Assembly (NCBI GenBank): GCA_024704765.1
Contig: JAKMXF010000302.1
Location: 124,001 to 188,000, forward strand
DNA: 64,000 bases
Direction: 5' to 3'
Source of the DNA: Oopsacas minuta
Lineage: Eukaryota; Animalia; Porifera
Shown here: in pieces, positions 1-64,000 of the stretch
Position numbering within the stretch: position 1 is the stretch's first letter
How the letters are laid out: each line of letters starts with the position of its first letter
Notes under the pieces: generated by a model
Seen by the model: only the letters and a program-made list of their open reading frames with translations
What the model was told of the DNA's origin: nothing
The model's database searches: none
Made by a program: the position numbers and the translations under genes

Positions 1-2
1 CT

Positions 3-1157
3 AAGTTTGCTAAATCATCCAAATTGTTTCGTATAAAACAGAGTAAATACGGTCCTGCTTGGGAAGAGAGTCTAATCCCATTCACTGTGTCTGTAACTGA
101 CCCAGAGAAGAAATCCAAATTCCACGGTATGAAGACATTTATAGCCTACGCAGTAACTCCCAGTAATACAAACCTTTCAGTCATTCGTCGTTACAAACAT
201 TATGACTGGTTACATGAGCGACTAATCGAGAAGTTCACTTGTCTCAGTATACCTCCTCTCCCTGACAAACAGCTTACAGGTCGTTTCAATGACGACTTTG
301 TAGAGAAGAGAAGAGATCAGCTAGAGGTCTGGACTAACCGTATTGCTAGACATCCTGTACTGGGTACTAGTGATGTGTTTTCTCACTTTATGTCCGTGTC
401 TGAGGAAGACACGATCAATTGGAAGAATGGAAAGAGAGCTGCTGAGAAGGATGAATTCGTGGGACCTTTATTCTTCTTATCAATCGATCATAACATTGAA
501 ACTATGGAGCTAATGCAAGCTGATTATGAGGTGGAATGTTTCGGTAAGTTTGCTACAAATATCGAAGAAGATCTCCAGCATCTACGGGATAGATTGGAGG
601 ATAGGAAACGAAAGTTTGAAGGACCATTTCGCAGAGAATTTCAGAAGTTCGCTGGAAACATTCAAGCTGTAGCTAAAACATTCCAAAAGGTTGATCAACC
701 TTTCTCTGAGCCTCTGACTCGTGCGCTTGATCACACAGCGATTACTCTATTCGACATAGGAGAGGATCATGTGTCACAACCTCCAAAAGATTTGGTACCA
801 TTTTCTGAGAATATAAAAGAGTATCTTAGTATTCTATCTGCATTCCCTGACCTAGTACACATCCATAAGGGTGCTGTAGCTAAGGTAAGAGAGAGTGAGA
901 AGTTGAAAGATGAATCAAAGATTGGAGCTTCTGATGTGCTAGATGTTACAAACCGTACAATAACAGTATCAGCTGCTCTTCAGTCAGAAATATTACATTT
1001 TCAGAGACAAAGAACTATTGACTTTCAAGGGATGATGAAAGAATACCTGAAACAACAAATCATGTTTTACCAGAATATTGCGAACAAGCTACAATCTACT
1101 TTGGATATGTATGAATTTGATGAAGATACTATCTCCCCTCTTAGTGCAAATGTCTAA
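3..1157 (+). CDS. Sorting nexin of the SNX9/18/33 family (PX-BAR part), 5' partial, no introns in the window
   Basis: PX motifs VIRRYKHYDWLHERL, IPPLPDKQLTGRF and RIARHPVL, followed by a helical BAR region ending QQIMFYQNIANKL. The frame is open from position 3, so the true start lies upstream of the window. Confidence 0.9.
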   Translation, partial: KFAKSSKLFRIKQSKYGPAWEESLIPFTVSVTDPEKKSKFHGMKTFIAYAVTPSNTNLSVIRRYKHYDWLHERLIEKFTCLSIPPLPDKQLTGRFNDDFVEKRRDQLEVWTNRIARHPVLGTSDVFSHFMSVSEEDTINWKNGKRAAEKDEFVGPLFFLSIDHNIETMELMQADYEVECFGKFATNIEEDLQHLRDRLEDRKRKFEGPFRREFQKFAGNIQAVAKTFQKVDQPFSEPLTRALDHTAITLFDIGEDHVSQPPKDLVPFSENIKEYLSILSAFPDLVHIHKGAVAKVRESEKLKDESKIGASDVLDVTNRTITVSAALQSEILHFQRQRTIDFQGMMKEYLKQQIMFYQNIANKLQSTLDMYEFDEDTISPLSANV

Positions 1158-1460
1158 CATAACTTGTTCAATCCCTGTTAAGCTGTTATTGACCTGTATA
1201 TTCCTGCGTAGTATATATTAGGTTCAACAATAACTTTTCTACTTCATGTACTCTTGATTTATATTTTAGTAACATCGTCTATTGTGTTATTTCATTTGTT
1301 TGTTTCGATCACATGGACTGTGTATTGTTCTAAATGTAATATATTTATTGTATTCGTTCATTTGTCAATTTATACAAACTGTCCTTAGAGGACAAATTAA
1401 ATTTCGCAGGATCTTATCCACCTACTCAAGTTTATACTTTCTTAGTTTGGTATAAGTATC

Positions 1461-2186
1461 ATGTGTGCAGTCAATATAGATGAAAATAGTCTCTACGTCT
1501 TAACTGATAGAAGCATAACTCCAACTAATAACTCCCGTGGAGATGGGATGGAGAATATCTGTGAGTTTAGTTTTGATATAGATGACATCATGGAAGGTCT
1601 TGATGTCTCGATTGATCCCTCTGATAAGAAAGAAGATATGGGTAACATACTAGATGATTATATCAATGATTTAGCTCCCTTAGGCCCAGATGAAATGGGA
1701 GAAGATGGCAATTCTACTTCCATTGGTTCTAGCATTGTTAGTAGTGAGGGGGAATCTTCCAGTTTATTTGGAAGTTCATATAATGCTATTACCTTTGTAG
1801 AACAGTGTACCAAGGATATTATGGATATGAACACTTTACCCGATGAAATGGAGATTGGTCCTGAGGACTCTCCTCCTCTCTCTCCTCTCTCTAACTATAC
1901 TAACTCATTCACACAAGAATCTCATACGATTATTCCACAGGGAGAGATATCATCCCTAGGTAGAGCTATTATAACTACACCTCTAGATACACCAGCTGAT
2001 CCTTTATTAGCAGAGCTAAAAGATAAACTATCCAGTTTACAGTGCTTTGAGAACGTGCATATGTATAAAAGCAGTGAGAGAAGGTGCTTTGATTTCTCTA
2101 CACTATCTCCAGATGACGTCATTAGATCAACAGAGAATATTTATAACATAAACAACAAACAAGAAAAAAAGAACAGCTGTTTGTAA
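1461..2186 (+). CDS. Acidic low-complexity protein (241 aa) with a C-terminal FDFxxxSPDD motif; candidate Ski7/HBS1L-V3-like exosome adaptor
   Basis: Intact ATG-to-TAA ORF with coding-like composition. RRCFDFSTLSPDDVIR lies at about 2079-2126. The functional call rests on this one short motif. Confidence 0.55.
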   Translation: MCAVNIDENSLYVLTDRSITPTNNSRGDGMENICEFSFDIDDIMEGLDVSIDPSDKKEDMGNILDDYINDLAPLGPDEMGEDGNSTSIGSSIVSSEGESSSLFGSSYNAITFVEQCTKDIMDMNTLPDEMEIGPEDSPPLSPLSNYTNSFTQESHTIIPQGEISSLGRAIITTPLDTPADPLLAELKDKLSSLQCFENVHMYKSSERRCFDFSTLSPDDVIRSTENIYNINNKQEKKNSCL

Positions 2187-2483
2187 TAATCTTTATTTAA
2201 TCGAGTTTTGTGTATATTTGATTTCTATGACCTGTAAGCTTGTCACTACTAATGTTTAGTTAATTAGTTCTGAACAAAATACAAATGGGGAAGTAAAAGC
2301 AAACTTAATTAAGTTTAAATAGTTAACCTTTACCACGTGTCTTGCATGCGATACTCAATAGGCCATTAACTAAGCTATAAAATCGCCTATTTGTTATAAA
2401 TATTATTTGTAGAACCAATTGTTACAATTCTCCGACTTATTAGAAGCTTGCTTTCGAGACGATCTCCTTCTCCCAGTTCAAGG

Positions 2484-2795
2484 ATGGCTTTCTGCGGTTT
2501 CAGCAGTGAGGTCTATAAAGACCACTTTACAACAGGCGTATACACCTGTTCTAATTGTAACTACGAGTTATTTGACAGTAAATCTAAATTCAAACATTCT
2601 TCTCCCTGGCCTGCCTTCACAAGCACTGTACATGCTGATAGCGTATCTAAACGTTCCGAGACTAAGACAGCTTTTAAGGTGTCATGTGGTAAATGTAAGA
2701 GTCCACTAGGTCATGAGTTTGTTGGAGATGGTCCAGGCGGAGGGTCACGCTTTTGAATATTCTCAAATACTCTCAAATTCGTTGAGAAACAATAG
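2484..2795 (+). CDS. MSRB1: Methionine-R-sulfoxide reductase B1 (selenoprotein R), 103 aa, with TGA 2754-2756 read as Sec
   Basis: MAFCGF start, two CxxC motifs (CSNC, CGKC), HSSPWPAF and [27 protein letters not shown] matches the MsrB1 SRFUIFSSSLKF motif across the UGA, and a SECIS follows. Confidence 0.95.
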
Positions 2796-2845
2796 AGCCT
2801 CGCTTCTATCATTACCCTCCTAATTCATAGTCTTCTTCATTCAAC

Positions 2846-2911
2846 TAATCCATCCATGACGTTATTCTACGAAACCTGACTGGTGTGGCATAACAGATCT
2901 CTTGTGGATTA
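2846..2911 (+). promoter_or_regulatory. SECIS element in the MSRB1 3' UTR
   Basis: Helix I: TAATCCA 2846-2852 pairs with TGGATTA 2905-2911. Core: ATGAC 2856-2860 with AGAT 2895-2898. Helix II: GTTAT/ATAAC extended by CTAC/GTGG. Unpaired AAA at 2872-2874, then a short CC/GG mini-stem. Confidence 0.9.
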
Positions 2912-3097
2912 TTTGTATGTATGTATGTGTAGAGGTTGCATTTATTAACTTTGAGAATTGCTAAGTATTTTGTTGTATTCATTTATTGTTTTTATCTATA
3001 AACTGGGTTTATTGTACTTTAGCTACTAATTTGCACTCTCTACGTGTATATTGTTTGGTATTATAATTATGAGTTAGCTTTATAGGTATAACAGAAA

Positions 3098-6000
3098 ATG
3101 GCGGAGGCTTTCAGCCCTGATCTATTTTCTGATTTCAGGCGGACAACAGGTCCCCAGAGATCGAGAGGTCAAGGTAAGAGAGAAAAGGGGAAGGTAGAAA
3201 AGCCCACGATTAAATCACAAGAGTTTAACCCTCCCCCTCCTGATACAAAGAGGATGAGACACGATACATTTAATTCAGATATACAAGATATATCTCAATC
3301 ATTTACTACAATATCAAATAATGATACACAGGTTATATTACTTTCAGTCATATCAATATACACGTCTATATGATGCAATAGATAATTGATACGTATTTGA
3401 TAAAATTATGTATTTTGAATAGACCTTTAAATTCTAGAATATTCTGTTCTTTTTAGGGCGATTGTTGCATCATTTTTGGAATGAATATAAGCAAGCAAAT
3501 TTTTCATACAAATCATAGCATCTAATATTATGTAATTTTACAGATATCACAAGATTTTTCTAAAGCAGACTCCTCTCAGCTGATGTCCTCCCAACTCGTG
3601 TCACAAGATGTAGACATTCCTGAGAAGTTATCAGCTGTTGACAAGGTGGTAGAAGAATCTAGTCTAGGATTCAAATTCCCGCGTGCTGCCTTCCTACAGA
3701 TTGATACGGGACATTCCGGCTGTGTACACGAAGTATCAGTACCACAGGATATAGAGTATGCTCCCCTTGTCCCATCAAACGAGCCCCCTCTCAGGAAGTT
3801 CCCATTCAAACTGGACCCCTTCCAGCAGGAGGCGATAGACTGCCTAGAAGGTAACCACTCTGTGTTGGTAAGCGCGCATACATCAGCTGGAAAAACAGCT
3901 GTTGCAGAATACGCTATAGCTCTTAGTCTTAAAGACAAACAAAGAGTCATATACACAACCCCCATAAAGGCTCTCAGCAATCAGAAGTATAGGGAAATGC
4001 TGGATATATTTGCTGACGTAGGATTAATGACAGGTGACGTCACTATCAATCCTAGCGCATCAGTACTTGTCATGACAACGGAGATCTTGAGAAATATGTT
4101 GTATCGCGGCTCTGAAGTAATGCGAGAAGTGGGATGGGTTATATTTGATGAGATTCATTACATGCGTGACAAAGATCGCGGAGTTGTGTGGGAAGAGACT
4201 ATAATACTATTACCAGATAATGTCCACTATGTGTTCCTATCTGCTACTATTCCTAATGCGAGACAATTCGCAGAATGGGTATCTCTACTACATAAACAGC
4301 CTGTACACGTAGTATACACTGATCAGAGACCTGTTCCTCTACAGCATTATATATTCCCTGGAGGAGGAGATGGCCTGTATCTAGTAGTCAATGAGAGCGG
4401 AGAATTCTTGGAGGAAAACTTTCAGAAAGCAATGGCTATTCTATCAGAGAGTTCTGAGAGTAAAGGTAAGAAGCAGAGCGGGTTTAATAAGGGTGGTGGG
4501 TCAGTGGAAAAAATTCTAGAGAGTATAATGGAAAAGAAGCTTCAGCCTGTGATAGTGTTTAGTTTCAGTCGTAGAGAGTGTGAATCATACGCCCTACAGC
4601 TGTCTAAGATGGATTTCAATACTAGTGAAGAGAAGAAACTTGTTCAAGCTGTATTTCATAATGCTATTGCTATTCTTAATGCAGAAGATAAGCAACTCCC
4701 TCAGATTGAAAACGTCCTCCCTCTCTTAAAGAGAGGTGTGGGTATACACCACTCAGGTCTCCTACCTATACTAAAGGAGATTATAGAGATATTATTCGGA
4801 GAGGGACTACTCAAGGTACTATTCGCTACAGAGACATTCTCACTTGGACTTAACATGCCTGCTAGGACAGTAGTGTTCGCTAGAGCTAGGAAGTTTGATG
4901 GTGAACACTTCCGCTGGCTAAACAGTGGTGAGTATATACAGATGTCTGGACGAGCTGGTAGGAGAGGACTGGATGACAGAGGTATTGTTATGCTTATGGT
5001 TGATGAACATATGGATGCTGCTATAGGTAGGATAATATGTAATATTATGTGTTATAGTAATAATATGAATTAAATTAGGGAGGAGTTTGCTACAAGGAGA
5101 TCCACATCCTCTGAACTCAGCTTTCCATCAGACATACAATATGGTGCTTAATCTGTTACGAGTAGATGGAATTAATCCAGAGTATATTCTAGAGAGGAGC
5201 TTCCATCAATTCCAGAATAACTGTGGCATTCCAGAGCTTGAAACCCGTCTCCAGGATCTGGACGCTAAGAAGGCTTGTATTTGTATACGTAACGAGGATC
5301 AGATCAGTTCGTATTACAAAATAAAACAACAAATAGATAGGTCAGTAAACGTTTGTAATTATCCATGGTCCAGATTAAATAGTAGTATTGTATTAGACTG
5401 AAGGGAGAATGTCAAAAGTACATTTTAAAGCCTCAGTACTGTCTGCCTTACTTCCAGCCAGGACGTATGTTGAGGGTAACTAATGGAGAAGATAATTTTG
5501 GCTGGGGAGCAGTGATTAACTTTCACCGGAAAGCTAACCCCGAGGCTAAGAAGAATCCTAAATCAGATGAGTTCGTAATAGTTGTTGAAGTTCTCCTTAG
5601 TTGTACTACAGAATCAGTTAAGAAAGCTCCTAAATGTCCTCCTGAACCAGCAAAACCCGGAGAGCCAAAAGAGTTACAAGTAATCCCTGTATTACTAGAA
5701 GCAGTAGCTGATATATCAGTAGTTAGACTATACCTACCTGATGACATCAGATCTGTAGAGGCTAGAAGGAAGGTGGAGAGGTGTATGGATGAAGTAGCGA
5801 ATAGATTTAATGGAGATTTTCCTAAACTTGATCCTATCCTTGATATGAATATAAAAGAGGATGGATTTAAGGAGCTGGACAAGAAAATAAAGTTGTTACA
5901 AGGTAGATTAGAATCTCACCAACTTCATGATTCTCTTGAACTAGAAGCACTCTACGCTATGTTCAAGGAGAAAGAGAGATTACAAACTGAAGCTAAACAG

Positions 6001-6679
6001 GTGATTTAATATTCATATTACTATTTGTTCTATTTACTTCTGTTCATTAAAGATACGAAAAGATTTAAAACTAGCTGAATCAGTGCAACAGATGGATGAG
6101 TTAAAGAGACGTAAGCGCGTGTTAAGACGTCTGGGATATGCTAGTGCTAATGACGTCATAGAAATGAAGGGTAGAGTAGCCTGTGAGATAAGCAGTGGAG
6201 ATGAACTATTGCTTACAGAGATGATATTCAATGGAGCATTTAACTCTATAACTCCTGAACAATGTGTAGCTATACTGTCATGCTTTGTATTCCAGGAGAA
6301 GTGTGACGAACAATTACAAGTAGCAGAGAATCTATCTGGTCCTCTAAAACTAATGCAGCAGTGTGCTAGAAGAATAGGTACAGTCTCAGTAGAAGCTAAA
6401 ATGGCAGTAGATGAGCAGGAGTATGTTAACTCATTCAAACCTCATCTTATGGGTGTTGTATACAGCTGGGCAAAAGGTGCTCATTTCGGAGATATCTGTA
6501 AGATGACGTCAGTATTTGAGGGTAGTATAATCAGATGTATGAGACGGCTAGAGGAATTGCTTAGAGAGATGGCACAAGCTGCAAAGACTATAGGAAATGA
6601 AGAATTAGAGCAGAAGTTTAATGATGGAACTCTTAAAATTAAAAGAGATATTGTGTTTGCAGCTAGTCTGTATTTATAA
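3098..6679 (+). CDS. MTREX: MTR4/SKIV2L2 exosome RNA helicase (spliced, about 5 exons)
   Basis: [30 protein letters not shown]/arch FGWGAVINF and C-terminal [17 protein letters not shown] introns at 3332-3543, about 5027-5079, about 5341-5396 and 6001-6052 join the ORF pieces in frame. Confidence 0.95.
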
Positions 6680-6803
6680 TTAATATCGTTAAAATATCAT
6701 AACTTCGCTCATAAATATAAAATTACTTCCTTATTTATCCTATTATTCAGCTTTATTAGAACTAATTATACATCTACTGCTATTCTTATATGGGTAGAAA
6801 GTC

Positions 6804-9800
6804 ATGAAAATTGACAAAATTAAACTGAAGAGGAGTGTCAATGATTTAGTGAGTTGCCCTCTTTAGTTATTTACCCTCTCAGTAATTAATGTTATCCTGT
6901 ATGTAGCCTCAATCATGTAGAGATGTTATACAATTATTCAAATCTTGTCCTGATCAAGTTCTACTAGCAGAACTCAAGAATACAATTACATGGAATTTCG
7001 GAAAGGTATTATAGTACATTAACTTTACTTCTACAGTATGTTATACGTATATGTATTGTCTAATAGAGCGAGTTGTATCACTGGATAGATGTTCTGAACA
7101 GATTTGATCAAATATTATCTGAGTGTACTCAACTACCTCCCGAGAATCCTCTCTATGAACCAGAGAACATTTATCTAGTTCCTGACATAGCTGATCCTCA
7201 GGTTTATACTGTCATATTGCTTATATATTTGTTACTGTAGTTAATTATTCAATTCTATTTAGAAACGAGAATTAGTTCTACAAATCCTCTCATTCACAGC
7301 ACTGCTTATAGAGAATGCGAATGCTAGGCACACGTACTACTCTATGGAGGTACTATTACGGCCTTATATTCATTAAGTTAACGTATTAATTATATCTTAC
7401 ATATATCTAGCACTTGATTGCTCTACTCACAAGCAATGACTTAGACGTAGTTCTGGCATCACTTAATGTTATTTTCGTATTCAGGTAGGTAACTAATGTA
7501 TTTCCCTAATAACCCATGGTACTTATCTTTTCTTATATGCTAGCAAGCGGTGTCATTATATAAGCAGACTCCCAACTTCTCAAAGAAACGCACTAACCAA
7601 CAGACTAGTACATCTAGCTGAGTCTATGGGAGGGAAGGAGAGCGGGTTTGGTCTGTGTAAACTATCTAAAATACACGATATGCAGGTATGTATTGTTCTA
7701 TGTGTATAATACTTGTTTATTTGTATGTAACACCACTATTATTTACTTTATAGCATTTTCCAGCTTCTGCTACTTCTGTACATTTTGAATTTGCTCTTCA
7801 AGGTGCTTCTGAAGATGAGGTTAGTACATAAATTCATAATCCCCACTCCTCTACTCCTCTACTCCTCTATAAATATTATTCTTATTATCTTATACATTAT
7901 TTAGTTTGTAGATAACAATCAAACTATACAGCTAGACAACTTATATAATGTAAGTTATTGTTGTTTTCCTTACTTGTTGTTGTTGTTTATATGTTTCATT
8001 GATTAGTTTACAGAAAATCCACAACAAATTTTACAACATGTTCTCAAGACATATACTATATCCCGACAAAAACAGGTGATTTATTATTCACGAATTCCCC
8101 CACTTTCTAGGCCTTAAATTTAAAAATTATTCCATCTTTTAGTTTCACTTACTCTACAGAATACAGAGAGCAATGCATTTCCCTAATTTTAATAAGAGAT
8201 GTCAGTGTATAGAGGCACAACTCATGGCTAAATCTATTCTTAGTAAGATCTATTCTGTTAGAATTTACTGTAAATATTCTGTAACTTATACGTACATGTG
8301 TTGTTTAGTCTATTCTGCTTTTGTACCTGACTTCATACAGACCTCAGTGGAACAGGGATTGATAGAAGAGCTAGTTGAGCAGCTGGAAGTAGACTCAGAT
8401 GATGACGTCATAATGGTATGATTAATTAATAACTATCACAGAATAAGTATTGCTAATCTAATCTCATTATTTGTTAGAAATTAAAAGCTGCTTGTTTCAG
8501 AAATCTTACAGCTCTCTTACAACAAGAACGAGAACCAAGGTATAGAATTATAACATGAACGGTAGACTTTATGACCAGGGATAACCATATTTATAACTCT
8601 TCTAGAAGCTGTCCTATCATTAACAAAATAATATCAGCTTTAGATTGTCAGAATTATTACGGTATTCTAGCCTCTCTAGTTAGGAAGATTATTAAAACTA
8701 TGACAGGTGAATAACGCAAAAATTATCTACTTTAATGGCAGAACGTATACTGATAGCTTTATGTATTTAGAAATGAATGTTCTCCTATACTCTCAAGCCT
8801 TCATTACTACTCTATTCTCATTTCTCTATCACATGGCTATTAACGAGACAAGTAAGTTATATTATACTTACGTAATTAACCTTTGGTATCAATTCCTATA
8901 TATACTTGTAAAGGTGCAACTGCTCTGATTGCAAGTGGACACATAGAGTTCTTAATTCAAGTTATTTCATGGAAGACAGACAACCCTCTTAATGTATCAG
9001 TGAGTGCGAATACTTCATGTATACCTGAGTTTATACTAGTTTTGTATTTATACTTGTATTCAGTTAGTAACACGAGCTGTTAGAGTAATAGATCTACTCT
9101 CTACTCTTGATATACAGCCCACACAAGCTAAGTCTATTTGTGACATGTTATTCGAGAGATTAGAAGTGAGTAATTTGCTATGATATGGAATATAATATAT
9201 ATATTATGTGTAATGCAAACAGATGGAGATGAAGATTTGTAGAAGAGATGCACCATATGAGTTACCAGCTGTTAATCCTAAAGACCCTGAAGTTAAAGGA
9301 GATAACAGTCCGGATAAGGATGGAGATAACAAGAGTACTGAGAGTAAAGATATTGTTAAAGTAGAACCGATGGATCTAGAGGAACCTCAATGTACTGTAA
9401 CCCCTGAACAATTGCAACAACATTTATTAGAAATGAGGCAATCGAATCTACAATGTCTTCCTCAGAGATCAGCTCTCATAAAATCTCTTCTGAACTTCTT
9501 CAAGAAAGCAGCTTCTGATTTGTTCTTCCCTGAAACACTTCGTAATCGTTAGTGAATTAATATTAATAACAATCAGCTGATATTATATATCTCTCTATTG
9601 TAGTTTGTGAATCTCCTCTGCTCCCTCATCTCAAGCATATTATAAGCAACGTAGAGTACTATGGTCCTACTCTATACTTACCAGGTAATTTGACTGGTTT
9701 ACTTACTATTCTTATGACATATTATGCTACTCTCCTTCTAGCTACTGAGATAGTAACTAATCATATTCTTAATGAGCCCTCTCATCTCACCCCTCTACAA

Positions 9801-12800
9801 ATGACAGGGTTACCAGGAGTAGTACTTAATTCTCTACTATTCAAACCAGTATGTTATTAATTACAATTAAGAGTTAATTAAAATAGCCATTAACTACATT
9901 ATGTACTGCTGCTGGGTCTCCTCTACCCTTACTCTCCTTCAGAACCTTACCTCTGACTATATCTATCAGCTGATTTCTGTCTTTAAACTTCTCTACAATA
10001 CCCTGATTCTGTTCAAGCACTGTATCTAGCAATTTCCTTATTTCTTGTGTATCAATTATCCTATGTAGATTATCTTCCTCTATAATTATATCAATACTCC
10101 TATCATCTCCATTCTCTATAGCTGTTAGAATAGCTATACATGTCTTCTTGGTTATCCTATTGTCAAGATATTGTAATTTTATCAACTGATGTAGTACGTC
10201 ATATGTTACCCTAGAGTCTTGTAAGTTAGCATTTCTCTTTGCTAATATTCCAACTAATGTACTCATAAATTGGTAAATAACTTTAGGAGATATTTTAGGT
10301 TCTAAGTTAGTAGCGTTTTCGAGATATTGCAACAGTTCTTCTTTCATTAATAGATTTTCAGTTTCATCTGTTCTCAAATCGTAAGTCTGCAATAATCTAG
10401 CTCTCTTCTCGTTTGGTAGCTCCACCAACAATTTCCTCACTTCCACTAGATCTATACAATCAGCTGTTTGCTCTGGACTAACCTTATGGAATTCTATTGC
10501 ATCACTATCTATAACCCATACGGGAGGGAGGTCAGGTTCTGGTATGTATCTGTAATCACTTCCTCCACCTTTCTCTCTCGTTGGATACGTAATTGAGCGT
10601 TTGTTATCGAACATACGCGTCTCTTCGTGAACTTTCTCTCCTCTTTTATACATCTGTGTCTGTCTGTTAATTTCGTATGAGATAGCTTTGTTGATGAACT
10701 TTGTACCAGAAATATTCTTTACCTCTACTCTTGGTGCTGGCTTACCGTCCTTATGTACTGACACGTTAGCATCTACTCTGAATGATCCATCTTCCATTTT
10801 ACAGTCACAAACTTGTAGAGTTTTCAATAGAAGCAGTAATTCTTTTATAAATGAAGCTGCTTCTTGTCCAGTACACATATCAGGAGCTGTTACAATCTCC
10901 ATAAGACCTACACCAGCTCTGTTATAATCCAGTAGAGTTGTGTTAGAATCTCCTATTAGTATCTTGGCACTATCTTGCTCTAGCTGTAATCTATTTATTC
11001 TAACTTCAAAACATTCCCTGCTGCTGGATTCAACCAGAGTTTGCGTTCTAATGTTGATCTTACCATTCTCTGCTAATGGTACTCGTTGCTGCGTTATTTG
11101 ATACCCTGCTGGTAGATCAGGATAGAAGTAATGCTTCCTATCAAAATATGAGACAGCATTGACTTTACACTCCATCGCTATAGCAGTAAGTAACCCATAC
11201 TCTACACAGGTTTTGTTTAACTGAGGTAGTACTCCAGGAAGAGCTATGTCTAGTAGGTCAGCACATGTGTTAGGTGGTTTATCTGAGCTATTTGTAGCTA
11301 CTGAGAATAGTTTTGTGTTAGACTTTATCTGAGCATGTATCTCCAAACCTATTTTACTACTCCATTGATTTGTTGAGAATCCTCTAACTATCCTTCTCAC
11401 ATTAACTATTCTTGTAAATTTTATCATTTTATAAATGTAACGATACTACATTTGTATTTGGGAAGAAATAGCATAGATTATTATTTAGGGTCTGTATTAA
11501 TTTATACTCTCCAGATCCCTCCAACTGTTGACATATTGACTGCACTACCTAATATGCTAAGTGCTTTGTGTCTGAATGAGAGAGGCTTAAACGTGTTCTT
11601 ACAAGCTCAGCCATTCGATAGATTATTCTCCATTCTAATCAGTCCTGAGTACTTGAGTGCTATGAGGAAACGTAAGAATGTAGAGAGCAGCACTACAGGA
11701 TTTGATGCTACTCCAGCTGTGCTTGGTTCTTCAATGGACCAACTAATGAGACATCAACCTACACTCAGATCCCATGTGTTTGACTCTCTTATAAAGTTGC
11801 TTGAGCGGATTCTGGACTATGGGACTGATCCTGATTGGATCATTACCCCATCCAAAGGGGATACTATAGAGGATGTTATATCATATTATTCTGAGGAACC
11901 AGATGATAGCAGTCCTACTGTATCTGAGAATGTTACATTGGAGAAGTTAAGTAATCAACTTATGGAGAAATCCAGACACATTCCACTAATAGACTACATA
12001 CTGAATGTGGTGAGTATACTACAGTTAAAGGGGACACACGGGTTGAGTGATATGTTATCCTCTTATTCTCTATAGATTAGATTCATTTCTCATATAGTAG
12101 CAAATAAGTCATACAATGATGATCATTTGAATGAGTTTCAACAGAGAGGTGGTATGTCCCTGATACTGAAGATTCTGTGTATGCCTAATCTCCCTCTTGA
12201 TTTCTCTAATTCTCAAGCTCTTACCGTCATCCTGTCTTCCATAAAACAGATAGTTGTGAGTTGTATTTACATGTTCTTGAATATATTATATGAACTTGTT
12301 ATTATCATTTTTCTGATAGGAATTTATGAAAAATCCTCAAGACATTTTAGAGTTCATCCTATCACAACATCTCTCTCAGTTATTAGACACCTTATCCCCC
12401 CTTTATGAGACCTCTGCTATTAGTCTCAAATCAGTCCTCATGTCCTGCTCACAGATAGAAAACCAAGTTTCCACTAACTCTCTCCTACATAGGATGTGTA
12501 TAACGCAGCACTATATAGCTCTTCTTGCTAACATGCACAAAACTAATGTACGTAAATACTATTTCTTACAAAGTACTGATTTGGATTGCAATATTTTAAT
12601 GTAAATCTGTTACTTAGAATGAAGCTAAATTTCTAAAGTACTTGGGTGTATGGATTAAAGATGACAGCACAAAGCTCATATTAAAGCAGCTATCTTTCCT
12701 TCACAACTCTCTGTTCTGGGAGAGTGCTCTCTTACTCAATGAACCAGTCACTTCTTCCTCTCTCATCCCTGTTAATTGTCCAACTAAAGAGCGAGAGAGA

Positions 12801-15800
12801 TTAATACCAGATGATTCTACACCAGCTGTTCCAACCAACAGCACTGGTAATACACTCATCACAATATTCTCTTTATGAAATAAAATTTATTCGTATTATT
12901 GTTTAGAAGCAACTGTAGAAGTTGTTGTTGATAAGAAACCTACTTCTAGCGTGATCAAGAAACTCAAGCCTTGTTTCCACGTGATAAGACACTTAGGAAG
13001 TAATCTAACAGATCTATTCACTCATTTAGTTAGATTTGCGTGTAACACTCCTGGCATTAGAAATAAAATCAGCAGAAATGCTAAAGTATTTCTACACGAT
13101 AATTGTGTGGAGATGGTTAAAGTATTGATTGAAATTCTTAAAGATAAACTCTTATGGCAGCCAAATTTCCAAGATTCAAAATACGGAAGAGAGTATGTGC
13201 TATTTATCTTCATATTTAATTAGCCTTCAATTTTTGAATCTTCCTTCTCTTTTAGTATCTTGCATTTGGTAAAATCTTGCCTGATAATATCATCTTCAAA
13301 CTTTTTGTTTGATGAAAGGAAGCAGCCTTACCTCTTAATGCTCTCAGAGTTTGAGAAAGCTGGAGGGTTCCATGTCCTAGTTCAGTAAGTTATGATACAA
13401 ACTTCATATATCAAATCTTAACACAATAATTATTCGCTTTCTAGGATCTATGAACAATCCTTCAATACTCTTACACAGCCTTGTCAAGATGCTAACATGC
13501 TAACCTATCCAATCAGTAAGTAATGATCTTTTATTCCAAATCCATTACAATTATACTTTGTCTTATACTTGTTCTATAGTTTCATGCGATAAGTGGTTGA
13601 GTGCTTGGTTAAACTTTGTAGAGAAATTGTTGAATATAAATCTTGTCCTTCACTCTCAAAACATAATTCTACCGTTCAAGCCTACTCCTTCCGAGGGGCA
13701 GAATCAACCTGTGAAATGCTACCAATTCGAGCCAACTTCCTTTCTTATAAATGCTCAACAGGTAACTGTATTGAATTACCATTACCATACTCAATGTATT
13801 CAACATTGTTAATAAATACGCTGAGTTAGGTGTTTATTGAGCCGTTAAAAGCCTCTTGGAAGCTTCTGAACAATCTCAACTGCTCAGGGAGTCTAGCTCT
13901 GCTAGAGCCTCACCTCACCATATTGTGTGGTATAATTCAGGGAGAGAATGTACTCAGAGAAAGGTTAGAGATGATAAGCAAGAAGACTCCTGCACCAGCT
14001 CCAGTACCTGAAGTGTTTACTCCTAATGCACTACATGTTGAGAGAGTAAGATTATTTGCAATAAATATAGCAGTACTTAACAATCTCTTATTTAGCTAAC
14101 AGAGATGGGTTTCACTTCACAGCATGCAGGCAAAGCTCTAGAATCTTGTAACAATAATATAGCTCAAGCTCTAGACTGGATAATGACCCATCCTGCAGAA
14201 GTAAGAGATACAAATCTGTTTATACAGTTTACTGCATTTTATTCACAAACATTTATAGGTAGTGATGGAGGGATTGACTGAAGATGATCAAGTAGCGAAG
14301 GCAATAGCTCTCTCTCTAGACGGACAGCCTAAAGTAATTAATTGTAAGATATTAATATGTGAATAAATATATTATTTGTTATTAATTTGTAAGGAAGAAC
14401 CACAAGCAACTTCACCCCCCGAGCTACTCAATTTACGTGATGATCCAGAATTTATAGATGATGTCATCTCTTGCTGTGCTCACCTTCTCAAGAAGATACC
14501 ACAAGCTGTCTACCGTATAGTCCCGCTATTTACTGTGATAACGGTTAATTGGGGTCCTAGCTACATCGAGCCTTCTCTACACCTCATATTCAAGGAATTT
14601 TACGAGACAGCTACCCTGTTACAAGAATCACCGCTTAACTCGCCTATATATCAGCATCTCTATTCTTTAGTTCTCTTGCTGATATTTCTATTCGAGGTAA
14701 CTTTCTGTAAATCTCACTGAATATTGTATTGCTTATTATAAACTCTATTCTGTAGAATCTCACGTATAATACACTTACCTGCACTAGTGGCTCTCCTATA
14801 CAGGATCACTGTATTAATCTGTTTGGCTTAGCTGTTCAGCAGTTACAGAATGACTCAACTACCATCATAGAGTAACTATTTACCTTATTCTTATATAATC
14901 TTTGCTAATACATATAAATTATCTGGACTCATTTGGACCTGTCAAAAACCTCTGGAAAATCGAGGCTGCACTGTATACCGATTTATATTTTCTTATTAGA
15001 TGGCTCTCACCTTTGATTCTATTCATTGACCTGCTAGAGAAACATTCTCAGATTATTATACACCGGCAACCTAGACCTAAGGAACTCTTCTATTGGTCCT
15101 GGATGAATACTGGGCGCTGGACCAACTTCCTACCGGCCAATAGTAAACTCATTAATAAGGCTTTTTCTGAGGGAGCATCTTCTGTTACGTAAGTTTGCCT
15201 TATTTTGCTCCATACCTAACAAGGCATTACTAATTCTTTTCCTATAGCGTTCCTCTGGAGAAGAATAATCGGTATATTATCAGCTTTGATAACATGACAA
15301 TGGTGAGGCAGGTATTACGTATTGTACGCAAACTTTGTAATAGTAGTAAAGTTTGGATACTTGTATATTAACTGTTTACTGCTTTTGAGCCAGATAGAAT
15401 TACCAGATTCATTTCTTGGTAGTCTTATAGTCTTCTGAAATAATAATTCTGTTTTAGTTATTTGTGTGGCATAGTAGGCTATGTTTGTGATAATTTTAAG
15501 AAAATGTTAGATATTTCGTCGCCTCTAAAAGGAATGTAACTTTTTTATTAAATATTTTTATGCACTGATGTCCGAGAGGTTAAGGAGTTGGACTCGAAAT
15601 CCAATGGGCTCTGCCCGCGCAGGTTCGAATCCTGCTCAGTGCGTGCTTTTTGCAAATTTATAAGAATATTTTGTCGGCCATTTGTGAAATACAAGAACTC
15701 TTACTCTAACAACCAAATGAGTTGCAGCAATTAGTTCATAACTTTATATATAATTGATTTAGAGAGGGTTAGAACCTCATGCACAAAGTATACCAATACG

Positions 15801-18800
15801 ATACTCCAAGATACCAGATGCACCCAAACAGGACAGTCCTGCTCCCACATCTAGTGACAGTGAAGCAGAGGTTGTTTCTAAAGTTGTACCAGCGTCTCGT
15901 AAGTTATACACTATAATCCTTGCTGTAAAACTTCCTATTCATCCAGTTATCTTAGATGGAGATCATATGAGAGATCTAGCATCTGCTTTAGCATTGAATT
16001 ATGATCAGAAAGTTAGAATAATTACGTACGTTGTAAAATGCTGTATTTTATAAGCGAATTTATGAATTGTTATATGTATTTTGAATTACAGATCATGCGC
16101 TACTATTCTTCAATTCGTGAAGAACACATCTCTATTACAAGCAGTGCTTCAGCTCTCCATCAGACTCACCAGAGACTATCGTATGGCTCTAATATTCGGA
16201 GAGTGTAAGGGTTATATCCACTTATTCAGTTTCAAGAAAGACATGATCTTCTCAGGCTTCCAAGCTCTAACCTCTATTCTCATAAGACATTTGTTTGAAT
16301 CAGAGAATGCACTACGATACATGATGGAGAGTGCTATCCGTATAGCTCATCACTGTCCATCCCCTAATATGAGCGGTATGCCTTATAGGATGGGTAGGAG
16401 GAGTAGAAATACTAAAGATTTGGACGCTCTCTTCCGCTCCATCGGTCCTATTTATAATAAACATCCTGAAGTATTTATGGAGATTGCTAAAGAGGTGTTT
16501 AGACTAGATGATTCACCTCATCAGCAGCTCTTTACTCAAGAACCAAGGAAGTTAGAAATTGTAAAACTCCTTCCTCGTAAAAAGCCATTCACTACCCTAG
16601 ACAATGAAAATCAAGAGGCTTTTATACGAGATCTATTAGAATTACTTTATCATGGAAATGATCCAGCTGATTCAAGCACAGCTACCAACCCTCTGCTCTT
16701 AGGAAACTCTCTTCCATTCGACCCTCTGTTTCCAACAAGCTCAAACATGATTCGCCTAGCTAGGAATAGATTTAACCCCTTTGATCGTCTGCATGGTAAT
16801 TTTCTCAGAGGAGACCCGCTCAGGTATTTATCTAATTGACTAAAATACATGTATGATCAATATATCGTAAATATCCTGTAGATCTTTCCAACTACAAGTA
16901 AATAACATGATGGATATGGTAGATGAGGATATGGATATTGATGAGTTATCAGATATGCAACCTCTCTCCTTCCAAATGCCTTCTCCTCTCTCTACAGCTA
17001 AGGTTAATCCTAGCGAGCAGGCTATAGTCAGTAAATCAGGCATACTACGTCTATTAGCAGAACTAGTGACTAGTTATCCCATGTGTGCTAACTTTATCTG
17101 TCAGGAGAAGCTACCACGTAATGGGGTATGTATTTCTAATATTTATTGTTGTTGTTCTTTATGTTAATATGTTAAATTACAGGAAACAACAGCACTTACT
17201 TATATTTTGGATAATCTAATTCATGAGTCAAAAGTCGCAAAATCCTTCCTCCGCACGATTGGTGGTCTTGTTACTTCTAATTTTCCAGATGTTCAGATCC
17301 TATTAGTCACTGAGTTGAAGCAAGCTATCTTACGAGTTTCACAACTGCCAGAATGTCAATTGAAACATATAAAGCTCAGAGCACTACTGGGATTGATCAA
17401 TACATTCCTTGTTGTGCCAGGGAAAGGATACACACTCAATATAGCTAAGAGTATGGTGAAAAGGAATTTTGCTTCTGACTTAGCTAAAGTATTCCACAGT
17501 CTGGATCTAAACAGTCCAGATCTCCCTGAGACTGCTAACAATATTATCAGGACTATAGAGGCATTGACCAAGTTGTTGTATAATACTCCTGGTCACCAGA
17601 ATCAGGTCAAGAAAGTAAACAAAACAACAACAGATACCTCGGTATATACCACATAATTAGTTTTATTTATTTATAACAACAAATATTTGTTGTTAGTATG
17701 TTTAGAGAGGAGATCAAACAGCTGGGGTGGAAGCAAACGCTGATGCACAGCCTACAACATCTAACGGAGATCAAGCAAGTAACAGTGATCCTATAGAGCT
17801 AGCTGACACTGCAAACGGTAAGTAATTAATAATAGAAATGCTATAAACAATAGTTATTATACTGTTGTAATAGCTTCAGGGGATGCCACACTCATAGAAC
17901 ACAGTATGGAAGACCCTTCTTATAACGAGATGATGATGATAGAGCTCTCAAATATAATCAAGGCTGATGACCAGGAGAATGAAGGTAACATTCAATGATA
18001 TATTAATACACATCTTCTCTGTGTTTATATAGTAATGTATTGCAGACATTTACTTGTCTGCTACAGGTGGTGATGATGCTGGAACAGATTCTGATTCTAC
18101 TTCATCAGATCGTACAGGTGACACTGAGACCGATGAGAGTATGGATGGCACAGAGGAGCTGAGAGAAGACCCTGATAATTGTAACTCAGCTGGAGAGGAG
18201 CTGGATAATTATGATTGCTTGGATGAACCTGTAGTGGGGGAGCATTTGGATTCAAATGACGTCAGAGTAGTGATCTCACTAGGTGCTTCCCAGAACATTG
18301 GAGCTGGTGATCTCCAGCACTCTTCAATAGAAGACGATGACACCTCTATAGATCTTAATGTAACCTCTCCACACGACATAACCGAAGACCCTGACAACAC
18401 AGTAGCAGATGATCTTGATAATGATGGTATGATAAATTGTTCTGTATATTAAAAGATATACTTCTATTTATTCTTTATCCAGTAGATGATCAGCCTCCAT
18501 CAGATGTTCTGTTAGGATCAAGTAGCTCTAATGACGAGCATGAGATCCCTGATGACGTAGAGATAGAGTCAGACGTCTCACAAGACAGTGATGCTGAGAC
18601 AGAGGAGATGAGTGAGGTTGTTACTATCATGGGACAATCTTATGATTACGATTCATCAGCTGATTTAGAAGATCTCGATTTACAAGGTAACAACAAATAA
18701 TTCTTATTTTAAGATATTGGTTAATTGTTCTTCTTGTAGACGATTTATTTCCTATACTCAGAAGAGAATATTCTATCAACAGGAATCTGTTCAGGGAATC

Positions 18801-21800
18801 TATGTTCCCCGGTATGCAACGACCTCACAATACTAACCGTATTCCTGCTCACCCTCTCCTCAACCGTCAAACTAATCGACCTCACCAACCATCACCTCAC
18901 CAGCCTCCTCCTACACAACAATCTTCCTTATCTCTCCGGGTATCTGATCCTCAGAGCGTGTTACAGCTAGTATCCTCAATTAGGAGTGCTGCCCTCCCAG
19001 AACCTGGAGCACGTCCTCTTCCAGGTCAATGGAGACGACTTGTACTAGAACAGGATCAGCTGGTGTTTGAAGAGGACCCCTTATTACACAAGGAGCACAA
19101 CATAGAGTCACAAGATAATGAAGATGAAGGCTTTATCCCCATGTGCAATCTAAGGATACATCAGGAAGATGGAATACTTGGAAGTTGTTATAGCTTCCAA
19201 AGTATTAAAAAGGCTCAAGAAGAAATAGCTGTATTCCTCAGGGAAGAAAATGAAAAAGAAAAGAACAAAAAACAAGAAACAAAAGACTCTACAAAATTAT
19301 CAAAAGAAGAATTAATGAAGGATATACTAGACAAATTCGAGAAGGATCCATTAACTCTACCCACTACTATATCTCCTCCTCCTCTTCCTCTTCCTTTACC
19401 TGAAGCTCTGCTTTTAAGTAATATAAGTATTCCATCTCCCTCTGAACAGCTACCAGCTTCTAATTTATTGGAGCCTTCTGCTGATCAACCTAGTCTTCCT
19501 ACACAGTTCCCAACAGACTCACCTCTCTTATTCAACCAATTTGATGGGTCTCAGCTCTCAGCTAGACAGACACTACAACAGATAGACTCTAATCATCCTC
19601 TGTACACCTTCTTTTCAGCCGTAGCAGGACATCCACCTCCTCCTAACCCCCTCATCCCTAACTCATCCTCTACAACAGTCAGTGCTACTTCTCTACCAGC
19701 TGATACATCTACTGTACAACTCACAGCTCCTCCCACCGTTACAACCATCGATAGACCCCGAGAAGGTCCAGCTGGAGACACTTCACATGTCCCTCCTGAC
19801 ACAAATCTCCCTCTAAGCCAGCCTCTTTCTATCCCAATGCATAACGTATCTGATACAGCTGCTACTCCCGAGCAATCAGCTGCTAATATATTCACACCGA
19901 TAACTCCTATCTATCCTTATCAGGAACTTCCTGGTTCTACTCCCCCTGTAACCTCAGAAGCTCCCACTACTTCAGAGGAACCTGTTTCAGATACAAACTC
20001 ACAAACAGGACAGGAAAACGTTGTTCCTCCTCCTCCAGCTCCATCAGGACCAACCTTGTTGCCAAGCATAGGTACTATAAACGTATATTTCATATAATCT
20101 TGTTTCTAATGTTAACTCTTGTATCTTATAGATCCTGATTTCCTAGCTGCTATACCTGAGACGTTACGTGTAGAAATAATCCGAGAGGAACAAGAACTAC
20201 GGACTGTATTGAGAGACAGAACACCAACTGCTCCTAACGCTCCAGGCAGACAGAGACACGAACTAGATCATGTACACGGGGAAATATCCACTGAGGTTCT
20301 GGCTGAGATGCCAGCTGATATACAAGATGAAGTATGTTCATTATTGTTGTGTTTATTTATTTGTTTATCCTATTGTCCTGTATAGATCATTTCACAAAGA
20401 CGTATTGAACAACAGAGACAGAATCTGGTAACATCAGATGATCCTTGTTCCTTCCTTAACACACTCCCCAGTGCTCTACGACAGACTGTACTCAACGAGA
20501 TGGATGAAGAGACATTCGGGAACTTACCATCTGATGTACAGGAGGAGGCTACACATAGACACAGGCCTCGACAAAGGGATTATGCTCAAATGTTTGAAAG
20601 CAGACAAATGCTAGCTGATCCATTGCAACAGTATGACTTGCTATCTATTCCATCTCCTAGCTTCTATCTGAGACGGTTTGAAGCTCATAACATCATTCCA
20701 CCTTACGCAATGCGTAGACGTGGAATGCTTGACTTCTCTCCACTCGCTTCAGATCCTACGAATAAACCGCCTCTAGATTTCGAGGCTCTAACCTGCCTAT
20801 TGAGTGTTCTATTTCTTGATACTTCTAAGATTCAGAGACAGAAATATAATCAACTGATACGATTGTTATGTGGACACAAGGAGACTAGGAACTGGATTCT
20901 GTCTATCCTAACCTACTTCCTTGCTGATATCAATAAAATTACCATTCCTGATTGCTCCATACAAACAGCACCTCCTATTGTTATACAGATAAACCAGTCT
21001 AATACTGGTCAATACACAATAAAGGAGGAACCAATGCTAGAGGATCAGCACAAAACTCTGGACTGTATTTCTATTACTCCTCAGCCTAAGAAGAAATCTA
21101 CTTCTTGGATGAGTATAACACAAACCTGTGGGAGTGGTCTTCAGAATATCCTCCAGCTAGAAACACCTTCTGGCAAGGGATCTAAACCAGCTCAGCTTCA
21201 TCTACACACTCAAGCCCAGAATACTCTTAACAACAATATATTGGATGCTTTCTTACAGTTATTCGTACAAACAAGCTTAATGAGTATTGGTAACCAAAAG
21301 GGAAGGGAGACCCCGTCTATGATGAGTAAGTATTTTCTAGAACCTACAACCTCCGCCCTCCTAATGCACTCTAAATTCTGGGAATGTCTCATAAAGCTAG
21401 AGAGCTCACATGTTAACTCTAAGGGTAAAGCAAGCAATAGAAGCCATATGATGTTACCTAATTTAGAAGAGAATTCTAATGGCCCTCCCCTCGTACATGT
21501 GATTATAAATCTTCTCGAATGTGAACACATTCGTAGTAACCAACCTCTCTTAGACAAGTTTATCAAACTTCTCTGGAACATTTGTCAAAACCTAAAACCT
21601 CCCTCTCCTACCAAACTCCCTTCCATCCCTGCTCCAGCAGACCTACCCTCAGAAGTTACTAACGTAGTAGTACCTAACTTAGATAACCAGCCTCAAATTC
21701 CACCAATTGGTTCTGCTACCATTGCCCAGTTGGTAGTCCCATATCAATCAGCTGATACAAACACCAAGAAGGAGGAAGTAACTGCCAAGAAACAAGAAAT

Positions 21801-24800
21801 GTTATTCAGTGATGAAGAAGTGAATTTAGTGATTGGATTACTGAGCTGTAAATCTTGTGATGACCAGAGTCTGAATAATGTCAACCAATTGGTGATGAAA
21901 CTAGCTAAATACCACCGTTCTATAATGAAGCACATATACTCAACTCTAGTAACAAAATGTAAGGAGGTTGGCTTATATCTGCAAACAGAACTGCAAGCTT
22001 TGAAGGATGAACTGGTATCATATAATGCAGCTAATCCGATTAGCTCTGAAGAAGCTAAACAGAAAGCCAACAAGAATCCAATCTCTTTCTACACACTAGA
22101 CCAGCAGAAGATCTCCAAAGCCTACCGACCTGATCTCCACCTCCCCTCTATGTCTCCCTTCCTCTCTAAAGCATCTAACGTGTCTCTATTCCTACGTATG
22201 CTCAAGATACTCCAGATGTTAAAGAAGGAAATACAGATGCTAGCTCTAGGAGAAGATTCCCCCTTCTTTGACTGGGATAACGGATTCGATATGCCTCCAC
22301 AGCATAGCGAGTTCAGGGATAGACTGAGAAGAGATATGAGGACACATGTTCAAGAATTGACAGAGCGAAGTGACCAAGTTACCGAGCAAATACAAGGCTA
22401 CATGCAAGTGCTTAATGAGGATCCAGATTCATTTGATGAGAATGCTTTGAGTCTGAGAACTGAAGCTATCCGTCATGTCATGCTTAGGAGACAAGAAGAG
22501 AGAGGCGTACCGAGTAGTTCCAGAGGGAAGAGAGACCCTGCTGTAGGTTAACCTATTATACGTACAGCTATTTATTTTCTACTTTTAATTGTATTGTTTC
22601 TTAGGATCAGATTCGTTCTACTCCCTTGATAAAGAACAAGGACAGTTATAGATTGAGTCAGGTCTTGAGCTTGCCTAGTCTATGGGCATTATTAGAAGAT
22701 TGTCTGGAGGCACTAGCTATGTCGTGTCATGATCATGCTGTGCTTGTAATGCAGAATATGGTAGAATGTTTCTTCATTGTACATGCTGGGGACAGAGATG
22801 ACAGGGTAAGAATATGATTAGCTAGAAATAGGAGAATATATTTATTTATTATTAACCTTGCGTTTAGCTTGTTGAAGAACCAGACGATACGGACATGGTG
22901 CTGTCTCGTTACGACAGAGAAGGATCTCTTGCTTCTCTCTCCGATCTTCCAACAGAATCTTCTCAAACTCCTGCCAGTCCTAGTCGTAGTGTGTCAAGTT
23001 TGTCTCTAAAGGATGATCTTGATATGGCTAAGTTCTTACAGTTTGCAGGTTTGTAAATGATATTAAATTGAATAATATTTGCAACATAAATTTATCGGGG
23101 ATATTATAGATTGCCATCGAGTCGTGTTAAACCAAATTCTCCGTCAGACAACTACTCCTCTTAGCTCTGGAACTTTTTCTATTCTCATTGACCACACCCG
23201 GCTGTTGGACTTTGATGTTAAGAGGGAGTACTTCCGTCAAGAGCTGGAGGCAACAAGCTCTCACTCCAGGAGAGAAGACATGATAATGCAGATTAATAGG
23301 AAAACAGTGTTTGAGGATTCGTTTAGACAGCTCAGTCGTAAATCACCGGAAGAGATGAAGAACAAACTCTACGTCATCTTCAAAGATGAAGATGGACAGG
23401 ATGCTGGAGGGCTGCTTAGAGAATGGTATCTGATTGTTTCTCGCGAAATATTCAATCCTGACTACGCTCTGTTCACAACAACACCTGGTGATAAAGTGAC
23501 ATATGTTCCGAACAGCTGTTCGTATGTTAACCATGAACATTTGGATTATTTTAAGTTTGTAGGTCGTTTGATTGCTAAGGCTATTTACGATAACAAACTA
23601 CTTGACTGTTACTTTGGTCGTTCTTTCTACAAACATATTCTGAGTAAGCCAGTGCAGTACACAGATTTAGAATCAGAGGACTATGGATTCTATAAGAGCA
23701 TGTTATTCCTCATGGAGCATAATCTCAATGAGATCGGTTGTGAATTCACATTCAGTACAGAGGTAAGCTACTTATCTCTCATTTTATTAATTAACTGCCT
23801 TACCTATATTAACTCACTTATTCCCTTATTTCATATGCTTATTTTCAACATATACTACTCTATTATAATTAGCTATAACCAAATGGGATTTCTAGAGTGT
23901 ATCTTCAGCCCGAATTTATATTTCATCTACAAATCAAGTGGATTTGTAACCTACTCTCCAAACTTTATGGAATCAATCCCTAATGTTATCCTTAAAGCTG
24001 GATACTTTGTAATTAACATAGCTTGGTACCTCTCTCCTATCATACTTTATAATTACTATAAACATTCTGAAAATTTCTTCACTTTGTCTACCTTACAAAC
24101 CAGTGCTAAGCTATTCACTCTCTCAGCTGTTTTGTTAAGTCCACTTTACCTCACACGGGGGTTAGGACGTTATATGAGTCCTGAGTATCAGGAATTTTTG
24201 AGAACTCTCGAAAGGGACAGTGAAGAACCTCACACTAGCAACTACCAATCTTTGAAAAAATACGATTTTGATATTCATAAAATCCCTCCAGCATTTTATC
24301 AATCAAAATCTAGAGTAATTCCAATCACTCCCTTACCCCCTCTTGCTCAGAAATATTCCACTATAATTAGATATTCGTTTCTATACGGATTTATTCTGGA
24401 CTTATGGCACTATTTGATAGCACACTCAGTCGGCAGGGCAGCTATATACCCAGGGTCTCTGTCTATTGTAAACTCTATCGTTGGTATTGACTGTGCTATA
24501 GGTAGACACAAGCTGTTAGTACAGCACCATGGATTGAGAGCTAAGCTCAAATGCAACTCTGGACATACAGTTGATACGATTTACGTTAAGCTTAACGAAT
24601 CAATGTATTCTGATACCCTTGTTATATGTTGCGAGGGGAATGCAGCGTTCATGGAGAGTGCATCTACCCACCATTTCATAGGACGTGGTTACTCAATATT
24701 AGGTTGGAATCATCCAGGATTCCAACACAGTACTGGCATGCCTTACCCAGCTATGGATCAAGAAGCAGTTGTATCTGTTATCCAGTATGCTATAGAGGAG

Positions 24801-26331
24801 CTCCATTATCCTATAGAATCTATAATGCTATACGGATGGTCTATAGGAGGATACTCTGCTGCTTATGCTGCTGCTTGCTTTCCTAAGTTAAAGGGTATTA
24901 TACTAGATGCATCTTTTGATGATATTGTTCCTCTAGCAGAGTGTAAAATGCCTGATTTGTTAAAGTTCTCAACCGTTGAAGTGCTGAACAATTATTTTAA
25001 CCTTAAACCACACGTGTATCTATCTCAATATCCAGGACCTGTTACTCTTATACGACGTACAAAGGATGATATTATTACTACAGATGTGAATAACAGAGCT
25101 GTTACAAACCGTGGGAATGATCTACTTATGTGCTTGCTTAAGACAAGATACCCCTTCCTCTTTAATCAAAAGGAGTGTTATGATGAAGTTCTACGCTGGT
25201 TACATGTATCAGATGGTGAGCGTATTAATCTTGAGTCACGTGTCAATCGTTCACGGATGGTTTCCCTCATAAACGAATTCTCAGAGACAGACTCACTGGC
25301 AGTTCCTTGTAACATAGGAGGAGCTCTCTCCCCTCAAGATCAGAGAACCTTAGCTATGTTCTTAGCCATGCAGTACATGAAACATTTCACCAGTACCCAT
25401 AACACCCCTGTATTAATTAATCTGCTCGATCCTCCTAAGCCTGTGCCCTATAACATATAACTCTTTGGTGCAGAAGATAGGCTATTTTATTCGTTTGTTA
25501 TTATGGATGATTAATCGTCTTAGGCTATTTAGAAATAGAAATAATATATGAAATGAGATCTTATTGTTATTTACTACTTATAGGTGTGAATTTTATTATT
25601 ATAGTTGTTTACTGAACCTTCTTTATAGATCGATGAGTTTGGGAAGATGGAAATTAAAGACTTGGTGAAGAACGGGCGTGACTTGCCTGTTACTGAGGAG
25701 AACAAGAAGGACTATGTACGTCTTGTTTGTCAGATGAAAATGACAGGAGCTATACACAAACAGATAAAGAGCTTTCTGGAAGGTTTCTACGAGATTATTC
25801 CTAAGAAATTAATCTCTATCTTCAATGAGCAAGAGCTAGAGCTGTTGATATCAGGACTACCTAATATTGATATTGACGATCTTAAGGCTAATACAGAATA
25901 CTACAAATATAATGAGACTTCTATACAGGTGAGTTATCATGTATTTAAAGGTGAAAATATGTTTAATAAAATTTATTAGATTCAATGGTTCTGGAGAGCT
26001 CTCCGCTCATTCGAACAAGCAGATCGAGCCAAATTCCTCCAGTTCGTGACTGGTACCTCTAAAGTCCCTCTTCGAGGGTTTGCATACCTTGAAGGGATGA
26101 ATGGGAGTCAGAAATTCCAGATTCACAAAGATGAACGATCAGACATGCGACTACCTTCAGCTCACACTTGGTAAGTTATTAATATAATACCAATACTATA
26201 CTAGCTCTTATACCAAAATTCCCTCTAGTTTCAACCAGTTGGATCTCCCTGCTTACAGCTGTTATGAAGACCTGAGATCTAACCTGCTATACGCCTCTCA
26301 AGAGTGTCCTGAAGGATTTGGTCTAGCCTAG
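6804..26331 (+). CDS. HUWE1: HUWE1/Tom1 HECT E3 ubiquitin ligase, dozens of exons
   Basis: N-terminus [15 protein letters not shown]|[14 protein letters not shown]...TWNFGK|[20 protein letters not shown] and WWE-like segments are present. The HECT domain has [12 protein letters not shown] and LPSAHTC|FNQLDLPAY...EGFGLA-TAG at 26329-26331. The exact exon chain was not fully traced. Confidence 0.95.
9874..11427 (-). CDS. GATB: Mitochondrial glutamyl-tRNA(Gln) amidotransferase subunit B, intronless, nested antisense in HUWE1 intron 9849-11514
   Basis: [46 protein letters not shown] and [11 protein letters not shown]. The N-terminus is Arg-rich and lacks acidic residues, like a mitochondrial presequence. 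Confidence 0.95.
   Translation of the reverse strand: MIKFTRIVNVRRIVRGFSTNQWSSKIGLEIHAQIKSNTKLFSVATNSSDKPPNTCADLLDIALPGVLPQLNKTCVEYGLLTAIAMECKVNAVSYFDRKHYFYPDLPAGYQITQQRVPLAENGKINIRTQTLVESSSRECFEVRINRLQLEQDSAKILIGDSNTTLLDYNRAGVGLMEIVTAPDMCTGQEAASFIKELLLLLKTLQVCDCKMEDGSFRVDANVSVHKDGKPAPRVEVKNISGTKFINKAISYEINRQTQMYKRGEKVHEETRMFDNKRSITYPTREKGGGSDYRYIPEPDLPPVWVIDSDAIEFHKVSPEQTADCIDLVEVRKLLVELPNEKRARLLQTYDLRTDETENLLMKEELLQYLENATNLEPKISPKVIYQFMSTLVGILAKRNANLQDSRVTYDVLHQLIKLQYLDNRITKKTCIAILTAIENGDDRSIDIIIEEDNLHRIIDTQEIRKLLDTVLEQNQGIVEKFKDRNQLIDIVRGKVLKESKGRGDPAAVHNVVNGYFN
15562..15643 (+). tRNA. tRNA-Ser(CGA), intronic in HUWE1
   Basis: Acceptor stem GCACTGA/TCAGTGC with discriminator G. Anticodon arm TTGGA-CT-CGA-AA-TCCAA, long variable arm GGGC-TCT-GCCC, T arm GCAGG-TTCGAAT-CCTGC. 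Length 82 nt. Confidence 0.95.
15647..15651 (+). terminator. Pol III oligo(T) terminator of tRNA-Ser
   Basis: TTTTT begins 4 nt after the discriminator base. Confidence 0.7.
23883..25460 (+). CDS. ABHD16A: ABHD16A/BAT5-like alpha/beta hydrolase (525 aa), intronless, nested on the same strand in HUWE1 intron 23763-25628
   Basis: [16 protein letters not shown] start, two hydrophobic segments then [35 protein letters not shown], nucleophile motif YGWSIGG and ILDASFDD. The HUWE1 HECT sequence resumes in frame at 25629 ([12 protein letters not shown]). Confidence 0.92.
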
Positions 26332-26635
26332 TCAAACTTTTACAACCCTTGGGTAGTCTCGCTTGTTTCACAGTGACTTAATCAGACTTTGTCAATCATT
26401 GTAATCACTACCTACTTTAAGCGCATAGCTGGCTTGTAGATTATTGCCTCATCATATTACTTCTATGTAGGAGAACTGTTACTAGACATAATAATTATAT
26501 GACTTTAGATTCTAATTACTAGTTTGAATGTTGTCTATGATTGTTTGTATTATAGTTTAACTAGTATGGGATAATTTGTAACAAGCATTGTGTATATTAG
26601 GGTGTATTCGGTATCTTTACTGTCTGTTATGATAG

Positions 26636-28027
26636 ATGCCTCGTTTCAATGTATCTCTACTACGATACCTCTCTAAGGAAGATTTTCGTGTTTTACATTC
26701 ATTGGAGGTTGGAATGCGTAACCATGAGCTAGTCCCTATGTCCCTTGTATCTGGTATAGCTCAGATCCCACACGGACACATATACAAGATTCTAAGGAAC
26801 CTCTCTCAAAACAATCTTATATCCTACCAACGCAAAAAGCACAGTAAAGTAGAAGGTTACAGATTGACTAATCTCGGCTATGACTATCTTGCTCTTAAAG
26901 CCCTGTCTATGAGAGGAATAATAGCCTCTGTAGGTAATCAAATTGGTAAAGGGAAAGAGTCAGATGTGTATGTTGTAGCGAATAAGGAAGGAGAGCAGCT
27001 GTGTTTAAAAATACACAGATTAGGTAGAATTAGCAGTCGCAATATGACAACCAAGCGTGACTATCTTCATGGCTATCATCACGTGTCTTGGCTTTATCTA
27101 TCTAGAGTTGCTGCGTATAGAGAGTTCTGCTTCCTACAAGAAATGCACAAGATTGGAATACAGGTTCCTAAGCCGATAGATAACAACAGACATTGTGTAG
27201 TTATGCAGTTAATACCAGCCTTTCCCCTCAATCACGTTAAGGAAGTACAAGACCCTATCTCTCTATTCGATAATTTAATTCACATAATAGCACAACTAGC
27301 TGCTGCAGGCTATGTACATGGAGATTTTAATGAATTTAATCTTCTGGTAGATGATGAGGGGATAGTAACCTTGATTGATCTTCCTCAAATGTTACCCTCA
27401 ACTCATCCTCTAGCTAAATCTTATCTGAAACGAGATTTGGACTGTATTAGGGAATTCTTTTGTAAGAGATTTGGTATAAATACTGAGGAGATATCTGTAG
27501 ATAGCATTAAAATGGGAAAAGCCAAGGCGATTAGGGAATTAGAAGGTGAGGTTAATGATGAAATGCTGATAAAACATCTCAGAATAAATCCAGACAATGA
27601 CCTCGATTCGATTCAGAGTGATGAAGATAGCGACGAAGATGATATCGATCTTACTGGGACTAAACAATGTATTGACGAGCAGGCTAGTGCTATAATTGAA
27701 GGAATAGACTCTCTGAATATATCTGATATTAGTCAAAGATTAATTCAAACAGAAGAAGAGATTGGTAAATTTGTTATCGATGAGTTAGAACCTAATTTAA
27801 TTGAAGATTCTAAAGAGAATACTGAATCTACTGATATTCGTTCAGAAGCTAGCTCTGTATTGAGTATTGTGGATATTAAAATGCAAGCAAAATGGAGAGT
27901 TAAGAAGGAATTAATGAAAGAGAAAACTCATCAACGGTCAAGGAGGAAATCCAAAGGTCAAAAGGATCCTAAAGGTAAGGGGAAGAGGTTTAATTCGCAT
28001 GTAACTTCTGATGATTTCTTTATTTAA
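26636..28027 (+). CDS. RIOK2: RIO kinase 2, intronless
   Basis: Winged-helix N-terminus LRYLSKEDFRVL...MRNHELVP, GKGKESDVY, HRLGR, VHGDFNEFN and IDLPQM. Confidence 0.95.
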   Translation: MPRFNVSLLRYLSKEDFRVLHSLEVGMRNHELVPMSLVSGIAQIPHGHIYKILRNLSQNNLISYQRKKHSKVEGYRLTNLGYDYLALKALSMRGIIASVGNQIGKGKESDVYVVANKEGEQLCLKIHRLGRISSRNMTTKRDYLHGYHHVSWLYLSRVAAYREFCFLQEMHKIGIQVPKPIDNNRHCVVMQLIPAFPLNHVKEVQDPISLFDNLIHIIAQLAAAGYVHGDFNEFNLLVDDEGIVTLIDLPQMLPSTHPLAKSYLKRDLDCIREFFCKRFGINTEEISVDSIKMGKAKAIRELEGEVNDEMLIKHLRINPDNDLDSIQSDEDSDEDDIDLTGTKQCIDEQASAIIEGIDSLNISDISQRLIQTEEEIGKFVIDELEPNLIEDSKENTESTDIRSEASSVLSIVDIKMQAKWRVKKELMKEKTHQRSRRKSKGQKDPKGKGKRFNSHVTSDDFFI

Positions 28028-28124
28028 TTTATTGTATTAGCATATTTTAGTGGCATAACTATGATAGAGTTTTTATATACAATATTTGATGTATATTGAG
28101 TAAATATGATACCTTAGTCAGCTT

Positions 28125-31100
28125 ATGAGTTACGATAGTGATGATGATTATGATACACCAATGGAAGATTCCGCTGTAACAGGTTCCATGCTGACACAAA
28201 GCCAGCCGTCTCTATCCGTAATAACAACAGACATACACACTGGAGAGGTATCCTCTGATAGAGACGATGCAGAACAGTTCTCAGAACCTAAGCTTATTGA
28301 TATTCAAGATACAGATGAGAATACTGAAGATAATGTTATTAATATAGAAGTAGCTCCTTCTAGTAGTGAAATAGTTGGTGATGAAGATCCTGAAGTTGTG
28401 AAAGCTAGAGAAAAAGAGAGAATGGAACTCCAGAAGAAATATCAAGAGGAAGCTGCCACGTATTTTCCTGGTTACAAGCCTGATAGTGTGCTAAGATTCC
28501 AGAGTTTATTTGCAGTTAATGTTCCTGCTTCTATATCAGATGTCTGGGAGAGTGCTAGAAAGCCTAAACTCAAGAAAAAACATAAATTCCATCAACACAA
28601 TTTCAGTACTACTACCGAGCCTCCACCTGCTTATCTACCAGATGACGAGATTGAGTTTCTGCGTACATGGTCTGAGGAAAAGTGTAAAGAAATTCAGAAC
28701 GTAGATCCTAATACTCACTTCTCTTCTGGAAAGAAAGGGAATAAACAAGGTAAAAAGGAGAGAGAATTCCCTGAGTGGAGAATAGGTCCTGCTAAGCTAT
28801 TGTTTGATCAATCAGGAATACCTCTAGAAGCCCCTCCCACATATCAGTACAATTTTATACAAAAAGAGCTGAATATGCCAACAAAAAAGTTAGACGAAGT
28901 AAGTGAAGATGAAAAGAAGCCTCCCTCACCAGATCCAGTTCAATTGGGAAGTTCACAGAGTTTAAATCCACACGCTTTTCTTATGATAACTCAGAAGGAT
29001 TGGGAAAACGACGTCATAATTAACCCTGAGAAACAATTAGACAAAGTTTCTAAGGTTAAAGATGGTAGATGGTATACAGAATCTAAAGGAGCCCCAGGAC
29101 ACACAGATGCTAGTTCTGCGAGAGTTGACACACAGTCCTCTCTCACCAGCACAATATTCCCTCCAGAGAATGAGCGACTCGTAAGTGGTGCATGGATTGA
29201 TGATATTGTATGGGATATGTCCTCTTTCAAGCCTCCCAAGCCTCGCCCCATGGTTATTGACCCTCTGGACTCTGAACTAGCTTTTGATCATTTCTTTTCC
29301 CAGTTTTATGATTCAAAATCTCAGAATCTTGTTAAGAAGAAACATTTTCCAGAAGGACATAATGCTAATGACGATATGTTAGATCCAACTACTGATCCGT
29401 TTAATATATCAAATGATGAGTACTATTGTCTGGTGGAAAGTGGTCGTGAGAGGGCACAAGGTGATGCTCTGGGATATGGTACAAAGATTGAACACTCTAT
29501 CCCAGCCAATCAACTTTCTAACACCCTATTTCCTGCTCAACTGACTCCCTACGAGAAGAGAAGATTGCATCGTCCTCAATTCCCTTCTTTGCGGAAACGA
29601 AGTGAGCCTGAATTCAACTGTGTAACGAATTTGATAAGTCATGCTGATGATAAACACAAAGATAGACAGAGGGAAAGAGACGCTAGTGGAGGAGGAGATG
29701 TCTTCTTCATGAGATCATTTGAAGACCTTTCTGCTAAAGATGGGACCCTCATTTTAGGAGAATATTGTGAGGAACATCCACCTTTAATCTCCATGGTAGG
29801 CATGTCATCTCGTATTATCACATACTACAGGAAAGCTCCCAAAGGAAGTGAACCTTCCCATCAGACCCCCTTCCCCTACGGAGACACGTACCCAGCTAAA
29901 CAGCCCCCATTTCTACTAGGCAAATTAGCTCCAGGAACTCGTATATCCACTATTGACAACAAGCTGTTCACCTCCCCAGTATATCTACACAGTGTACCTG
30001 ATACAGACTTCCTACTAATCAGAACTCGTGAAGGAATATTTATACGTAAAGTTCCTGTTATATTTTGTATCGGACAACAAAACCCTAAGGTAGAGGTACC
30101 ACATCCTAACTCGAGGCAAGCTGGTAACATCATGAAGGATCTGTTCCAGGTTAGACTATACAGAATGTTCTTAGCTAATGATGAAGATCCAAAGCGAGTA
30201 AAGATGGAGGCTGTGAACACTGCTTTCCAGCATCTCTCTGAGAACTTTGTTCGTAAAACATTACGTCAATGCTCTGACCTTGTGAAAGCAGGGCCAGATT
30301 TTTCTTGCTGGGTACTGAAACGAGACTTCCGTCTCCCCACAGAAGAAGAGCTCTGTCTTATAATATCACCTGAACAGCTATGCACTTATTACAGCATGCA
30401 GGCTGGTGAGCAGAGACTCAGAGATGCTGGTTACACTGGTACTGCTATCAGTAGTGAAGCAGAGGATGAGGATTCTGATGATGACGTAGCTAAGATTGAG
30501 GATGAGATTATGACTGCTCCATGGCGTACCACTAAACACTACCTAGCTGCTATGCAAGGCAAATACACACTCAATGTAAATGGAATAGCAGATCCTACTG
30601 GCTGTAACCAAGGTTTTGCTTATATGAAAATGCCTAAGAGATCTTCAGCACAAACACCCATGACTCCCCTCACACCTGTGGGTATATCTCCCTCCTTTGG
30701 AGACCGTCCACGAGCTAATATTCGTGGTACAGATGCAGATCTGAGGAAACTAAGAGTCAACGAGGCTCGAGCTGTTCTAAAGACAAAGTTCAATATTCCT
30801 GACTCTGCGCTTAAGGATATGGGAAGATGGAAATGCATTAGGAAACTGATTGAGTTGTCTAATAGTGCTGTTATACAGGGAGATGGAGGAGGCGTTACTA
30901 AATTTGCAAGGGGAGTCAAAGTAACCCAGTCAGAGCAACAGGATAAATACCGCAAAGATTGTCAGAGAATTTTTGACATACAAAACAAGAATTTAACTTC
31001 TCAGGAGATATTAAGTACAGATGAAGATTCGTCTAGTGGCTCAGAAACTGAGATAGAGTTAGCACGTGATTTGGAGAATATTATGTCTGGATCTTCATTA

Positions 31101-32993
31101 CCTGGTCCTAAACCTCAGAGGGACAGAGATGCCGCTATATCTGGTCTGTCTGCTAGACCTAGTTCTTCTCATCGGAGAAAAACTTCTTTTATTTCTGACA
31201 GAGCTACTACCATCGATTCTGATGAGGAATCAGTGGCTAGCAATCAATCTGTAGTGGGAAGAAGACTGTTGATAAAACGTACTTACAGGAAGGATGGTAG
31301 GGAGTACGTAAGACAGGAAATAGTTAAGAATGCTGCGGTTATTGACGCGTATGTTAAGATAAACAAAGAGAAAGGCAACACTTTAAGAGCTCAGCTACAA
31401 GTTGAGAAGGACAAGGAAGATATGAAGCGACAGAAGAGGAAGTTAATGCAACAACTCCGCAGAATTAAGGGTACTGATGGAAAAGAGAGAGTACCAATAA
31501 GATATCCACATATGGAAACACACAAACCATTTAAGAGACCTTATAGGACAGGAGGAAGTGCTCTCTCTAAAGGAATGCTGAGTCCTAGCAAGACTACAAC
31601 CAAGAAGTGCTCAGCTTGTGGAGAGATTGGTCACCTGAGGAGCAATAGATCCTGCACCTTATACGAGAGGAAATCAGGTAGAGGAGGCTATAAGAAGGGT
31701 AGGCTACATGTTGCTATGACAGAAGAGGAACAGGATAAACTAGTAACAGAGTATTTAGGGCTAGAAGACGATCTGGTTAGAGCTGAAGGCGTGAAACTTC
31801 ACTTCAGTAAGAAACTAGTAGATGAAACGAAAAAAGCTTCAAGAGAAGCTCTTAAACTAAACTTCCCTAACGTTAAAACTCCCCTCTCTCAAACTCTCTC
31901 ATATAGTCCTTTAGGCGGGAAACAACGTAAGAGAGTTCAAAGTACATCTTATGAATATCTGAAAACTCCTGAGAAGGTGAAAAGAAGACGCTCTACTCCC
32001 TTATTATCCTTCTATAGCATTCTAGAGGAAGCTTTTAAAGAGGTTGAGATTCTGCCTGGTGTCCCTGAATTTATGGATCCCGTCTCTTCGAAGTTATATC
32101 CTGAATACAGGGTATATGTCAAATCTCCTATGGACCTCAAGACTATAAAAGAGAATATGTCTAACTACCATTATAAGTGTCAAGAAGAATTCATGGAGCA
32201 TATATCTCTCTTGCTACTGAATTCTACTAGATTTAACGGACCAGATCATGAGCTGACTACTGTAGCTGGGACGATTGTGCAAACTTTTAAGGACTGTTTA
32301 GCTTCAAAATCAGTTCGAATTAGAGAACTAGAGTTGGAGATTAATCCAACAATTGAGAAAGATCCTCAAATCTCTATCTCCTTGATATTCAGAGAGATTA
32401 CAAGAGAAATTAGTATGCTCCCTGAAGCTGCTCACTTCATTTATCCTCTCATTGTAGAGGAAGCTCAGGGATACACTGATATAGTGAAAGAGCCTATATT
32501 CCTTATACAGATATACCAGAGCTGTAAGAAACTAAACTACAGATCTAGGGACGAGTTTCTCTCTCGTATCGATCTATTGGTTAATAATTCTCATAATTAC
32601 TACGGAGCTGATCATACTAATACGAAATGTGCAGATATACTACGTCAGCATGGAATGGAATTGTTAGCTAATTACAGTGAGAAGCTCTCTGAATTAGAAC
32701 AAAAAATCCTCCTTCCTCACAGCCCTTCTAACCTGTTAACAGAAACTGTTGTGAGTGGTAACCTTGATGATACCTCAAAAGAGACCACCTTACAGGAAGG
32801 AGAGATTCTTACGGAGACAACTACATTTGATGACACAATAGTAGGATATGATGAATTCGGAGATATGAATCTGAGAGAGGAAGAGATTACAGACGATATT
32901 TCAGAAGATGAAGCTGGTTACTCGTATGATCAAGTTTATCATTCTTCTGATAATGATGATGTGTATGTAGAAGGTGATGAGAGTAACATTTAA
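28125..32993 (+). CDS. TAF1: TFIID subunit 1 (TAF1), 1622 aa, intronless
   Basis: WRIGPAKLLFD, DPFNISNDEYY, LGEYCEEHPPL and GTDADLRKL. Zinc knuckle CSACGEIGHLRSNRSC and two C-terminal bromodomains. Confidence 0.95.
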   Translation: MSYDSDDDYDTPMEDSAVTGSMLTQSQPSLSVITTDIHTGEVSSDRDDAEQFSEPKLIDIQDTDENTEDNVINIEVAPSSSEIVGDEDPEVVKAREKERMELQKKYQEEAATYFPGYKPDSVLRFQSLFAVNVPASISDVWESARKPKLKKKHKFHQHNFSTTTEPPPAYLPDDEIEFLRTWSEEKCKEIQNVDPNTHFSSGKKGNKQGKKEREFPEWRIGPAKLLFDQSGIPLEAPPTYQYNFIQKELNMPTKKLDEVSEDEKKPPSPDPVQLGSSQSLNPHAFLMITQKDWENDVIINPEKQLDKVSKVKDGRWYTESKGAPGHTDASSARVDTQSSLTSTIFPPENERLVSGAWIDDIVWDMSSFKPPKPRPMVIDPLDSELAFDHFFSQFYDSKSQNLVKKKHFPEGHNANDDMLDPTTDPFNISNDEYYCLVESGRERAQGDALGYGTKIEHSIPANQLSNTLFPAQLTPYEKRRLHRPQFPSLRKRSEPEFNCVTNLISHADDKHKDRQRERDASGGGDVFFMRSFEDLSAKDGTLILGEYCEEHPPLISMVGMSSRIITYYRKAPKGSEPSHQTPFPYGDTYPAKQPPFLLGKLAPGTRISTIDNKLFTSPVYLHSVPDTDFLLIRTREGIFIRKVPVIFCIGQQNPKVEVPHPNSRQAGNIMKDLFQVRLYRMFLANDEDPKRVKMEAVNTAFQHLSENFVRKTLRQCSDLVKAGPDFSCWVLKRDFRLPTEEELCLIISPEQLCTYYSMQAGEQRLRDAGYTGTAISSEAEDEDSDDDVAKIEDEIMTAPWRTTKHYLAAMQGKYTLNVNGIADPTGCNQGFAYMKMPKRSSAQTPMTPLTPVGISPSFGDRPRANIRGTDADLRKLRVNEARAVLKTKFNIPDSALKDMGRWKCIRKLIELSNSAVIQGDGGGVTKFARGVKVTQSEQQDKYRKDCQRIFDIQNKNLTSQEILSTDEDSSSGSETEIELARDLENIMSGSSLPGPKPQRDRDAAISGLSARPSSSHRRKTSFISDRATTIDSDEESVASNQSVVGRRLLIKRTYRKDGREYVRQEIVKNAAVIDAYVKINKEKGNTLRAQLQVEKDKEDMKRQKRKLMQQLRRIKGTDGKERVPIRYPHMETHKPFKRPYRTGGSALSKGMLSPSKTTTKKCSACGEIGHLRSNRSCTLYERKSGRGGYKKGRLHVAMTEEEQDKLVTEYLGLEDDLVRAEGVKLHFSKKLVDETKKASREALKLNFPNVKTPLSQTLSYSPLGGKQRKRVQSTSYEYLKTPEKVKRRRSTPLLSFYSILEEAFKEVEILPGVPEFMDPVSSKLYPEYRVYVKSPMDLKTIKENMSNYHYKCQEEFMEHISLLLLNSTRFNGPDHELTTVAGTIVQTFKDCLASKSVRIRELELEINPTIEKDPQISISLIFREITREISMLPEAAHFIYPLIVEEAQGYTDIVKEPIFLIQIYQSCKKLNYRSRDEFLSRIDLLVNNSHNYYGADHTNTKCADILRQHGMELLANYSEKLSELEQKILLPHSPSNLLTETVVSGNLDDTSKETTLQEGEILTETTTFDDTIVGYDEFGDMNLREEEITDDISEDEAGYSYDQVYHSSDNDDVYVEGDESNI

Positions 32994-33094
32994 TGTTTCT
33001 ATTATGAAAATATTGTTACTTATTTGATTTAATTATTAAATAATAATTTTGTAAGCCCTTGAGTTACATATTATTTATACTTTTGTGTTAGCGC

Positions 33095-33964
33095 ATGATG
33101 ACAGCAATATGCAGGAAGGAACTGGCTATATATGTAGTAGATTCATTCAGTGATAATCCCTACAGTGGTAATCCAGCTGCTGTATGTCTGGTTCCGTTTA
33201 CCTGTGAATTAACTAATGAAGACAAACAGAAAATCGCTAGTGAAATGAATCATTCAGAAACTGCATTCATTCAGGAGCTTAACTCTGAGGAAACATTTGA
33301 TAAATCTTCTCAGTTCAATCTGCAATGGTTTACTCCTACATGTGAAGTATCAATGTGTGGACATGCTACTCTAGCATCTGCTTATGTACTATTCACAGAG
33401 AGTCATAACTGTAATAAGGAGATTGCATTCTTTGCGAAATGTGGCTTGTTAACAACTCAATTTACCCCAGAAGGTGCTGTTTCTATGGATTTCCCTCTTG
33501 CAAGTTTGGAGGATATTGAAGCTGAAGAAATATCTGGTATCTTATCAACCATTCTTACTGAGTCTTGGTGTCAACTGGATACCAAATTCTCCTCGCAACT
33601 CAGCAAATTATTAGTTAGACTGCCAGATGATTTCCCTCTTGAATCTCTGAGTTTTGATATTCAAAATCTCTTACAGCATAAGGGAAAGGTTAGAGGAGTT
33701 ATTCTGACACAAAAAGGATTGGATAAATACGACTTTAAATCTCGCTATTTCTCTCCTTGGAATGGAATACCAGAAGACCCTGTAACTGGTTCTGCCCACA
33801 CAGTACTAGCAGCTTACTGGCACTCTGTATTAGGGAAGAGTGAGTTCTTAGCTCGTCAGTGCTCTAAGAGAGGAGGAGATGTTAGGATTCAGCTAATGGA
33901 TAACAATAGAGTAGCTCTATCAGGATATGCTACTCTAGTATTGAAGGGAACTCTGCTTATATAA
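33095..33964 (+). CDS. PBLD: Phenazine biosynthesis-like (PhzF family) protein, intronless
   Basis: VDSF...GNPAAV, EMNHSETAF, WFTPTCEVSMCGHATLASA and EDPVTGSAH. Confidence 0.92.
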   Translation: MMTAICRKELAIYVVDSFSDNPYSGNPAAVCLVPFTCELTNEDKQKIASEMNHSETAFIQELNSEETFDKSSQFNLQWFTPTCEVSMCGHATLASAYVLFTESHNCNKEIAFFAKCGLLTTQFTPEGAVSMDFPLASLEDIEAEEISGILSTILTESWCQLDTKFSSQLSKLLVRLPDDFPLESLSFDIQNLLQHKGKVRGVILTQKGLDKYDFKSRYFSPWNGIPEDPVTGSAHTVLAAYWHSVLGKSEFLARQCSKRGGDVRIQLMDNNRVALSGYATLVLKGTLLI

Positions 33965-34067
33965 AACTTCCTATTTACTTTTACATGTTCATGTGACAAA
34001 TAGTATAAATGTATATTCTTGAGCATCGTCTTAGCCATTAACTAATTGTCTGTATTTGGCTCTAGTT

Positions 34068-35885
34068 ATGTCTGATTACAGACGGCTATCAGATCACTTC
34101 TTAGCAGAGCAAAACACTCTCTTTTCTCATCCTCGCCTCTCCCAACAGATAATAGATTCTCAAATAGACTACTTCTCTAGTGCTCTATCAGATCTGCAGT
34201 CTAGAGCAGGGCAGCTAGCTGAAGAGAATACTCAACTGCATCAGTTATTGGAGGATAGATCACAACCTTCAATAGAGCAATGTTATGAGCAGAAAGAGCC
34301 AATAGATAGAGATATAGCTGTACCAGAAACAGCTGATTCTCCTATTAGGGAGTGTAGCAAACTATTACAGGCTAATCAACAGGCTCACATAGAGACTAGA
34401 CACAAGTTTGGTATGTTTATATATAATATATATTTATATCAATATTTATACTTACTTATACTAATAGGAAACCTATCAACAGAATTGGGCCTCGTGAGAG
34501 AAGAGAATGCATATCTTAAAAGCAAACTAGCTGTAGAAGAGACAGTACATGAATCTCTCCTAACCAGAGTACAACAGCCCTCTCTATGTGCTGTATGCCA
34601 TTCGTCAGAAGCTATATACCCTCTCCCCTCCCAACAGAAGGAATCTGAGAGAGAATCTCTTCTGCGGAAATTAACAGCTGAGAGAGAGGAGTGTATGCGA
34701 CTACTAACAGGTCTCAGAGATACTCTACAATGTGTGAGAGATAGAGAGAAGGAAGCTATAGCTCAGGTTAAGCAGAGTGTAGAGACTACATCATCTGCTA
34801 TAGAAGAGAAAGATCAAGCACTATTACATGCTATAGAGCTAGAGAGAGAAGTTGATAATATTAACAAGAGACAAGAGTCTCTTCTTAGCTCGGCAGGAGA
34901 ACAGCATGAAGTAGAGTTAGAGGGAGTTAGACGTGAGGCTCAGTATAAATATAATGAATTGGAAGCTAGACTGGGACAAGTTAATTCTGACCTTAAGTTA
35001 AGAGATACAGAGCTTATGTCACTGACACAGACTAAACAAGTTCTAGAACGTAAATTGAAATCATCACAATCTGAAAAGTTTGAGGGTGAATCCAAGAGAA
35101 TGCACACAGTCCATGAGCTACGTAGCAAGGTGGGAGTATTGGAAGCTGAGAAATTGAATTTATCAGGGGTTATAGAGAGTATGAGATTAGAACAAGAGAG
35201 TATTGAAGTAATAAGAATACAAGAATTAGCTAGATCTAGACAGGAAATAGAACAACAGAGATCTTATCTGTCTATCTCAAGAGAAGAGAATGTTAAGCTA
35301 AGGGAGCAAACTTTAGAAGCAGAGACAGACAGGAATAAGTTCAAGAATCAAGTACGGAGTCTCAAATACGAGATTGAATCAATGAAAACTAACATACATA
35401 CTCAAGTTTTGAAACTAGATGAAGCTCATAATTACAAGAATTTGAAAATGATTGAAGAGGTACACAAGTTGAAAGATTGTAATGAAATTCTAAGAACAGA
35501 ATTAGAAGAATATCGTGGGAGAGAATCTCAGATTATAACTAATGGTAGAGATGAGTTGAAACGAGTACAGGGTAGGTTGGAGAAAAAGCTTGTGTCTCTA
35601 GATACTGAATTGGGAGGAACGAAAAGCTCTCTTTTACAAATGAAAATGGCTTACACACAGGGTAGTGAAGAAAATGCTGAGTTCAAGAAGAGTTCTGTTG
35701 AGGATAAGAAGTTGATTAGTAAGTTAGAAAACGATCTTAAAACTTTGAAAGGGAAGCGAAAAGAAGATACGAATAAGATTAAGAATTTAATGATGAGAAA
35801 TAATAGCTTGTTACGTGAGAGGCTACAGCTATGTGAAATGCTGGAGCTGTTCTACCAAAAACCTGGAAAGGAAAGAGAGTTTTGA
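34068..35885 (+). CDS. SDCCAG8: SDCCAG8/CCCAP-like centriolar coiled-coil protein, one 57-nt intron (34411-34467)
   Basis: LCAVCHSSEAI followed by RKLTAEREECMRLL...REKEAIAQVKQ...EKDQALL, and C-terminal LMMRNNSLLRERLQLCE, resemble SDCCAG8 as I recall it. Otherwise a long coiled coil. First ATG taken at 34068. Confidence 0.7.
   Translation: MSDYRRLSDHFLAEQNTLFSHPRLSQQIIDSQIDYFSSALSDLQSRAGQLAEENTQLHQLLEDRSQPSIEQCYEQKEPIDRDIAVPETADSPIRECSKLLQANQQAHIETRHKFGMFIYNIYLYQYLYLLILIGNLSTELGLVREENAYLKSKLAVEETVHESLLTRVQQPSLCAVCHSSEAIYPLPSQQKESERESLLRKLTAEREECMRLLTGLRDTLQCVRDREKEAIAQVKQSVETTSSAIEEKDQALLHAIELEREVDNINKRQESLLSSAGEQHEVELEGVRREAQYKYNELEARLGQVNSDLKLRDTELMSLTQTKQVLERKLKSSQSEKFEGESKRMHTVHELRSKVGVLEAEKLNLSGVIESMRLEQESIEVIRIQELARSRQEIEQQRSYLSISREENVKLREQTLEAETDRNKFKNQVRSLKYEIESMKTNIHTQVLKLDEAHNYKNLKMIEEVHKLKDCNEILRTELEEYRGRESQIITNGRDELKRVQGRLEKKLVSLDTELGGTKSSLLQMKMAYTQGSEENAEFKKSSVEDKKLISKLENDLKTLKGKRKEDTNKIKNLMMRNNSLLRERLQLCEMLELFYQKPGKEREF
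35373..35840 (+). repeat. Diverged duplicated segment A (SDCCAG8 3' part); second copy at 36766-37233
   Basis: IESMKTNIHTQVLKLDEAHN...QLCEM versus IESINTSIRTQVLKLEEAHN...QLCDI, colinear at protein and DNA level. Confidence 0.9.
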
Positions 35886-36018
35886 CAATGTTTCCCTTAT
35901 ATATGCGTTGCATTTTTATACCATTTGTGACTTACCTATCCAACTTACTATCTGTACTTCATTTTAAATGTATATATTTTCTTATACGTATTATTATTTT
36001 CTATTTATTCCAATTAGT

Positions 36019-37236
36019 ATGTCTGAAGATCTCAAATTTAATATAAAGAATTCTCCCACAAATATCTCAGACATATGTACATGTGACATAAATACTCCAG
36101 CTGTAAAGGAAGATACAAACAAACCTAACTCTCCACAGAATTCTATTTTTAAAGTTCCTCGGTCTCATCGTAGGTTTTCTCCTTATTCTAGTCCAAGGCC
36201 TGACCCTGTACTCCTTACGTGTGATAGCAAATCTAATATTCCTATTGTCCAACCGATTATTGGATTAAATGAACAGTCAAATGTTTTCAGGATGGAAATC
36301 GCTAAGTTATTCTTCGGTTCTCTTAGCTGTAAGCCTCTGGACAGGTTAGAAGTTGATATTGAATCATTTAAACTTCATATTCAATTCTCTAATAATGATA
36401 ATACTTTTGAACAACTTTTGCATATACAAGCCTGTAATATAGAATCTGTAGAGATAAGGATGTTGATGGATGATGGTTATATCCTTATTAAACCGAAGGC
36501 TGACATAACCATGCAGCTATCTAGTGATCTAAACCTCAATCCTACTGTCCACTTGAACTACTCAGACCCTCAAATAATAAAGCGTTATGTAACTATGTTA
36601 TTTGAGACCAAACAATATCCACTTGATCGCATCCATCTTACATTTAAAACTTTGTTTGATTTTCCTATTATTTTAATGAATAACTCAAGAGACTCTATTT
36701 CCCCAATGCCCCAAGAAAATTTATACTCGCCATCAAAACGTCATCTTTGCAGTACTGACATGGATATTGAATCTATAAACACAAGTATCCGTACTCAGGT
36801 ACTTAAACTGGAGGAAGCTCATAACATCAAGAATATGAGGCTGATTGAAGAAGTGAGAGAATTGAAATATTCTAACCAAGCATTGAAGGCTAAATTCAAC
36901 GAATTGCAAGAACGAGAATCCAAGATTAAATTCAGCAATCAAGAGGAGTTGAAGAGAGTTTGGAGCAAGTTTGAGAAACAGATCTTGACTCTTGATCAAG
37001 AATTTAGAGAAACGAAAACCTCTCTCTTAGATTTAGAAATATCATACATACAGCGTAGTGAAGAAAACGCTGAGTTAAAAAACCGATCAAGAGAGGATAG
37101 GAGAGAGATAAACAAGTTAGAGACTGAATTGAAAACATTGAGAGAGAAGCGAAAAGAAGATTCAGACAATCTCAAAAAGTTAATGACACTTCATAATAGC
37201 TTATTACAGCAAGGATTTCAACTCTGTGATATCTAA
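36019..37236 (+). CDS. Chimeric protein: SENP-derived middle domain fused to an SDCCAG8-derived C-terminal coiled coil
   Basis: 36292-36666 aligns without gaps to SENP 38250-38624 (78/125 aa identical by hand count). 36766-37233 aligns without gaps to SDCCAG8 35373-35840 (80/156 aa). Start taken at ATG 36019; the ORF track's ATG at 35968 reads like spacer sequence. Confidence 0.85.
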   Translation: MSEDLKFNIKNSPTNISDICTCDINTPAVKEDTNKPNSPQNSIFKVPRSHRRFSPYSSPRPDPVLLTCDSKSNIPIVQPIIGLNEQSNVFRMEIAKLFFGSLSCKPLDRLEVDIESFKLHIQFSNNDNTFEQLLHIQACNIESVEIRMLMDDGYILIKPKADITMQLSSDLNLNPTVHLNYSDPQIIKRYVTMLFETKQYPLDRIHLTFKTLFDFPIILMNNSRDSISPMPQENLYSPSKRHLCSTDMDIESINTSIRTQVLKLEEAHNIKNMRLIEEVRELKYSNQALKAKFNELQERESKIKFSNQEELKRVWSKFEKQILTLDQEFRETKTSLLDLEISYIQRSEENAELKNRSREDRREINKLETELKTLREKRKEDSDNLKKLMTLHNSLLQQGFQLCDI

Positions 37237-37388
37237 AAGTCTACAGGATATACCAGGAACTTCGAAGATAATTTTACAACTATTTTACTTACATATCTCA
37301 CTTTTGAATTGTACTTTTCTTATTATACTATTTCTTTATCGAATATATTACTACTTAATTTCAATATTAATCTCTCATCTGCTTTAGA

Positions 37389-39731
37389 ATGACTCATAAC
37401 AAAGTGAAGATGTGCGGATTAAAGACTCCTCCAGTTAGAATACCCAAAAAGCCTCGTGCCATACATATTGGTAGTCCTGAAGAGAATAGTTTATTTTTTT
37501 CTAGCCTCAATGCTCGAGTATATCCGAAAGGTTCTGATAATTCCACTCAAAAAGTAAAGCTAAAATTAAAAAATGCTTCTTCTTTACCATCTCCAAAGAA
37601 ACTCAGGCCATCTGAGGGCAAAATATCCACCTTACCTAATCTGGTAGCCTATTCAGATGATGATGATGCAGGAGGAATTTCAGATTATGGAACAACTACA
37701 CCAAGTACTAACACAATTGCAGTGAGCAGGACTCAAAAGGATAACAGTATAACTATTAGGCTATTGGAAACTTGTAAGACCAAGAGCAATCCATTCAAGA
37801 CAATAGAATCCAAAACTTTTTATAACAAAACATCTAGTCCTAAAACTTATAAGAGACTTAGAGACACTCATATTACCAGTAGGATACCACCGCTGCCAAT
37901 ACGTAGAGTATCTTCTAAACCGTTTTTATCTGACCAAAATTTCTGTCCTTTCCGTGTAGACGAGGAACTCACACGTAATACAATTCACAGAGAAGATAAA
38001 AAGCATTGCAAGCCGCAATATAAAATAAATAAACTAGAGACCATTGATTTGCTAGAGTATGGCGAAATGAATATTTCTCCTCCTCCAGAGAATAAGGTAG
38101 AATCTAAAAGCCCAGAAATACCGAATCGACCTATACTCCCATCAGAGCCTGAGTCTGAGCCAGATTTCAATCTCTCATACGATTCTCCTCCTCCCCCACT
38201 CATTGAAGATTTTATGGAAATCACAAATGAAATGTTGGACGTGTTTAAAATGGAAATCTTATTATTTTATTTTGGTTCTCTATCCTGTAAGCCTCTAGAT
38301 AGTCTTCAAATTGACAAGGATTATTTTAAACTTCATATCCAGTTCATCAATGGTCAAAATGCCTGTAGTCAGCTGTTTCAAATACAGGCATGTAATATTG
38401 AATCAATTGAGATCAACAGACTAGAGGATAATGGTTATATTTTTATTAAACCCAAGCCTCATGCAACAATCAAACTCTCTAAGGACCTCAACCTTAATCC
38501 TACTCAACACTTGAACGACTCGAGTGTCAATATAATGGAGCGATCAATAACTCTAAGATTTGAGATCAAACAATATCCACTTGATCATATCCACCATACT
38601 CTAAAAGTATTGTTTGAATTTCCTGTCCGTTTGAATACAAATGATAATTATATTCTTCTCATGTTCTTGTTACGTGAAGACTTAGCTCATAACACTATTA
38701 AATCACCCACCAAACCGAATTCACCAGCTCAGCTGCACAATATAACTCTAAGCTCTAGCGACAGTCAAGCCTTTCACGATGAAATTCTTGTAGATGAAGA
38801 AGAACATTCTTATTGTCAAACAAGACAGTCACAAAATCACAGTCATAGATCTCCTCAAGTAATCGAGGAATATAACAAGTTAAGTGAAAGCAATACAGAT
38901 AAGCTTCTTACTTACCCAGCTGTAGGACACTCACGTAGGATAACAATATACAAAGATGCTGTTAGCTGTCTGCTACCTGAAATGTTCTTGAATGACACGA
39001 TAATAGAATTCTATCTTCTCTATATATACCACGAACTCTTCTCCCAAAAGCAGAGAGAACAAGTACACATTTTCAATACTTTCTTCTACACAAAACTTAC
39101 AAACAATTCAAGTGACTCTCTCTCTCCTCAACGCATATCCGAGAAGCATGGTCAAGTTTCTAACTGGACTAAGAATGTCAATCTCTTTGAAAAAGATTTC
39201 ATTGTACTTCCTATACATGATCATGCCCATTGGTTTCTAGCTATTATATGTTATCCTAATCTATTTGGAAAAGACCCTATGACGAGATTAGAAGATGAAT
39301 CAAATCAATTGATAGATTTAGATTCATTGGAGTGTAAGTCTAATCGTAAGAAGAAGCAGTCCGAGAAAAAATCTTGTATCCTAATATTCGATTCCTTGGA
39401 GATCAAAAGGACCACTGTAATATACAATCTCAAGTCATATTTGAAAGCGGAATGGGAGGCTCGCTACAAATCACTCGGTGAATACCCTTTTGATCCCAAA
39501 AATCATTTGATAGGACATCATCCTAAACTACCTATCCAGCCGAATAGTTCTGATTGCGGCTTATTCGTGCTACAATACGCTGAAAGCTTTTTCACAGATC
39601 CTCCTCCAGATTTTACGATTCCTATCAAATTGGAGAAATGGTTCTCATTAGATAAAATTCAAGACAAACGGAATTGTCTTATAAAATTGATATTTGACTT
39701 ATCACAAAACGAAAATTACAAACAAGTGTAG
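37389..39731 (+). CDS. SENP6/7-type SUMO protease (peptidase C48), intronless
   Basis: FLNDTIIEFYL, HIFNTFFY, HWFLAIICYP, ILIFDSL and QPNSSDCGLFVLQYAESF, carrying the His/Asp/Cys catalytic residues. Confidence 0.9.
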   Translation: MTHNKVKMCGLKTPPVRIPKKPRAIHIGSPEENSLFFSSLNARVYPKGSDNSTQKVKLKLKNASSLPSPKKLRPSEGKISTLPNLVAYSDDDDAGGISDYGTTTPSTNTIAVSRTQKDNSITIRLLETCKTKSNPFKTIESKTFYNKTSSPKTYKRLRDTHITSRIPPLPIRRVSSKPFLSDQNFCPFRVDEELTRNTIHREDKKHCKPQYKINKLETIDLLEYGEMNISPPPENKVESKSPEIPNRPILPSEPESEPDFNLSYDSPPPPLIEDFMEITNEMLDVFKMEILLFYFGSLSCKPLDSLQIDKDYFKLHIQFINGQNACSQLFQIQACNIESIEINRLEDNGYIFIKPKPHATIKLSKDLNLNPTQHLNDSSVNIMERSITLRFEIKQYPLDHIHHTLKVLFEFPVRLNTNDNYILLMFLLREDLAHNTIKSPTKPNSPAQLHNITLSSSDSQAFHDEILVDEEEHSYCQTRQSQNHSHRSPQVIEEYNKLSESNTDKLLTYPAVGHSRRITIYKDAVSCLLPEMFLNDTIIEFYLLYIYHELFSQKQREQVHIFNTFFYTKLTNNSSDSLSPQRISEKHGQVSNWTKNVNLFEKDFIVLPIHDHAHWFLAIICYPNLFGKDPMTRLEDESNQLIDLDSLECKSNRKKKQSEKKSCILIFDSLEIKRTTVIYNLKSYLKAEWEARYKSLGEYPFDPKNHLIGHHPKLPIQPNSSDCGLFVLQYAESFFTDPPPDFTIPIKLEKWFSLDKIQDKRNCLIKLIFDLSQNENYKQV
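38250..38624 (+). repeat. Diverged duplicated segment B (SENP middle domain); second copy at 36292-36666
   Basis: Both copies share FGSLSCKPLD, FKLHIQF, IQACNIES, DLNLNPT and KQYPLD in colinear order. Confidence 0.9.
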
Positions 39732-40200
39732 TTTATTCAATTTTCAGATTATTAATTTTCATCTTTGCAATTATTATGGGCAACCTCACTTCTCCATTTT
39801 ATTGTTGTTGTGTTGTCGATACAGTCAAATGAAATGAGTTTCATGCGATTAGCTTTTACCATTCGAACAAAGATCGATTTTACAGTATATTCTTGTTGTA
39901 TTGAATACTTTGTGAATAAATTACATACCAAGGAATCATTTATCCGAATATTCATTTCTTAATTAGTTACAAATGTATATTGCAGCAGCACTACCATATC
40001 AGTTACATAGAGCTAGCTCAGCTTATGCGGTGGACTATGCTCATCAGTTTAGTGTATTGTGTTGCATTATAGGTTTCTATGAATCAATGTAGTAACATGT
40101 TGTGGTCTATCTAACTGGCTTCAAGTTGTCTTCCATCTTACCTAATAACTTCTACCACTACATATTTCCTTATTTAGATAATATTAACTAGCATTTAACT

Positions 40201-42825
40201 ATGTCAAACGAACAAATATCAGATGCTTATTTCGTGAGTGAATATGTTGAGGATCTCATTAAGGATTATTTATATTTCCGCGGTTACAATGCAACACTAA
40301 AGGCAATGGAAAATGATCAGAAAAATGCTAGAGATAAACTACTACAACCCACCAAGATTATCCGAGAGATACAGAATCTTATAGACACACATGACCTCAG
40401 TGGTCTACGAAATTACTGGAGTTTTCTGCATAAGCAGTTCTTCAGTCGTCTGGAGAGAGACCATCTGGAAGTAATGAGAAAGATTGAGACAGGAGTTCTA
40501 CGGCTATATCTCACTTCTGCTATTAGGGAAGGCAAGAAGGACAAAGTAAGGTACTAGCTAGATTTATTATGGTGATATCATATCACGATTTATTCGTATA
40601 TTTGTTAACGTGTAGGTAAACGAGTTCTTTGAAATGTTATCTAATGAGCTACAACAACTTCCCGAATGGAAAGATTGGTTCGCAGTGCCTTACATAAAAG
40701 GAATACAAGAACATCCTAAGTATGGTCGTTATTTCGGCAAGGCCTATCTCGAGAAGATTATGGTGTCTCTACACAACTTTATCTGTACTATTCTAGCTAA
40801 TATGCCCAGACCAATGTTAATGAGATTCGAGGAAGAACTGTTAAAAAGCAAGTAAGTATGGATTAATATTTCAATGCCTTAGCTCATTTAATTGGTCTTA
40901 TTACAGACGTGTAGCTAAAGAGAATGACGAGCTGATAGAACAAATGTCTCAAGCTAATTTTGAGAGACGAGCCTCTGAGGAAGAAGTACAGAAATACAAA
41001 ATACAGATAAAAGACAAAGAAATACAGATGGAACAATTGAAGAAACAGCTGACTGACTTTCTTAGAATCAGGAATCTCTCTCCAGGTGATAAAAATATTA
41101 AGTTACCAAACTCTCTTCCCCGTCTCAAACTTGAAGGTAACAGACCTCAGTCAATGGGAGATGATCCGAGAGATAACCCCAGAGATAATTGTCTACAATC
41201 TCTACCTCCAAGGTAATATTATTAGTAATGCTATCTTGTTATATTAATTATGTAATCATATTTATAGTTTCTCGAATAAAACATGCGATCCAGCTGTTAT
41301 ATCTAAGCCTGACGTTAAAGTAGGTTATGTGGAGAATGATAATGAGGAAATTCCCTCTTGTTATGAGATCCTTAGCGAAGTGCTCAGTCCACAGCATGTA
41401 GATGCTGTTCCTGTTCCCAATTCTATTCAGGATGTTGTTACTGGTAACTCACATCCAGAAAACTCTCTAAAAACAGGTCGGTACTTCTATTACAGCTGAT
41501 TAATTGTGAATATACGTATAATTTTGTTGGTTGTAGGAACAGATACAACTCGTAAAGATGACAATTTGGACGTTGACAAGAACTTACTTACCTTCTATAA
41601 CTGTCATCAACTTGATGAAGCTCCCTTCTTGTTCCTATCTAGAGACCATTACACAGGTCACGGGTCTCCCATTACACACTGTAAAGTAGCACCAGGTGGT
41701 TTATCAGTCGCATCAGCTGATATCAAGGGAGGGGTAAGAGTGTGGGAATTCGGAGAACGAATCAATGACGTATATAAAGTTAACTGTAGTAGCTTTCAAG
41801 TGTTGTCTTTAGAATGGGAGTGTAAGTATGCTCAATCTCTATTCGTTGGTGGAAATAACTGTAAGTATAATTAATACCTAATATCAATACCGTATATGGA
41901 TATAGTCTTTATTTCTCTATTTTAGCGAAGGTACAGCTACACTCTATTGCAAACAAGAAACTTCAACACGAGTTAGAGCTAAGCGAGCACTATCCACGTG
42001 TTCTGTCTATTGCTTGTCATCCTATCAATAACTCTTTTGTACTCGCTTGCTCAGAGTCAGGTAAATTTACCCGATTACCCCCAGACTCTTCTCCACAGCC
42101 TCTACGTAACTCTATCAAGTCCCCTATTAATGTTGTAGATCAGCATCGTCTGGGTACTCTAACTATTTGGGACTGGAAAACACTTAAAATGACTTCTCGC
42201 ATAGAAGTACAACCTCGTCCCTTCTCTATTACTACTACTTCATTCAATCACAACGGTAATCTGTTACTAACTGGAGGTGTGGATGGAATGGTGAGACTTT
42301 ACGACCTATCTAATCAGGGATGCATTATGGGTTGGCATGCTCATGCTGGGGAAGTAAGTTATTATTGTGTATTTATTAGGACCGGATATTAATTGTCCTA
42401 TTCAATAGATCAGCAATTTGATGTTCTCGAATGATGAGAATTCCATATACTCCATGGGTAGTGATAGCAAGTTCACACAGTGGTCAATTCAAAACATGGG
42501 ACAGAGATTACAGGACATCCCTGTAGAGGTAGACGCCTGCATTCCCCACTTAATTATGGGAAAAGGCCACCGGAAACCTTCCGATCTTGCAGTAGGTAAA
42601 CTGTTTGCATTTGACAGTGACAGTGATCATGTTTTGACATGTGGGAACCCTCGTGCGCATGTCTATAAGCTAGTACGCTCTGCTCCTGTGGAGCACGTCC
42701 TCTCAATAGGAGGACATAATGACGTAATAACCTGTGTGGACTGGTCTAGCTCTCAGACCTGTTGCTCTTGTATAACTGGTTGTGCAGATGGTAGTATTAA
42801 CGTCACGACCTTACTAAGGCAATAG
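40201..42825 (+). CDS. WDR91: WD repeat protein 91 (spliced)
   Basis: LIKDYLYFRGY, DLSGLRNYWSFL..FFSRLE, PEWKDWFAVPY and C-terminal WD40 repeats (HYTGHGSPITHC, FNHNGNLLLTGGVDG, ITCVDWS). Confidence 0.9.
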
Positions 42826-43219
42826 AAGCTGTTGAGCAATTACAGGTTAGAAATGACATATACATGTTATAACTTATTCAATTCTCAATACGTGTATATT
42901 TTGAATTAATTATAGAGTGTACATTAATTGATTTACGCGAATTAGCGAAAGCTTTATAATTCATTTTATCGGTGTATTATTCGCGAAAATATGTTTGACC
43001 TACCTAGTAGTAATGGAATTCTTTCAGAAATTCAGCCATATGTTCTAATGGGCTGTGCTATCTAACCGTAAATACATTAATTATTAGCTTATTGCTACTA
43101 TGACATAGTTTGCATTAGCTAATTTAGACGTACAAATGATTATTATGCAAGTAGAGCATGTAACTCTGTGAAGTGCGTTCCAAGACCACGATCCTCACTA
43201 TTGCTATATTCTGATTGAC

Positions 43220-43228
43220 TATAAATAG
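43220..43228 (+). promoter_or_regulatory. TATA box candidate upstream of the DRAM/TMEM150-like gene
   Basis: TATAAATAG begins 51 nt upstream of ATG 43271, inside the inverted repeat GACTAT-AA-ATAGTC. TATA-like strings are common in AT-rich DNA. Confidence 0.45.
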
Positions 43229-43270
43229 TCCCTCTCGCTGGAAAGACTATATATAATTCGAATCTTAAAT

Positions 43271-44326
43271 ATGCCTTCTACCGCGCGAGATGATCGACTC
43301 TTGAGTTCATCTCATCTATGCATACCAGGCGTTTTAGCCTTCTGTTTAGGGATAATTGCATTTGTGTGTTTATTTGGTGCGTCATACGGTCTCAATTCGT
43401 TTGGTTGCCCTGTGTTATTCATGAGCAATTTGGCAGAAAAATTCCTCAGTCGCAGCCTGTTCACATACTTCATAACTATAACGGCTATCATGTACGGGAT
43501 CACTATGTTTATTCACTACATTGATGTAAAACTGCGTATAAAGTGGGACATTGTAGAAGGAGAATTAGACAACTATACAAGTCTAAATAATATTAGCATT
43601 TTTTGTGGGATAATATCTATGTTTGGATTCATTGGCATCACTTCATTTCCTTATCGAGGTATTCCTGTTGTTCAGTCGCTATATTTTACAAACAATTCGA
43701 ATGATACGAATTCTATTATATTTTCTTCTGTGAATATTGTCCATATGATTAATGTTGGATTTGGTTATGTCGGATTCTTCCTGTATGCTTGGTCAGTATT
43801 TCTCCTCAACATTCGTACACGAGTTTCTTATAGCTCTTCTTGTAGCCTCCTATTTCTAGCGTTTCAATCTTTTATCCTTATTTTGTTCACTATATTCTCG
43901 AATGTTACTGTAATCTCCATGATAATAATGTCTATATTCTACGAGATACAACCTGAGTCAATTTCGAAAATTTTCCCTGAATGTTTCAATGATTCTTCTA
44001 TTGCCTACTATGCTCATATGGCAGCTATACTGTCACAATTCATAACTACAGCTAGCATTCTATTGTATTGTCTCACTCTCCTCCCCCCTCTCAAAAAGAA
44101 GATCTTGTTTATATCACTTGAAGAACTCACTATTTACTCCCTTGGTTCAAACCTGACTACAGATGCGGAGAGCTTTTCGCCACCTCACATGAACGGCGAT
44201 ATTAAACCACTCTCTGGGTCCAGAAGAGAGAGACTATCAGAGAGTTCTGATGTTCTATTTGGAAATACATACACTAACTCTCAATCCAATTCCGTATTCG
44301 ACCTGTACAAAGAAACTATTCTGTAA
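43271..44326 (+). CDS. Multi-pass membrane protein, Frag1/DRAM/Sfk1 (TMEM150-like) family, intronless
   Basis: About 6 hydrophobic segments. VLFMSNLA follows TM1; LNNISIFCGIISMFGFIGITSF and VHMINVGFGYVGFFLY follow the DRAM/TMEM150 pattern. Confidence 0.55.
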   Translation: MPSTARDDRLLSSSHLCIPGVLAFCLGIIAFVCLFGASYGLNSFGCPVLFMSNLAEKFLSRSLFTYFITITAIMYGITMFIHYIDVKLRIKWDIVEGELDNYTSLNNISIFCGIISMFGFIGITSFPYRGIPVVQSLYFTNNSNDTNSIIFSSVNIVHMINVGFGYVGFFLYAWSVFLLNIRTRVSYSSSCSLLFLAFQSFILILFTIFSNVTVISMIIMSIFYEIQPESISKIFPECFNDSSIAYYAHMAAILSQFITTASILLYCLTLLPPLKKKILFISLEELTIYSLGSNLTTDAESFSPPHMNGDIKPLSGSRRERLSESSDVLFGNTYTNSQSNSVFDLYKETIL

Positions 44327-44587
44327 AAACTTTTTAATGTGAATGTCTTACAATTCTCGTTAACGACTGACCTTTGAGATACTCGATCCGTTCACTTCCT
44401 TCTTTCACATAGACAACTTGTATTTATTTATTGACATATTTATTTACGTATTTACTTATCTGTTGTTTTGGTAGTTCACGTTGAATATGTCTGAATTATT
44501 GTTTATTTTATCTACTATTAAGGGGATATCAGAATAACAGCAAAATAGATCAAATTTAATTATGCTTAATCTAGCGTGTGTTCTAGC

Positions 44588-47500
44588 ATGTTATCTAATG
44601 TTCCAAATAATGTCAGCCTATCAAATTCCATGACGTCAGGAGACCCTACCAATTCTCCTGACGATCCACAAACTCCAACTTGTAGTTTACAAAACACTAC
44701 GAACTCAATTGGTATCGGGGATAAATTCCAAAGAGAAAATCTGAGTGATTTATCAGAAACAGAATGTGACAATTCCTGTCAAAGGAATAAATCTTGTCCA
44801 CAATTGGAAACACATCTTGCTCTGCCATTGCCATCTAGTAGTTTAGTAAACGCGAATGTTAGTTGTATCATACCAACTGGAAATGGTGTGACAAAAGTAA
44901 AGCTAAAACGTGGTAGAAAGCCCAAAAATCTGGAACCACTGATTTCAGCTTCTGGCCCATTCACTATCCCGCTAAGAGATCAGATCTCTGAAATATCTAG
45001 AACCTTCCGTGAACAACCTGGTCCTCCCTATCGATGTCCGCTTTGTCTTAAAATCTATTTCAGTTACTCAGGAGTTCTCTATCATTTGCGAAATAACACA
45101 CATTCTGAAGCAGCTGTTTTAGAGAACAGAAAGAAGATGGCCAGAAGCAGACGGAAGCCTAAGACTAGTGCTGAAGGTCAGAAATTCGCTGAAGTTGAGA
45201 TTGAAAATGAAATCTACAAATTACCTTTTGAGAAATTTATTAACTTCGAGGTGACAGATGTTCCTCCCTCCCCTCTAACTCCCAAAATAAGTACGATTTG
45301 TATGCCCAATCAAACCTCTCCCGCTAAGAACTCTCCTAAGACACTCCGTGGACAATACTCCCCCGATAAAGCTCCTCCCCCTGAGGCTAGCTTTAAATTA
45401 GTTATAGAGAGAGACCATATTCGACACGGGGCTACAATGCCACTAAACTATATTCAGTATATCGAGAAAACGTCTGAAGACATGGCAATGTTTGTTGAAT
45501 ACGAAATGGATGAGGAGGATATTGCCTGGCTGTCGCTTATCAATGACAAACGGAATATAGAAGATATACCTACTATCTCTTATGATCTTTTTGAACTGAT
45601 AATGGATAAATTTGAGAAGGTATCTATTTTAATTTTTTTTGTTAAGAGAGGCTAGTATTTTTTCTGAGTATCTATAGGTTTGTGTTTTCGAGACATCAGC
45701 TGATGGGACAGTGCCAAATCAAAACAGTTTCGATCCACTTAACAATATTGATGAGAACGCAGTATGCTCGATCTGTAGTGATGGAGAAGCTCAGAACACA
45801 AACATGATCCTCTTCTGTGATATGTGCAATATTCCAGTACACCAGGAGTGTTACGGAGTTCCCTACATACCAGAAGGACAATGGCTTTGTAGGTTGGCTC
45901 TACCAAAATTAATATAATTTATATGTATGCTCTTATTTATCAAATTAAAGTACACTACTCACATACTCTAAGCCATGACTCTGTCTAGGTAGACGTTGTC
46001 AGTTATCTCCCTCGTGTGGAGTAGAGTGTGTGCTTTGTCCTAACAAACCTGGAGCATTCAAACAAACAGATGACGGACGGTGGTCTCACGTTATATGTGC
46101 TCTCTGGATTCCTGAAGTTCAGTTTGCTAACCCTGTATTTCTAGAGCCTATAGATGGACTCAAGAACATTCCTCCAGCAAGATGGAAACTTCTCTGCTAT
46201 ATCTGTGGACTGAAGGGACCTTGTATACAATGTAGCAGACAGAACTGCTATCTAGCATTTCATGTAACCTGTGCACAAGACAGTAGTTTGTATATGCGAA
46301 TAGAAGCTCTGGATGAGATAGGAGGTACTCTAAGGAAGCTAGCTTATTGCGTTAATCATGGACCTGATAGTATTCATAAGAGAGGTAGGAAGAAGATACC
46401 TAGAAGATTGAGTGAGCATGATAAGGATAAAGAAGGGACTGAAAATAAGAAAAATGTTGGTAGACCCAAGAAACAGCTCAACATTCCTCTTCCCCTTCCC
46501 ACCATTAGTGTACCCAAGATACCAGATGCTAAGTAAGCCATTGATTACATAATACTTATCATACGAATTATGATTACATCTATTTAGGATAAATGAAATT
46601 GTACAGAATGTAGAGCTACAAGATAAGGAGGATATTGTAGATAAATTGAAACATTATTGGATGCTTAAGAGACACATGAGGAACGGGGTCCCTCTGATCA
46701 GGAGGCTAGCTTCTATTACACAACAGAAACTCAATCATCAGGTACATGAGAATTAGTCTATAAATAGTATAATTATCCCCGTAATTTCTGTCTTATTTTA
46801 GGATCTAAGTATAGAAGAACTGACAGAATTAAAGGAGAAATTCTTTCTCCTCCGACGAGTACGGACAGATTTAGAGAAAGTACGTATGTTAGTCCAGCTG
46901 ACTTACAAAAGAGAAAGAGTGAAGAGAGAGAAAGTAAGTCTCAGATATTGTATTCCCCATGGTTACTTGTAAGACAGGGATAACTATAATCATCATGGAC
47001 ACTATATTCTGGGGGTTTCAAAATTACTCTATTAAAGTTGTTCTGTACACCCTAAACGGTTATTGGTTGCTTTACATATTCCACTATTTAGGCTAAAGTT
47101 CTCCATCAATCAATAGAGCTAGAGTTAGTCCCACTACATAGATTAATGTCTCTTGTACTTGAGAAGTTGATAGAGCGAGATGTTGCCAAGATATTTACTC
47201 AACCAGTTGACATAAAAGACGTGCGTTTGTAGAGTTAATTTAGCCAAACAACACTTGTATAACTAATATTTAGGTGCCAGATTATGGAGAAGTTGTCAGA
47301 GATCCAATTGATATTTCTACTGTGAAAGAAAAATTAGAAAACTTCGACTACCTCGATGTTGAAATGTTTACGAAGGATATTTATAAAATTTGGGAAAATG
47401 CTAAGTGTTACAACAAAGAAGAATCTGTGTACACTCGAGCTGCTAATCGGATGGAGAAGTTCACTGAAGTATTATTTAACTGGCTTGATCAAAAGTCTAT

Positions 47501-49578
47501 AGAAACAAACATTGACTCGAGAACAGGATTTCTTAGGAAAAGTCCACCACAACGAAAAAGTACTTGTAAATACTAATTAACTTGTAAATAGTAGCAAATG
47601 ATAATAATCTGATCTGAGGATGGTACGGTCATACGTGATCTGCCATCATTGAAGTGGTAATTTGTAATTTAGATGGAAAGCCTGCTGATGAATATTTACA
47701 TCTCTCACCAGATGATCAGGTGCGACAGCTTCAAGATAAGCTGGACGAGACCCGAGCTATCCTCTCCTCAGGTATTTCTATCTCACATCAGCTTGTTAAC
47801 CCTAATTACTTAAGACTAAAGGGATCATTTGAATTTTTTATGAATAATTAACTGATGGCTGTAAGCTAATTTATCAGATTCTGATTAAATATTAATCTTT
47901 GTTTAAACATAAGGCAATATATTATCAATTTCTCATATCTATCTATGCGTAGCAGTTACAAGAAAAGCACTCGTAAGAAACTTTAAGGAACAGATTTCAA
48001 CTCTGGTTAGCGAGTACGGGTTAAAAGATGTAAATTTCGAGCACAAATTCTCAGGTAAATATCTCATAGATTTGATCTTTACTAGCACTACCTACACTAT
48101 AATCCATTAAATTTGTAGAATCTGATTCTGTTGCTACAGAACCTGGTAAAGTAGAAACTCCTACTCCTAACAAGAAACGTAGGAGAGTTGAGATTGATAC
48201 TACACCCTCTGATATACGAGCTAGTCTGAGAATGACAGCAGCACGTAGAGCAGCACTCTCAAGGTAAAACATTATCCCCCGAATGCTAGAATATTTGATG
48301 ATATTTATTTCATTTAGTGCGAGATTGAATAGCAGTGAATCTAATCCTCCCTCTTCTCTAAATCCACCATCTCCTGATATGAAACGGGTTAGACAAGACT
48401 CTGAGAAAGAATATTCGGTTCAAGAACCTCTCCCGTCTTCTCAAGAAACAGTTACAACTAATGTATCAAGCGATAAAGGTATGTACATGTATTGTAATGA
48501 TATGTACTAATTAGATTGTTCTATCAAGGTTCTCTACGGAGTAATTCTAGTAAGAAGAAGAAGAGACACGCCTACTATTACAGATTATCTCATGAAAAAC
48601 CAAAGAAAGTTACAAAGAAAGTTCACAACTCAGAAGTAAGCTCAGGAACAGAGCAAATTATAGAAATTCATTCTCCAACAAGTTCAGTTAACGAGACCTC
48701 TCCACAAAACACAGAAGATAATCTCAAAGATTTCACAGACGCTCGTCCTCGCACCAGGAGTATGTCCCAAACTATGGATCTTCCTCCTCTTTTCTACCAT
48801 CCAGATCCCCACCTGCTTGTCACACAGAAGATCCGCACCTTATTCTCTGATCAGACCCCTCCCTCTTCTAGCCTGCTAGATGATACACCCGCTAGACAAC
48901 AATCTCTCTCTGAGGACGAATCTATCCCTCAGAGAGTGACAAGACAGAGATATAGAGATGATCATTTACAAGCAATACCCGAAGCACAACTCCTATCTCT
49001 TTCTATTCAAAGTAATAGAAAGGATAATTCTGCTAACGACTCTAGATCTGATGACCTAGAGAATAACAATGAGTTTTGGGATTTCCATCATCTCGATTTA
49101 GTGTGGGCTAAATGTGCTGGTTATCCATCTTACCCAGCAATTGTAAGCTATTATCCGTATTCGTATATTCTGCATTTATTATATACTGTGTTGTTAGGTT
49201 GTTGATCCAAAGTTAGCTAAACAAACAACCAAGTTAAATGATCAATCTATTCCTGTTCCGAAGAAAGAAGTTTTAGCTGATAAATCTGCCAAGCCTGAAT
49301 TCTTGTTGGTAAACTTCTTCGATTCTAAAAGAACATGGTTAGTGTATTACTGAGTATTTACTTTATTGTTGTTGTTGTTGTTGTTGTTGTTATTATTATC
49401 CCGTCCATTCAGGCAATGGCTACCTCCTTCCAAACTTCTCCCCCTGGGTGCAGATGACACTGACGATTCAAAACTGAAAGAAGTGAAAGGCTCACATCTA
49501 AAAGTATCTGTCCACGAAGCGTATACAAGAGCTAATAAGTTTGCTTGCGATAAACATTCAACACAAATTAGCAATTAG
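44588..49578 (+). CDS. BRPF1: Peregrin/BRPF1 (C2H2, EPL1, PZP, bromodomain, PWWP), many exons
   Basis: [79 protein letters not shown], a bromodomain with [12 protein letters not shown], and [18 protein letters not shown]...KRTWQWLP. It could equally be called BRD1/BRPF3-like. Confidence 0.9.
49366..49389 (+). repeat. (TTG)8 microsatellite in a BRPF1 intron
   Basis: Eight TTG units followed by a few TTA units. Confidence 0.9.
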
Positions 49579-49833
49579 AAATAATTATGACGCAATCTGT
49601 TTTGTGAATCGATTCTCACTTATCTTTTAATTTTCCCCTGTAAAGCATGGCAGCTATGGTATTTTACCTTCAAATCTATAACTGATGGAAATTTGAATTT
49701 TAATACAAGTTATACGGGAAACTCTAAAATACATAAGTAGATAGCAGAATTGCTTTCTAGCGGGAATCTATGAATTATACGTTATAGTCTTACTAATTTA
49801 TTGAATATCAACTGATATATTAGACCTAATTCT

Positions 49834-52118
49834 ATGTCAAAACGACGCCAACAAGTGCTGAACTCTAGCTCAGAGGATGAAGCTGATTCTGACATAGAAA
49901 ACAACAAGCGAGTGAGGCCTGCTAGTTCTGACTCTTCTACTGAAGGCAGTGACTTAGATTGGACTGTAGACGGCAATACTAGTGTTAAGCAGAAGAAAAA
50001 GTCCACAGCTGGAGGAGGTGGTGCTAATAACCACGATACGGAAAGGGGAGAAAGGAATTCTTCTAGTCCTGGAGACAGCTGGGAATCTGGAGAAGACAAA
50101 TCTGACGATATGAACGATTCAGATTCTGATTCAGTAGAATCTTACAATTCTGTCTGTATATCAGATGAGACCACGTCAGGGGAAGATGAATTCAGTGATG
50201 GGTTTGACAATACTCTCAGAGGAGGACCTGAGGACAGGGCTATGCTGGAGCAAATGACAGAGGCAGAGAGAGAAGTGGAAATATATCGACGTCTTGAAAA
50301 TCGTGAGAGATTGTATGAACGAAAGAAGATTTATAAACAAATGAAAAGAGAACGACGTGAAAAGGAGAAGAGAGAGAGACCTGATAAAGCAAGGGAGAGG
50401 AGTGAGAAGAAGCGACAAAGAGAGTTATTCGAGATTAACAGGAGATCCGAGCGTAAAAGGAAACTAACTGATATAAAGAGGTCTGAGGCTATTGACCAGC
50501 TTAAACAAAATCGTCAGTTACAGAAAGAGAAACAAGAAAATGAAGTTATTAGTGAAGAACCTGACTACCCAAAGAAGAAAGCTTCTCCTAAGAAGAAACT
50601 CACTGTAAGTTGAGAATACAGTATTCGTTGTTATCCTAAGCTACTATTTAATATCTCTTTATTCGTAGGTTAAAGAGGTGTTTGGAAAATCAGGAATTGA
50701 GACAGATGAGGATGAATATGACAACAAACGGGGCCTTGAAGAAACCCAGGACATTGAAGATGACAGTGATGGAAAAGAATTAGAGTTAGGATTAAAGAAA
50801 TCTTTGCGACACCTTCCCATCTCATTTGTGGAGGAGATTAATAAGGTCAGAATGTCCAGGTTCCGTCTAGACAGCTGGGTACACATGCCTTACTTTAATG
50901 ACGTAGTGATCGGCTCATATGTTAGAATCGGTATAGGTTCTAATGAAGGGAAGAGCATTTACAGAGTTGCAGAGATAATGGAGGTTGTTGAGACGCCTAA
51001 AGTATACAATATCATCAATAATCCTACCAACAAAGCCCTGAGGCTAAAACATGGATCACAGGTATTGTCGATTCAGTATATTGTTATGATTTGTATTTAA
51101 TCGTGTAAGTGTTTAGGAGAGAGTATTCAGAATGCAGTTTGTCTCAAATGCTGATATAACTAAGGCTGAATTCGACAAGTGGAGATCAGCTGTTAATTGC
51201 GCTAGCATGAGATTGCCTACTAATATAGAAATCCGTAAGAAATTGAGGGCTATAGAAGAAGCAAAAGCTATTGTTCTGAATGATGAAGATATTGGATTAA
51301 TCGTGAAAGAGAAGGAGAGATTTCGAAAACTACCAACCAATTATGCAATGGCTAAAGCACGATTAAACGCAGCTAAAGACAAAGCTGAGATGGCCGAGAA
51401 TTTCGAGGAAGCACAACTATTGTCTGAAAGAATAAATGAAATTAATGAGAGAGCTGAAATGTTGGAGAAAGTTAGGAATAAAGATCTGACAAGAATTTCC
51501 TTTATAAATGAGAGAAACAGGATGCACAATTTACAGGTACTGTATAGTGAATTAAGCTTAATTTATTGCACAAAGTAACTAGCTAACTAGTTGATCAAGA
51601 GAGATTTAGGATTTCTCTCAATTTAGAGAGAGGAGACTATCAGAATAGAAATGGCAGAGAGGAGAGAGGATAATCCTTTCACCAGAAGGAAATGTGCCCC
51701 TAAGCTCGCTCCAATCGCACATCTCCACAACACATCTATAGGAGAGGGCGTAGAGACTCCAGAGAAAACGGTAACCGAGACTGCTCCAAAAATTCACACT
51801 TTGTTAGAAACACCAGTTCCCACCTCTGGTTTTAATCCTGCCTCTCAGCCTGACCCAGTATCTGGCTTGTTTGACAAAACTCTGGAGTTGAATGGTAATG
51901 ACATTCCTAACCAAACTCCAAACTCATGCAGGATTGCAACAAACCATTCTCTTAACCTGTCAAATGCACACGATTTTGATATACCAATTGACTTCCCTAC
52001 TGACATGACAAGCTCTCTTCCACACATGAACATATTATCCTCACAGGAGTCTAACAAAGGTAATCCTAGAAAAAACCTAAATCTTTCAGACTACAAAAAA
52101 AGAAAGGGCCTCATTTAG
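49834..52118 (+). CDS. RTF1: PAF1 complex subunit RTF1 (Plus3 domain), spliced
   Basis: EQMTEAEREVEIYRR, Plus3 RMSRFRLDSWVHMPYF..SYVRIGIG, PTNYAMAK, NPFTRRKC, HDFDIPID and C-terminal NLNLSDYKKRKGLI. Confidence 0.93.
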
Positions 52119-52466
52119 TATCGTCAGTGCTTTGTCCCTCCTAGCCGCGAATAGGCCTCTGTCTGTCTGTCTTGCATAGCTCCTGAAGATGGTCTCATAT
52201 CAACTCTAACTTTGCTCATACACATAAACTTACTTAGCAATTGTTTGTACTATTATTATGCAGAGATTCTCACTTCATATAGTTTTGAGTAAGTTTGAAT
52301 TTGTGTTAACCACACAATTTTGCCATTTTTGTGAGCTTTGGGGTGAGTAGAGAATGTATCCATAGTCCAATGACAGATTAGTTAGGCTCTTATACGCTAA
52401 TATTGATGTATAGCAAATAACAATAATATATTATTAGTATCTCTCTCTCTTGTTTAGTTGATAAAA

Positions 52467-53369
52467 ATGCCCTACGCTAATAAACCAATTGTACGTGTAC
52501 TTGAAGTTACAAGCGAGAGTGTAAAATTCGTAATCGAAGACACCGACCTTGCTATGGCGAATGGACTGCGTCGCGTGTTTATCTCCGAGATTCCTACTAT
52601 TGCCATTGACTGGGTTCGAATAATTACGAATTCAACTGTTCTTCATGACGAGTTTATCGCGCATAGACTGGGTATGATCCCTCTAAGGAGTGATGACGTA
52701 GTTGAGAAGCTGGAATACTCGCGGAATTGTTTATGTGAAGAATTCTGTGAGAAATGTTCTGTAGTGTTTGAACTAGATGTTCGTTTTCAGGACGATAGGG
52801 AAGATAAAGCAGCTGCTACTCGACAAGTAACAACTAGAGATCTCCATTCCCATAATATGAAGGTTAGTTTATCTCTGATATTTCTAAATGTATATTTTCT
52901 GAATAATAATACGTTTATTGTATAGGTCATGCCTACTACTACTCCAGGAAAAGATATTGATAGCTCAGGGTATAGCGAGGAAGATGATATACTAATTGTA
53001 AAGCTACGTAAGGGTCAGGAACTCAAATTACAGGCAGTAGCTAAAAAGGGGTTCGCGAAGGAGCACGCTAAGTGGGGTACATCTGTGGTATCATTTGAGT
53101 ACGATCCTGATAATGCCCTCAGACACACAACCTTCCCTATACCTGAGGAATGGCCTAAGAGTGAGCACTCAGAGATCGGAGAGAAAGAAGTGCAAGCTCC
53201 CTATGACTTCCAATCCAAACCGAACAAATTCTTCTTCAATGTAGAAACGATAGGAGCTCTTCGTCCTGAGACAATAGTTCTATCTGGTATCAACGTGTTG
53301 AAACAAAAATTATCTAATCTACAGCTGTCTTTCTCTACAGAAATTTCACAGGGAACTGTTGCTTATTAG
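52467..53369 (+). CDS. POLR2C: RNA polymerase II subunit RPB3, one intron (52863-52925)
   Basis: [62 protein letters not shown] and [12 protein letters not shown]. Confidence 0.96.
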
Positions 53370-53502
53370 ATTTTATTTGAAATATAAAAGAATGAGAGAT
53401 ATAGTAATACTGCATTATAAACCAATGTAATGATTTCATGTCAGATCGTTCTCCTCATTATAACGAGTTATTTCAACTGATTAGCACTTTATCCGTATTC
53501 TT

Positions 53503-54462
53503 ATGGCAGAAGCTACCCCTGTAATATCAAATATAAATGGTTCACATTTCAAAGATCTCCCATTCTTCATTAACCAAAGCTTTCTAGAGCTCACTAAGCC
53601 TGCTTATGGGAAAATATTAGACAAATCATCTATAGAGACATTATGTGGGGGTTGTGAGATATCGCGAGACATTGACTTGGCTAAATCATTGAGTACAGCT
53701 GGAGGAGAGGATTGGTCTGTACTGAAGGGGTATCCTAAGTCTCCCATGGTGTTAAGATTAGCTTGTTGCTTGATTGTGTGGATGGATAGAGGGAGTGCTG
53801 AGCTCTGTCCTACACATCATCTACCTGATATGTATCTGATGAATGAGTCAGAGCAGAAACAGAAACGTATCCTCAGATTGGACCAGGGATGGGAGGTAAT
53901 TACGCATTGGGTTATAAATATATTTGTATAATATTTATATCATATTACGTGTATATAGGTGTTGAAGAAGTTCCCTGATAACTGGTATCAATGGCCTGAT
54001 CAAACAAAACAAAAAGAGTTAACAAACCTTATTTCTCAGATAGAATTGAGAGGAGTATTAGATTTAATCGGGTTTAGAGAGACAGTAGGTAGCAAGCTGT
54101 TAATACCTCCTACAAGAGAGGTTATAATGCAAACATTCACTGCTCTACACTCTGAAGGCTCTAAGCTTTCGGTAGGGGCTAGAGCTTTTGCTAAACACGG
54201 ACATCGTGACCATACAGCCTCTTGGTGGGGGACATGTACTGGTTCAGAAGAGCAGAAGAATGAATCAGCGCTCAAAATCGTTACTAAGATCCTAGACAAT
54301 GCAGCGTGGATGAATATACACTTTATGGTGCATGACACTGGTGTATTAGAGGCTAGGACTGTAGAAGGTTATGGAGTAAGGTGGTTAGCTGATGGGAAGG
54401 AGTTCAGAGGGTTCTTAGAGCCCCAGATGGAGGGAGGACATGAAGCTGGGTGGATACATTGA
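53503..54462 (+). CDS. Uncharacterised conserved protein, two exons (intron 53896-53958)
   Basis: The two ORFs join in frame (GWE|VLKK). The C-terminal block LSVGARAFAKHGHR...WWG...WMNIH...EGYGVRW...FRGFLEP...GHEAGWIH looks like a conserved catalytic domain. Confidence 0.8.
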
Positions 54463-54550
54463 TTGGATATATTTAGTTTGATTTTGTCTGTAAACTCTTT
54501 TAGATGTTTTGTTTTATTTGTTACTTGTATATTTCAGTTAGAGTTATAGA

Positions 54551-56220
54551 ATGCCTCCTAAAAAACCCAAGAAGAAGCAACCTAAAGAGAAGAAGGAAAA
54601 GAAGCCAGTCATTGTAGACGGGATGCCAGCTGAGCAGATGAGTCCCGAACAGCTGTTAGACTACATCGAGAAGTTGAGAGAGGAAGTAGATCGGGAAAGA
54701 GAAGAGAGGAACTTAATCCAGCTAGAGAGAGATAAGATTAATACCTTCTGGGATATATCGAAACAACATCTAGATGTAATTATGTTTATATTCGAATAAT
54801 TCTATCATTAATTAAGGAGTTTTCTATAGGATTGTAATTCTGAGATAAGAGTAAAAGAGAGACAAATCGAGGAAGGAGAGGAGAGACACCGAGTAGAGAT
54901 AAAAGTATACAAACAGAAAGTAAAACATCTTCTCTATCAACATCAGAATAATGTCACTGAGCTGAAGGGAGATGGTACTGCTGCTCTTAAGGCTCAGATG
55001 GGAGATCAGAAGCTGGAAGAGAAGAAGTTACATGAACAGATTTGGAATCTTAAGTCACAAACTAGAGAGGGGGAGCTATCACATGAAGAAGTGAGTTAAT
55101 ATAATAATACATAGCTGAATTAGTTTAATAATGTTTGTTGTTAGGTTATCCGCAACCTTAAGCGTGAACAAGACGAGTCAATAACAAAGATGCGTAAGGA
55201 ATACGAACAAGATGTTGATGAGATTCAGAGCAAATACGAGACTAAAATGTGGCGTCTGAGAGAGGAACTTGAGATGAGAAGAAAGAACGAAGTTCATGAA
55301 GTGGAAGAGAGGAAGAATGAGCAAATAAAGAACTTGATGGTTAATCATGAGAAGCAATTCTCTGATATCAAGAATTACTATAATGATATTACACATAATA
55401 ATTTATGTCTGATTACAACACTCAAGGAGAAAGTATGTTCCCTCATAATCAATCAACAAAACATGATTTATATAACTTATTATTTAGGTTGAAGAAATGA
55501 AGAAGAAGGAAGAAAGACTTGAAAAAGAATTGAATGAAAAACTAGCGGAGAATCGCAGACTCTTAGATCCACTCCAAAGAGCTAAGGCAGATGTAGCTGA
55601 GTTGAAGAGGAAGCTTCAGAATTATGAAAAAGACAAAATATCTCTCAATCATTGTAAGGTGCGACTTAAAGCTCAAGATAAAGAGTTAAAGAGTTTGAAT
55701 TGGGAGCATGAAGTTCTTGGACAGAGATATGACAAGGTAATACTCTAAATGTAGTATACGTCGTATGATAATATTTAATATAAATATATGCAAGGCAAAC
55801 ACAGAGAGAGATGGATTATACAATAAATTCACTCACACTATACAAGAAGTACAACAGAAGAATGGATTGAAGAATTTACTGTTAGAGAAAAAGCTAATGT
55901 CTCTAGCTGAAACTTTAGAAATGAAAGAAGCTCAACTAAATGAGGTATTATCTGCCTCTAATCTTGATCCTAATGCTCTTACTGCTGTCACACGTAAACT
56001 AGAAGATATCTTAGACAGCAAGAACACAGCTATTAGAGATCTGCAATATGAGTTAGATCGTGTATGTAAGGCTCATAACGACCTTATGCGGACGTATGAA
56101 GCTAAATTGAAAGCATTTGAAGTTCCCACAGAAGAGCTAGGCTTCAAACCACTAGAGAGTAAGGTAGTAGGACATACACTAGGTAAAGGTCCTGCTGGTC
56201 TAGTAACCGCACCTCCTTAA
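54551..56220 (+). CDS. GAS8: Dynein regulatory complex subunit 4 (GAS8/DRC4), spliced
   Basis: MPPKK...[58 protein letters not shown] and KNLLLEKKL. Confidence 0.93.
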
Positions 56221-56385
56221 CCTCTATTATACACGTAACCCAATCACTTGATTGTCTTCCAACTAATTTATGATTATATTCACATTATTATTCATTATAC
56301 CGCCTACATGATTAGTTCAGGGTATATTCTGTGGTAATTTAGTCAATACAAGTCATTGAGTCTATGTTAGTAGGATAATTAGCTT

Positions 56386-56895
56386 ATGATGCTCTCAGAA
56401 ATATACAAAGCTCACCAACAAGAACAGAATGAACGTCGCTTAGAGCAAGAACGGAAACGAAAACAGGCGATTAAGAGTGCTCAAGAAGTCAGCTCAGGAT
56501 TTGTAGATGCACTAAACAGTGGAGTAGAAGAAGCGTATGAGAATCAGAAGAAAATAAATTTACTTGTAAAAGATCTGCAAATACAATCTACTGTATTTTT
56601 AAAACAAGCCTCTCAATGGATAAACACAGTAGAAGGCTTCAATGCATCCCTCAAGGAACTAGGAGATCTTCCTAACTGGGCTAGCATCATAGAGAAAGAT
56701 ATGCTGCTTATCTGTAGATCTCTAGAATATGCTTATAACGGCCCTGCGGTTGATATCACCGACTCACCTATTCCTGAACACGTTATCCCTGTAGATACCC
56801 CTCCTATTTCTCCAATTGCTAATCTTGTTAAAGAACCAGGATCTGGTGCTGGCGAAGAGTTCAGACCTGAAACACCCCCAAAACAATCTTCATAG
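56386..56895 (+). CDS. BLOC1S1: BLOC-1/BORC subunit 1 (GCN5L1) with a Pro-rich C-terminal extension
   Basis: LNSGVEEAYENQKK, QWINTVEGFNASLKELGDLPNWA.IIEKDM and LEYAYNG. Confidence 0.9.
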   Translation: MMLSEIYKAHQQEQNERRLEQERKRKQAIKSAQEVSSGFVDALNSGVEEAYENQKKINLLVKDLQIQSTVFLKQASQWINTVEGFNASLKELGDLPNWASIIEKDMLLICRSLEYAYNGPAVDITDSPIPEHVIPVDTPPISPIANLVKEPGSGAGEEFRPETPPKQSS

Positions 56896-57074
56896 CTAAT
56901 AAATACTATTATTGTTGTAGTATATTCTAGTCCATAAAATAATTAACTAATAAAACACAGGAGATAAATATTTCCTTTTCTCTAAGTCCACCATACACGA
57001 TGCTACTTTTCGTGTTTGATTGGCTTTATTTGTTTGTGGCAATAGAATTATTAGTTTTCAGTTCGCATCTATAA

Positions 57075-57593
57075 ATGGCTTCAACAATTAGGAAGGGTGA
57101 AATTCAGATTGGTGAAAAGTTACCAGAGATTGAAATAATGACAGCTCCAAGTACTAAAGTTAAAATAACTGATCTTTTCAAGGGTAAGAGAGGGATCTTA
57201 TTTGGTTTGCCTGGTGCATTCACACCAACTTGTTCTAACACACATCTCCCCGAATTTGTAAGAGATCATGCTAAATGGGTAGAATTAGGATATGAGATCA
57301 TTTGCTGTGTTTCTGTTAACGACGCCTTCGTGATGGAAGCTTGGGGAAAACTGCATCAAGTTGAGGGCAAGGTCGTAATGATTTCAGATATGAATGCAAC
57401 ATTGACCAGGGCAATCGGACTAGAAATCGATTTGACGGATAAACTAGGAAGCATCCGCTCAAAACGGTACTCTATGGAAGTGAATGATAACTTGATTACT
57501 AGTATCCATGTTGAGTCTAGTCTGGGTGCTACTGGGTGTAGCACATCTAGTGCAATGCTAGGTTCTCTTAGTCAAGATATGATCCCATTATGA
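57075..57593 (+). CDS. PRDX5: Peroxiredoxin-5 (atypical 2-Cys), intronless
   Basis: GLPGAFTPTCS..HLPEF, SVNDAFVMEAWG and RSKRYSM. A second Cys lies in ATGCS near the C-terminus. Confidence 0.92.
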   Translation: MASTIRKGEIQIGEKLPEIEIMTAPSTKVKITDLFKGKRGILFGLPGAFTPTCSNTHLPEFVRDHAKWVELGYEIICCVSVNDAFVMEAWGKLHQVEGKVVMISDMNATLTRAIGLEIDLTDKLGSIRSKRYSMEVNDNLITSIHVESSLGATGCSTSSAMLGSLSQDMIPL

Positions 57594-57827
57594 AAACGAG
57601 TTTATAGAGAATTGTGTGATTATAATTTTAACAATATTATCTACTATTTGTTCTGGATAAATTTATATCTAGGGCAGCTAGCTTTGATCTATTTTTATCA
57701 AGTATTTGCTACACTATTATCTCCTTAAAGTATCCACAATGATACATCATGCTACGTTAAGGGTATTTACAGTACTGCACGTGCAATAACGATGATTGCA
57801 TTACACACCAAGCTCTACATGTGCATC

Positions 57828-57832
<5 letters not shown>

Positions 57833-57876
<44 letters not shown>
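57833..57876. repeat. (TA)22 microsatellite between PRDX5 and vasa
   Basis: Uninterrupted TA run of 44 nt. Confidence 0.95.
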
Positions 57877-57879
<3 letters not shown>

Positions 57880-58031
57880 CAACCATATCACTCATTGCTA
57901 GTTACTATACTTATAGCTAAAACTTTGTATCACATATTTTTATCTTATACAAGTATTGTGGATAACACACCTTTTCTCTGCTTTGTTATCATTAGCTATT
58001 ATCTGGGAAGAATCAGAGATAGTTTCTAATC

Positions 58032-60455
58032 ATGGCTGATTGGGATGATGAGAGACAGGATGGAGGCACCTCGAGTGCACCAGGTTTTGGAGATGGACGT
58101 TCAGGTGGCCGCGGGGGCGGTTTCGCAAATCGTGGATTCGGAGGGAGAAGAGATGACGACTCTGGTAGAGGAAGGAGGGGAGGTTTCGGAGGAGGCCGAA
58201 GAGATTACGATTCAGGATCAGGAGGTTTCGGCGGGGGAGACAACGAATCAAGGGGAAGGGGAGGATATAGCAGAAGAGACGATAACTCAAGTGGAGGCAG
58301 GGGTTACGGTAGAAACGATGATGACTCAAATAGTAGAGGTTACCGCGGAGGTAGAGATCGTGAAGGAGGCGGATTTGGTTGGCGAGGTCGCGATGGGGGA
58401 TTTGGTGGTGGTAGAGATCGTGACGGGGGCGGGTTTGGAAATAGAGATCGTGATGGTGGCGGATTTGGCGGTAGAGATCGTGATGGTGGTGGTGGTGGCT
58501 TTGGAAATAGGGATCGTGATGGTGGTGGATTTGGCGGTAGAGGTCGTGACGGTGGCGGCTTTGGGGGCAGAGATGGTGATGGAGGAGGCTATCGTGGGAG
58601 AGGCGGATACCGTGGAAGCAGAGGAGATGACGACGATGAGGAAGGTGGTCGCGGCGGATTCAGGTCTAATAGAGGAGGAAGGGGTGGTTCAGGCTTTGGA
58701 GATAGTGATGGTGGTTCTAGTCGAGGATTTGGAAGCAGAGGCTTCGGAGGAGGAGGTGGTGGCGGGGGCGGTGATTCAGAGGGTTTTGTCATGAGCCGCT
58801 CATTTGTCAATAGCTCTTCAGATGATAGAGGTCGTGGCCGTGGTGGATTCAGAGGAGGTAGAGGTCGTGACAGAGATGAAGATGGTGGTGGAGAATTCAA
58901 TAATTTTGGAGGAAGAGGCGGAGGAGGTGAAAGGTTTGGAGATGATGGACCGAGACCTGAACCTTATATCCCTCCAGCTCCATCTGAAAAGGAATCTGAA
59001 ATATTTGTGAATATCACGAAAGGAATCAATTTTGGACGTTATGACAACATTCCTGTTCAGCTAACTGGTCGTGAACCTACATCCCAGATCACTACATTTG
59101 CTGAGGCTCGACTGTCAACAACCATATCGTTGAATGTTACAAAAGCTGGTTACAATGAACCAACTCCTGTGCAGAAATATGGAATCCCAGTTGTTCTAGC
59201 CGGTAGAGATTTGATGGGATGTGCTCAAACTGGTTCGGGAAAAACTGCAGCTTTCCTTTTGCCAATACTCTCCACTATGGTGAGTAAGAGCCTCTATCAG
59301 AACACAAGCTTGGATCCGGGCACGGCTCACCCCACTGCTCTTATAATCGCTCCAACTAGGGAATTAGCTTTACAGATATACCATGAAGCTAGGAAGTTCT
59401 CCTACACAACTATAATAGAGCCTGTTGTAGCGTATGGTGGAACATCAGTAGCTCATCAACTCAGTAAAGTAGAGAAAGGCTGCCATATTCTTGTAGGGAC
59501 ACCTGGTCGTCTTATTGACTTTATGAATCGTGGTAGAGTCAAGCTGGATCAAGTAAAGTTTCTTGTACTAGATGAAGCCGATCGTATGCTGGATATGGGC
59601 TTCATTCCTGATGTTAAAAAGATGGTCCATGAATTTGACATGTGTGGAAAGAATGATCGCCAGACCCTAATGTTCTCAGCTACTTTCCCAGAAGAAATAC
59701 AGAGACTCGCGGCAGATTTCTTACACGATTATCTTTTCCTCACTGTAGGGAAAGTGGGTGGAGCCGCAAATGATATTGTTCAGAAAATTGTCCAAGTTGC
59801 AGCTTTGGACAAACGCGAAAAGTTGGCTGAAATATTGCGAGCCAATCCTGAACATAAAGTTCTTGTATTCGTAGAAACGAAAAGACAAGCTGATTTCTTG
59901 GCTACATACCTCTCTCAAGAAGCCTTTCCTACTACTAGTATACACGGAGCTAGACTTCAGAGAGAAAGAGAAGAGGCCTTACACGCTTTCAAAACTGGTC
60001 GTACTCCAGTCTTAGTTGCTACTTCTGTAGCTGCCAGAGGTTTAGATATTCCTAAGGTGAATCATGTTGTCAACTTTGACATGCCGAGCGACATTTCTGA
60101 GTATGTCCACAGGATTGGGAGGACAGGACGTATTGGACACACCGGTCTCGCTACCTCGTTTTTTGATTCAGCAAAAGACCAGGCTATAGCCAGGAGTCTT
60201 GTCAAGATATTATCCGACGCGGAACAAGATGTACCTGTATTCCTAGAGGAGATCGCTGAGGGAGCGATAGGCACAGGATACGGCGGTGCAGGAGGTGGCT
60301 TTGGAGGTACAGACAGAAGAGAGAGGGGAGGCGGAGGCCGAGACTCCGGTAACCGGGCTGATGGATATGGGGGTCAAACTTTTGGCGACCCAATCAACAC
60401 CGGTTTTGCAAGCTCTGTCCCACCCACTGCTGGGGACGATGAGAGCTGGGATTGA
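58032..60455 (+). CDS. DDX4: Vasa DEAD-box helicase, intronless
   Basis: RGG/FG-rich N-terminus, PYIPP..GINFGRYD, AQTGSGKT, PTRELA, GTPGRL, LDEAD, SATFPEEIQRLA, VGKVGGA (vasa type, not the GRVGST of PL10), HRIGRTGR and an acidic Trp-containing end DDESWD. Confidence 0.92.
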   Translation: MADWDDERQDGGTSSAPGFGDGRSGGRGGGFANRGFGGRRDDDSGRGRRGGFGGGRRDYDSGSGGFGGGDNESRGRGGYSRRDDNSSGGRGYGRNDDDSNSRGYRGGRDREGGGFGWRGRDGGFGGGRDRDGGGFGNRDRDGGGFGGRDRDGGGGGFGNRDRDGGGFGGRGRDGGGFGGRDGDGGGYRGRGGYRGSRGDDDDEEGGRGGFRSNRGGRGGSGFGDSDGGSSRGFGSRGFGGGGGGGGGDSEGFVMSRSFVNSSSDDRGRGRGGFRGGRGRDRDEDGGGEFNNFGGRGGGGERFGDDGPRPEPYIPPAPSEKESEIFVNITKGINFGRYDNIPVQLTGREPTSQITTFAEARLSTTISLNVTKAGYNEPTPVQKYGIPVVLAGRDLMGCAQTGSGKTAAFLLPILSTMVSKSLYQNTSLDPGTAHPTALIIAPTRELALQIYHEARKFSYTTIIEPVVAYGGTSVAHQLSKVEKGCHILVGTPGRLIDFMNRGRVKLDQVKFLVLDEADRMLDMGFIPDVKKMVHEFDMCGKNDRQTLMFSATFPEEIQRLAADFLHDYLFLTVGKVGGAANDIVQKIVQVAALDKREKLAEILRANPEHKVLVFVETKRQADFLATYLSQEAFPTTSIHGARLQREREEALHAFKTGRTPVLVATSVAARGLDIPKVNHVVNFDMPSDISEYVHRIGRTGRIGHTGLATSFFDSAKDQAIARSLVKILSDAEQDVPVFLEEIAEGAIGTGYGGAGGGFGGTDRRERGGGGRDSGNRADGYGGQTFGDPINTGFASSVPPTAGDDESWD
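58352..58590 (+). repeat. Coding tandem repeat of about 30 nt (RDRDGGGFG[G/N]), about 7 degenerate copies
   Basis: Recurring agagatcgtgatggtggcggatttggcggt-like units in the vasa N-terminus. Confidence 0.85.
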
Positions 60456-61139
60456 AAGCTCACAATGACATTATGATATATTAGAAAACGCCCACAGTTA
60501 GCTAATTAGAAAGCTCAAGGTGCATTCACCCATGCTCCTATCTACTAAATGAGCACCTGAGCAATTTATAAAATTACATCTTCTCAAACTGAGTAATTAG
60601 ATAATTACTATATTGCTCATAGCTATGTACTCTGGTTCTTAGTGCATCACAACAATGTAATTGTTTTGCACTTCAAGAACCAACTAACTCTCCGTTATAT
60701 TTTTGTGATAGTATAGATTTTCTTTATTTCTCTTGATTTGTTTACTACAATCAAGAACTTCATAATTGTTAGTGTATATTTTTGTCTCTAGGATACTTTC
60801 GTATATTTTTGTGTGGGTTTTGTTTTCTAGTTATCTCAATTACATTCAATTATGTCTAACTCTAGTTATATGCAACGGGGGCTTTGGGGAGGGTTAATTC
60901 TACTTCAAACATCAGTTGCCTACATTGAATATTTTACAATAAAATGTTGATTATTCATGTGTCTAAGTTTAGCGAGCTCTCAACCTCATTGAGGGCAACA
61001 AGTTACCTATTTACTTGCTATCTTCCTACTCTCTGTACTTAGCATTACTTTGACAAAACTTTCTCATCAATACAATAATTATAAGCTATCAACTAATGTT
61101 TCATATAGAGTTCTATTAATCAACTAAAATTTTCTTATT

Positions 61140-63311
61140 CTAAGAAATCGTGCTGATATCTATATGTAGCTGTTCTAATTTCCTCTTCGCATCTTTATGA
61201 GAGTGTCCAAATGTTAATAACTTTGATTGGATCTGATCAAATTGAGTCCTTCCCACCATTCGGGAGGAACTCTTTCGTCTGTTGGCGCCTATAAAATTAG
61301 GATTATCAACTTTGTTCCTTATCTGTAAGATCCTATTGTTGAGTAATGGGATCTTATTGTCTAACTCTCTAAGCGTTTCTTGGTATTTCTTCTCTTCTTT
61401 AGATAGACTAGGGTTTAGCTGTAGGAGCTGTTGCATTACTCTGTGTACTCTATCCAAATTAGAAGCATATTTAGCGTGTGCTAGAGATATCTTATCCTGT
61501 ATCTCTTTAGAGTTAACTTTTAAAGAATGCAAATCATTTCGAGTTAGGGAAATTGCATTTTCGAGAGCTCGTTTGCTGTTTAGGAGAGAATCTGCTTTGT
61601 GTAGAACTTCATCTAGTGCTTTGTATTGAGCTAGTTTAACTTGTTGTCTCAATAAATCAGTGCTATTTATTAGCAAACTATACAATTCCTCTTGAGTAAC
61701 GTCTTCATGAGGCTGGTTCTTTAGTATAGGGAGAGGATCAGCTGATTTTAGAGTTATTTTTATAGAGTCAGTTAGTTGTACTCTTTGAGAAATTGATGAA
61801 GCGAGGGAAGTATTAGCTGCTAGTGGCATGGTAGCTATTCGGTTGATAGGTGGTAGATGTTTTGATAGAGAATTTCCGTCTTTGAATGTGAATAGTAGAA
61901 CTGGAGGTCCTAACGTAACCAGTGATACAAGGATCAGTCCGTACAGCTGATTAGATTCAGTGTGTAGCAATAACTCAACTTCTATACTACTCATTGAGTC
62001 GTTTTGTGAGAGAAGAGATAGGTCGTAACCTAGCTCATCTTGTTTACAATATGCATTCATTAGTTCTAAAGAAGGTAGCGATACATTATATACACCATTC
62101 TCACAGTACAGAATGTATCTGTAAGCTGAATTAGGATCTGTTATAATGTATGGAGGATTAGTGAATATATTCACAGTATTTTTAGTTGACTTATCTTCAG
62201 GATTTAAGTCTACAACCTCTAGAAGGAATATTATATCATCAGGTGATTTCTCAGGGAGAGAGGTTGATGTTTGTGTGGGAGGAGTATTGAGGTGTACACA
62301 GTGATATAACTTCCCTGGTGCAGTTACAATTACAAAACTAGGAACAGCTGATCGTAAACAGGCTATTTTGCATGGTTCATCCTCGTAGGATTCTGGAGGT
62401 GATGGGTGTATTGGTAACGCATCTGAGTATGTAATCCCATCTCCTCTACCCATATCGATCTGACTTAAGTCCATAGATATGAAGTGTACATCTCCATTCC
62501 CTAATAGGAGATAGAGTGACAGCCATTGACCTCCTGGTGTCTTACCAGAGCTAGGTATAGTGAAGTCAAATGATACAGGTTCATCACCCATAGCGTGAGA
62601 TAGGGATATCGTAGTGGAGATTCCGGAGTTTGGGTTAGGGTTCAAGTTGTACATGCTGAGAGGTTCTAGAGTGTCTGTGGGTGAGAAAATCCGCAGATAA
62701 CCGTCAGAGCAAAGTGTGAAAATAAGCATCGCTGAGAGTTCCACAGGAGAAAAGTGCACTTCCTTGATGTCTACCTTCCTACCCCTTGGCTTATCAGTAT
62801 ATACTTGAATTTGATTACAACGTATAGTGGTTGAGAGAGGCTTAGTTAGATGATGAGAATAGGTACGAGCATCATAGATAAACTTAGGTAGACTGAGGAG
62901 ATAAGCAGAATCCTTAGAGACTAGAATACAGAGAGATCCGTCTGGGGATAGAATTAGTTGAATGATCGTGGTTTGAGGTTCTGGAGAGAGACGGAGTATA
63001 GGCCAGTTTGGAGGAGATAAGATGTCTATTGTGACTAGTGAGACTGCATTAATCTCACGCTTAGAAGGGAACCACAGTAATAGGATTCCTTTACAAGAAG
63101 CTGTGAGATTGAGTATAGATGGTGCACATTGACTTTCCGAAGTAGTTGGTAGTATCGAGTATTTGAGAGAATTAAATATTTCATGACTTGATAGCTTGTC
63201 AGTCCAAGAAGAGAAATCGGACTCTGAAATACTCGAACGAACAGAACGCTGGAACATATCTCCTGATGGAGTATTGAGGCTGTTAATAGGTGCAGTCAGA
63301 GAGTCAGACAT
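61140..63311 (-). CDS. NUP88: Nucleoporin NUP88, intronless
   Basis: Beta-propeller-like N-terminal region (LRIFSP, FDF, LYLLLGNGDV, KLYHCVHL, DPNSAYRYILYCENGVY) followed by a C-terminal coiled coil. Diverged; the match is from memory. Confidence 0.75.
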   Translation of the reverse strand: MSDSLTAPINSLNTPSGDMFQRSVRSSISESDFSSWTDKLSSHEIFNSLKYSILPTTSESQCAPSILNLTASCKGILLLWFPSKREINAVSLVTIDILSPPNWPILRLSPEPQTTIIQLILSPDGSLCILVSKDSAYLLSLPKFIYDARTYSHHLTKPLSTTIRCNQIQVYTDKPRGRKVDIKEVHFSPVELSAMLIFTLCSDGYLRIFSPTDTLEPLSMYNLNPNPNSGISTTISLSHAMGDEPVSFDFTIPSSGKTPGGQWLSLYLLLGNGDVHFISMDLSQIDMGRGDGITYSDALPIHPSPPESYEDEPCKIACLRSAVPSFVIVTAPGKLYHCVHLNTPPTQTSTSLPEKSPDDIIFLLEVVDLNPEDKSTKNTVNIFTNPPYIITDPNSAYRYILYCENGVYNVSLPSLELMNAYCKQDELGYDLSLLSQNDSMSSIEVELLLHTESNQLYGLILVSLVTLGPPVLLFTFKDGNSLSKHLPPINRIATMPLAANTSLASSISQRVQLTDSIKITLKSADPLPILKNQPHEDVTQEELYSLLINSTDLLRQQVKLAQYKALDEVLHKADSLLNSKRALENAISLTRNDLHSLKVNSKEIQDKISLAHAKYASNLDRVHRVMQQLLQLNPSLSKEEKKYQETLRELDNKIPLLNNRILQIRNKVDNPNFIGANRRKSSSRMVGRTQFDQIQSKLLTFGHSHKDAKRKLEQLHIDISTIS

Positions 63312-63413
63312 AACCTATGAATATATCTAACAAATTTTAAAATTAGTTAATTAATATTTCGGTTCAGTTCTTAGTGAATACATTATTTTATTACTGAAAT
63401 AAATTTAATTCTT

Positions 63414-63749
63414 TTATTCTCTAATTACAAATACTTGATCTATATATCTTTCTGGGACTATAAGGATGGAATGTTTTCGTTTCTTTTTAGAATCTCCTAG
63501 CTGGTCTATACTCTGATACTCATCGCACTTCTCTAGAATTATGTTTAGAGCATTGTCTGTACAATGGAACTTCCCCTTCAATACCCTACCATCTTTAGCT
63601 AGTATAACCATCTTCTTGCTGAGTAGTGACCTTATGTAATCACGCCCTGTAAGTGGTTTAGAAATATGTTCTGTTTTATCATCTGTACTATTGGTGGTAG
63701 TAGTATCAGTGGTATTTGTCCCTACTATGTGCTCGTCTTGATTGCTCAT
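63414..63749 (-). CDS. NAA38: Sm-domain NatC auxiliary subunit (NAA38/LSMD1)
   Basis: SLLSKKMVILAKDGRVLKGKFHCTDNALNIILEKCDEY. The CTD motif in Sm1 is characteristic of NAA38/Mak31. Confidence 0.8.
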   Translation of the reverse strand: MSNQDEHIVGTNTTDTTTTNSTDDKTEHISKPLTGRDYIRSLLSKKMVILAKDGRVLKGKFHCTDNALNIILEKCDEYQSIDQLGDSKKKRKHSILIVPERYIDQVFVIRE

Positions 63750-63839
63750 TGCTAATTGTAAATAAAAATATACAAATTTAATAATACCTATCTTATATAT
63801 GTAAGTTATACGTTCATGAGCTATCTACAGTACAATTGA

Positions 63840-64000
63840 ATGAGTATATACGAAGAGAGTGCTTTAGAGATCCAGCTTACAGCAGAACTCCTGCTACTGA
63901 GAGGAGGGAAGAGAGCAGAGCTTCTCGGGCCAGTAGCATCAGTATTCAGCTCTCTATCCAGGTGTCTGGACAGCGCTATAGCTAACAGCAAGACTCTACT
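63840..64000 (+). CDS. Possible 5' end of the next gene (partial, unidentified)
   Basis: ATG at 63840 is preceded by ctacag 9 nt upstream and the frame is open to the window end (MSIYEESALEIQLTAELLLLRGG...). A minus-strand frame (64000 to stop at 63821) is also open, so the strand is uncertain. Confidence 0.35.
   Translation, partial: MSIYEESALEIQLTAELLLLRGGKRAELLGPVASVFSSLSRCLDSAIANSKTL

Follow-up and report, generated by a model that had tools for sequence, protein, structure and literature searches.

How are 21 consecutive genes on one strand transcribed in a sponge: together, or as separate units? The question is raised by the window analysed here, a stretch of 64,000 nt from the hexactinellid sponge Oopsacas minuta. 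It contains 21 successive non-nested and mutually unrelated genes, from a sorting nexin (SNX) to vasa, all on the + strand. The array is not a single operon. The reading we favour, and to which we give about an even chance, is that nine or more Pol II units follow one another head to tail in a conserved chain, within which some runs of two to four genes are probably operons resolved by a spliced leader.

Gene content and orientation of the run

SNX, MSRB1, MTREX, HUWE1, RIOK2, TAF1, PBLD, SDCCAG8, SENP, BRPF-like, RTF1, BLOC1S1, PRDX5 and vasa were identified by Pfam; WDR91, POLR2C and GAS8 were identified from Pfam families on orthologous called genes of relatives. A Pfam search with G2, G13 and G17 gave no match.

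The run begins with an SNX9/18-like sorting nexin with PX and BAR domains (1..1157), the 5' part of which precedes the window; its ortholog in the relative L016 has an SH3-PX-BAR architecture. G2 (1461..2186; 303-nt upstream spacer) is a single-exon open reading frame without a Pfam function, and has an ortholog of 49% identity at the same position in L016. MSRB1 (2484..2795; spacer 297 nt) is defined by its SelR domain and in-frame stops, with an in-frame TGA (Sec) at 2754. The NCBI automatic annotation fuses G2 and MSRB1 into one model. An MTREX-like DExH helicase of several exons (3098..6679; spacer 302 nt; exon joins) is followed after 124 nt by HUWE1 (6804..26331), which has a HECT domain and is collinear with relatives. 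Three genes are nested in HUWE1 introns: GatB (9874-11427; Pfam), the sole - strand gene within the run, and on the + strand a tRNA-Ser (15561-15644) and ABHD16A (23883-25460).

RIOK2 (26636..28027) lies 304 nt beyond HUWE1. It is followed by TAF1 (28125..32993), PBLD (33095..33964) and SDCCAG8 (34068..35885), with spacers of 97, 101 and 103 nt. After 133 nt (82 nt to the first ATG), tblastn reveals a species-specific chimera of a SENP 5' part and an SDCCAG8 3' part (36019..37236); it is absent from the five relatives examined, and the SENP start of relatives corresponds by homology to the start and acceptor of the chimera. The Ulp1 protease gene SENP itself (37389..39731) follows after 152 nt.

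The remaining genes are a seven-exon WDR91-like gene (40201..42825; spacer 469 nt; exon joins); G13 (43271..44326; spacer 445 nt), an open reading frame with orthologs in relatives that had been labelled 'TMEM150-like'; a BRPF-like gene with EPL1, PHD, bromodomain and PWWP domains (44588..49578; spacer 261 nt; exon joins); RTF1 with its Plus-3 domain (49834..52118; spacer 255 nt); and POLR2C (52467..53369; spacer 348 nt), which has two exons and a 63-nt intron seen in RNA. G17 (53503..54462; spacer 133 nt) consists of exons 53503-53895 and 53959-54462, joined in RNA. GAS8/DRC4 starts at 54551 (54551..56220; spacer 88 nt; GAS Pfam family on orthologous exons). BLOC1S1 (56386..56895), PRDX5 (57075..57593) and vasa (58032..60455) complete the run, with spacers of 165, 179 and 438 nt. 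Vasa is convergent with Nup88 (61140..63311, - strand; Pfam), and orientation is mixed right after it.

All 20 stop-to-ATG spacers are thus of 88-469 nt, and nine spacers of 88-179 nt separate genes that are all on the + strand, an arrangement expected of operons resolved by a spliced leader. On their + strand, the spacers are rich in T (40.6%, against 29.8% A). With random orientation of ~16,400 genes, ~0.01 runs of this length would be expected genome-wide; the run is far beyond chance. A preliminary description of this DNA had placed every non-nested gene from SNX to vasa on the + strand, and the count of 21 in a row is upheld. The 12 spacer lengths that it gave are exact, its value of 2^-20 for 21 co-oriented genes is arithmetically correct, and its '53503' gene, our G17, is real, with two exons and an RNA-supported 63-nt GT..AG intron.

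The same gene order and strand are found in 5-6 related hexactinellid assemblies, at a protein identity of 69-79%. In the four relatives whose 3' flank was retrieved, the run likewise stops at Nup88. In L016, four more + strand genes (Bap31, Inturned, TMEM106 and YTH) lie upstream of SNX, giving at least 25 co-oriented genes.

Acceptors, trans-splicing and RNA coverage

Spliced-leader trans-splicing has been reported for hexactinellids (PMC10282587; PMC7986045). In A. vastus, a ~37-nt leader occurs in cDNA and only 4% of long reads carry it (PMC10282587). In the O. minuta window, an RNA contig of run X4 joins 11 non-genomic letters to POLR2C at the acceptor TTTAG (AG at 52456..52457, + strand), 9 nt before the ATG. 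Run X4 can be taken as RNA because GT..AG joints are seen in it; neither the window nor the fetched loci contain the 11 letters. This junction fits the trans-splicing published for glass sponges, and the published data and the contig together indicate that the organism performs it. Among the loose ends listed (19 of 330), it is the one leader-like junction, located at what would be the first gene of an operon, not a downstream one; none of these 19 is a leader-bearing RNA at TAF1, PBLD, G17, GAS8 or PRDX5.

Acceptor-like sites are concentrated at start codons. In the window, 15 of 20 starts have a YAG in the 10 nt that precede the ATG, against 25% expected (P = 5e-6); over 13 junctions in 5-6 species the count is 58 of 69, against 28% expected. 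Spacer sequence around the conserved acceptors is otherwise unalignable between species. At RIOK2, TAG abuts the ATG in five of six species and is 1 nt off in the sixth. In 5-6 species, TAF1, PBLD, GAS8, PRDX5 and G17 keep a (T)TAG 0-13 nt ahead of the start codon; for G17 in the window, the distance is 18 nt. The nearest acceptor to the G13 ATG is at least 42 nt away. Trans-splicing would accordingly add a leader to most or all mRNAs of the array at a (T)TAG located 0-15 nt before the ATG, as seen at the one POLR2C junction.

Over the 6 kb examined, no spacer bin lacked RNA. The contigs at 54434-54524, 56863-57036 and 57496-57981 continue past coding sequence into the spacer; among the fragmented contigs of run X4, none was seen to bridge two genes. 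Summed depth, a poor measure, differs about tenfold among POLR2C, G17 and GAS8, and summed steady-state contig depth differs by up to ~30-fold between neighbouring genes. Vasa RNA is >100 times as deep as that of the PRDX5-vasa spacer and roughly 20-30 times as deep as that of PRDX5.

Two classes of spacer and candidate operons

At least eight spacers contain conserved promoter-like blocks. These are of two kinds, a TATAAATA box and an A/T-rich element with an Inr-like TCACTT behind it. The block-bearing spacers include two short ones, namely that between SDCCAG8 and SENP/chimera (~130 nt; 133 nt here) and the 165-nt GAS8-BLOC1S1 spacer.

In five-species alignments, 17-25 of 25 columns are invariant in the HUWE1-RIOK2, SENP-WDR91, BRPF-RTF1, RTF1-POLR2C and GAS8-BLOC1S1 spacers. 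A ~95-nt non-coding block between HUWE1 and RIOK2 (26392..26486, + strand) is near-invariant in six species (25/25 columns). It has no Rfam match and no convincing fold; it is a candidate for the RIOK2 promoter region or a HUWE1 3'UTR element. Upstream of G13, a conserved TATAAATAG box (43220..43228, + strand) places a canonical TATAAATA ~45 nt before the ATG. The SENP-WDR91 spacer has several conserved blocks, and a conserved TTCACTTCC is found at 44392 between G13 and BRPF. TCTCACTT occurs at 37296-37303 in the chimera-SENP spacer and in conserved blocks upstream of RTF1 (49614-49621) and POLR2C (52268-52275); ATCACTT lies in the conserved block of the GAS8-BLOC1S1 spacer (56243-56249).

At most 9 columns per 25 are invariant in the RIOK2-TAF1, TAF1-PBLD, PBLD-SDCCAG8, POLR2C-G17, G17-GAS8 and BLOC1S1-PRDX5 spacers. 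Those before TAF1, PBLD, G17, GAS8 and PRDX5 conserve the acceptor only: TTAG is the sole conserved part before TAF1, TTAGC before PBLD and the acceptor in the 88-nt spacer before GAS8, and the 133-nt and 179-nt spacers before G17 and PRDX5 show no conservation otherwise. In the PBLD-SDCCAG8 spacer, CTCACTT follows the PBLD stop directly in relatives and is missing in O. minuta.

The Inr-like motif (TCACTT, TCTCAC or ATCACT) occurs on the + strand of spacers only (2.6 per kb vs 0). It is absent before TAF1, PBLD, G17, GAS8 and PRDX5 in every species compared (5-6), shows no conservation in the final 400 nt of upstream coding sequences, and is absent at the convergent 3' ends of vasa and Nup88 (10 of 10). 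Judged by this distribution, it is not a general poly(A) signal. The related TCATTC is found in the divergent, promoter-only LSM<->X spacer. In a de novo hexamer test, TCACTT was not uniquely enriched. The blocks lie at a fixed distance downstream of the preceding stop codon, the vasa 3'UTR likewise has conserved blocks, and the layout of an A/T-rich element, ~12 nt and then CA is also poly(A)-site-like; the blocks could instead belong to the 3'UTRs of the preceding genes. Equally, a spacer without conservation does not prove a spacer without a promoter.

The conserved signs of acceptors before start codons suggest a few small operons. The candidates are RIOK2-TAF1-PBLD(-SDCCAG8), POLR2C-G17-GAS8, BLOC1S1-PRDX5 and perhaps MTREX-HUWE1; they would resemble those of C. 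elegans, their cistrons being ~90-180 nt apart. In such a unit, only the first gene would have a promoter; formation of the upstream 3' end and trans-splicing at the downstream acceptor would together cut the polycistronic precursor. ABHD16A, on the same strand in its HUWE1 intron, may be released likewise.

A less probable but serious alternative is that there are no operons. Each gene would have a small promoter, in the spacer or overlapping the upstream 3' end; trans-splicing would do no more than replace a short outron, and compaction and microsynteny would give the layout. Promoter-like blocks fit into spacers of ~130-165 nt, and therefore small spacer size is compatible with promoters. 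The short spacers range from 83 to 317 nt among species, and those proposed to be operon-internal are expanded to 200-317 nt in some relatives; RNA depth of neighbours is strongly unequal; and extensive microsynteny among glass sponges in general is described in the A. vastus genome paper (PMC10282587). However, five spacers conserve the acceptor alone in 5-6 species, with no Inr-like motif either there or in the final 400 nt of the preceding gene, and a run so far beyond chance gives way to mixed orientation straight after vasa.

It is rather unlikely that the run reflects a constraint outside mRNA processing, such as avoidance of head-on transcription/replication conflict or a shared chromatin domain, with no bearing on the mode of expression. 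The entire block, including junctions with apparent promoters, is kept as a unit in all relatives; since its integrity spans these junctions, operon constraint alone is insufficient to explain it. This alternative leaves unexplained the conserved start-codon acceptors and the two classes of spacer.

Least credible is that one giant or a few very long kinetoplastid-like units cover the 60-kb array and the region upstream, with the blocks as 3'UTR or processing elements: co-orientation of the 21 genes and of the four further genes in L016, acceptors before nearly all start codons, RNA throughout the spacers of the 6 kb and the fixed position of the blocks past upstream stops would fit, but G13 has a conserved canonical TATAAATA without a nearby acceptor, the Inr-like motif is missing at convergent 3' ends and has a related form in a divergent promoter-only spacer, vasa RNA far exceeds that of its upstream spacer and of PRDX5, and known animal operons have 2 to ~11 genes. 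We consider just as improbable a reading in which the whole run (21 genes; no fewer than 25 in a relative) is a single kinetoplastid-style domain in an animal, read through from end to end, where internal blocks are only boosters or processing sites and trans-splicing defines every mRNA, including those of intron-nested genes.

The giant operon of the preliminary description thus survives in part: the trans-splicing lineage, the POLR2C junction, the conserved acceptors and the acceptor-only short spacers speak for operons, and the single array-wide unit is not sustained. Its assumption that such spacers leave no room for promoters is not supported, given promoter-like blocks in at least eight of them, including the 165-nt and ~130-nt ones. 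As for transcriptional 'resets' at the long spacers, SENP-WDR91 and WDR91-G13 do hold conserved promoter-like blocks; the weakly conserved 438-nt PRDX5-vasa spacer has none.

Relation to known operon systems

Operons resolved by a spliced leader are known in nematodes, tunicates, flatworms, chaetognaths and Hydra. According to a 2021 survey, no operon was on record for hexactinellid sponges (PMC7986045), our literature search found no paper reporting operons in Hexactinellida, and neither glass-sponge genome paper contains an analysis of gene orientation or operons. If true, the small operons would be the first in Porifera and a further, independent case for the view that operons evolve whenever trans-splicing and a compact genome come together; being shared by several hexactinellid lineages, they would also be of exceptional age. 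An operon-aware re-annotation of O. minuta would alter gene counts and claims of 'missing genes'.

C. elegans SL2-type operons, units of 2-8 genes, resemble the array in their same-strand housekeeping genes, ~100-nt intercistronic regions that are U-rich on the coding strand, and acceptor just before the downstream ATG. Unlike in C. elegans, a second, operon-specific leader is not known in O. minuta, operons are predicted from sequence, genes with promoter-like blocks of their own also have acceptors, and the lineage is a sponge. Tunicates (Oikopleura dioica, Ciona) share a very compact genome, tiny introns, many single-exon genes and co-oriented runs resolved by one spliced leader; their intercistronic regions are mostly <30-60 nt or absent, as opposed to 88-180 nt in O. 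minuta.

Hydra, also a non-bilaterian with trans-splicing, has the bicistronic RFC140-flp operon (PMC3273482), in which, much as in O. minuta, the intergenic region is A+T-rich, contains a T-rich tract and supplies an acceptor to the downstream gene; there, reporter constructs showed that the intergenic region is promoterless and the acceptor is needed, whereas the O. minuta case is sequence-based. In the chaetognath Paraspadella gotoi, the working definition of an operon is two or more same-strand genes separated by <250 bp, one or more of which carries a leader (PMC12460157). By this rule, POLR2C-G17-GAS8-BLOC1S1-PRDX5 would rank as a validated operon, and MTREX-HUWE1 and the run from RIOK2 to SENP as candidates. 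The rule takes no account of internal promoters; the cross-species comparison in O. minuta splits these runs further.

Kinetoplastid polycistronic units likewise string together tens of co-oriented but unrelated genes, and an acceptor precedes each open reading frame. In contrast to these units, which lack gene-specific promoters within the run, the array has very unequal RNA among neighbours, mixed orientation just outside, and conserved TATA and Inr-like blocks, putative promoters, before G13, RIOK2, WDR91, BRPF, RTF1, POLR2C and BLOC1S1.

Gene content and conservation of the same-strand run

The window has a G+C content of 34-48%; introns are scarce and very short, and single-exon genes are long. 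Twenty-one successive non-nested genes lie on the + strand: SNX9-like (partial), G2, MSRB1, MTREX, HUWE1, RIOK2, TAF1, PBLD, SDCCAG8, a SENP::SDCCAG8 chimera, SENP, WDR91, G13, BRPF-like, RTF1, POLR2C, G17, GAS8, BLOC1S1, PRDX5 and vasa. Named genes were verified by Pfam; for WDR91, POLR2C and GAS8, the names rest on Pfam families assigned to their orthologues in relatives; G2, G13 and G17 are array genes without a Pfam match. GatB (-), tRNA-Ser (+) and ABHD16A (+) are nested in HUWE1 introns. Apart from GatB, all - strand ORFs of at least 100 codons within the run overlap + strand coding sequence. A preliminary description had claimed 21 co-oriented genes; the Pfam-checked genes and the ORF survey bear this out, far beyond chance, and the spacer lengths it quoted are all exact.

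The 20 stop-to-ATG spacers measure, in order, 303, 297, 302, 124, 304, 97, 101, 103, 133, 152, 469, 445, 261, 255, 348, 133, 88, 165, 179 and 438 nt. They make up 7.8% of the 60-kb run and are T-rich on the + strand (T 40.6%, A 29.8%). The last gene of the run, vasa, converges on Nup88 on the opposite strand. A (TA)22 microsatellite (57833-57876) lies within the PRDX5-vasa spacer; it was left out of read mapping as a repeat.

Gene boundaries needed attention at two places. G17 (stop at 54462) and GAS8 (start at 54551) were considered as a single gene; this was rejected, as an RNA joint at 53893>53957 links two exons of a separate gene, G17. MSRB1 has a Sec-TGA at 2754 and a stop at 2793. In the NCBI model 'Methionine-R-sulfoxide reductase B1 [Oopsacas minuta]' (344 aa), the G2 ORF and the unrelated MSRB1 are joined into one gene (1461-2753); the G2 stop codon is spliced out together with most of the 297-nt spacer, and the model ends at the Sec-TGA. 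G2 is a separate gene in L016, a locus from a relative, and the fusion is probably an annotation artefact of the tight same-strand spacing. Exact-sequence look-ups with PBLD and G2 returned no match; for G2 this is explained by the fusion of the public gene model with its neighbour.

Protein searches with PBLD and PRDX5 each gave six related proteins, 69-79% identical and encoded on long contigs from other hexactinellid assemblies; the loci compared are all genomic sequence. Order and strand from HUWE1 to vasa are identical in every relative examined, with ABHD16A nested in the HECT region there as well. After vasa, all of these relatives have Nup88 and LSM on the opposite strand, followed by mixed orientation. 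The chimera is the sole array gene of the HUWE1-to-vasa part that is absent from relatives. The 5' part (SNX, G2, MSRB1, MTREX) is likewise conserved in one relative, L016, where Bap31, Inturned, TMEM106, a YTH-domain gene and SNX are all on the + strand upstream of G2 (L016 111-9695); the same-strand run comprises at least 25 genes in this relative. Since four more + strand genes precede SNX in L016, the run may extend past the window start, and it probably does begin before the window.

The chimera (36019-37236) is species-specific, being absent in five relatives; it still has the SENP start codon with its acceptor, and its upstream spacer is that of the ancestral SDCCAG8-SENP junction. In L016 (9300-17730), a 4.26-kb stretch containing an SNX 3' fragment, G2, the MSRB1 region and the MTREX 5' part is found as two tandem copies, the result of either a recent duplication or an assembly artefact.

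Spacer classes and the TCACTT motif

Long spacers remain long across species, and short ones mostly remain short. SENP-WDR91 measures 367-545 nt, WDR91-G13 about 300-465 nt, RTF1-POLR2C 348-418 nt and PRDX5-vasa 366-438 nt; short spacers range from 83 to 317 nt. Five-species alignments, scored as the number of invariant columns in the best 25, separate two classes. RIOK2-TAF1, TAF1-PBLD, PBLD-SDCCAG8, POLR2C-G17, G17-GAS8, BLOC1S1-PRDX5 and PRDX5-vasa have little or no conservation past the splice acceptor (at most 10/25). Strongly conserved blocks are found in HUWE1-RIOK2 (25/25), BRPF-RTF1 (22/25), RTF1-POLR2C (20/25), GAS8-BLOC1S1 (18/25) and SENP-WDR91 (17/25). The G13-BRPF spacer contains a conserved TTCACTTCC. 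WDR91-G13 has a classical promoter layout: TATAAATAG is conserved about 45 nt upstream of the G13 ATG, and no acceptor is nearby.

Within HUWE1-RIOK2, about 95 nt of non-coding sequence (26392-26486) are almost identical in six hexactinellid assemblies, while the flanking proteins are only about 73-92% identical. Neither an Rfam match nor a convincing consensus fold was found for this block, which could be the RIOK2 promoter region or an element of the HUWE1 3'UTR.

In many conserved blocks, an A/T-rich element precedes TCACTT by 8-14 nt. In sequence, this resembles a TATA-like box plus initiator; the fly initiator consensus is TCAKTY. On the + strand of the spacers, the motif set TCACTT, TCTCAC and ATCACT reaches 2.6 occurrences per kb, against none on the - strand. 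RIOK2, WDR91, RTF1, POLR2C and BLOC1S1 are preceded by it in most or all species, SDCCAG8 in most relatives and SENP in half the species; before TAF1, PBLD, G17, GAS8 and PRDX5 it is absent in every species. A promoter hidden in the upstream 3' coding ends was also sought for these last five genes, and no motif is conserved in the final 400 nt of the genes that precede them.

The same blocks could instead be poly(A) signals. They often start a fixed 5-70 nt past the upstream stop codon, and an A/T-rich element followed after about 12 nt by CA is also the layout of a poly(A) site. Conservation alone does not mean a promoter, since conserved blocks are found in the vasa 3'UTR too; in a blind de novo hexamer count, TCACTT is not uniquely enriched and T-rich words dominate. 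However, none of the ten convergent vasa and Nup88 3' ends from five species has the TCACTT motif, nor does the sequence after ABHD16A, and the promoter-only spacer of the divergent pair LSM and an unnamed gene carries a TCATTC variant, 60-95 nt ahead of the ATGs and, in two relatives, in both directions. These observations make poly(A) signals the less likely explanation, and a promoter role for the blocks is favoured with fair confidence.

LSM (-) and the unnamed + strand gene are divergent, with ATGs only 56-90 nt apart (63750-63839 in the window; 16477-16536 in L009 and 16455-16510 in L015, both from relatives). In two relatives, both ATGs are preceded at about 60 nt by ACTCATTC, with one copy on each strand; by its sequence, the spacer looks like a minimal bidirectional promoter. 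Short blocks, AGAAACGCCCAC and AGCTCAAGGTGCA-like, are conserved in the 3'UTR of vasa (60456-60560 in the window; L009 and L013-L015 among the relatives' loci) and may regulate this germline gene post-transcriptionally.

Trans-splice acceptors and RNA over the spacers

Spliced-leader trans-splicing has already been published for hexactinellids; in A. vastus, 4% of the Nanopore cDNA reads carry a leader of about 37 nt (PMC10282587). According to a 2021 survey, operons had not been reported from hexactinellids (PMC7986045). Neither splicing nor operons are mentioned in the genome paper of O. minuta, and a literature search for a later report on hexactinellid operons found none.

Four public read runs were used. 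Flat depth, long contigs and ends with Nextera adapters mark X1-X3 as DNA; GT..AG joints and a very uneven depth identify X4 as RNA. One X4 contig carries 11 non-genomic letters whose junction with the genome falls exactly at the AG of CTCTTGTTTAG, 9 nt before the POLR2C ATG. These letters have no exact match in the window or the relatives' loci, where near matches followed by GT are at chance level; a leader RNA gene was sought in the same sequences and not found.

At 15 of the 20 starts, the ATG has a TAG or CAG ending no more than 10 nt upstream, against 25% predicted from the density of these triplets in the remaining spacer sequence (P = 5e-6). The true start of the chimera, at 36019, is homologous to the SENP start of relatives and raises the count to 16/20. 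Over 13 junctions in five to six species, which are not independent samples, the triplet precedes 58/69 starts within 10 nt (28% expected). In most alignments (T)TAG is the only conserved feature beside the ATG, as with TTAGC before PBLD and the TAG directly abutting the RIOK2 ATG; Nup88 and LSM, on the opposite strand, have the same conserved acceptor beside the ATG. Apart from POLR2C, where a single junction was seen, we infer a functional trans-splice acceptor at nearly all genes here.

RNA coverage (X4) was examined over 52400-58399. A contig from the G17 coding end reaches 62 nt into the 88-nt spacer, one from the BLOC1S1 end reaches 141 nt into the 179-nt spacer, and one from PRDX5 covers 388 of the 438 nt before vasa. 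No RNA piece listed for this region connects two genes, and single molecules cannot be proven from contigs. Summed RNA depth, a poor measure, is about 5k for POLR2C, 10-23k for G17, 30-60k for GAS8, 4-10k for BLOC1S1, 2-6k for PRDX5 and 86-142k for vasa. At 58112, a C>T change is present at about two thirds of RNA depth (11 contigs) and in none of the three DNA runs of the same sample. It is synonymous (CGC>CGT, Arg27 of vasa); since it lies within the repetitive RGG region, a mapping artefact or another allele is possible.

Candidate operons

The best model for the array is a chain of at least nine transcription units that include small candidate operons. RIOK2-TAF1-PBLD would form one; SDCCAG8 would join it in O. 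minuta, where CTCACTT after PBLD has been lost. POLR2C-G17-GAS8 and BLOC1S1-PRDX5 would form two others. MTREX-HUWE1, read from the window alone, is possibly a further candidate.

The preliminary description had proposed a giant operon array with spacers too small for promoters. Its operon interpretation is half right: the lineage trans-splices, acceptors are conserved and several short spacers are intercistronic-like, but a single giant operon does not agree with the conserved promoter-like blocks in many array spacers. Nor are the spacers too small, as such blocks fit in spacers of 130-165 nt. A working rule used for chaetognaths (PMC12460157) counts genes as an operon if they share a strand, lie less than 250 bp apart and include at least one with a leader. 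By this rule the POLR2C to PRDX5 run would already count as a validated operon; its polycistronic transcription is a prediction.

ABHD16A lies on the same strand as its host, inside the intron that splits the HUWE1 HECT domain, in all six species (23865-23891 in the window; L001, L003 and L006-L008 among the relatives' loci). Ahead of its ATG (23883), conservation is limited to the ATTAGC acceptor. Since the two genes share a strand and nothing else upstream is conserved, ABHD16A may be released from the HUWE1 transcript by trans-splicing at this acceptor.

Follow-up and report, generated by a model that had tools for sequence, protein, structure and literature searches.

Acceptor-like YAG sites directly before start codons in a gene-dense locus of the glass sponge Oopsacas minuta, and their probable role in spliced-leader trans-splicing

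Results

Genes and start-proximal YAG sites at the locus

The DNA analysed here, hereafter called the window, is a 64,000-nt stretch of contig JAKMXF010000302.1 (record bases 124001–188000) of the glass sponge Oopsacas minuta. It contains 21 consecutive plus-strand genes, and the gene identities were verified with Pfam. For the YAG counts, the 23 starts named in the original prediction were located and combined with one outlier to give a set of 24. The distance d is the number of nucleotides separating the last YAG and the ATG. Nine of the start codons were fixed via N-terminal conservation among glass-sponge orthologs.

In the first part of the plus strand, the sites are as follows: ORF1461 (TAG 1443–1445, d = 15, ATG 1461); MSRB1, which carries a SelR domain (CAG 2474–2476, d = 7, ATG 2484); MTREX (CAG 3092–3094, d = 3, with ATG 3098 being the annotated start); and HUWE1 (TAG 6795–6797, d = 6, ATG 6804). 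ABHD16A (TAG 23870–23872, d = 10, ATG 23883) sits within an intron of HUWE1 and has the same orientation as its host; the donor GT of that intron, at 23763, precedes the ABHD16A acceptor by 107 nt. The TAG of RIOK2 (26633–26635, d = 0) adjoins its ATG at 26636. Three genes with short spacers follow: TAF1 (CAG 28119–28121, d = 3, ATG 28125, spacer of 97 nt), PBLD (TAG 33089–33091, d = 3, ATG 33095, spacer of 101 nt) and the SDCCAG8-like gene (TAG 34063–34065, d = 2, ATG 34068, spacer of 103 nt). Further downstream lie the gene designated chimera (TAG 36015–36017, d = 1, with ATG 36019 again the annotated start), SENP (TAG 37385–37387, d = 1, ATG 37389) and the WDR91-like gene (TAG 40189–40191, d = 9, ATG 40201). 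The exception is an ORF for a 351-aa membrane protein on the plus strand (ATG 43271), the nearest YAG of which is at 43226–43228 (d = 42). A TATA-like run occurs about 20 nt upstream of this ATG.

The plus-strand series continues with the BRPF1-like gene (TAG 44584–44586, d = 1, ATG 44588), RTF1 (TAG 49821–49823, d = 10, ATG 49834), POLR2C (TAG 52455–52457, d = 9, ATG 52467), ORF53503 (TAG 53482–53484, d = 18, ATG 53503), GAS8 (TAG 54547–54549, d = 1, ATG 54551, spacer of 88 nt), BLOC1S1 (TAG 56380–56382, d = 3, ATG 56386), PRDX5 (CAG 57059–57061, d = 13, ATG 57075) and the vasa-type DEAD-box gene (TAG 58020–58022, d = 9, ATG 58032). The minus-strand sites belong to GATB (TAG 11446–11448, d = 18, ATG 11427), NUP88 (TAG 63315–63317, d = 3, ATG 63311) and NAA38/LSM (TAG 63752–63754, d = 2, ATG 63749). 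A 25th start, absent from the earlier list, was found for orf335 on the plus strand (CAG 63828–63830, d = 9, ATG 63840); this ATG is 90 nt from the divergent ATG of NAA38.

The NCBI annotation fuses four unrelated neighbour pairs in the window exactly at these acceptors. It also truncates PBLD to 154 aa and begins POLR2C at an internal Met.

Enrichment of YAG before the start codons

Of the 24 genes, 12 have a d of at most 3 nt, 19 of at most 10 nt and 23 of at most 18 nt, which reproduces the original tally exactly. The original prediction had also proposed a comparison with shuffled sequences. When the 60 nt upstream of each start were subjected to dinucleotide shuffling, the mean numbers of genes were 2.9 (within 3 nt) and 7.8 (within 10 nt), and the maxima were 9 and 16, so that the observed 12 and 19 were never reached in 5000 trials. 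Among the remaining ATGs of the window, a YAG occurs within 3, 10 and 18 nt at 18%, 40% and 55% (p = 4e-4, 9e-5 and 1e-5, respectively), and the YAG density in the spacer bodies, 2.6% per nt, gives expected values of 10%, 25% and 39% (p = 8e-7, 4e-8 and 7e-9). The prediction carried two caveats, namely that TAG is frequent in this DNA and that three starts had been chosen other than by homology; the enrichment survives both, with p values of 9e-5 to 1e-7 when those three are omitted. Across four null models, the p values range from about 1e-4 to 1e-8. Acceptor-like sites before the starts are thus confirmed as real and far commoner than expected by chance. In addition, the ATG of the gene is the first ATG downstream of the candidate junction in all 23 cases.

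The enrichment is common to other glass sponges. When the orthologous starts were located in four other glass-sponge assemblies, 27 of 39 had a YAG within 10 nt (background, 38%; p = 7e-5). Since the YAG positions shift between species, the feature is maintained rather than inherited by alignment. The GAS8 acceptor reads GAG in one relative (organism B), where the AG is kept.

Sequence context of the sites

The sites had been described as T-rich YAGs. The T content upstream of the start-proximal YAGs, 45%, does resemble that at cis-intron acceptors (51%), but the spacers overall already contain 40% T, and for this reason the T-rich tract was dropped as independent evidence. The argument from branch-point-like motifs fails statistically: CTRAY occurred at 5 of 23 sites versus 3.8 in the shuffles, which is no enrichment, and ACTRAT at 4 of 23 versus 0.9, which is a mild enrichment only. 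An avoidance of AGs ahead of the acceptors was also considered as evidence and was rejected, the gaps being no longer than expected.

Donor-like GTs were counted if they lay within the spacer and preceded the acceptor by 40 nt or more. Such a site was absent from 11 of 19 spacers, while at least one was present in the other 8. In two of these 8, the spacers of POLR2C (GTGAGT at 52343) and BLOC1S1 (56334), the donor-like site is at an intron-like distance, and the GTGAGT might pair in cis with the POLR2C acceptor.

Regarding the spacers themselves, the median length is 220 nt; 8 of 20 measure 88–152 nt, and some reach 300–630 nt. The locus thus has co-oriented genes whose spacers are too small to hold separate promoters. 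A canonical AATAAA or ATTAAA was found in only 4 of the 20 spacers.

A leader-bearing contig in a related glass sponge

One relative provides an example of a non-genomic leader attached at an AG of this kind. A transcript-like contig of 1303 nt (Logan SRR29297748) matches the relative's genome at 99.8% beyond its first 24 bases, and these 24 bases, ACTTCAAATCAAAACTAAATACAG, are non-genomic. They replace the genomic sequence directly after ...TTCATTTCCCATAAG, 5 nt before the ATG of the BLOC1S1 ortholog, and the junction is of the 3′ acceptor type, with an AG upstream of the start. The leader was absent from the 20-kb locus of the relative's genome, including 9.3 kb upstream of BLOC1S1, when up to 3 mismatches were allowed. 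The AAG used at the junction precedes the ATG by 5 nt, although the nearest YAG precedes it by only 1 nt; since the junction skips that YAG, the exact sites used in Oopsacas may differ from the YAGs given above.

From the leader, this single assembled contig runs through BLOC1S1 and a 155-nt spacer into PRDX5, unspliced and co-linear with the genome, and it stops 81 nt past the PRDX5 stop codon, where the genome continues. With the leader at the 5′ end and this stop at the 3′ end, both ends of the contig look like transcript ends. The introns in the relative's genome are 50–70 nt long.

The leader is known from one gene, one contig and one relative. A second leader-bearing transcript was sought with NUP88, LSM homologs, vasa, BLOC1S1 and the leader-extended BLOC1S1 product, and only the genome or the same contig was matched; for PBLD orthologs, no transcript contigs were found. 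In Oopsacas, an exact protein look-up for transcript contigs returned clusters containing the genome copy alone. The public runs X1–X3 and X5, aligned to 52150–58149 of the window, were all DNA, as judged from Nextera adapters, the lack of joints and contigs running through introns. An SL RNA gene was not found in the window or in the fetched loci, and an Rfam search of the whole window gave one tRNA and nothing else. Nine JGI metagenome matches to a 20-mer of the leader were discarded as chance hits, having no upstream match, GT donor or Sm context.

Discussion

Interpretation of the start-proximal sites

The sites before the starts are probably acceptors for spliced-leader (SL) trans-splicing, as had been predicted. 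The enrichment and its recurrence in four other glass-sponge assemblies, the lack of a donor-like site in most spacers, the published occurrence of SL trans-splicing in hexactinellids and the leader-bearing contig of the relative favour this reading; the branch-point argument, which had been part of it, does not. According to this interpretation, a separate SL RNA would donate a short, capped leader exon, which would be joined at the start-proximal AGs and would take the place of the upstream outron or intercistronic RNA. Because the leader would replace the outron, the mature 5′-UTR would consist of the leader and 0–18 genomic bases. We infer that Oopsacas itself uses these very sites and presumably adds a single common leader there. 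Where co-oriented genes follow one another closely, the sites may also serve to cut polycistronic precursors into single mRNAs, as suggested by the gene order, the short spacers and the one dicistronic contig of the relative.

Two explanations dispense with an outside leader. If the pattern arose by chance or bias, the starts would simply have been picked beside one of the TAGs that are frequent in AT-rich spacers. A YAG does occur every 30–40 nt, a distance of 3 nt or less is found for 18% of the ATGs throughout the window, and three starts were chosen without homology. This reading is nevertheless highly improbable, and we rejected it on the grounds of the enrichment under four null models, which persists without those three starts, the nine starts with conserved N-termini and the replication in four other species. 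Alternatively, the sites could be ordinary cis acceptors, belonging either to 5′-UTR introns or to read-through fusions with the upstream gene. The donor-like sites in the POLR2C and BLOC1S1 spacers are compatible with such introns, several acceptors have a frame-compatible donor at the end of the upstream gene, and the joined NCBI models (HUWE1 with ABHD16A, BRPF1 with RTF1, NUP88 with NAA38, and ORF1461 with MSRB1) meet at these acceptors. We consider cis-splicing unlikely, however, given the 11 spacers that lack a donor-like site. A spacer of about 100 nt is also too small to accommodate an intron of 45 nt or more together with a first exon, a promoter and a 3′ end, and proteins fused from unrelated conserved parts would be an implausible principal product. 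Moreover, the 24-nt leader of the relative is missing from the 9.3 kb upstream, in a genome with introns of 50–70 nt.

A separate question is whether SL trans-splicing is accompanied by operons. Each gene might be transcribed from a separate promoter, located either in the spacer or within the preceding gene, and the acceptor would then serve only to trim a short outron; in C. elegans, most genes that receive SL1 and lie outside operons follow this pattern. NAA38 and orf335 fit this arrangement: they are divergent, with acceptors on both sides of the 90-nt gap, and thus cannot both be downstream cistrons of one unit. Acceptors are likewise found at minus-strand and nested genes (GATB and NUP88), the spacers of 300–630 nt have room for a promoter, and hexactinellid operons are unreported according to a review statement. 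On the other hand, promoters for individual genes are difficult to reconcile with 21 consecutive co-oriented genes, with eight spacers of 88–152 nt that must also contain the 3′ end of the upstream gene, and with the unspliced passage of the relative's contig from BLOC1S1 via the 155-nt spacer into PRDX5. We regard SL trans-splicing without operons as possible, while leaning against it. The broadest form of the SL interpretation, in which nearly all nuclear genes of glass sponges are trans-spliced and the long co-oriented chains, with same-strand nested genes included, are polycistronic, is likewise advanced tentatively, as something rather less than probable. If true, this would be the first case of operons among Porifera, and trans-splicing of ABHD16A inside HUWE1 would have to compete with the cis-splicing of the host intron.

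If the sites are used as proposed, the public gene models of Oopsacas need correction, and sponge operons become testable, with implications for the number of times that SL trans-splicing and polycistronic transcription arose in animals. The presence of an acceptor before the ATG also provides a cheap rule for placing start codons in glass-sponge genomes.

Comparison with known systems

In the SL1/SL2 system of C. elegans, donor-less acceptors are placed a few nucleotides before the ATG, and co-oriented genes are separated by spacers of about 100 nt. The Oopsacas locus is similar to this system in its acceptor-like sites near the ATG, for many of which the spacer has no donor-like partner, its co-orientation and its spacers of about 100 nt. 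Unlike C. elegans, it shows no sign of an SL2-like leader for downstream genes or of a U-rich intercistronic element, and AATAAA or ATTAAA is found in so few of its spacers. Tunicates (Oikopleura dioica and Ciona) combine SL trans-splicing with operons, and they share with Oopsacas a compact genome and tightly packed runs of co-oriented genes and, under the reading proposed here, would also share very short 5′-UTRs following the leader; they represent a lineage independent of the sponge, whose runs may be transcribed as single units.

In hexactinellids generally, SL trans-splicing was reportedly described by Douris et al. in 2010. The genome paper of Oopsacas leaves trans-splicing unmentioned. 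As the original prediction stated, the literature already documents SL trans-splicing for hexactinellids: soft-clipped long cDNA reads of Aphrocallistes vastus revealed a trans-spliced leader of about 37 nt (Francis et al. 2023, PMC10282587), and a review statement names hexactinellid sponges among the users of SL trans-splicing. The leader was seen on only 4% of the A. vastus long reads (Francis et al. 2023), a value with no obvious fit to near-universal use; use of the Oopsacas sites as proposed would make SL trans-splicing in glass sponges near-universal. The A. vastus work (PMC10282587) gives neither acceptor positions relative to the ATG nor an operon-like organisation, both of which were examined here in Oopsacas. 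In other respects, A. vastus is the closest counterpart: it belongs to the same animal class, shares a compact genome that is rich in single-exon genes and conserved in microsynteny, and adds a short leader at mRNA 5′ ends, as proposed for Oopsacas.

Acceptor-like trinucleotides in front of the start codons

The window has a G+C content of 38%, carries almost all of its long ORFs on the plus strand, and has short introns (50–70 nt) with GT..AG ends. All the starts named in the original prediction were located, and the gene names were borne out by Pfam. Nine starts (RTF1, POLR2C, ORF53503, GAS8, BLOC1S1, PRDX5, vasa, NUP88, and NAA38) are fixed by N-terminal conservation across the glass-sponge orthologs, and those of RIOK2, PBLD, GATB, MSRB1, ABHD16A, HUWE1, and MTREX (3098) by domain position or the annotated start. 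The predicted distances between the last acceptor-like YAG and the ATG were reproduced exactly: they are ≤ 3 nt in 12, ≤ 10 nt in 19, and ≤ 18 nt in 23 of the 24 genes, and the interval is free of other ATGs in all the listed cases. The start of orf335 (ATG 63840), absent from that list, has a CAG 9 nt upstream.

Chance was rejected as the source of this proximity, four null models having been tested against the YAG enrichment. When the 60 nt before each ATG were dinucleotide-shuffled, a control suggested with the original prediction, the means were 2.9 genes (≤ 3 nt) and 7.8 genes (≤ 10 nt), and the observed counts were reached in 0 of 5000 trials. Among the other ATGs of the window, a YAG lies within 3, 10, and 18 nt in 18%, 40%, and 55%, respectively (p = 4e-4, 9e-5, and 1e-5). 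When the background was how often YAG occurs elsewhere in these spacers (2.6% per nt), the p values were 8e-7, 4e-8, and 7e-9; removal of the three starts chosen without homology (SDCCAG8, chimera, and BRPF1) left them at 9e-5 to 1e-7. Two further marks that had been noted are weak: the T-rich tract is like that of the cis-intron acceptors, but a high T content is found all along the spacers, and the branch-point motif CTRAY is not enriched.

The sole outlier is a 351-aa multi-pass membrane-protein ORF (ATG 43271; region 43226–44326, including the YAG), which gave no Pfam match and whose closest YAG is 42 nt upstream. Since a TATA-like tatatataa is situated about 20 nt before its ATG, this ORF is perhaps transcribed from a promoter of its own, with a 5′ end that is not spliced.

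Donor sites and spacers

The acceptors had been described as unpaired. By a donor matrix built from 28 confident short introns, 11 of the 19 plus-strand spacers are without a donor-like GT ≥ 40 nt upstream of the acceptor, and the other eight contain at least one. Such a GT at an intron-like distance occurs only in the POLR2C (52343) and BLOC1S1 (56334) spacers. Cis-spliced 5′-UTR introns may lie behind individual cases such as POLR2C, but they fail to explain the majority of the acceptors. The spacers have a median length of 220 nt, eight of them being 88–152 nt, and must also accommodate the 3′ end of whichever gene precedes them, as with the SECIS element (2847–2910) in the MSRB1–MTREX spacer. 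MSRB1 (2484–2798) is a selenoprotein gene, in which ...GGGSRF is followed by TGA (2754–2756) and 13 further in-frame codons; the SECIS_1 match in its 3′ UTR scored 32.4 bits (E = 1e-4), slightly below the gathering score.

Nested genes and gene models

A HUWE1 intron houses ABHD16A, an entire single-exon gene on the same strand as its host (region 23763–25460, counted from the host donor). From the donor GT of the HUWE1 exon (23763) it is just 107 nt downstream to the acceptor preceding the ABHD16A ATG, and the cis-splicing of the host must therefore pass over a site on which the nested gene depends. The HUWE1 gene also contains GATB in antisense (9874–11427, minus strand), with the exons for DUF908 and the beginning of DUF913 on one side and those for the remaining DUF913 on the other. 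A tRNA-Ser(CGA) was found within the HUWE1 span by ARAGORN and by Rfam (60.6 bits) at 15561–15644, plus strand.

The practical consequence of the acceptor signature concerns the NCBI gene models. Unrelated neighbours are fused exactly at the pre-ATG acceptors: ORF1461 with MSRB1 (1461–2756), HUWE1 with ABHD16A (6804–26331), BRPF1 with RTF1 (44588–52118), and NUP88 with NAA38 (61140–63749). The PBLD model is truncated to 154 aa, while the 289-aa ORF is intact (33095–33964), and the POLR2C model starts at an internal Met (52554) instead of the conserved MPYANKP start (52467).

Conservation among glass sponges

Through PRDX5 orthologs (69–79% identity), the syntenic loci were reached in four other glass-sponge assemblies (L005, L006, L007/L008, and L009). 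The order RTF1-POLR2C-ORF-GAS8-BLOC1S1-PRDX5-vasa-NUP88(-)-NAA38(-)-orf335-amidohydrolase(-), corresponding to 49834–64000 of the window, is retained in these and thus in no fewer than four assemblies besides that of the window. Among 39 orthologous starts, a YAG lies within 10 nt in 27 (background 38%; p = 7e-5) and within 18 nt in 33 (p = 2e-5). The distance for one gene varies from species to species; therefore, the YAG is re-created or maintained beside the ATG, not merely passed down within a spacer that can still be aligned. The pre-ATG acceptor signature is genuine and extends across the clade.

A probable leader on a transcript-like contig of a relative

The public runs that matched the window DNA were all genomic, with Nextera adapters and no joints; one (X5, "organism B") is from a relative whose DNA is about 96% identical. 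All contigs of the DNA runs break at a (TA)n microsatellite in the PRDX5–vasa spacer (57836–57876). In the protein index, the Oopsacas proteins are represented by the genome copy only. A look-up yielded a 1303-nt Logan contig, L010 (SRR29297748), from the species of L009. Between the region of the BLOC1S1 start and a point 81 nt beyond the PRDX5 stop, it is 99.8% identical to the L009 genome, and its ends coincide with the expected transcript start and end. Its first 24 bases, ACTTCAAATCAAAACTAAATACAG, are non-genomic and take the place of the genome sequence; the junction falls directly behind ...TTCATTTCCCATAAG, at 5 nt from the downstream BLOC1S1 ATG, and uses an AAG and not the closest YAG. 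The first 31-mer of L010 crosses this junction, which is therefore present in real reads. The leader was not found (≤ 3 mismatches) in the 20-kb L009 locus, including 9.3 kb upstream of BLOC1S1. On the evidence of one contig, one gene, and one relative, the segment is probably a leader spliced to the 5′ end, and trans-splicing is its simplest source. Look-ups with NUP88, LSM, vasa, BLOC1S1, or leader-extended BLOC1S1 gave no second leader-bearing transcript in the relative. A gene for the SL RNA would be recognizable by a leader exon with a GT donor directly behind it and, flanked by stem-loops, an Sm site (AAUUUUGG-like).

Behind the leader, L010 (1–1303; L009 9323–10606) is co-linear with the genome and reads from BLOC1S1 across a 155-nt spacer, unspliced, into PRDX5; RNA of both cistrons is therefore indicated in that sample. 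This single short contig, from the relative only, is a candidate dicistronic RNA.

Probable spliced leaders and possible polycistrons

The original prediction regarded the acceptors as spliced-leader (SL) addition sites resolving a polycistron. As to SL addition, the signature is real and a probable leader occurs on L010, although on one gene of one relative; SL trans-splicing is, with fairly good confidence, the best explanation of the pre-ATG acceptors. The tight co-oriented runs may represent true polycistrons. The 21 co-oriented genes, spacer lengths near 100 nt, and the dicistronic candidate L010 speak for this, but a pure operon reading is opposed by the same acceptors on minus-strand and nested genes and on both sides of the gap between the divergent NAA38 (minus strand) and orf335 (plus strand). 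The starts of this pair (63749–63840) are 90 nt apart, with acceptors 2 and 9 nt upstream; their outrons would have to overlap or originate within the neighbour. Trans-splicing is thus not solely polycistron cutting.

The primary EST survey for hexactinellid SL trans-splicing is reportedly that of Douris et al. 2010. The Oopsacas genome paper gives a mean intergenic distance of 2 kb and leaves trans-splicing, leaders, and operons unmentioned. A methods paper counts hexactinellid sponges among the SL users, operons there being not reported. In Aphrocallistes vastus, long cDNA reads revealed a trans-spliced leader of about 37 nt, carried by only 4% of the reads (Francis et al. 2023, PMC10282587).

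Follow-up and report, generated by a model that had tools for sequence, protein, structure and literature searches.

In Drosophila melanogaster, AnnX and its neighbour Cdic together gave rise to the chimeric gene Sdic (PMC3395120). More generally, when a tandem duplication runs past gene boundaries, partial duplicates of two genes can become fused at the duplication junction (PMC3449122). Here we describe a predicted gene of this kind from the glass sponge Oopsacas minuta, where the + strand reads SDCCAG8, then a fusion of a SENP PH-like domain with an SDCCAG8 coiled coil, then SENP. In mouse, centrosomal localisation of the coiled-coil parent depends on its C-terminal module, Sdccag8-C, which also binds ICK/MAK (PMC8902618); PCM1 is bound by coiled coils 5-7 (PMC12346347).

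The chimera between its two parents

The window is the whole stretch of 64,000 nucleotides that was analysed from O. minuta contig JAKMXF010000302.1, and all coordinates follow its numbering. The features of the locus are as follows.

34056-35885, + strand: parent 1, the SDCCAG8/CCCAP gene (Pfam CCCAP match; NCBI model of 586 aa)
35343-35840, + strand: copied parental coiled-coil segment, SDCCAG8 ORF residues 430-595 (BLASTP, DNA alignment)
35886-36018, + strand: spacer 1, SDCCAG8 stop to chimera ATG, ending in an acceptor-like ccaattag/t
36019-37236, + strand: predicted chimeric gene P0001, 405 aa, an intact ORF
36268-36684, + strand: SENP-derived PH-like domain of the chimera, residues 84-222 (BLASTP, AF2, fold searches)
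36685-36735, + strand: fusion junction and linker, with homology to either parent undetectable in DNA or protein
36736-37233, + strand: SDCCAG8-derived coiled coil of the chimera, residues 240-405 (BLASTP, AF2 helices)
37237-37388, + strand: spacer 2, chimera stop to SENP ATG, a second copy of the ancestral spacer ending in ctgctttag/a
37389-39731, + strand: parent 2, a SENP6/7-class SUMO protease of 780 aa (Peptidase_C48; best PDB match SENP7)
38226-38642, + strand: parental PH-like domain, SENP residues 280-418 (BLASTP against the chimera)

The first parent matches Pfam CCCAP (PF15964) with residues 146-597 over profile positions 249-696 of 703; its score of 23.7 bits lies below the cut-off of 27, and its orthologue P0005 scores above it with 27.3 bits. 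The ATG at 34068 is the probable start of the SDCCAG8 ORF, which contains a short in-frame intron-like stretch near 34407-34475. The second parent carries Peptidase_C48 at residues 533-755 (E 9.7e-35), and its best PDB match is SENP7 (E 6.5e-50), with SENP1 at 1e-16. The chimera itself has no Pfam match above cut-off; it lacks a Peptidase_C48 match, and so has no SENP/Ulp catalytic domain with its His-Asp-Cys triad, just as the original prediction had proposed that this domain was not copied. Its coil alone likewise gives no CCCAP match in a Pfam profile search; the copied segment corresponds to about positions 530-694 of the 703 in the profile, the last quarter of the family.

Homology to both parents is evident at the protein level, where BLASTP aligns chimera residues 257-422 with SDCCAG8 ORF residues 430-595 (82/166 identical, 49%, no gaps, E 2e-44) and residues 101-239 with residues 280-418 in the non-catalytic middle domain of SENP (84/139 identical, 60%, no gaps, E 5e-51), in a 422-aa ORF numbering that starts at 35968; the 405-aa product starts at 36019. 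Gapless identities of 51% and 62% had been claimed for these two parts, which is only a few points off the measured values. In DNA the coil copies (35370-35839 and 36763-37232) are 67.4% identical over 470 nt without gaps, and the PH-like copies (36267-36666 and 38225-38624) 70% identical over 401 nt. Between the halves, 36667-36762 in DNA and 36685-36735 in protein stay unaligned, which agrees with the position first given for the junction, and the predicted acceptor-like motif before the chimera ATG can be read in the sequence as ccaattag/tATG at 36011-36021. Public annotation predicts precisely the same 405-aa product; the public O. minuta models were made with RNA-guided Augustus, and models of at least 100 aa were retained whatever their coverage (PMC10280926).

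Origin by duplication across a gene boundary

We compared the locus with three related sponge assemblies, L002 (probably Vazella pourtalesii), L003 and L004. All three keep the array RIOK2-TAF1-PBLD-SDCCAG8-SENP, with nothing between the last two genes but a spacer of only 108, 130 and 138 nt, respectively, and no chimera; in five further contigs of the L002 species SDCCAG8 is likewise followed by SENP without it. An exhaustive phmmer search of 1.84e9 protein representatives returned six hits, among which the chimera itself was the sole match to both halves, and no second chimera was found. The proposal that the gene is lineage-specific is thus borne out at this scale. The spacers tell the same story as the genes: in local alignments spacer 1 is homologous to the L002 spacer (z 11.2, p<0.001), and spacer 2 is colinear with both the L002 spacer (z 3.2, p 0.011) and spacer 1 (z 2.6, p 0.016).

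Synonymous divergence between the chimera and its parents is similar in its two halves, with dS of 1.43 for the PH-like part and 1.59-1.64 for the coil. Together with the homology of the spacers, the equal dS of the halves fits one duplication of about 1.95 kb, and the tandem-duplication origin first proposed is upheld by parents that are adjacent in relatives, spacers that both descend from the ancestral one and halves of equal age. In the ancestor, SDCCAG8 and a SENP6/7-class protease stood head to tail, about 110-140 nt apart. The tandem duplication started within the final third of SDCCAG8 and stopped just past the PH-like domain of SENP. At its internal junction the beginning of SENP, with its start codon, disordered N-terminus and PH-like domain, came to lie in frame with the SDCCAG8 3′ coil. 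Both flanking spacers of the chimera are copies that came with the duplication, the upstream one bringing its acceptor-like signal. Some 0.6 kb coding for the disordered N-terminus was subsequently lost or remodelled, and a new stop arose; the chimera coil now ends 15 codons ahead of the ancestral SDCCAG8 stop, and the disordered N-terminus is some 196 residues shorter than that of SENP. Because the first 83 residues of the chimera are not significantly similar to the N-terminus of SENP, this part of the model is founded on position only.

As to when this happened, pS between the paralogues (0.64-0.67) is close to that between the O. minuta and L002 orthologues (0.60-0.70), placing the duplication at about the time O. 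minuta split from its nearest relative. It may even predate that split, with the chimera lost afterwards in the L002 species, for example through unequal crossing-over between the repeat copies that restored the ancestral arrangement exactly; we consider this scenario quite plausible, if slightly short of evenly probable. A concatenated ML tree puts the chimera outside the pair formed by the O. minuta parent and L002 (bootstrap 79-85), single-segment trees agree weakly, the chimera coil is as similar to the SDCCAG8 of O. minuta as to that of L002 (48% and 49%), and the matching pS values point the same way. That said, the AU test leaves the chimera and the O. minuta parent as possible sisters (p 0.15-0.21), unequal rates can draw a fast copy outward, and the scenario needs one additional event, the loss, while the trees hold only five taxa with synonymous sites near saturation.

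Predicted fold, possible roles and selection

In the predicted protein, a disordered N-terminus precedes the PH-like domain, and a disordered linker then leads to the long helices of the C-terminal coiled coil. AF2 models the PH-like core with pLDDT >90, the linker (residues 224-245) as disordered with pLDDT <50, and the coil as helices 246-303 and 308-404 with pLDDT 79-95. The modelled domain matches the PH superfold, a beta sandwich of seven strands with a helix cap. Its VIA Z scores to PH-fold domains are 11.7-10.3 (SYCP2 SLD 11.7, SSRP1 NTD 10.4), the best Foldseek matches are mostly PH-fold domains, and ESM Atlas gives TM 0.57-0.71 over 113-138 residues to SENP6/SENP7 and plant PH_ULP models. 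The original suggestion of a PH-like SENP domain is therefore supported by structure prediction, with TM 0.60-0.71 to SENP6/SENP7/PH_ULP. No member of alignment A1 matches Pfam PF25352 (PH_ULP) at E<=10, and it is the modelled structure and the position in the parent protein that point to a PH_ULP relation.

The two halves have been kept to different degrees. The PH copy of the chimera, which retains 29/31 orthologue-invariant columns and 37/37 hydrophobic columns, is as conserved as that of the parent; the coil copy has evolved about twice as fast as its parent and retains 32/37 hydrophobic columns and 29/52 invariant ones. One possible reading, which we offer tentatively, is that the product is a non-enzymatic adaptor whose coil dimerises with SDCCAG8 or sits beside it at the centrosome or basal body. 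The coil would display the PH-like domain there, bringing or holding its ligands at that site. With 23/52 invariant residues changed and the last 15 residues lost, the diverged coil may have ceased to bind SDCCAG8 partners.

Unique changes in the PH-like domain, counted against three outgroups, number 16, 17 and 11 in the parent and 14, 5 and 7 in the chimera. After the duplication, part of what the domain originally did for the protease might have passed to the chimera, whose copy keeps ancestral residues while that of the parent shows unique changes in equal or greater number; we regard this as unlikely. In that case a SUMO-protease targeting module would have stayed tethered for very long to the centriole or basal-body scaffold of an animal that is both syncytial and flagellated, giving this lineage a link of its own between SUMO-chain editing and cilium or centrosome biology. 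We also think it somewhat unlikely that the product is a decoy or regulator instead of a localising adaptor, its free PH-like domain competing for the ligand of the protease or its coil poisoning or titrating SDCCAG8 dimers. This would suit a protein that lacks the catalytic domain, has no evident SUMO-interaction motifs, including the two SIM-like motifs common to all four SENP orthologues, and retains both the PH invariant columns and the hydrophobic skeleton of the coil; the same counts of unique changes in the parent would be in line with it. However, the relative-rate difference in the PH-like domain is significant with only one of the three outgroups, and the lost invariant residues of the coil are equally compatible with new partners.

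Whatever its role, the comparisons of coding sequence show that purifying selection has maintained the chimera as a protein-coding gene, as the prediction of an old and selected gene required. With dN of 0.29-0.36, pairwise dN/dS is about 0.2 in both segments and not near 1 (bootstrap pN/pS 0.28-0.52); since dN is well below dS/2, omega for the chimera branch does not exceed about 0.4, even with all amino-acid changes assigned to that branch. Its frame has no stop in 405 codons, against 15-53 stops in the other five frames, and a neutral simulation at 0.1 substitutions per site left the ORF intact in 0.1% of runs, with no survival at >=0.2 and 6-22 stops expected at the dS of about 0.7 per lineage that applies here. 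This maintenance spans roughly the time since O. minuta and its nearest sampled relative parted. The lack of Pfam matches above cut-off and the fast coil could suggest that the annotated ORF is non-functional, a relic of the duplication in the course of decay; against a dN/dS bounded at 0.52, the intact frame and the retained PH columns, this is highly improbable. Mutually exclusive exons are known to arise by tandem exon duplication, and the locus comes from a single assembly, but it is extremely improbable that the copies are alternative exons (an SDCCAG8 3′ end and a SENP 5′ part) or an assembly artefact, given that a single open frame, which has an ATG and an acceptor-like site of its own, runs through PH-like domain, linker and coil, that the breakpoints are not exon boundaries because the parents are continuous ORFs across both, and that copies differing by 30-35% in DNA make a collapse or mis-join of identical repeats impossible. 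The evidence establishes the origin and selection steps, and we hold the account as a whole, with its function graded separately, with high confidence.

Comparison with known chimeric genes and modules

The chimera belongs to the known Sdic-type class of gene birth and points to no new mechanism. As with Sdic, a duplication ran across two neighbours, the product lies between intact parents, and the parents are adjacent in sister species. Sdic, however, is less than 2 million years old and multi-copy, whereas the O. minuta gene is single-copy with synonymous sites near saturation; Sdic takes its coding region from one parent and promoter elements from the other, whereas here both parents gave coding domains that keep the frames they had, and the regulatory spacers were simply copied along. 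The boundary-ignoring chimeras described (PMC3449122) are mostly young and short-lived; the present one is about as old as a deep glass-sponge split, with omega of about 0.2.

The modules can be compared in the same way. The PH-like domain has the same fold as that of Ulp2/SENP6/SENP7 and lies N-terminal to Peptidase_C48 in the parent, but in the chimera it is detached from the protease and joined to a coiled coil. The copied SDCCAG8 piece, like mouse Sdccag8-C, covers about the last 165 CCCAP profile positions, although the chimera coil differs from the SDCCAG8 C-terminal module in being 49% identical to its sponge parent, in its many altered invariant positions and in its truncated end. The locus draws attention to the little-studied SENP6/7 PH-like domain, kept here apart from the protease, and offers a natural experiment on the roles of this domain and of the SDCCAG8 C-terminal module. 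With the two parents, the junction and each copy of the spacer still readable, the pre-duplication state preserved in outgroups and a new domain combination under clear purifying selection, it is an unusually clean and very old case of gene birth by duplication across a gene boundary.

A two-parent gene between SDCCAG8 and SENP

The genome of the glass sponge Oopsacas minuta (GCA_024704765.1; PMC10280926) holds a chimeric gene whose predicted 405-aa product is represented by a single record in the public protein collection, from contig JAKMXF010000302.1. A word-index protein search with the chimera recovers that record alone, but misses both parents as well. The gene belongs to a co-oriented array, RIOK2-TAF1-PBLD-SDCCAG8-(chimera)-SENP (26636-39731, + strand), with spacers of ~90-150 nt and an order common to four sponge assemblies, that of O. 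minuta and three relatives (L002, L003 and L004).

Genes, spacers and repeat copies of the locus in O. minuta
28125-32993, + strand: TAF1-like gene
33095-33964, + strand: PhzF/PBLD gene
34056-35885, + strand: SDCCAG8/CCCAP gene, ORF
35886-36018: spacer 1, from the SDCCAG8 stop to the chimera ATG
36019-37236, + strand: chimera, 405-aa product
37237-37388: spacer 2, from the chimera stop to the SENP ATG
37389-39731, + strand: SENP gene, Peptidase_C48
35343-36735: first repeat copy of the duplication
36736-38690: second repeat copy of the duplication

SDCCAG8 was handled as its continuous ORF, with no spliced model joined; the ORF stays open across a short stretch rich in Tyr, Leu and Ile (34407-34475) that resembles an in-frame mini-intron, and yields 605 aa from the ATG at 34068, against 586 aa in the NCBI model. 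The parent protease belongs to the SENP6/7 class: among solved structures its best match is human SENP7 (E 6.5e-50, versus 1e-16 for SENP1).

The original prediction of a chimera lying between its two parents is borne out by gapless matches to both. Numbered on the 422-aa ORF counted from 35968, chimera residues 101-239 match SENP 280-418 (84/139 identical, E 5e-51; 70% identity in DNA), and residues 257-422 match the SDCCAG8 ORF at 430-595 (82/166 identical, E 2e-44; 67% in DNA). On the CCCAP Pfam profile, the copied coil corresponds to roughly the final 165 positions. Between the two DNA matches lies an unaligned stretch at 36667-36762, which agrees with the predicted junction and showed no similarity to the flanks of either parent. 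The SENP catalytic domain (residues 533-755) lies beyond the matched segment, so that the chimera has no protease domain, also as predicted. The coil stops 15 codons early, and a search 3' of the chimera stop for a remnant of this ancestral tail gave no significant match (z 1.0).

Two SIM-like motifs are common to all four SENP orthologues, within the SENP N-terminus (37389-38225), and neither is evident in the chimera:
SENP residue ~90: SIM-like motif 1, a hydrophobic core followed by an acidic run
SENP residue ~215: SIM-like motif 2, 'TIDLL'

Origin and age of the duplication

When 1.84 billion representatives were searched exhaustively with HMMER, six proteins matched: besides the chimera there were three SENP orthologues of full length, a single orthologue of SDCCAG8 and a truncated paralogue of SENP. 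The orthologues derive from three sponge-associated assemblies (L002, L003 and L004). All three assemblies carry the + strand array RIOK2-TAF1-PBLD-SDCCAG8-SENP-..., in which only 108, 130 and 138 nt, respectively, separate the SDCCAG8 stop from the SENP start, too little to accommodate a chimera. Another five L002-species contigs, obtained from other samples, share this arrangement. Spacer 1 shows a strong alignment (z 11.2) to the one spacer of L002, spacer 2 aligns colinearly over the stretch that spacer 1 matches (z 3.2, p 0.011), and there is also a resemblance between the two spacers of O. minuta (z 2.6). Synonymous divergence from the parents is also alike in the two halves (dS 1.43 and 1.59-1.64). 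Taken together, the arrays of the relatives, the homology of both spacers and the equal dS of the halves identify, from sequence comparison, one ~1.95-kb tandem duplication that ran from within SDCCAG8 to just beyond the SENP middle domain, with breakpoints inside both neighbours as originally proposed. The first repeat copy is ~560 nt shorter than the second, a deficit that fits the chimera N-terminus, which falls ~196 residues short of the SENP one. Since the two N-termini show no significant similarity (DNA z -1.2, protein z 0.15), it is from position only that we infer descent of one from the other; MAFFT places the chimera N-terminus beside the 'TIDLLE' motif of SENP, which is only suggestive.

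The alignment of spacer 1 with L002:9893-10000 is non-coding and ~70% identical despite near-saturated synonymous sites, which suggests that the SDCCAG8-SENP spacer holds a constrained 3'-end or acceptor signal with the core 'ttttatacc'. A (t)tag lies 0-7 nt 5' of the ATG in 6/6 array genes, and spliced-leader trans-splicing is reported from the glass sponge Aphrocallistes vastus (PMC10282587). The (t)tag sites fit spliced-leader acceptors and perhaps co-transcription of the array. Because the spacer and its acceptor-like site were duplicated, the chimera would have shared SENP's signals ever since it arose.

The gene had been thought old, and the rates agree: pS between the chimera and its parents is 0.64-0.67, close to the 0.60-0.70 of five orthologous genes between O. 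minuta and L002. The chimera falls outside (O. minuta + L002) in a concatenated ML tree (bootstrap 79-85%), and a sister position to the O. minuta parents is not rejected by the AU test (p 0.15-0.21). On the strength of the pS match, the tree and this test, the age of the duplication is put at about that of the split between O. minuta and L002; synonymous sites are saturated against L003 and L004, and dS was rejected as a clock beyond L002. The chimera may be specific to O. minuta or else have been lost in the L002 lineage. We take L002 to be probably Vazella pourtalesii, from the sample label BUSC20-1 and from the presumed BioProject of these samples, PRJNA613976, which Busch and Bayer cite in their papers on V. 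pourtalesii.

The L004 species also holds two truncated SENP paralogues on another contig, L005:
L005:8001-9161, + strand: P0010, 386 aa
L005:651-1547, - strand: P0006, 298 aa
Both start exactly at the PH-like domain and lack the Cys-bearing half of the catalytic domain, and P0010 is 65% identical to P0004. They are the product of a separate event in which this region was partly duplicated.

Selection on the two halves

Pairwise dN/dS is 0.205 for the PH half and 0.21 for the coil, values far from 1 that uphold the earlier view of a selected gene, with bootstrap pN/pS intervals of 0.28-0.51 and 0.32-0.52, respectively. Total dN (0.29-0.36) is far under half of dS, and even with all amino-acid changes assigned to the chimera its omega is at most about 0.4, an estimate that saturation renders conservative. 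All 405 codons of the chimera frame are free of stops, against 15-53 stops in each of the other five frames, and under neutral simulation the ORF stayed intact in 0.1% of runs at 0.1 substitutions/site and never at 0.2 or more. The account of origin and selection, taken jointly, is in our judgement very probably correct.

Counts of unique changes in chimera and parent against three outgroups show that the PH copy is no faster than its parent (14 v 16, 5 v 17 with p 0.017, and 7 v 11) and that the coil evolves about twice as fast as its own (44 v 22, 38 v 20, 29 v 16). Of the columns invariant among orthologues, the PH copy keeps 29/31 and the coil 29/52; hydrophobic columns are kept at 37/37 and 32/37. 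The PH-like domain of O. minuta SENP itself (38226-38642) has at least as many lineage-specific changes as the chimera copy (17 v 5 with the L003 outgroup), and may have come under relaxed constraint after duplication.

Predicted fold, possible role and known analogues

AlphaFold2, run on a six-sequence alignment, predicts for the middle domain a confident fold of eight strands with capping helices, 89 residues having a pLDDT of at least 90. Foldseek and VIA-align place PH-superfold domains in the lead, with SYCP2 SLD (Z 11.7) and SSRP1 NTD (10.4) on top, followed by Pob3, Spt16, Rtt106, Sin1, pICln and Vps36; the PH-like region of RDR2 also scores high. In the ESM Atlas the same fold occurs in chordate SENP6 (TM 0.60) and SENP7 (TM 0.71), in keeping with the suspected PH-like SENP6/7 domain, and in plant ULPs bearing Pfam PH_ULP PF25352 (TM 0.57-0.64). 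A Pfam sequence search of the domain at E<=10 matched neither a PH family nor any other.

Segments of the chimera in the full-length model
1-85: disordered
~88-222: PH-like domain
224-245: disordered linker, which is the junction
246-303 and 308-404: helices

The C-terminal region of mouse Sdccag8 binds ICK/MAK and is required both for localisation at the centrosome and for building cilia (PMC8902618), and PCM1 is bound by coiled coils 5-7 (PMC12346347). The chimera could be a non-enzymatic adaptor that would bring its conserved PH-like domain to structures containing SDCCAG8, a reading that we hold only tentatively; the alternative to an adaptor is a decoy role.

The closest analogue is Sdic of Drosophila, a chimera between its parents AnnX and Cdic that is absent from the sister species (PMC3395120), just as the O. 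minuta gene lies between its parents and is absent from relatives. The wider class is that of chimeric tandem duplicates (PMC3449122), to which the present gene adds one case; it differs, however, in being very old and single-copy, in drawing coding sequence from both parents and in its clear purifying selection.
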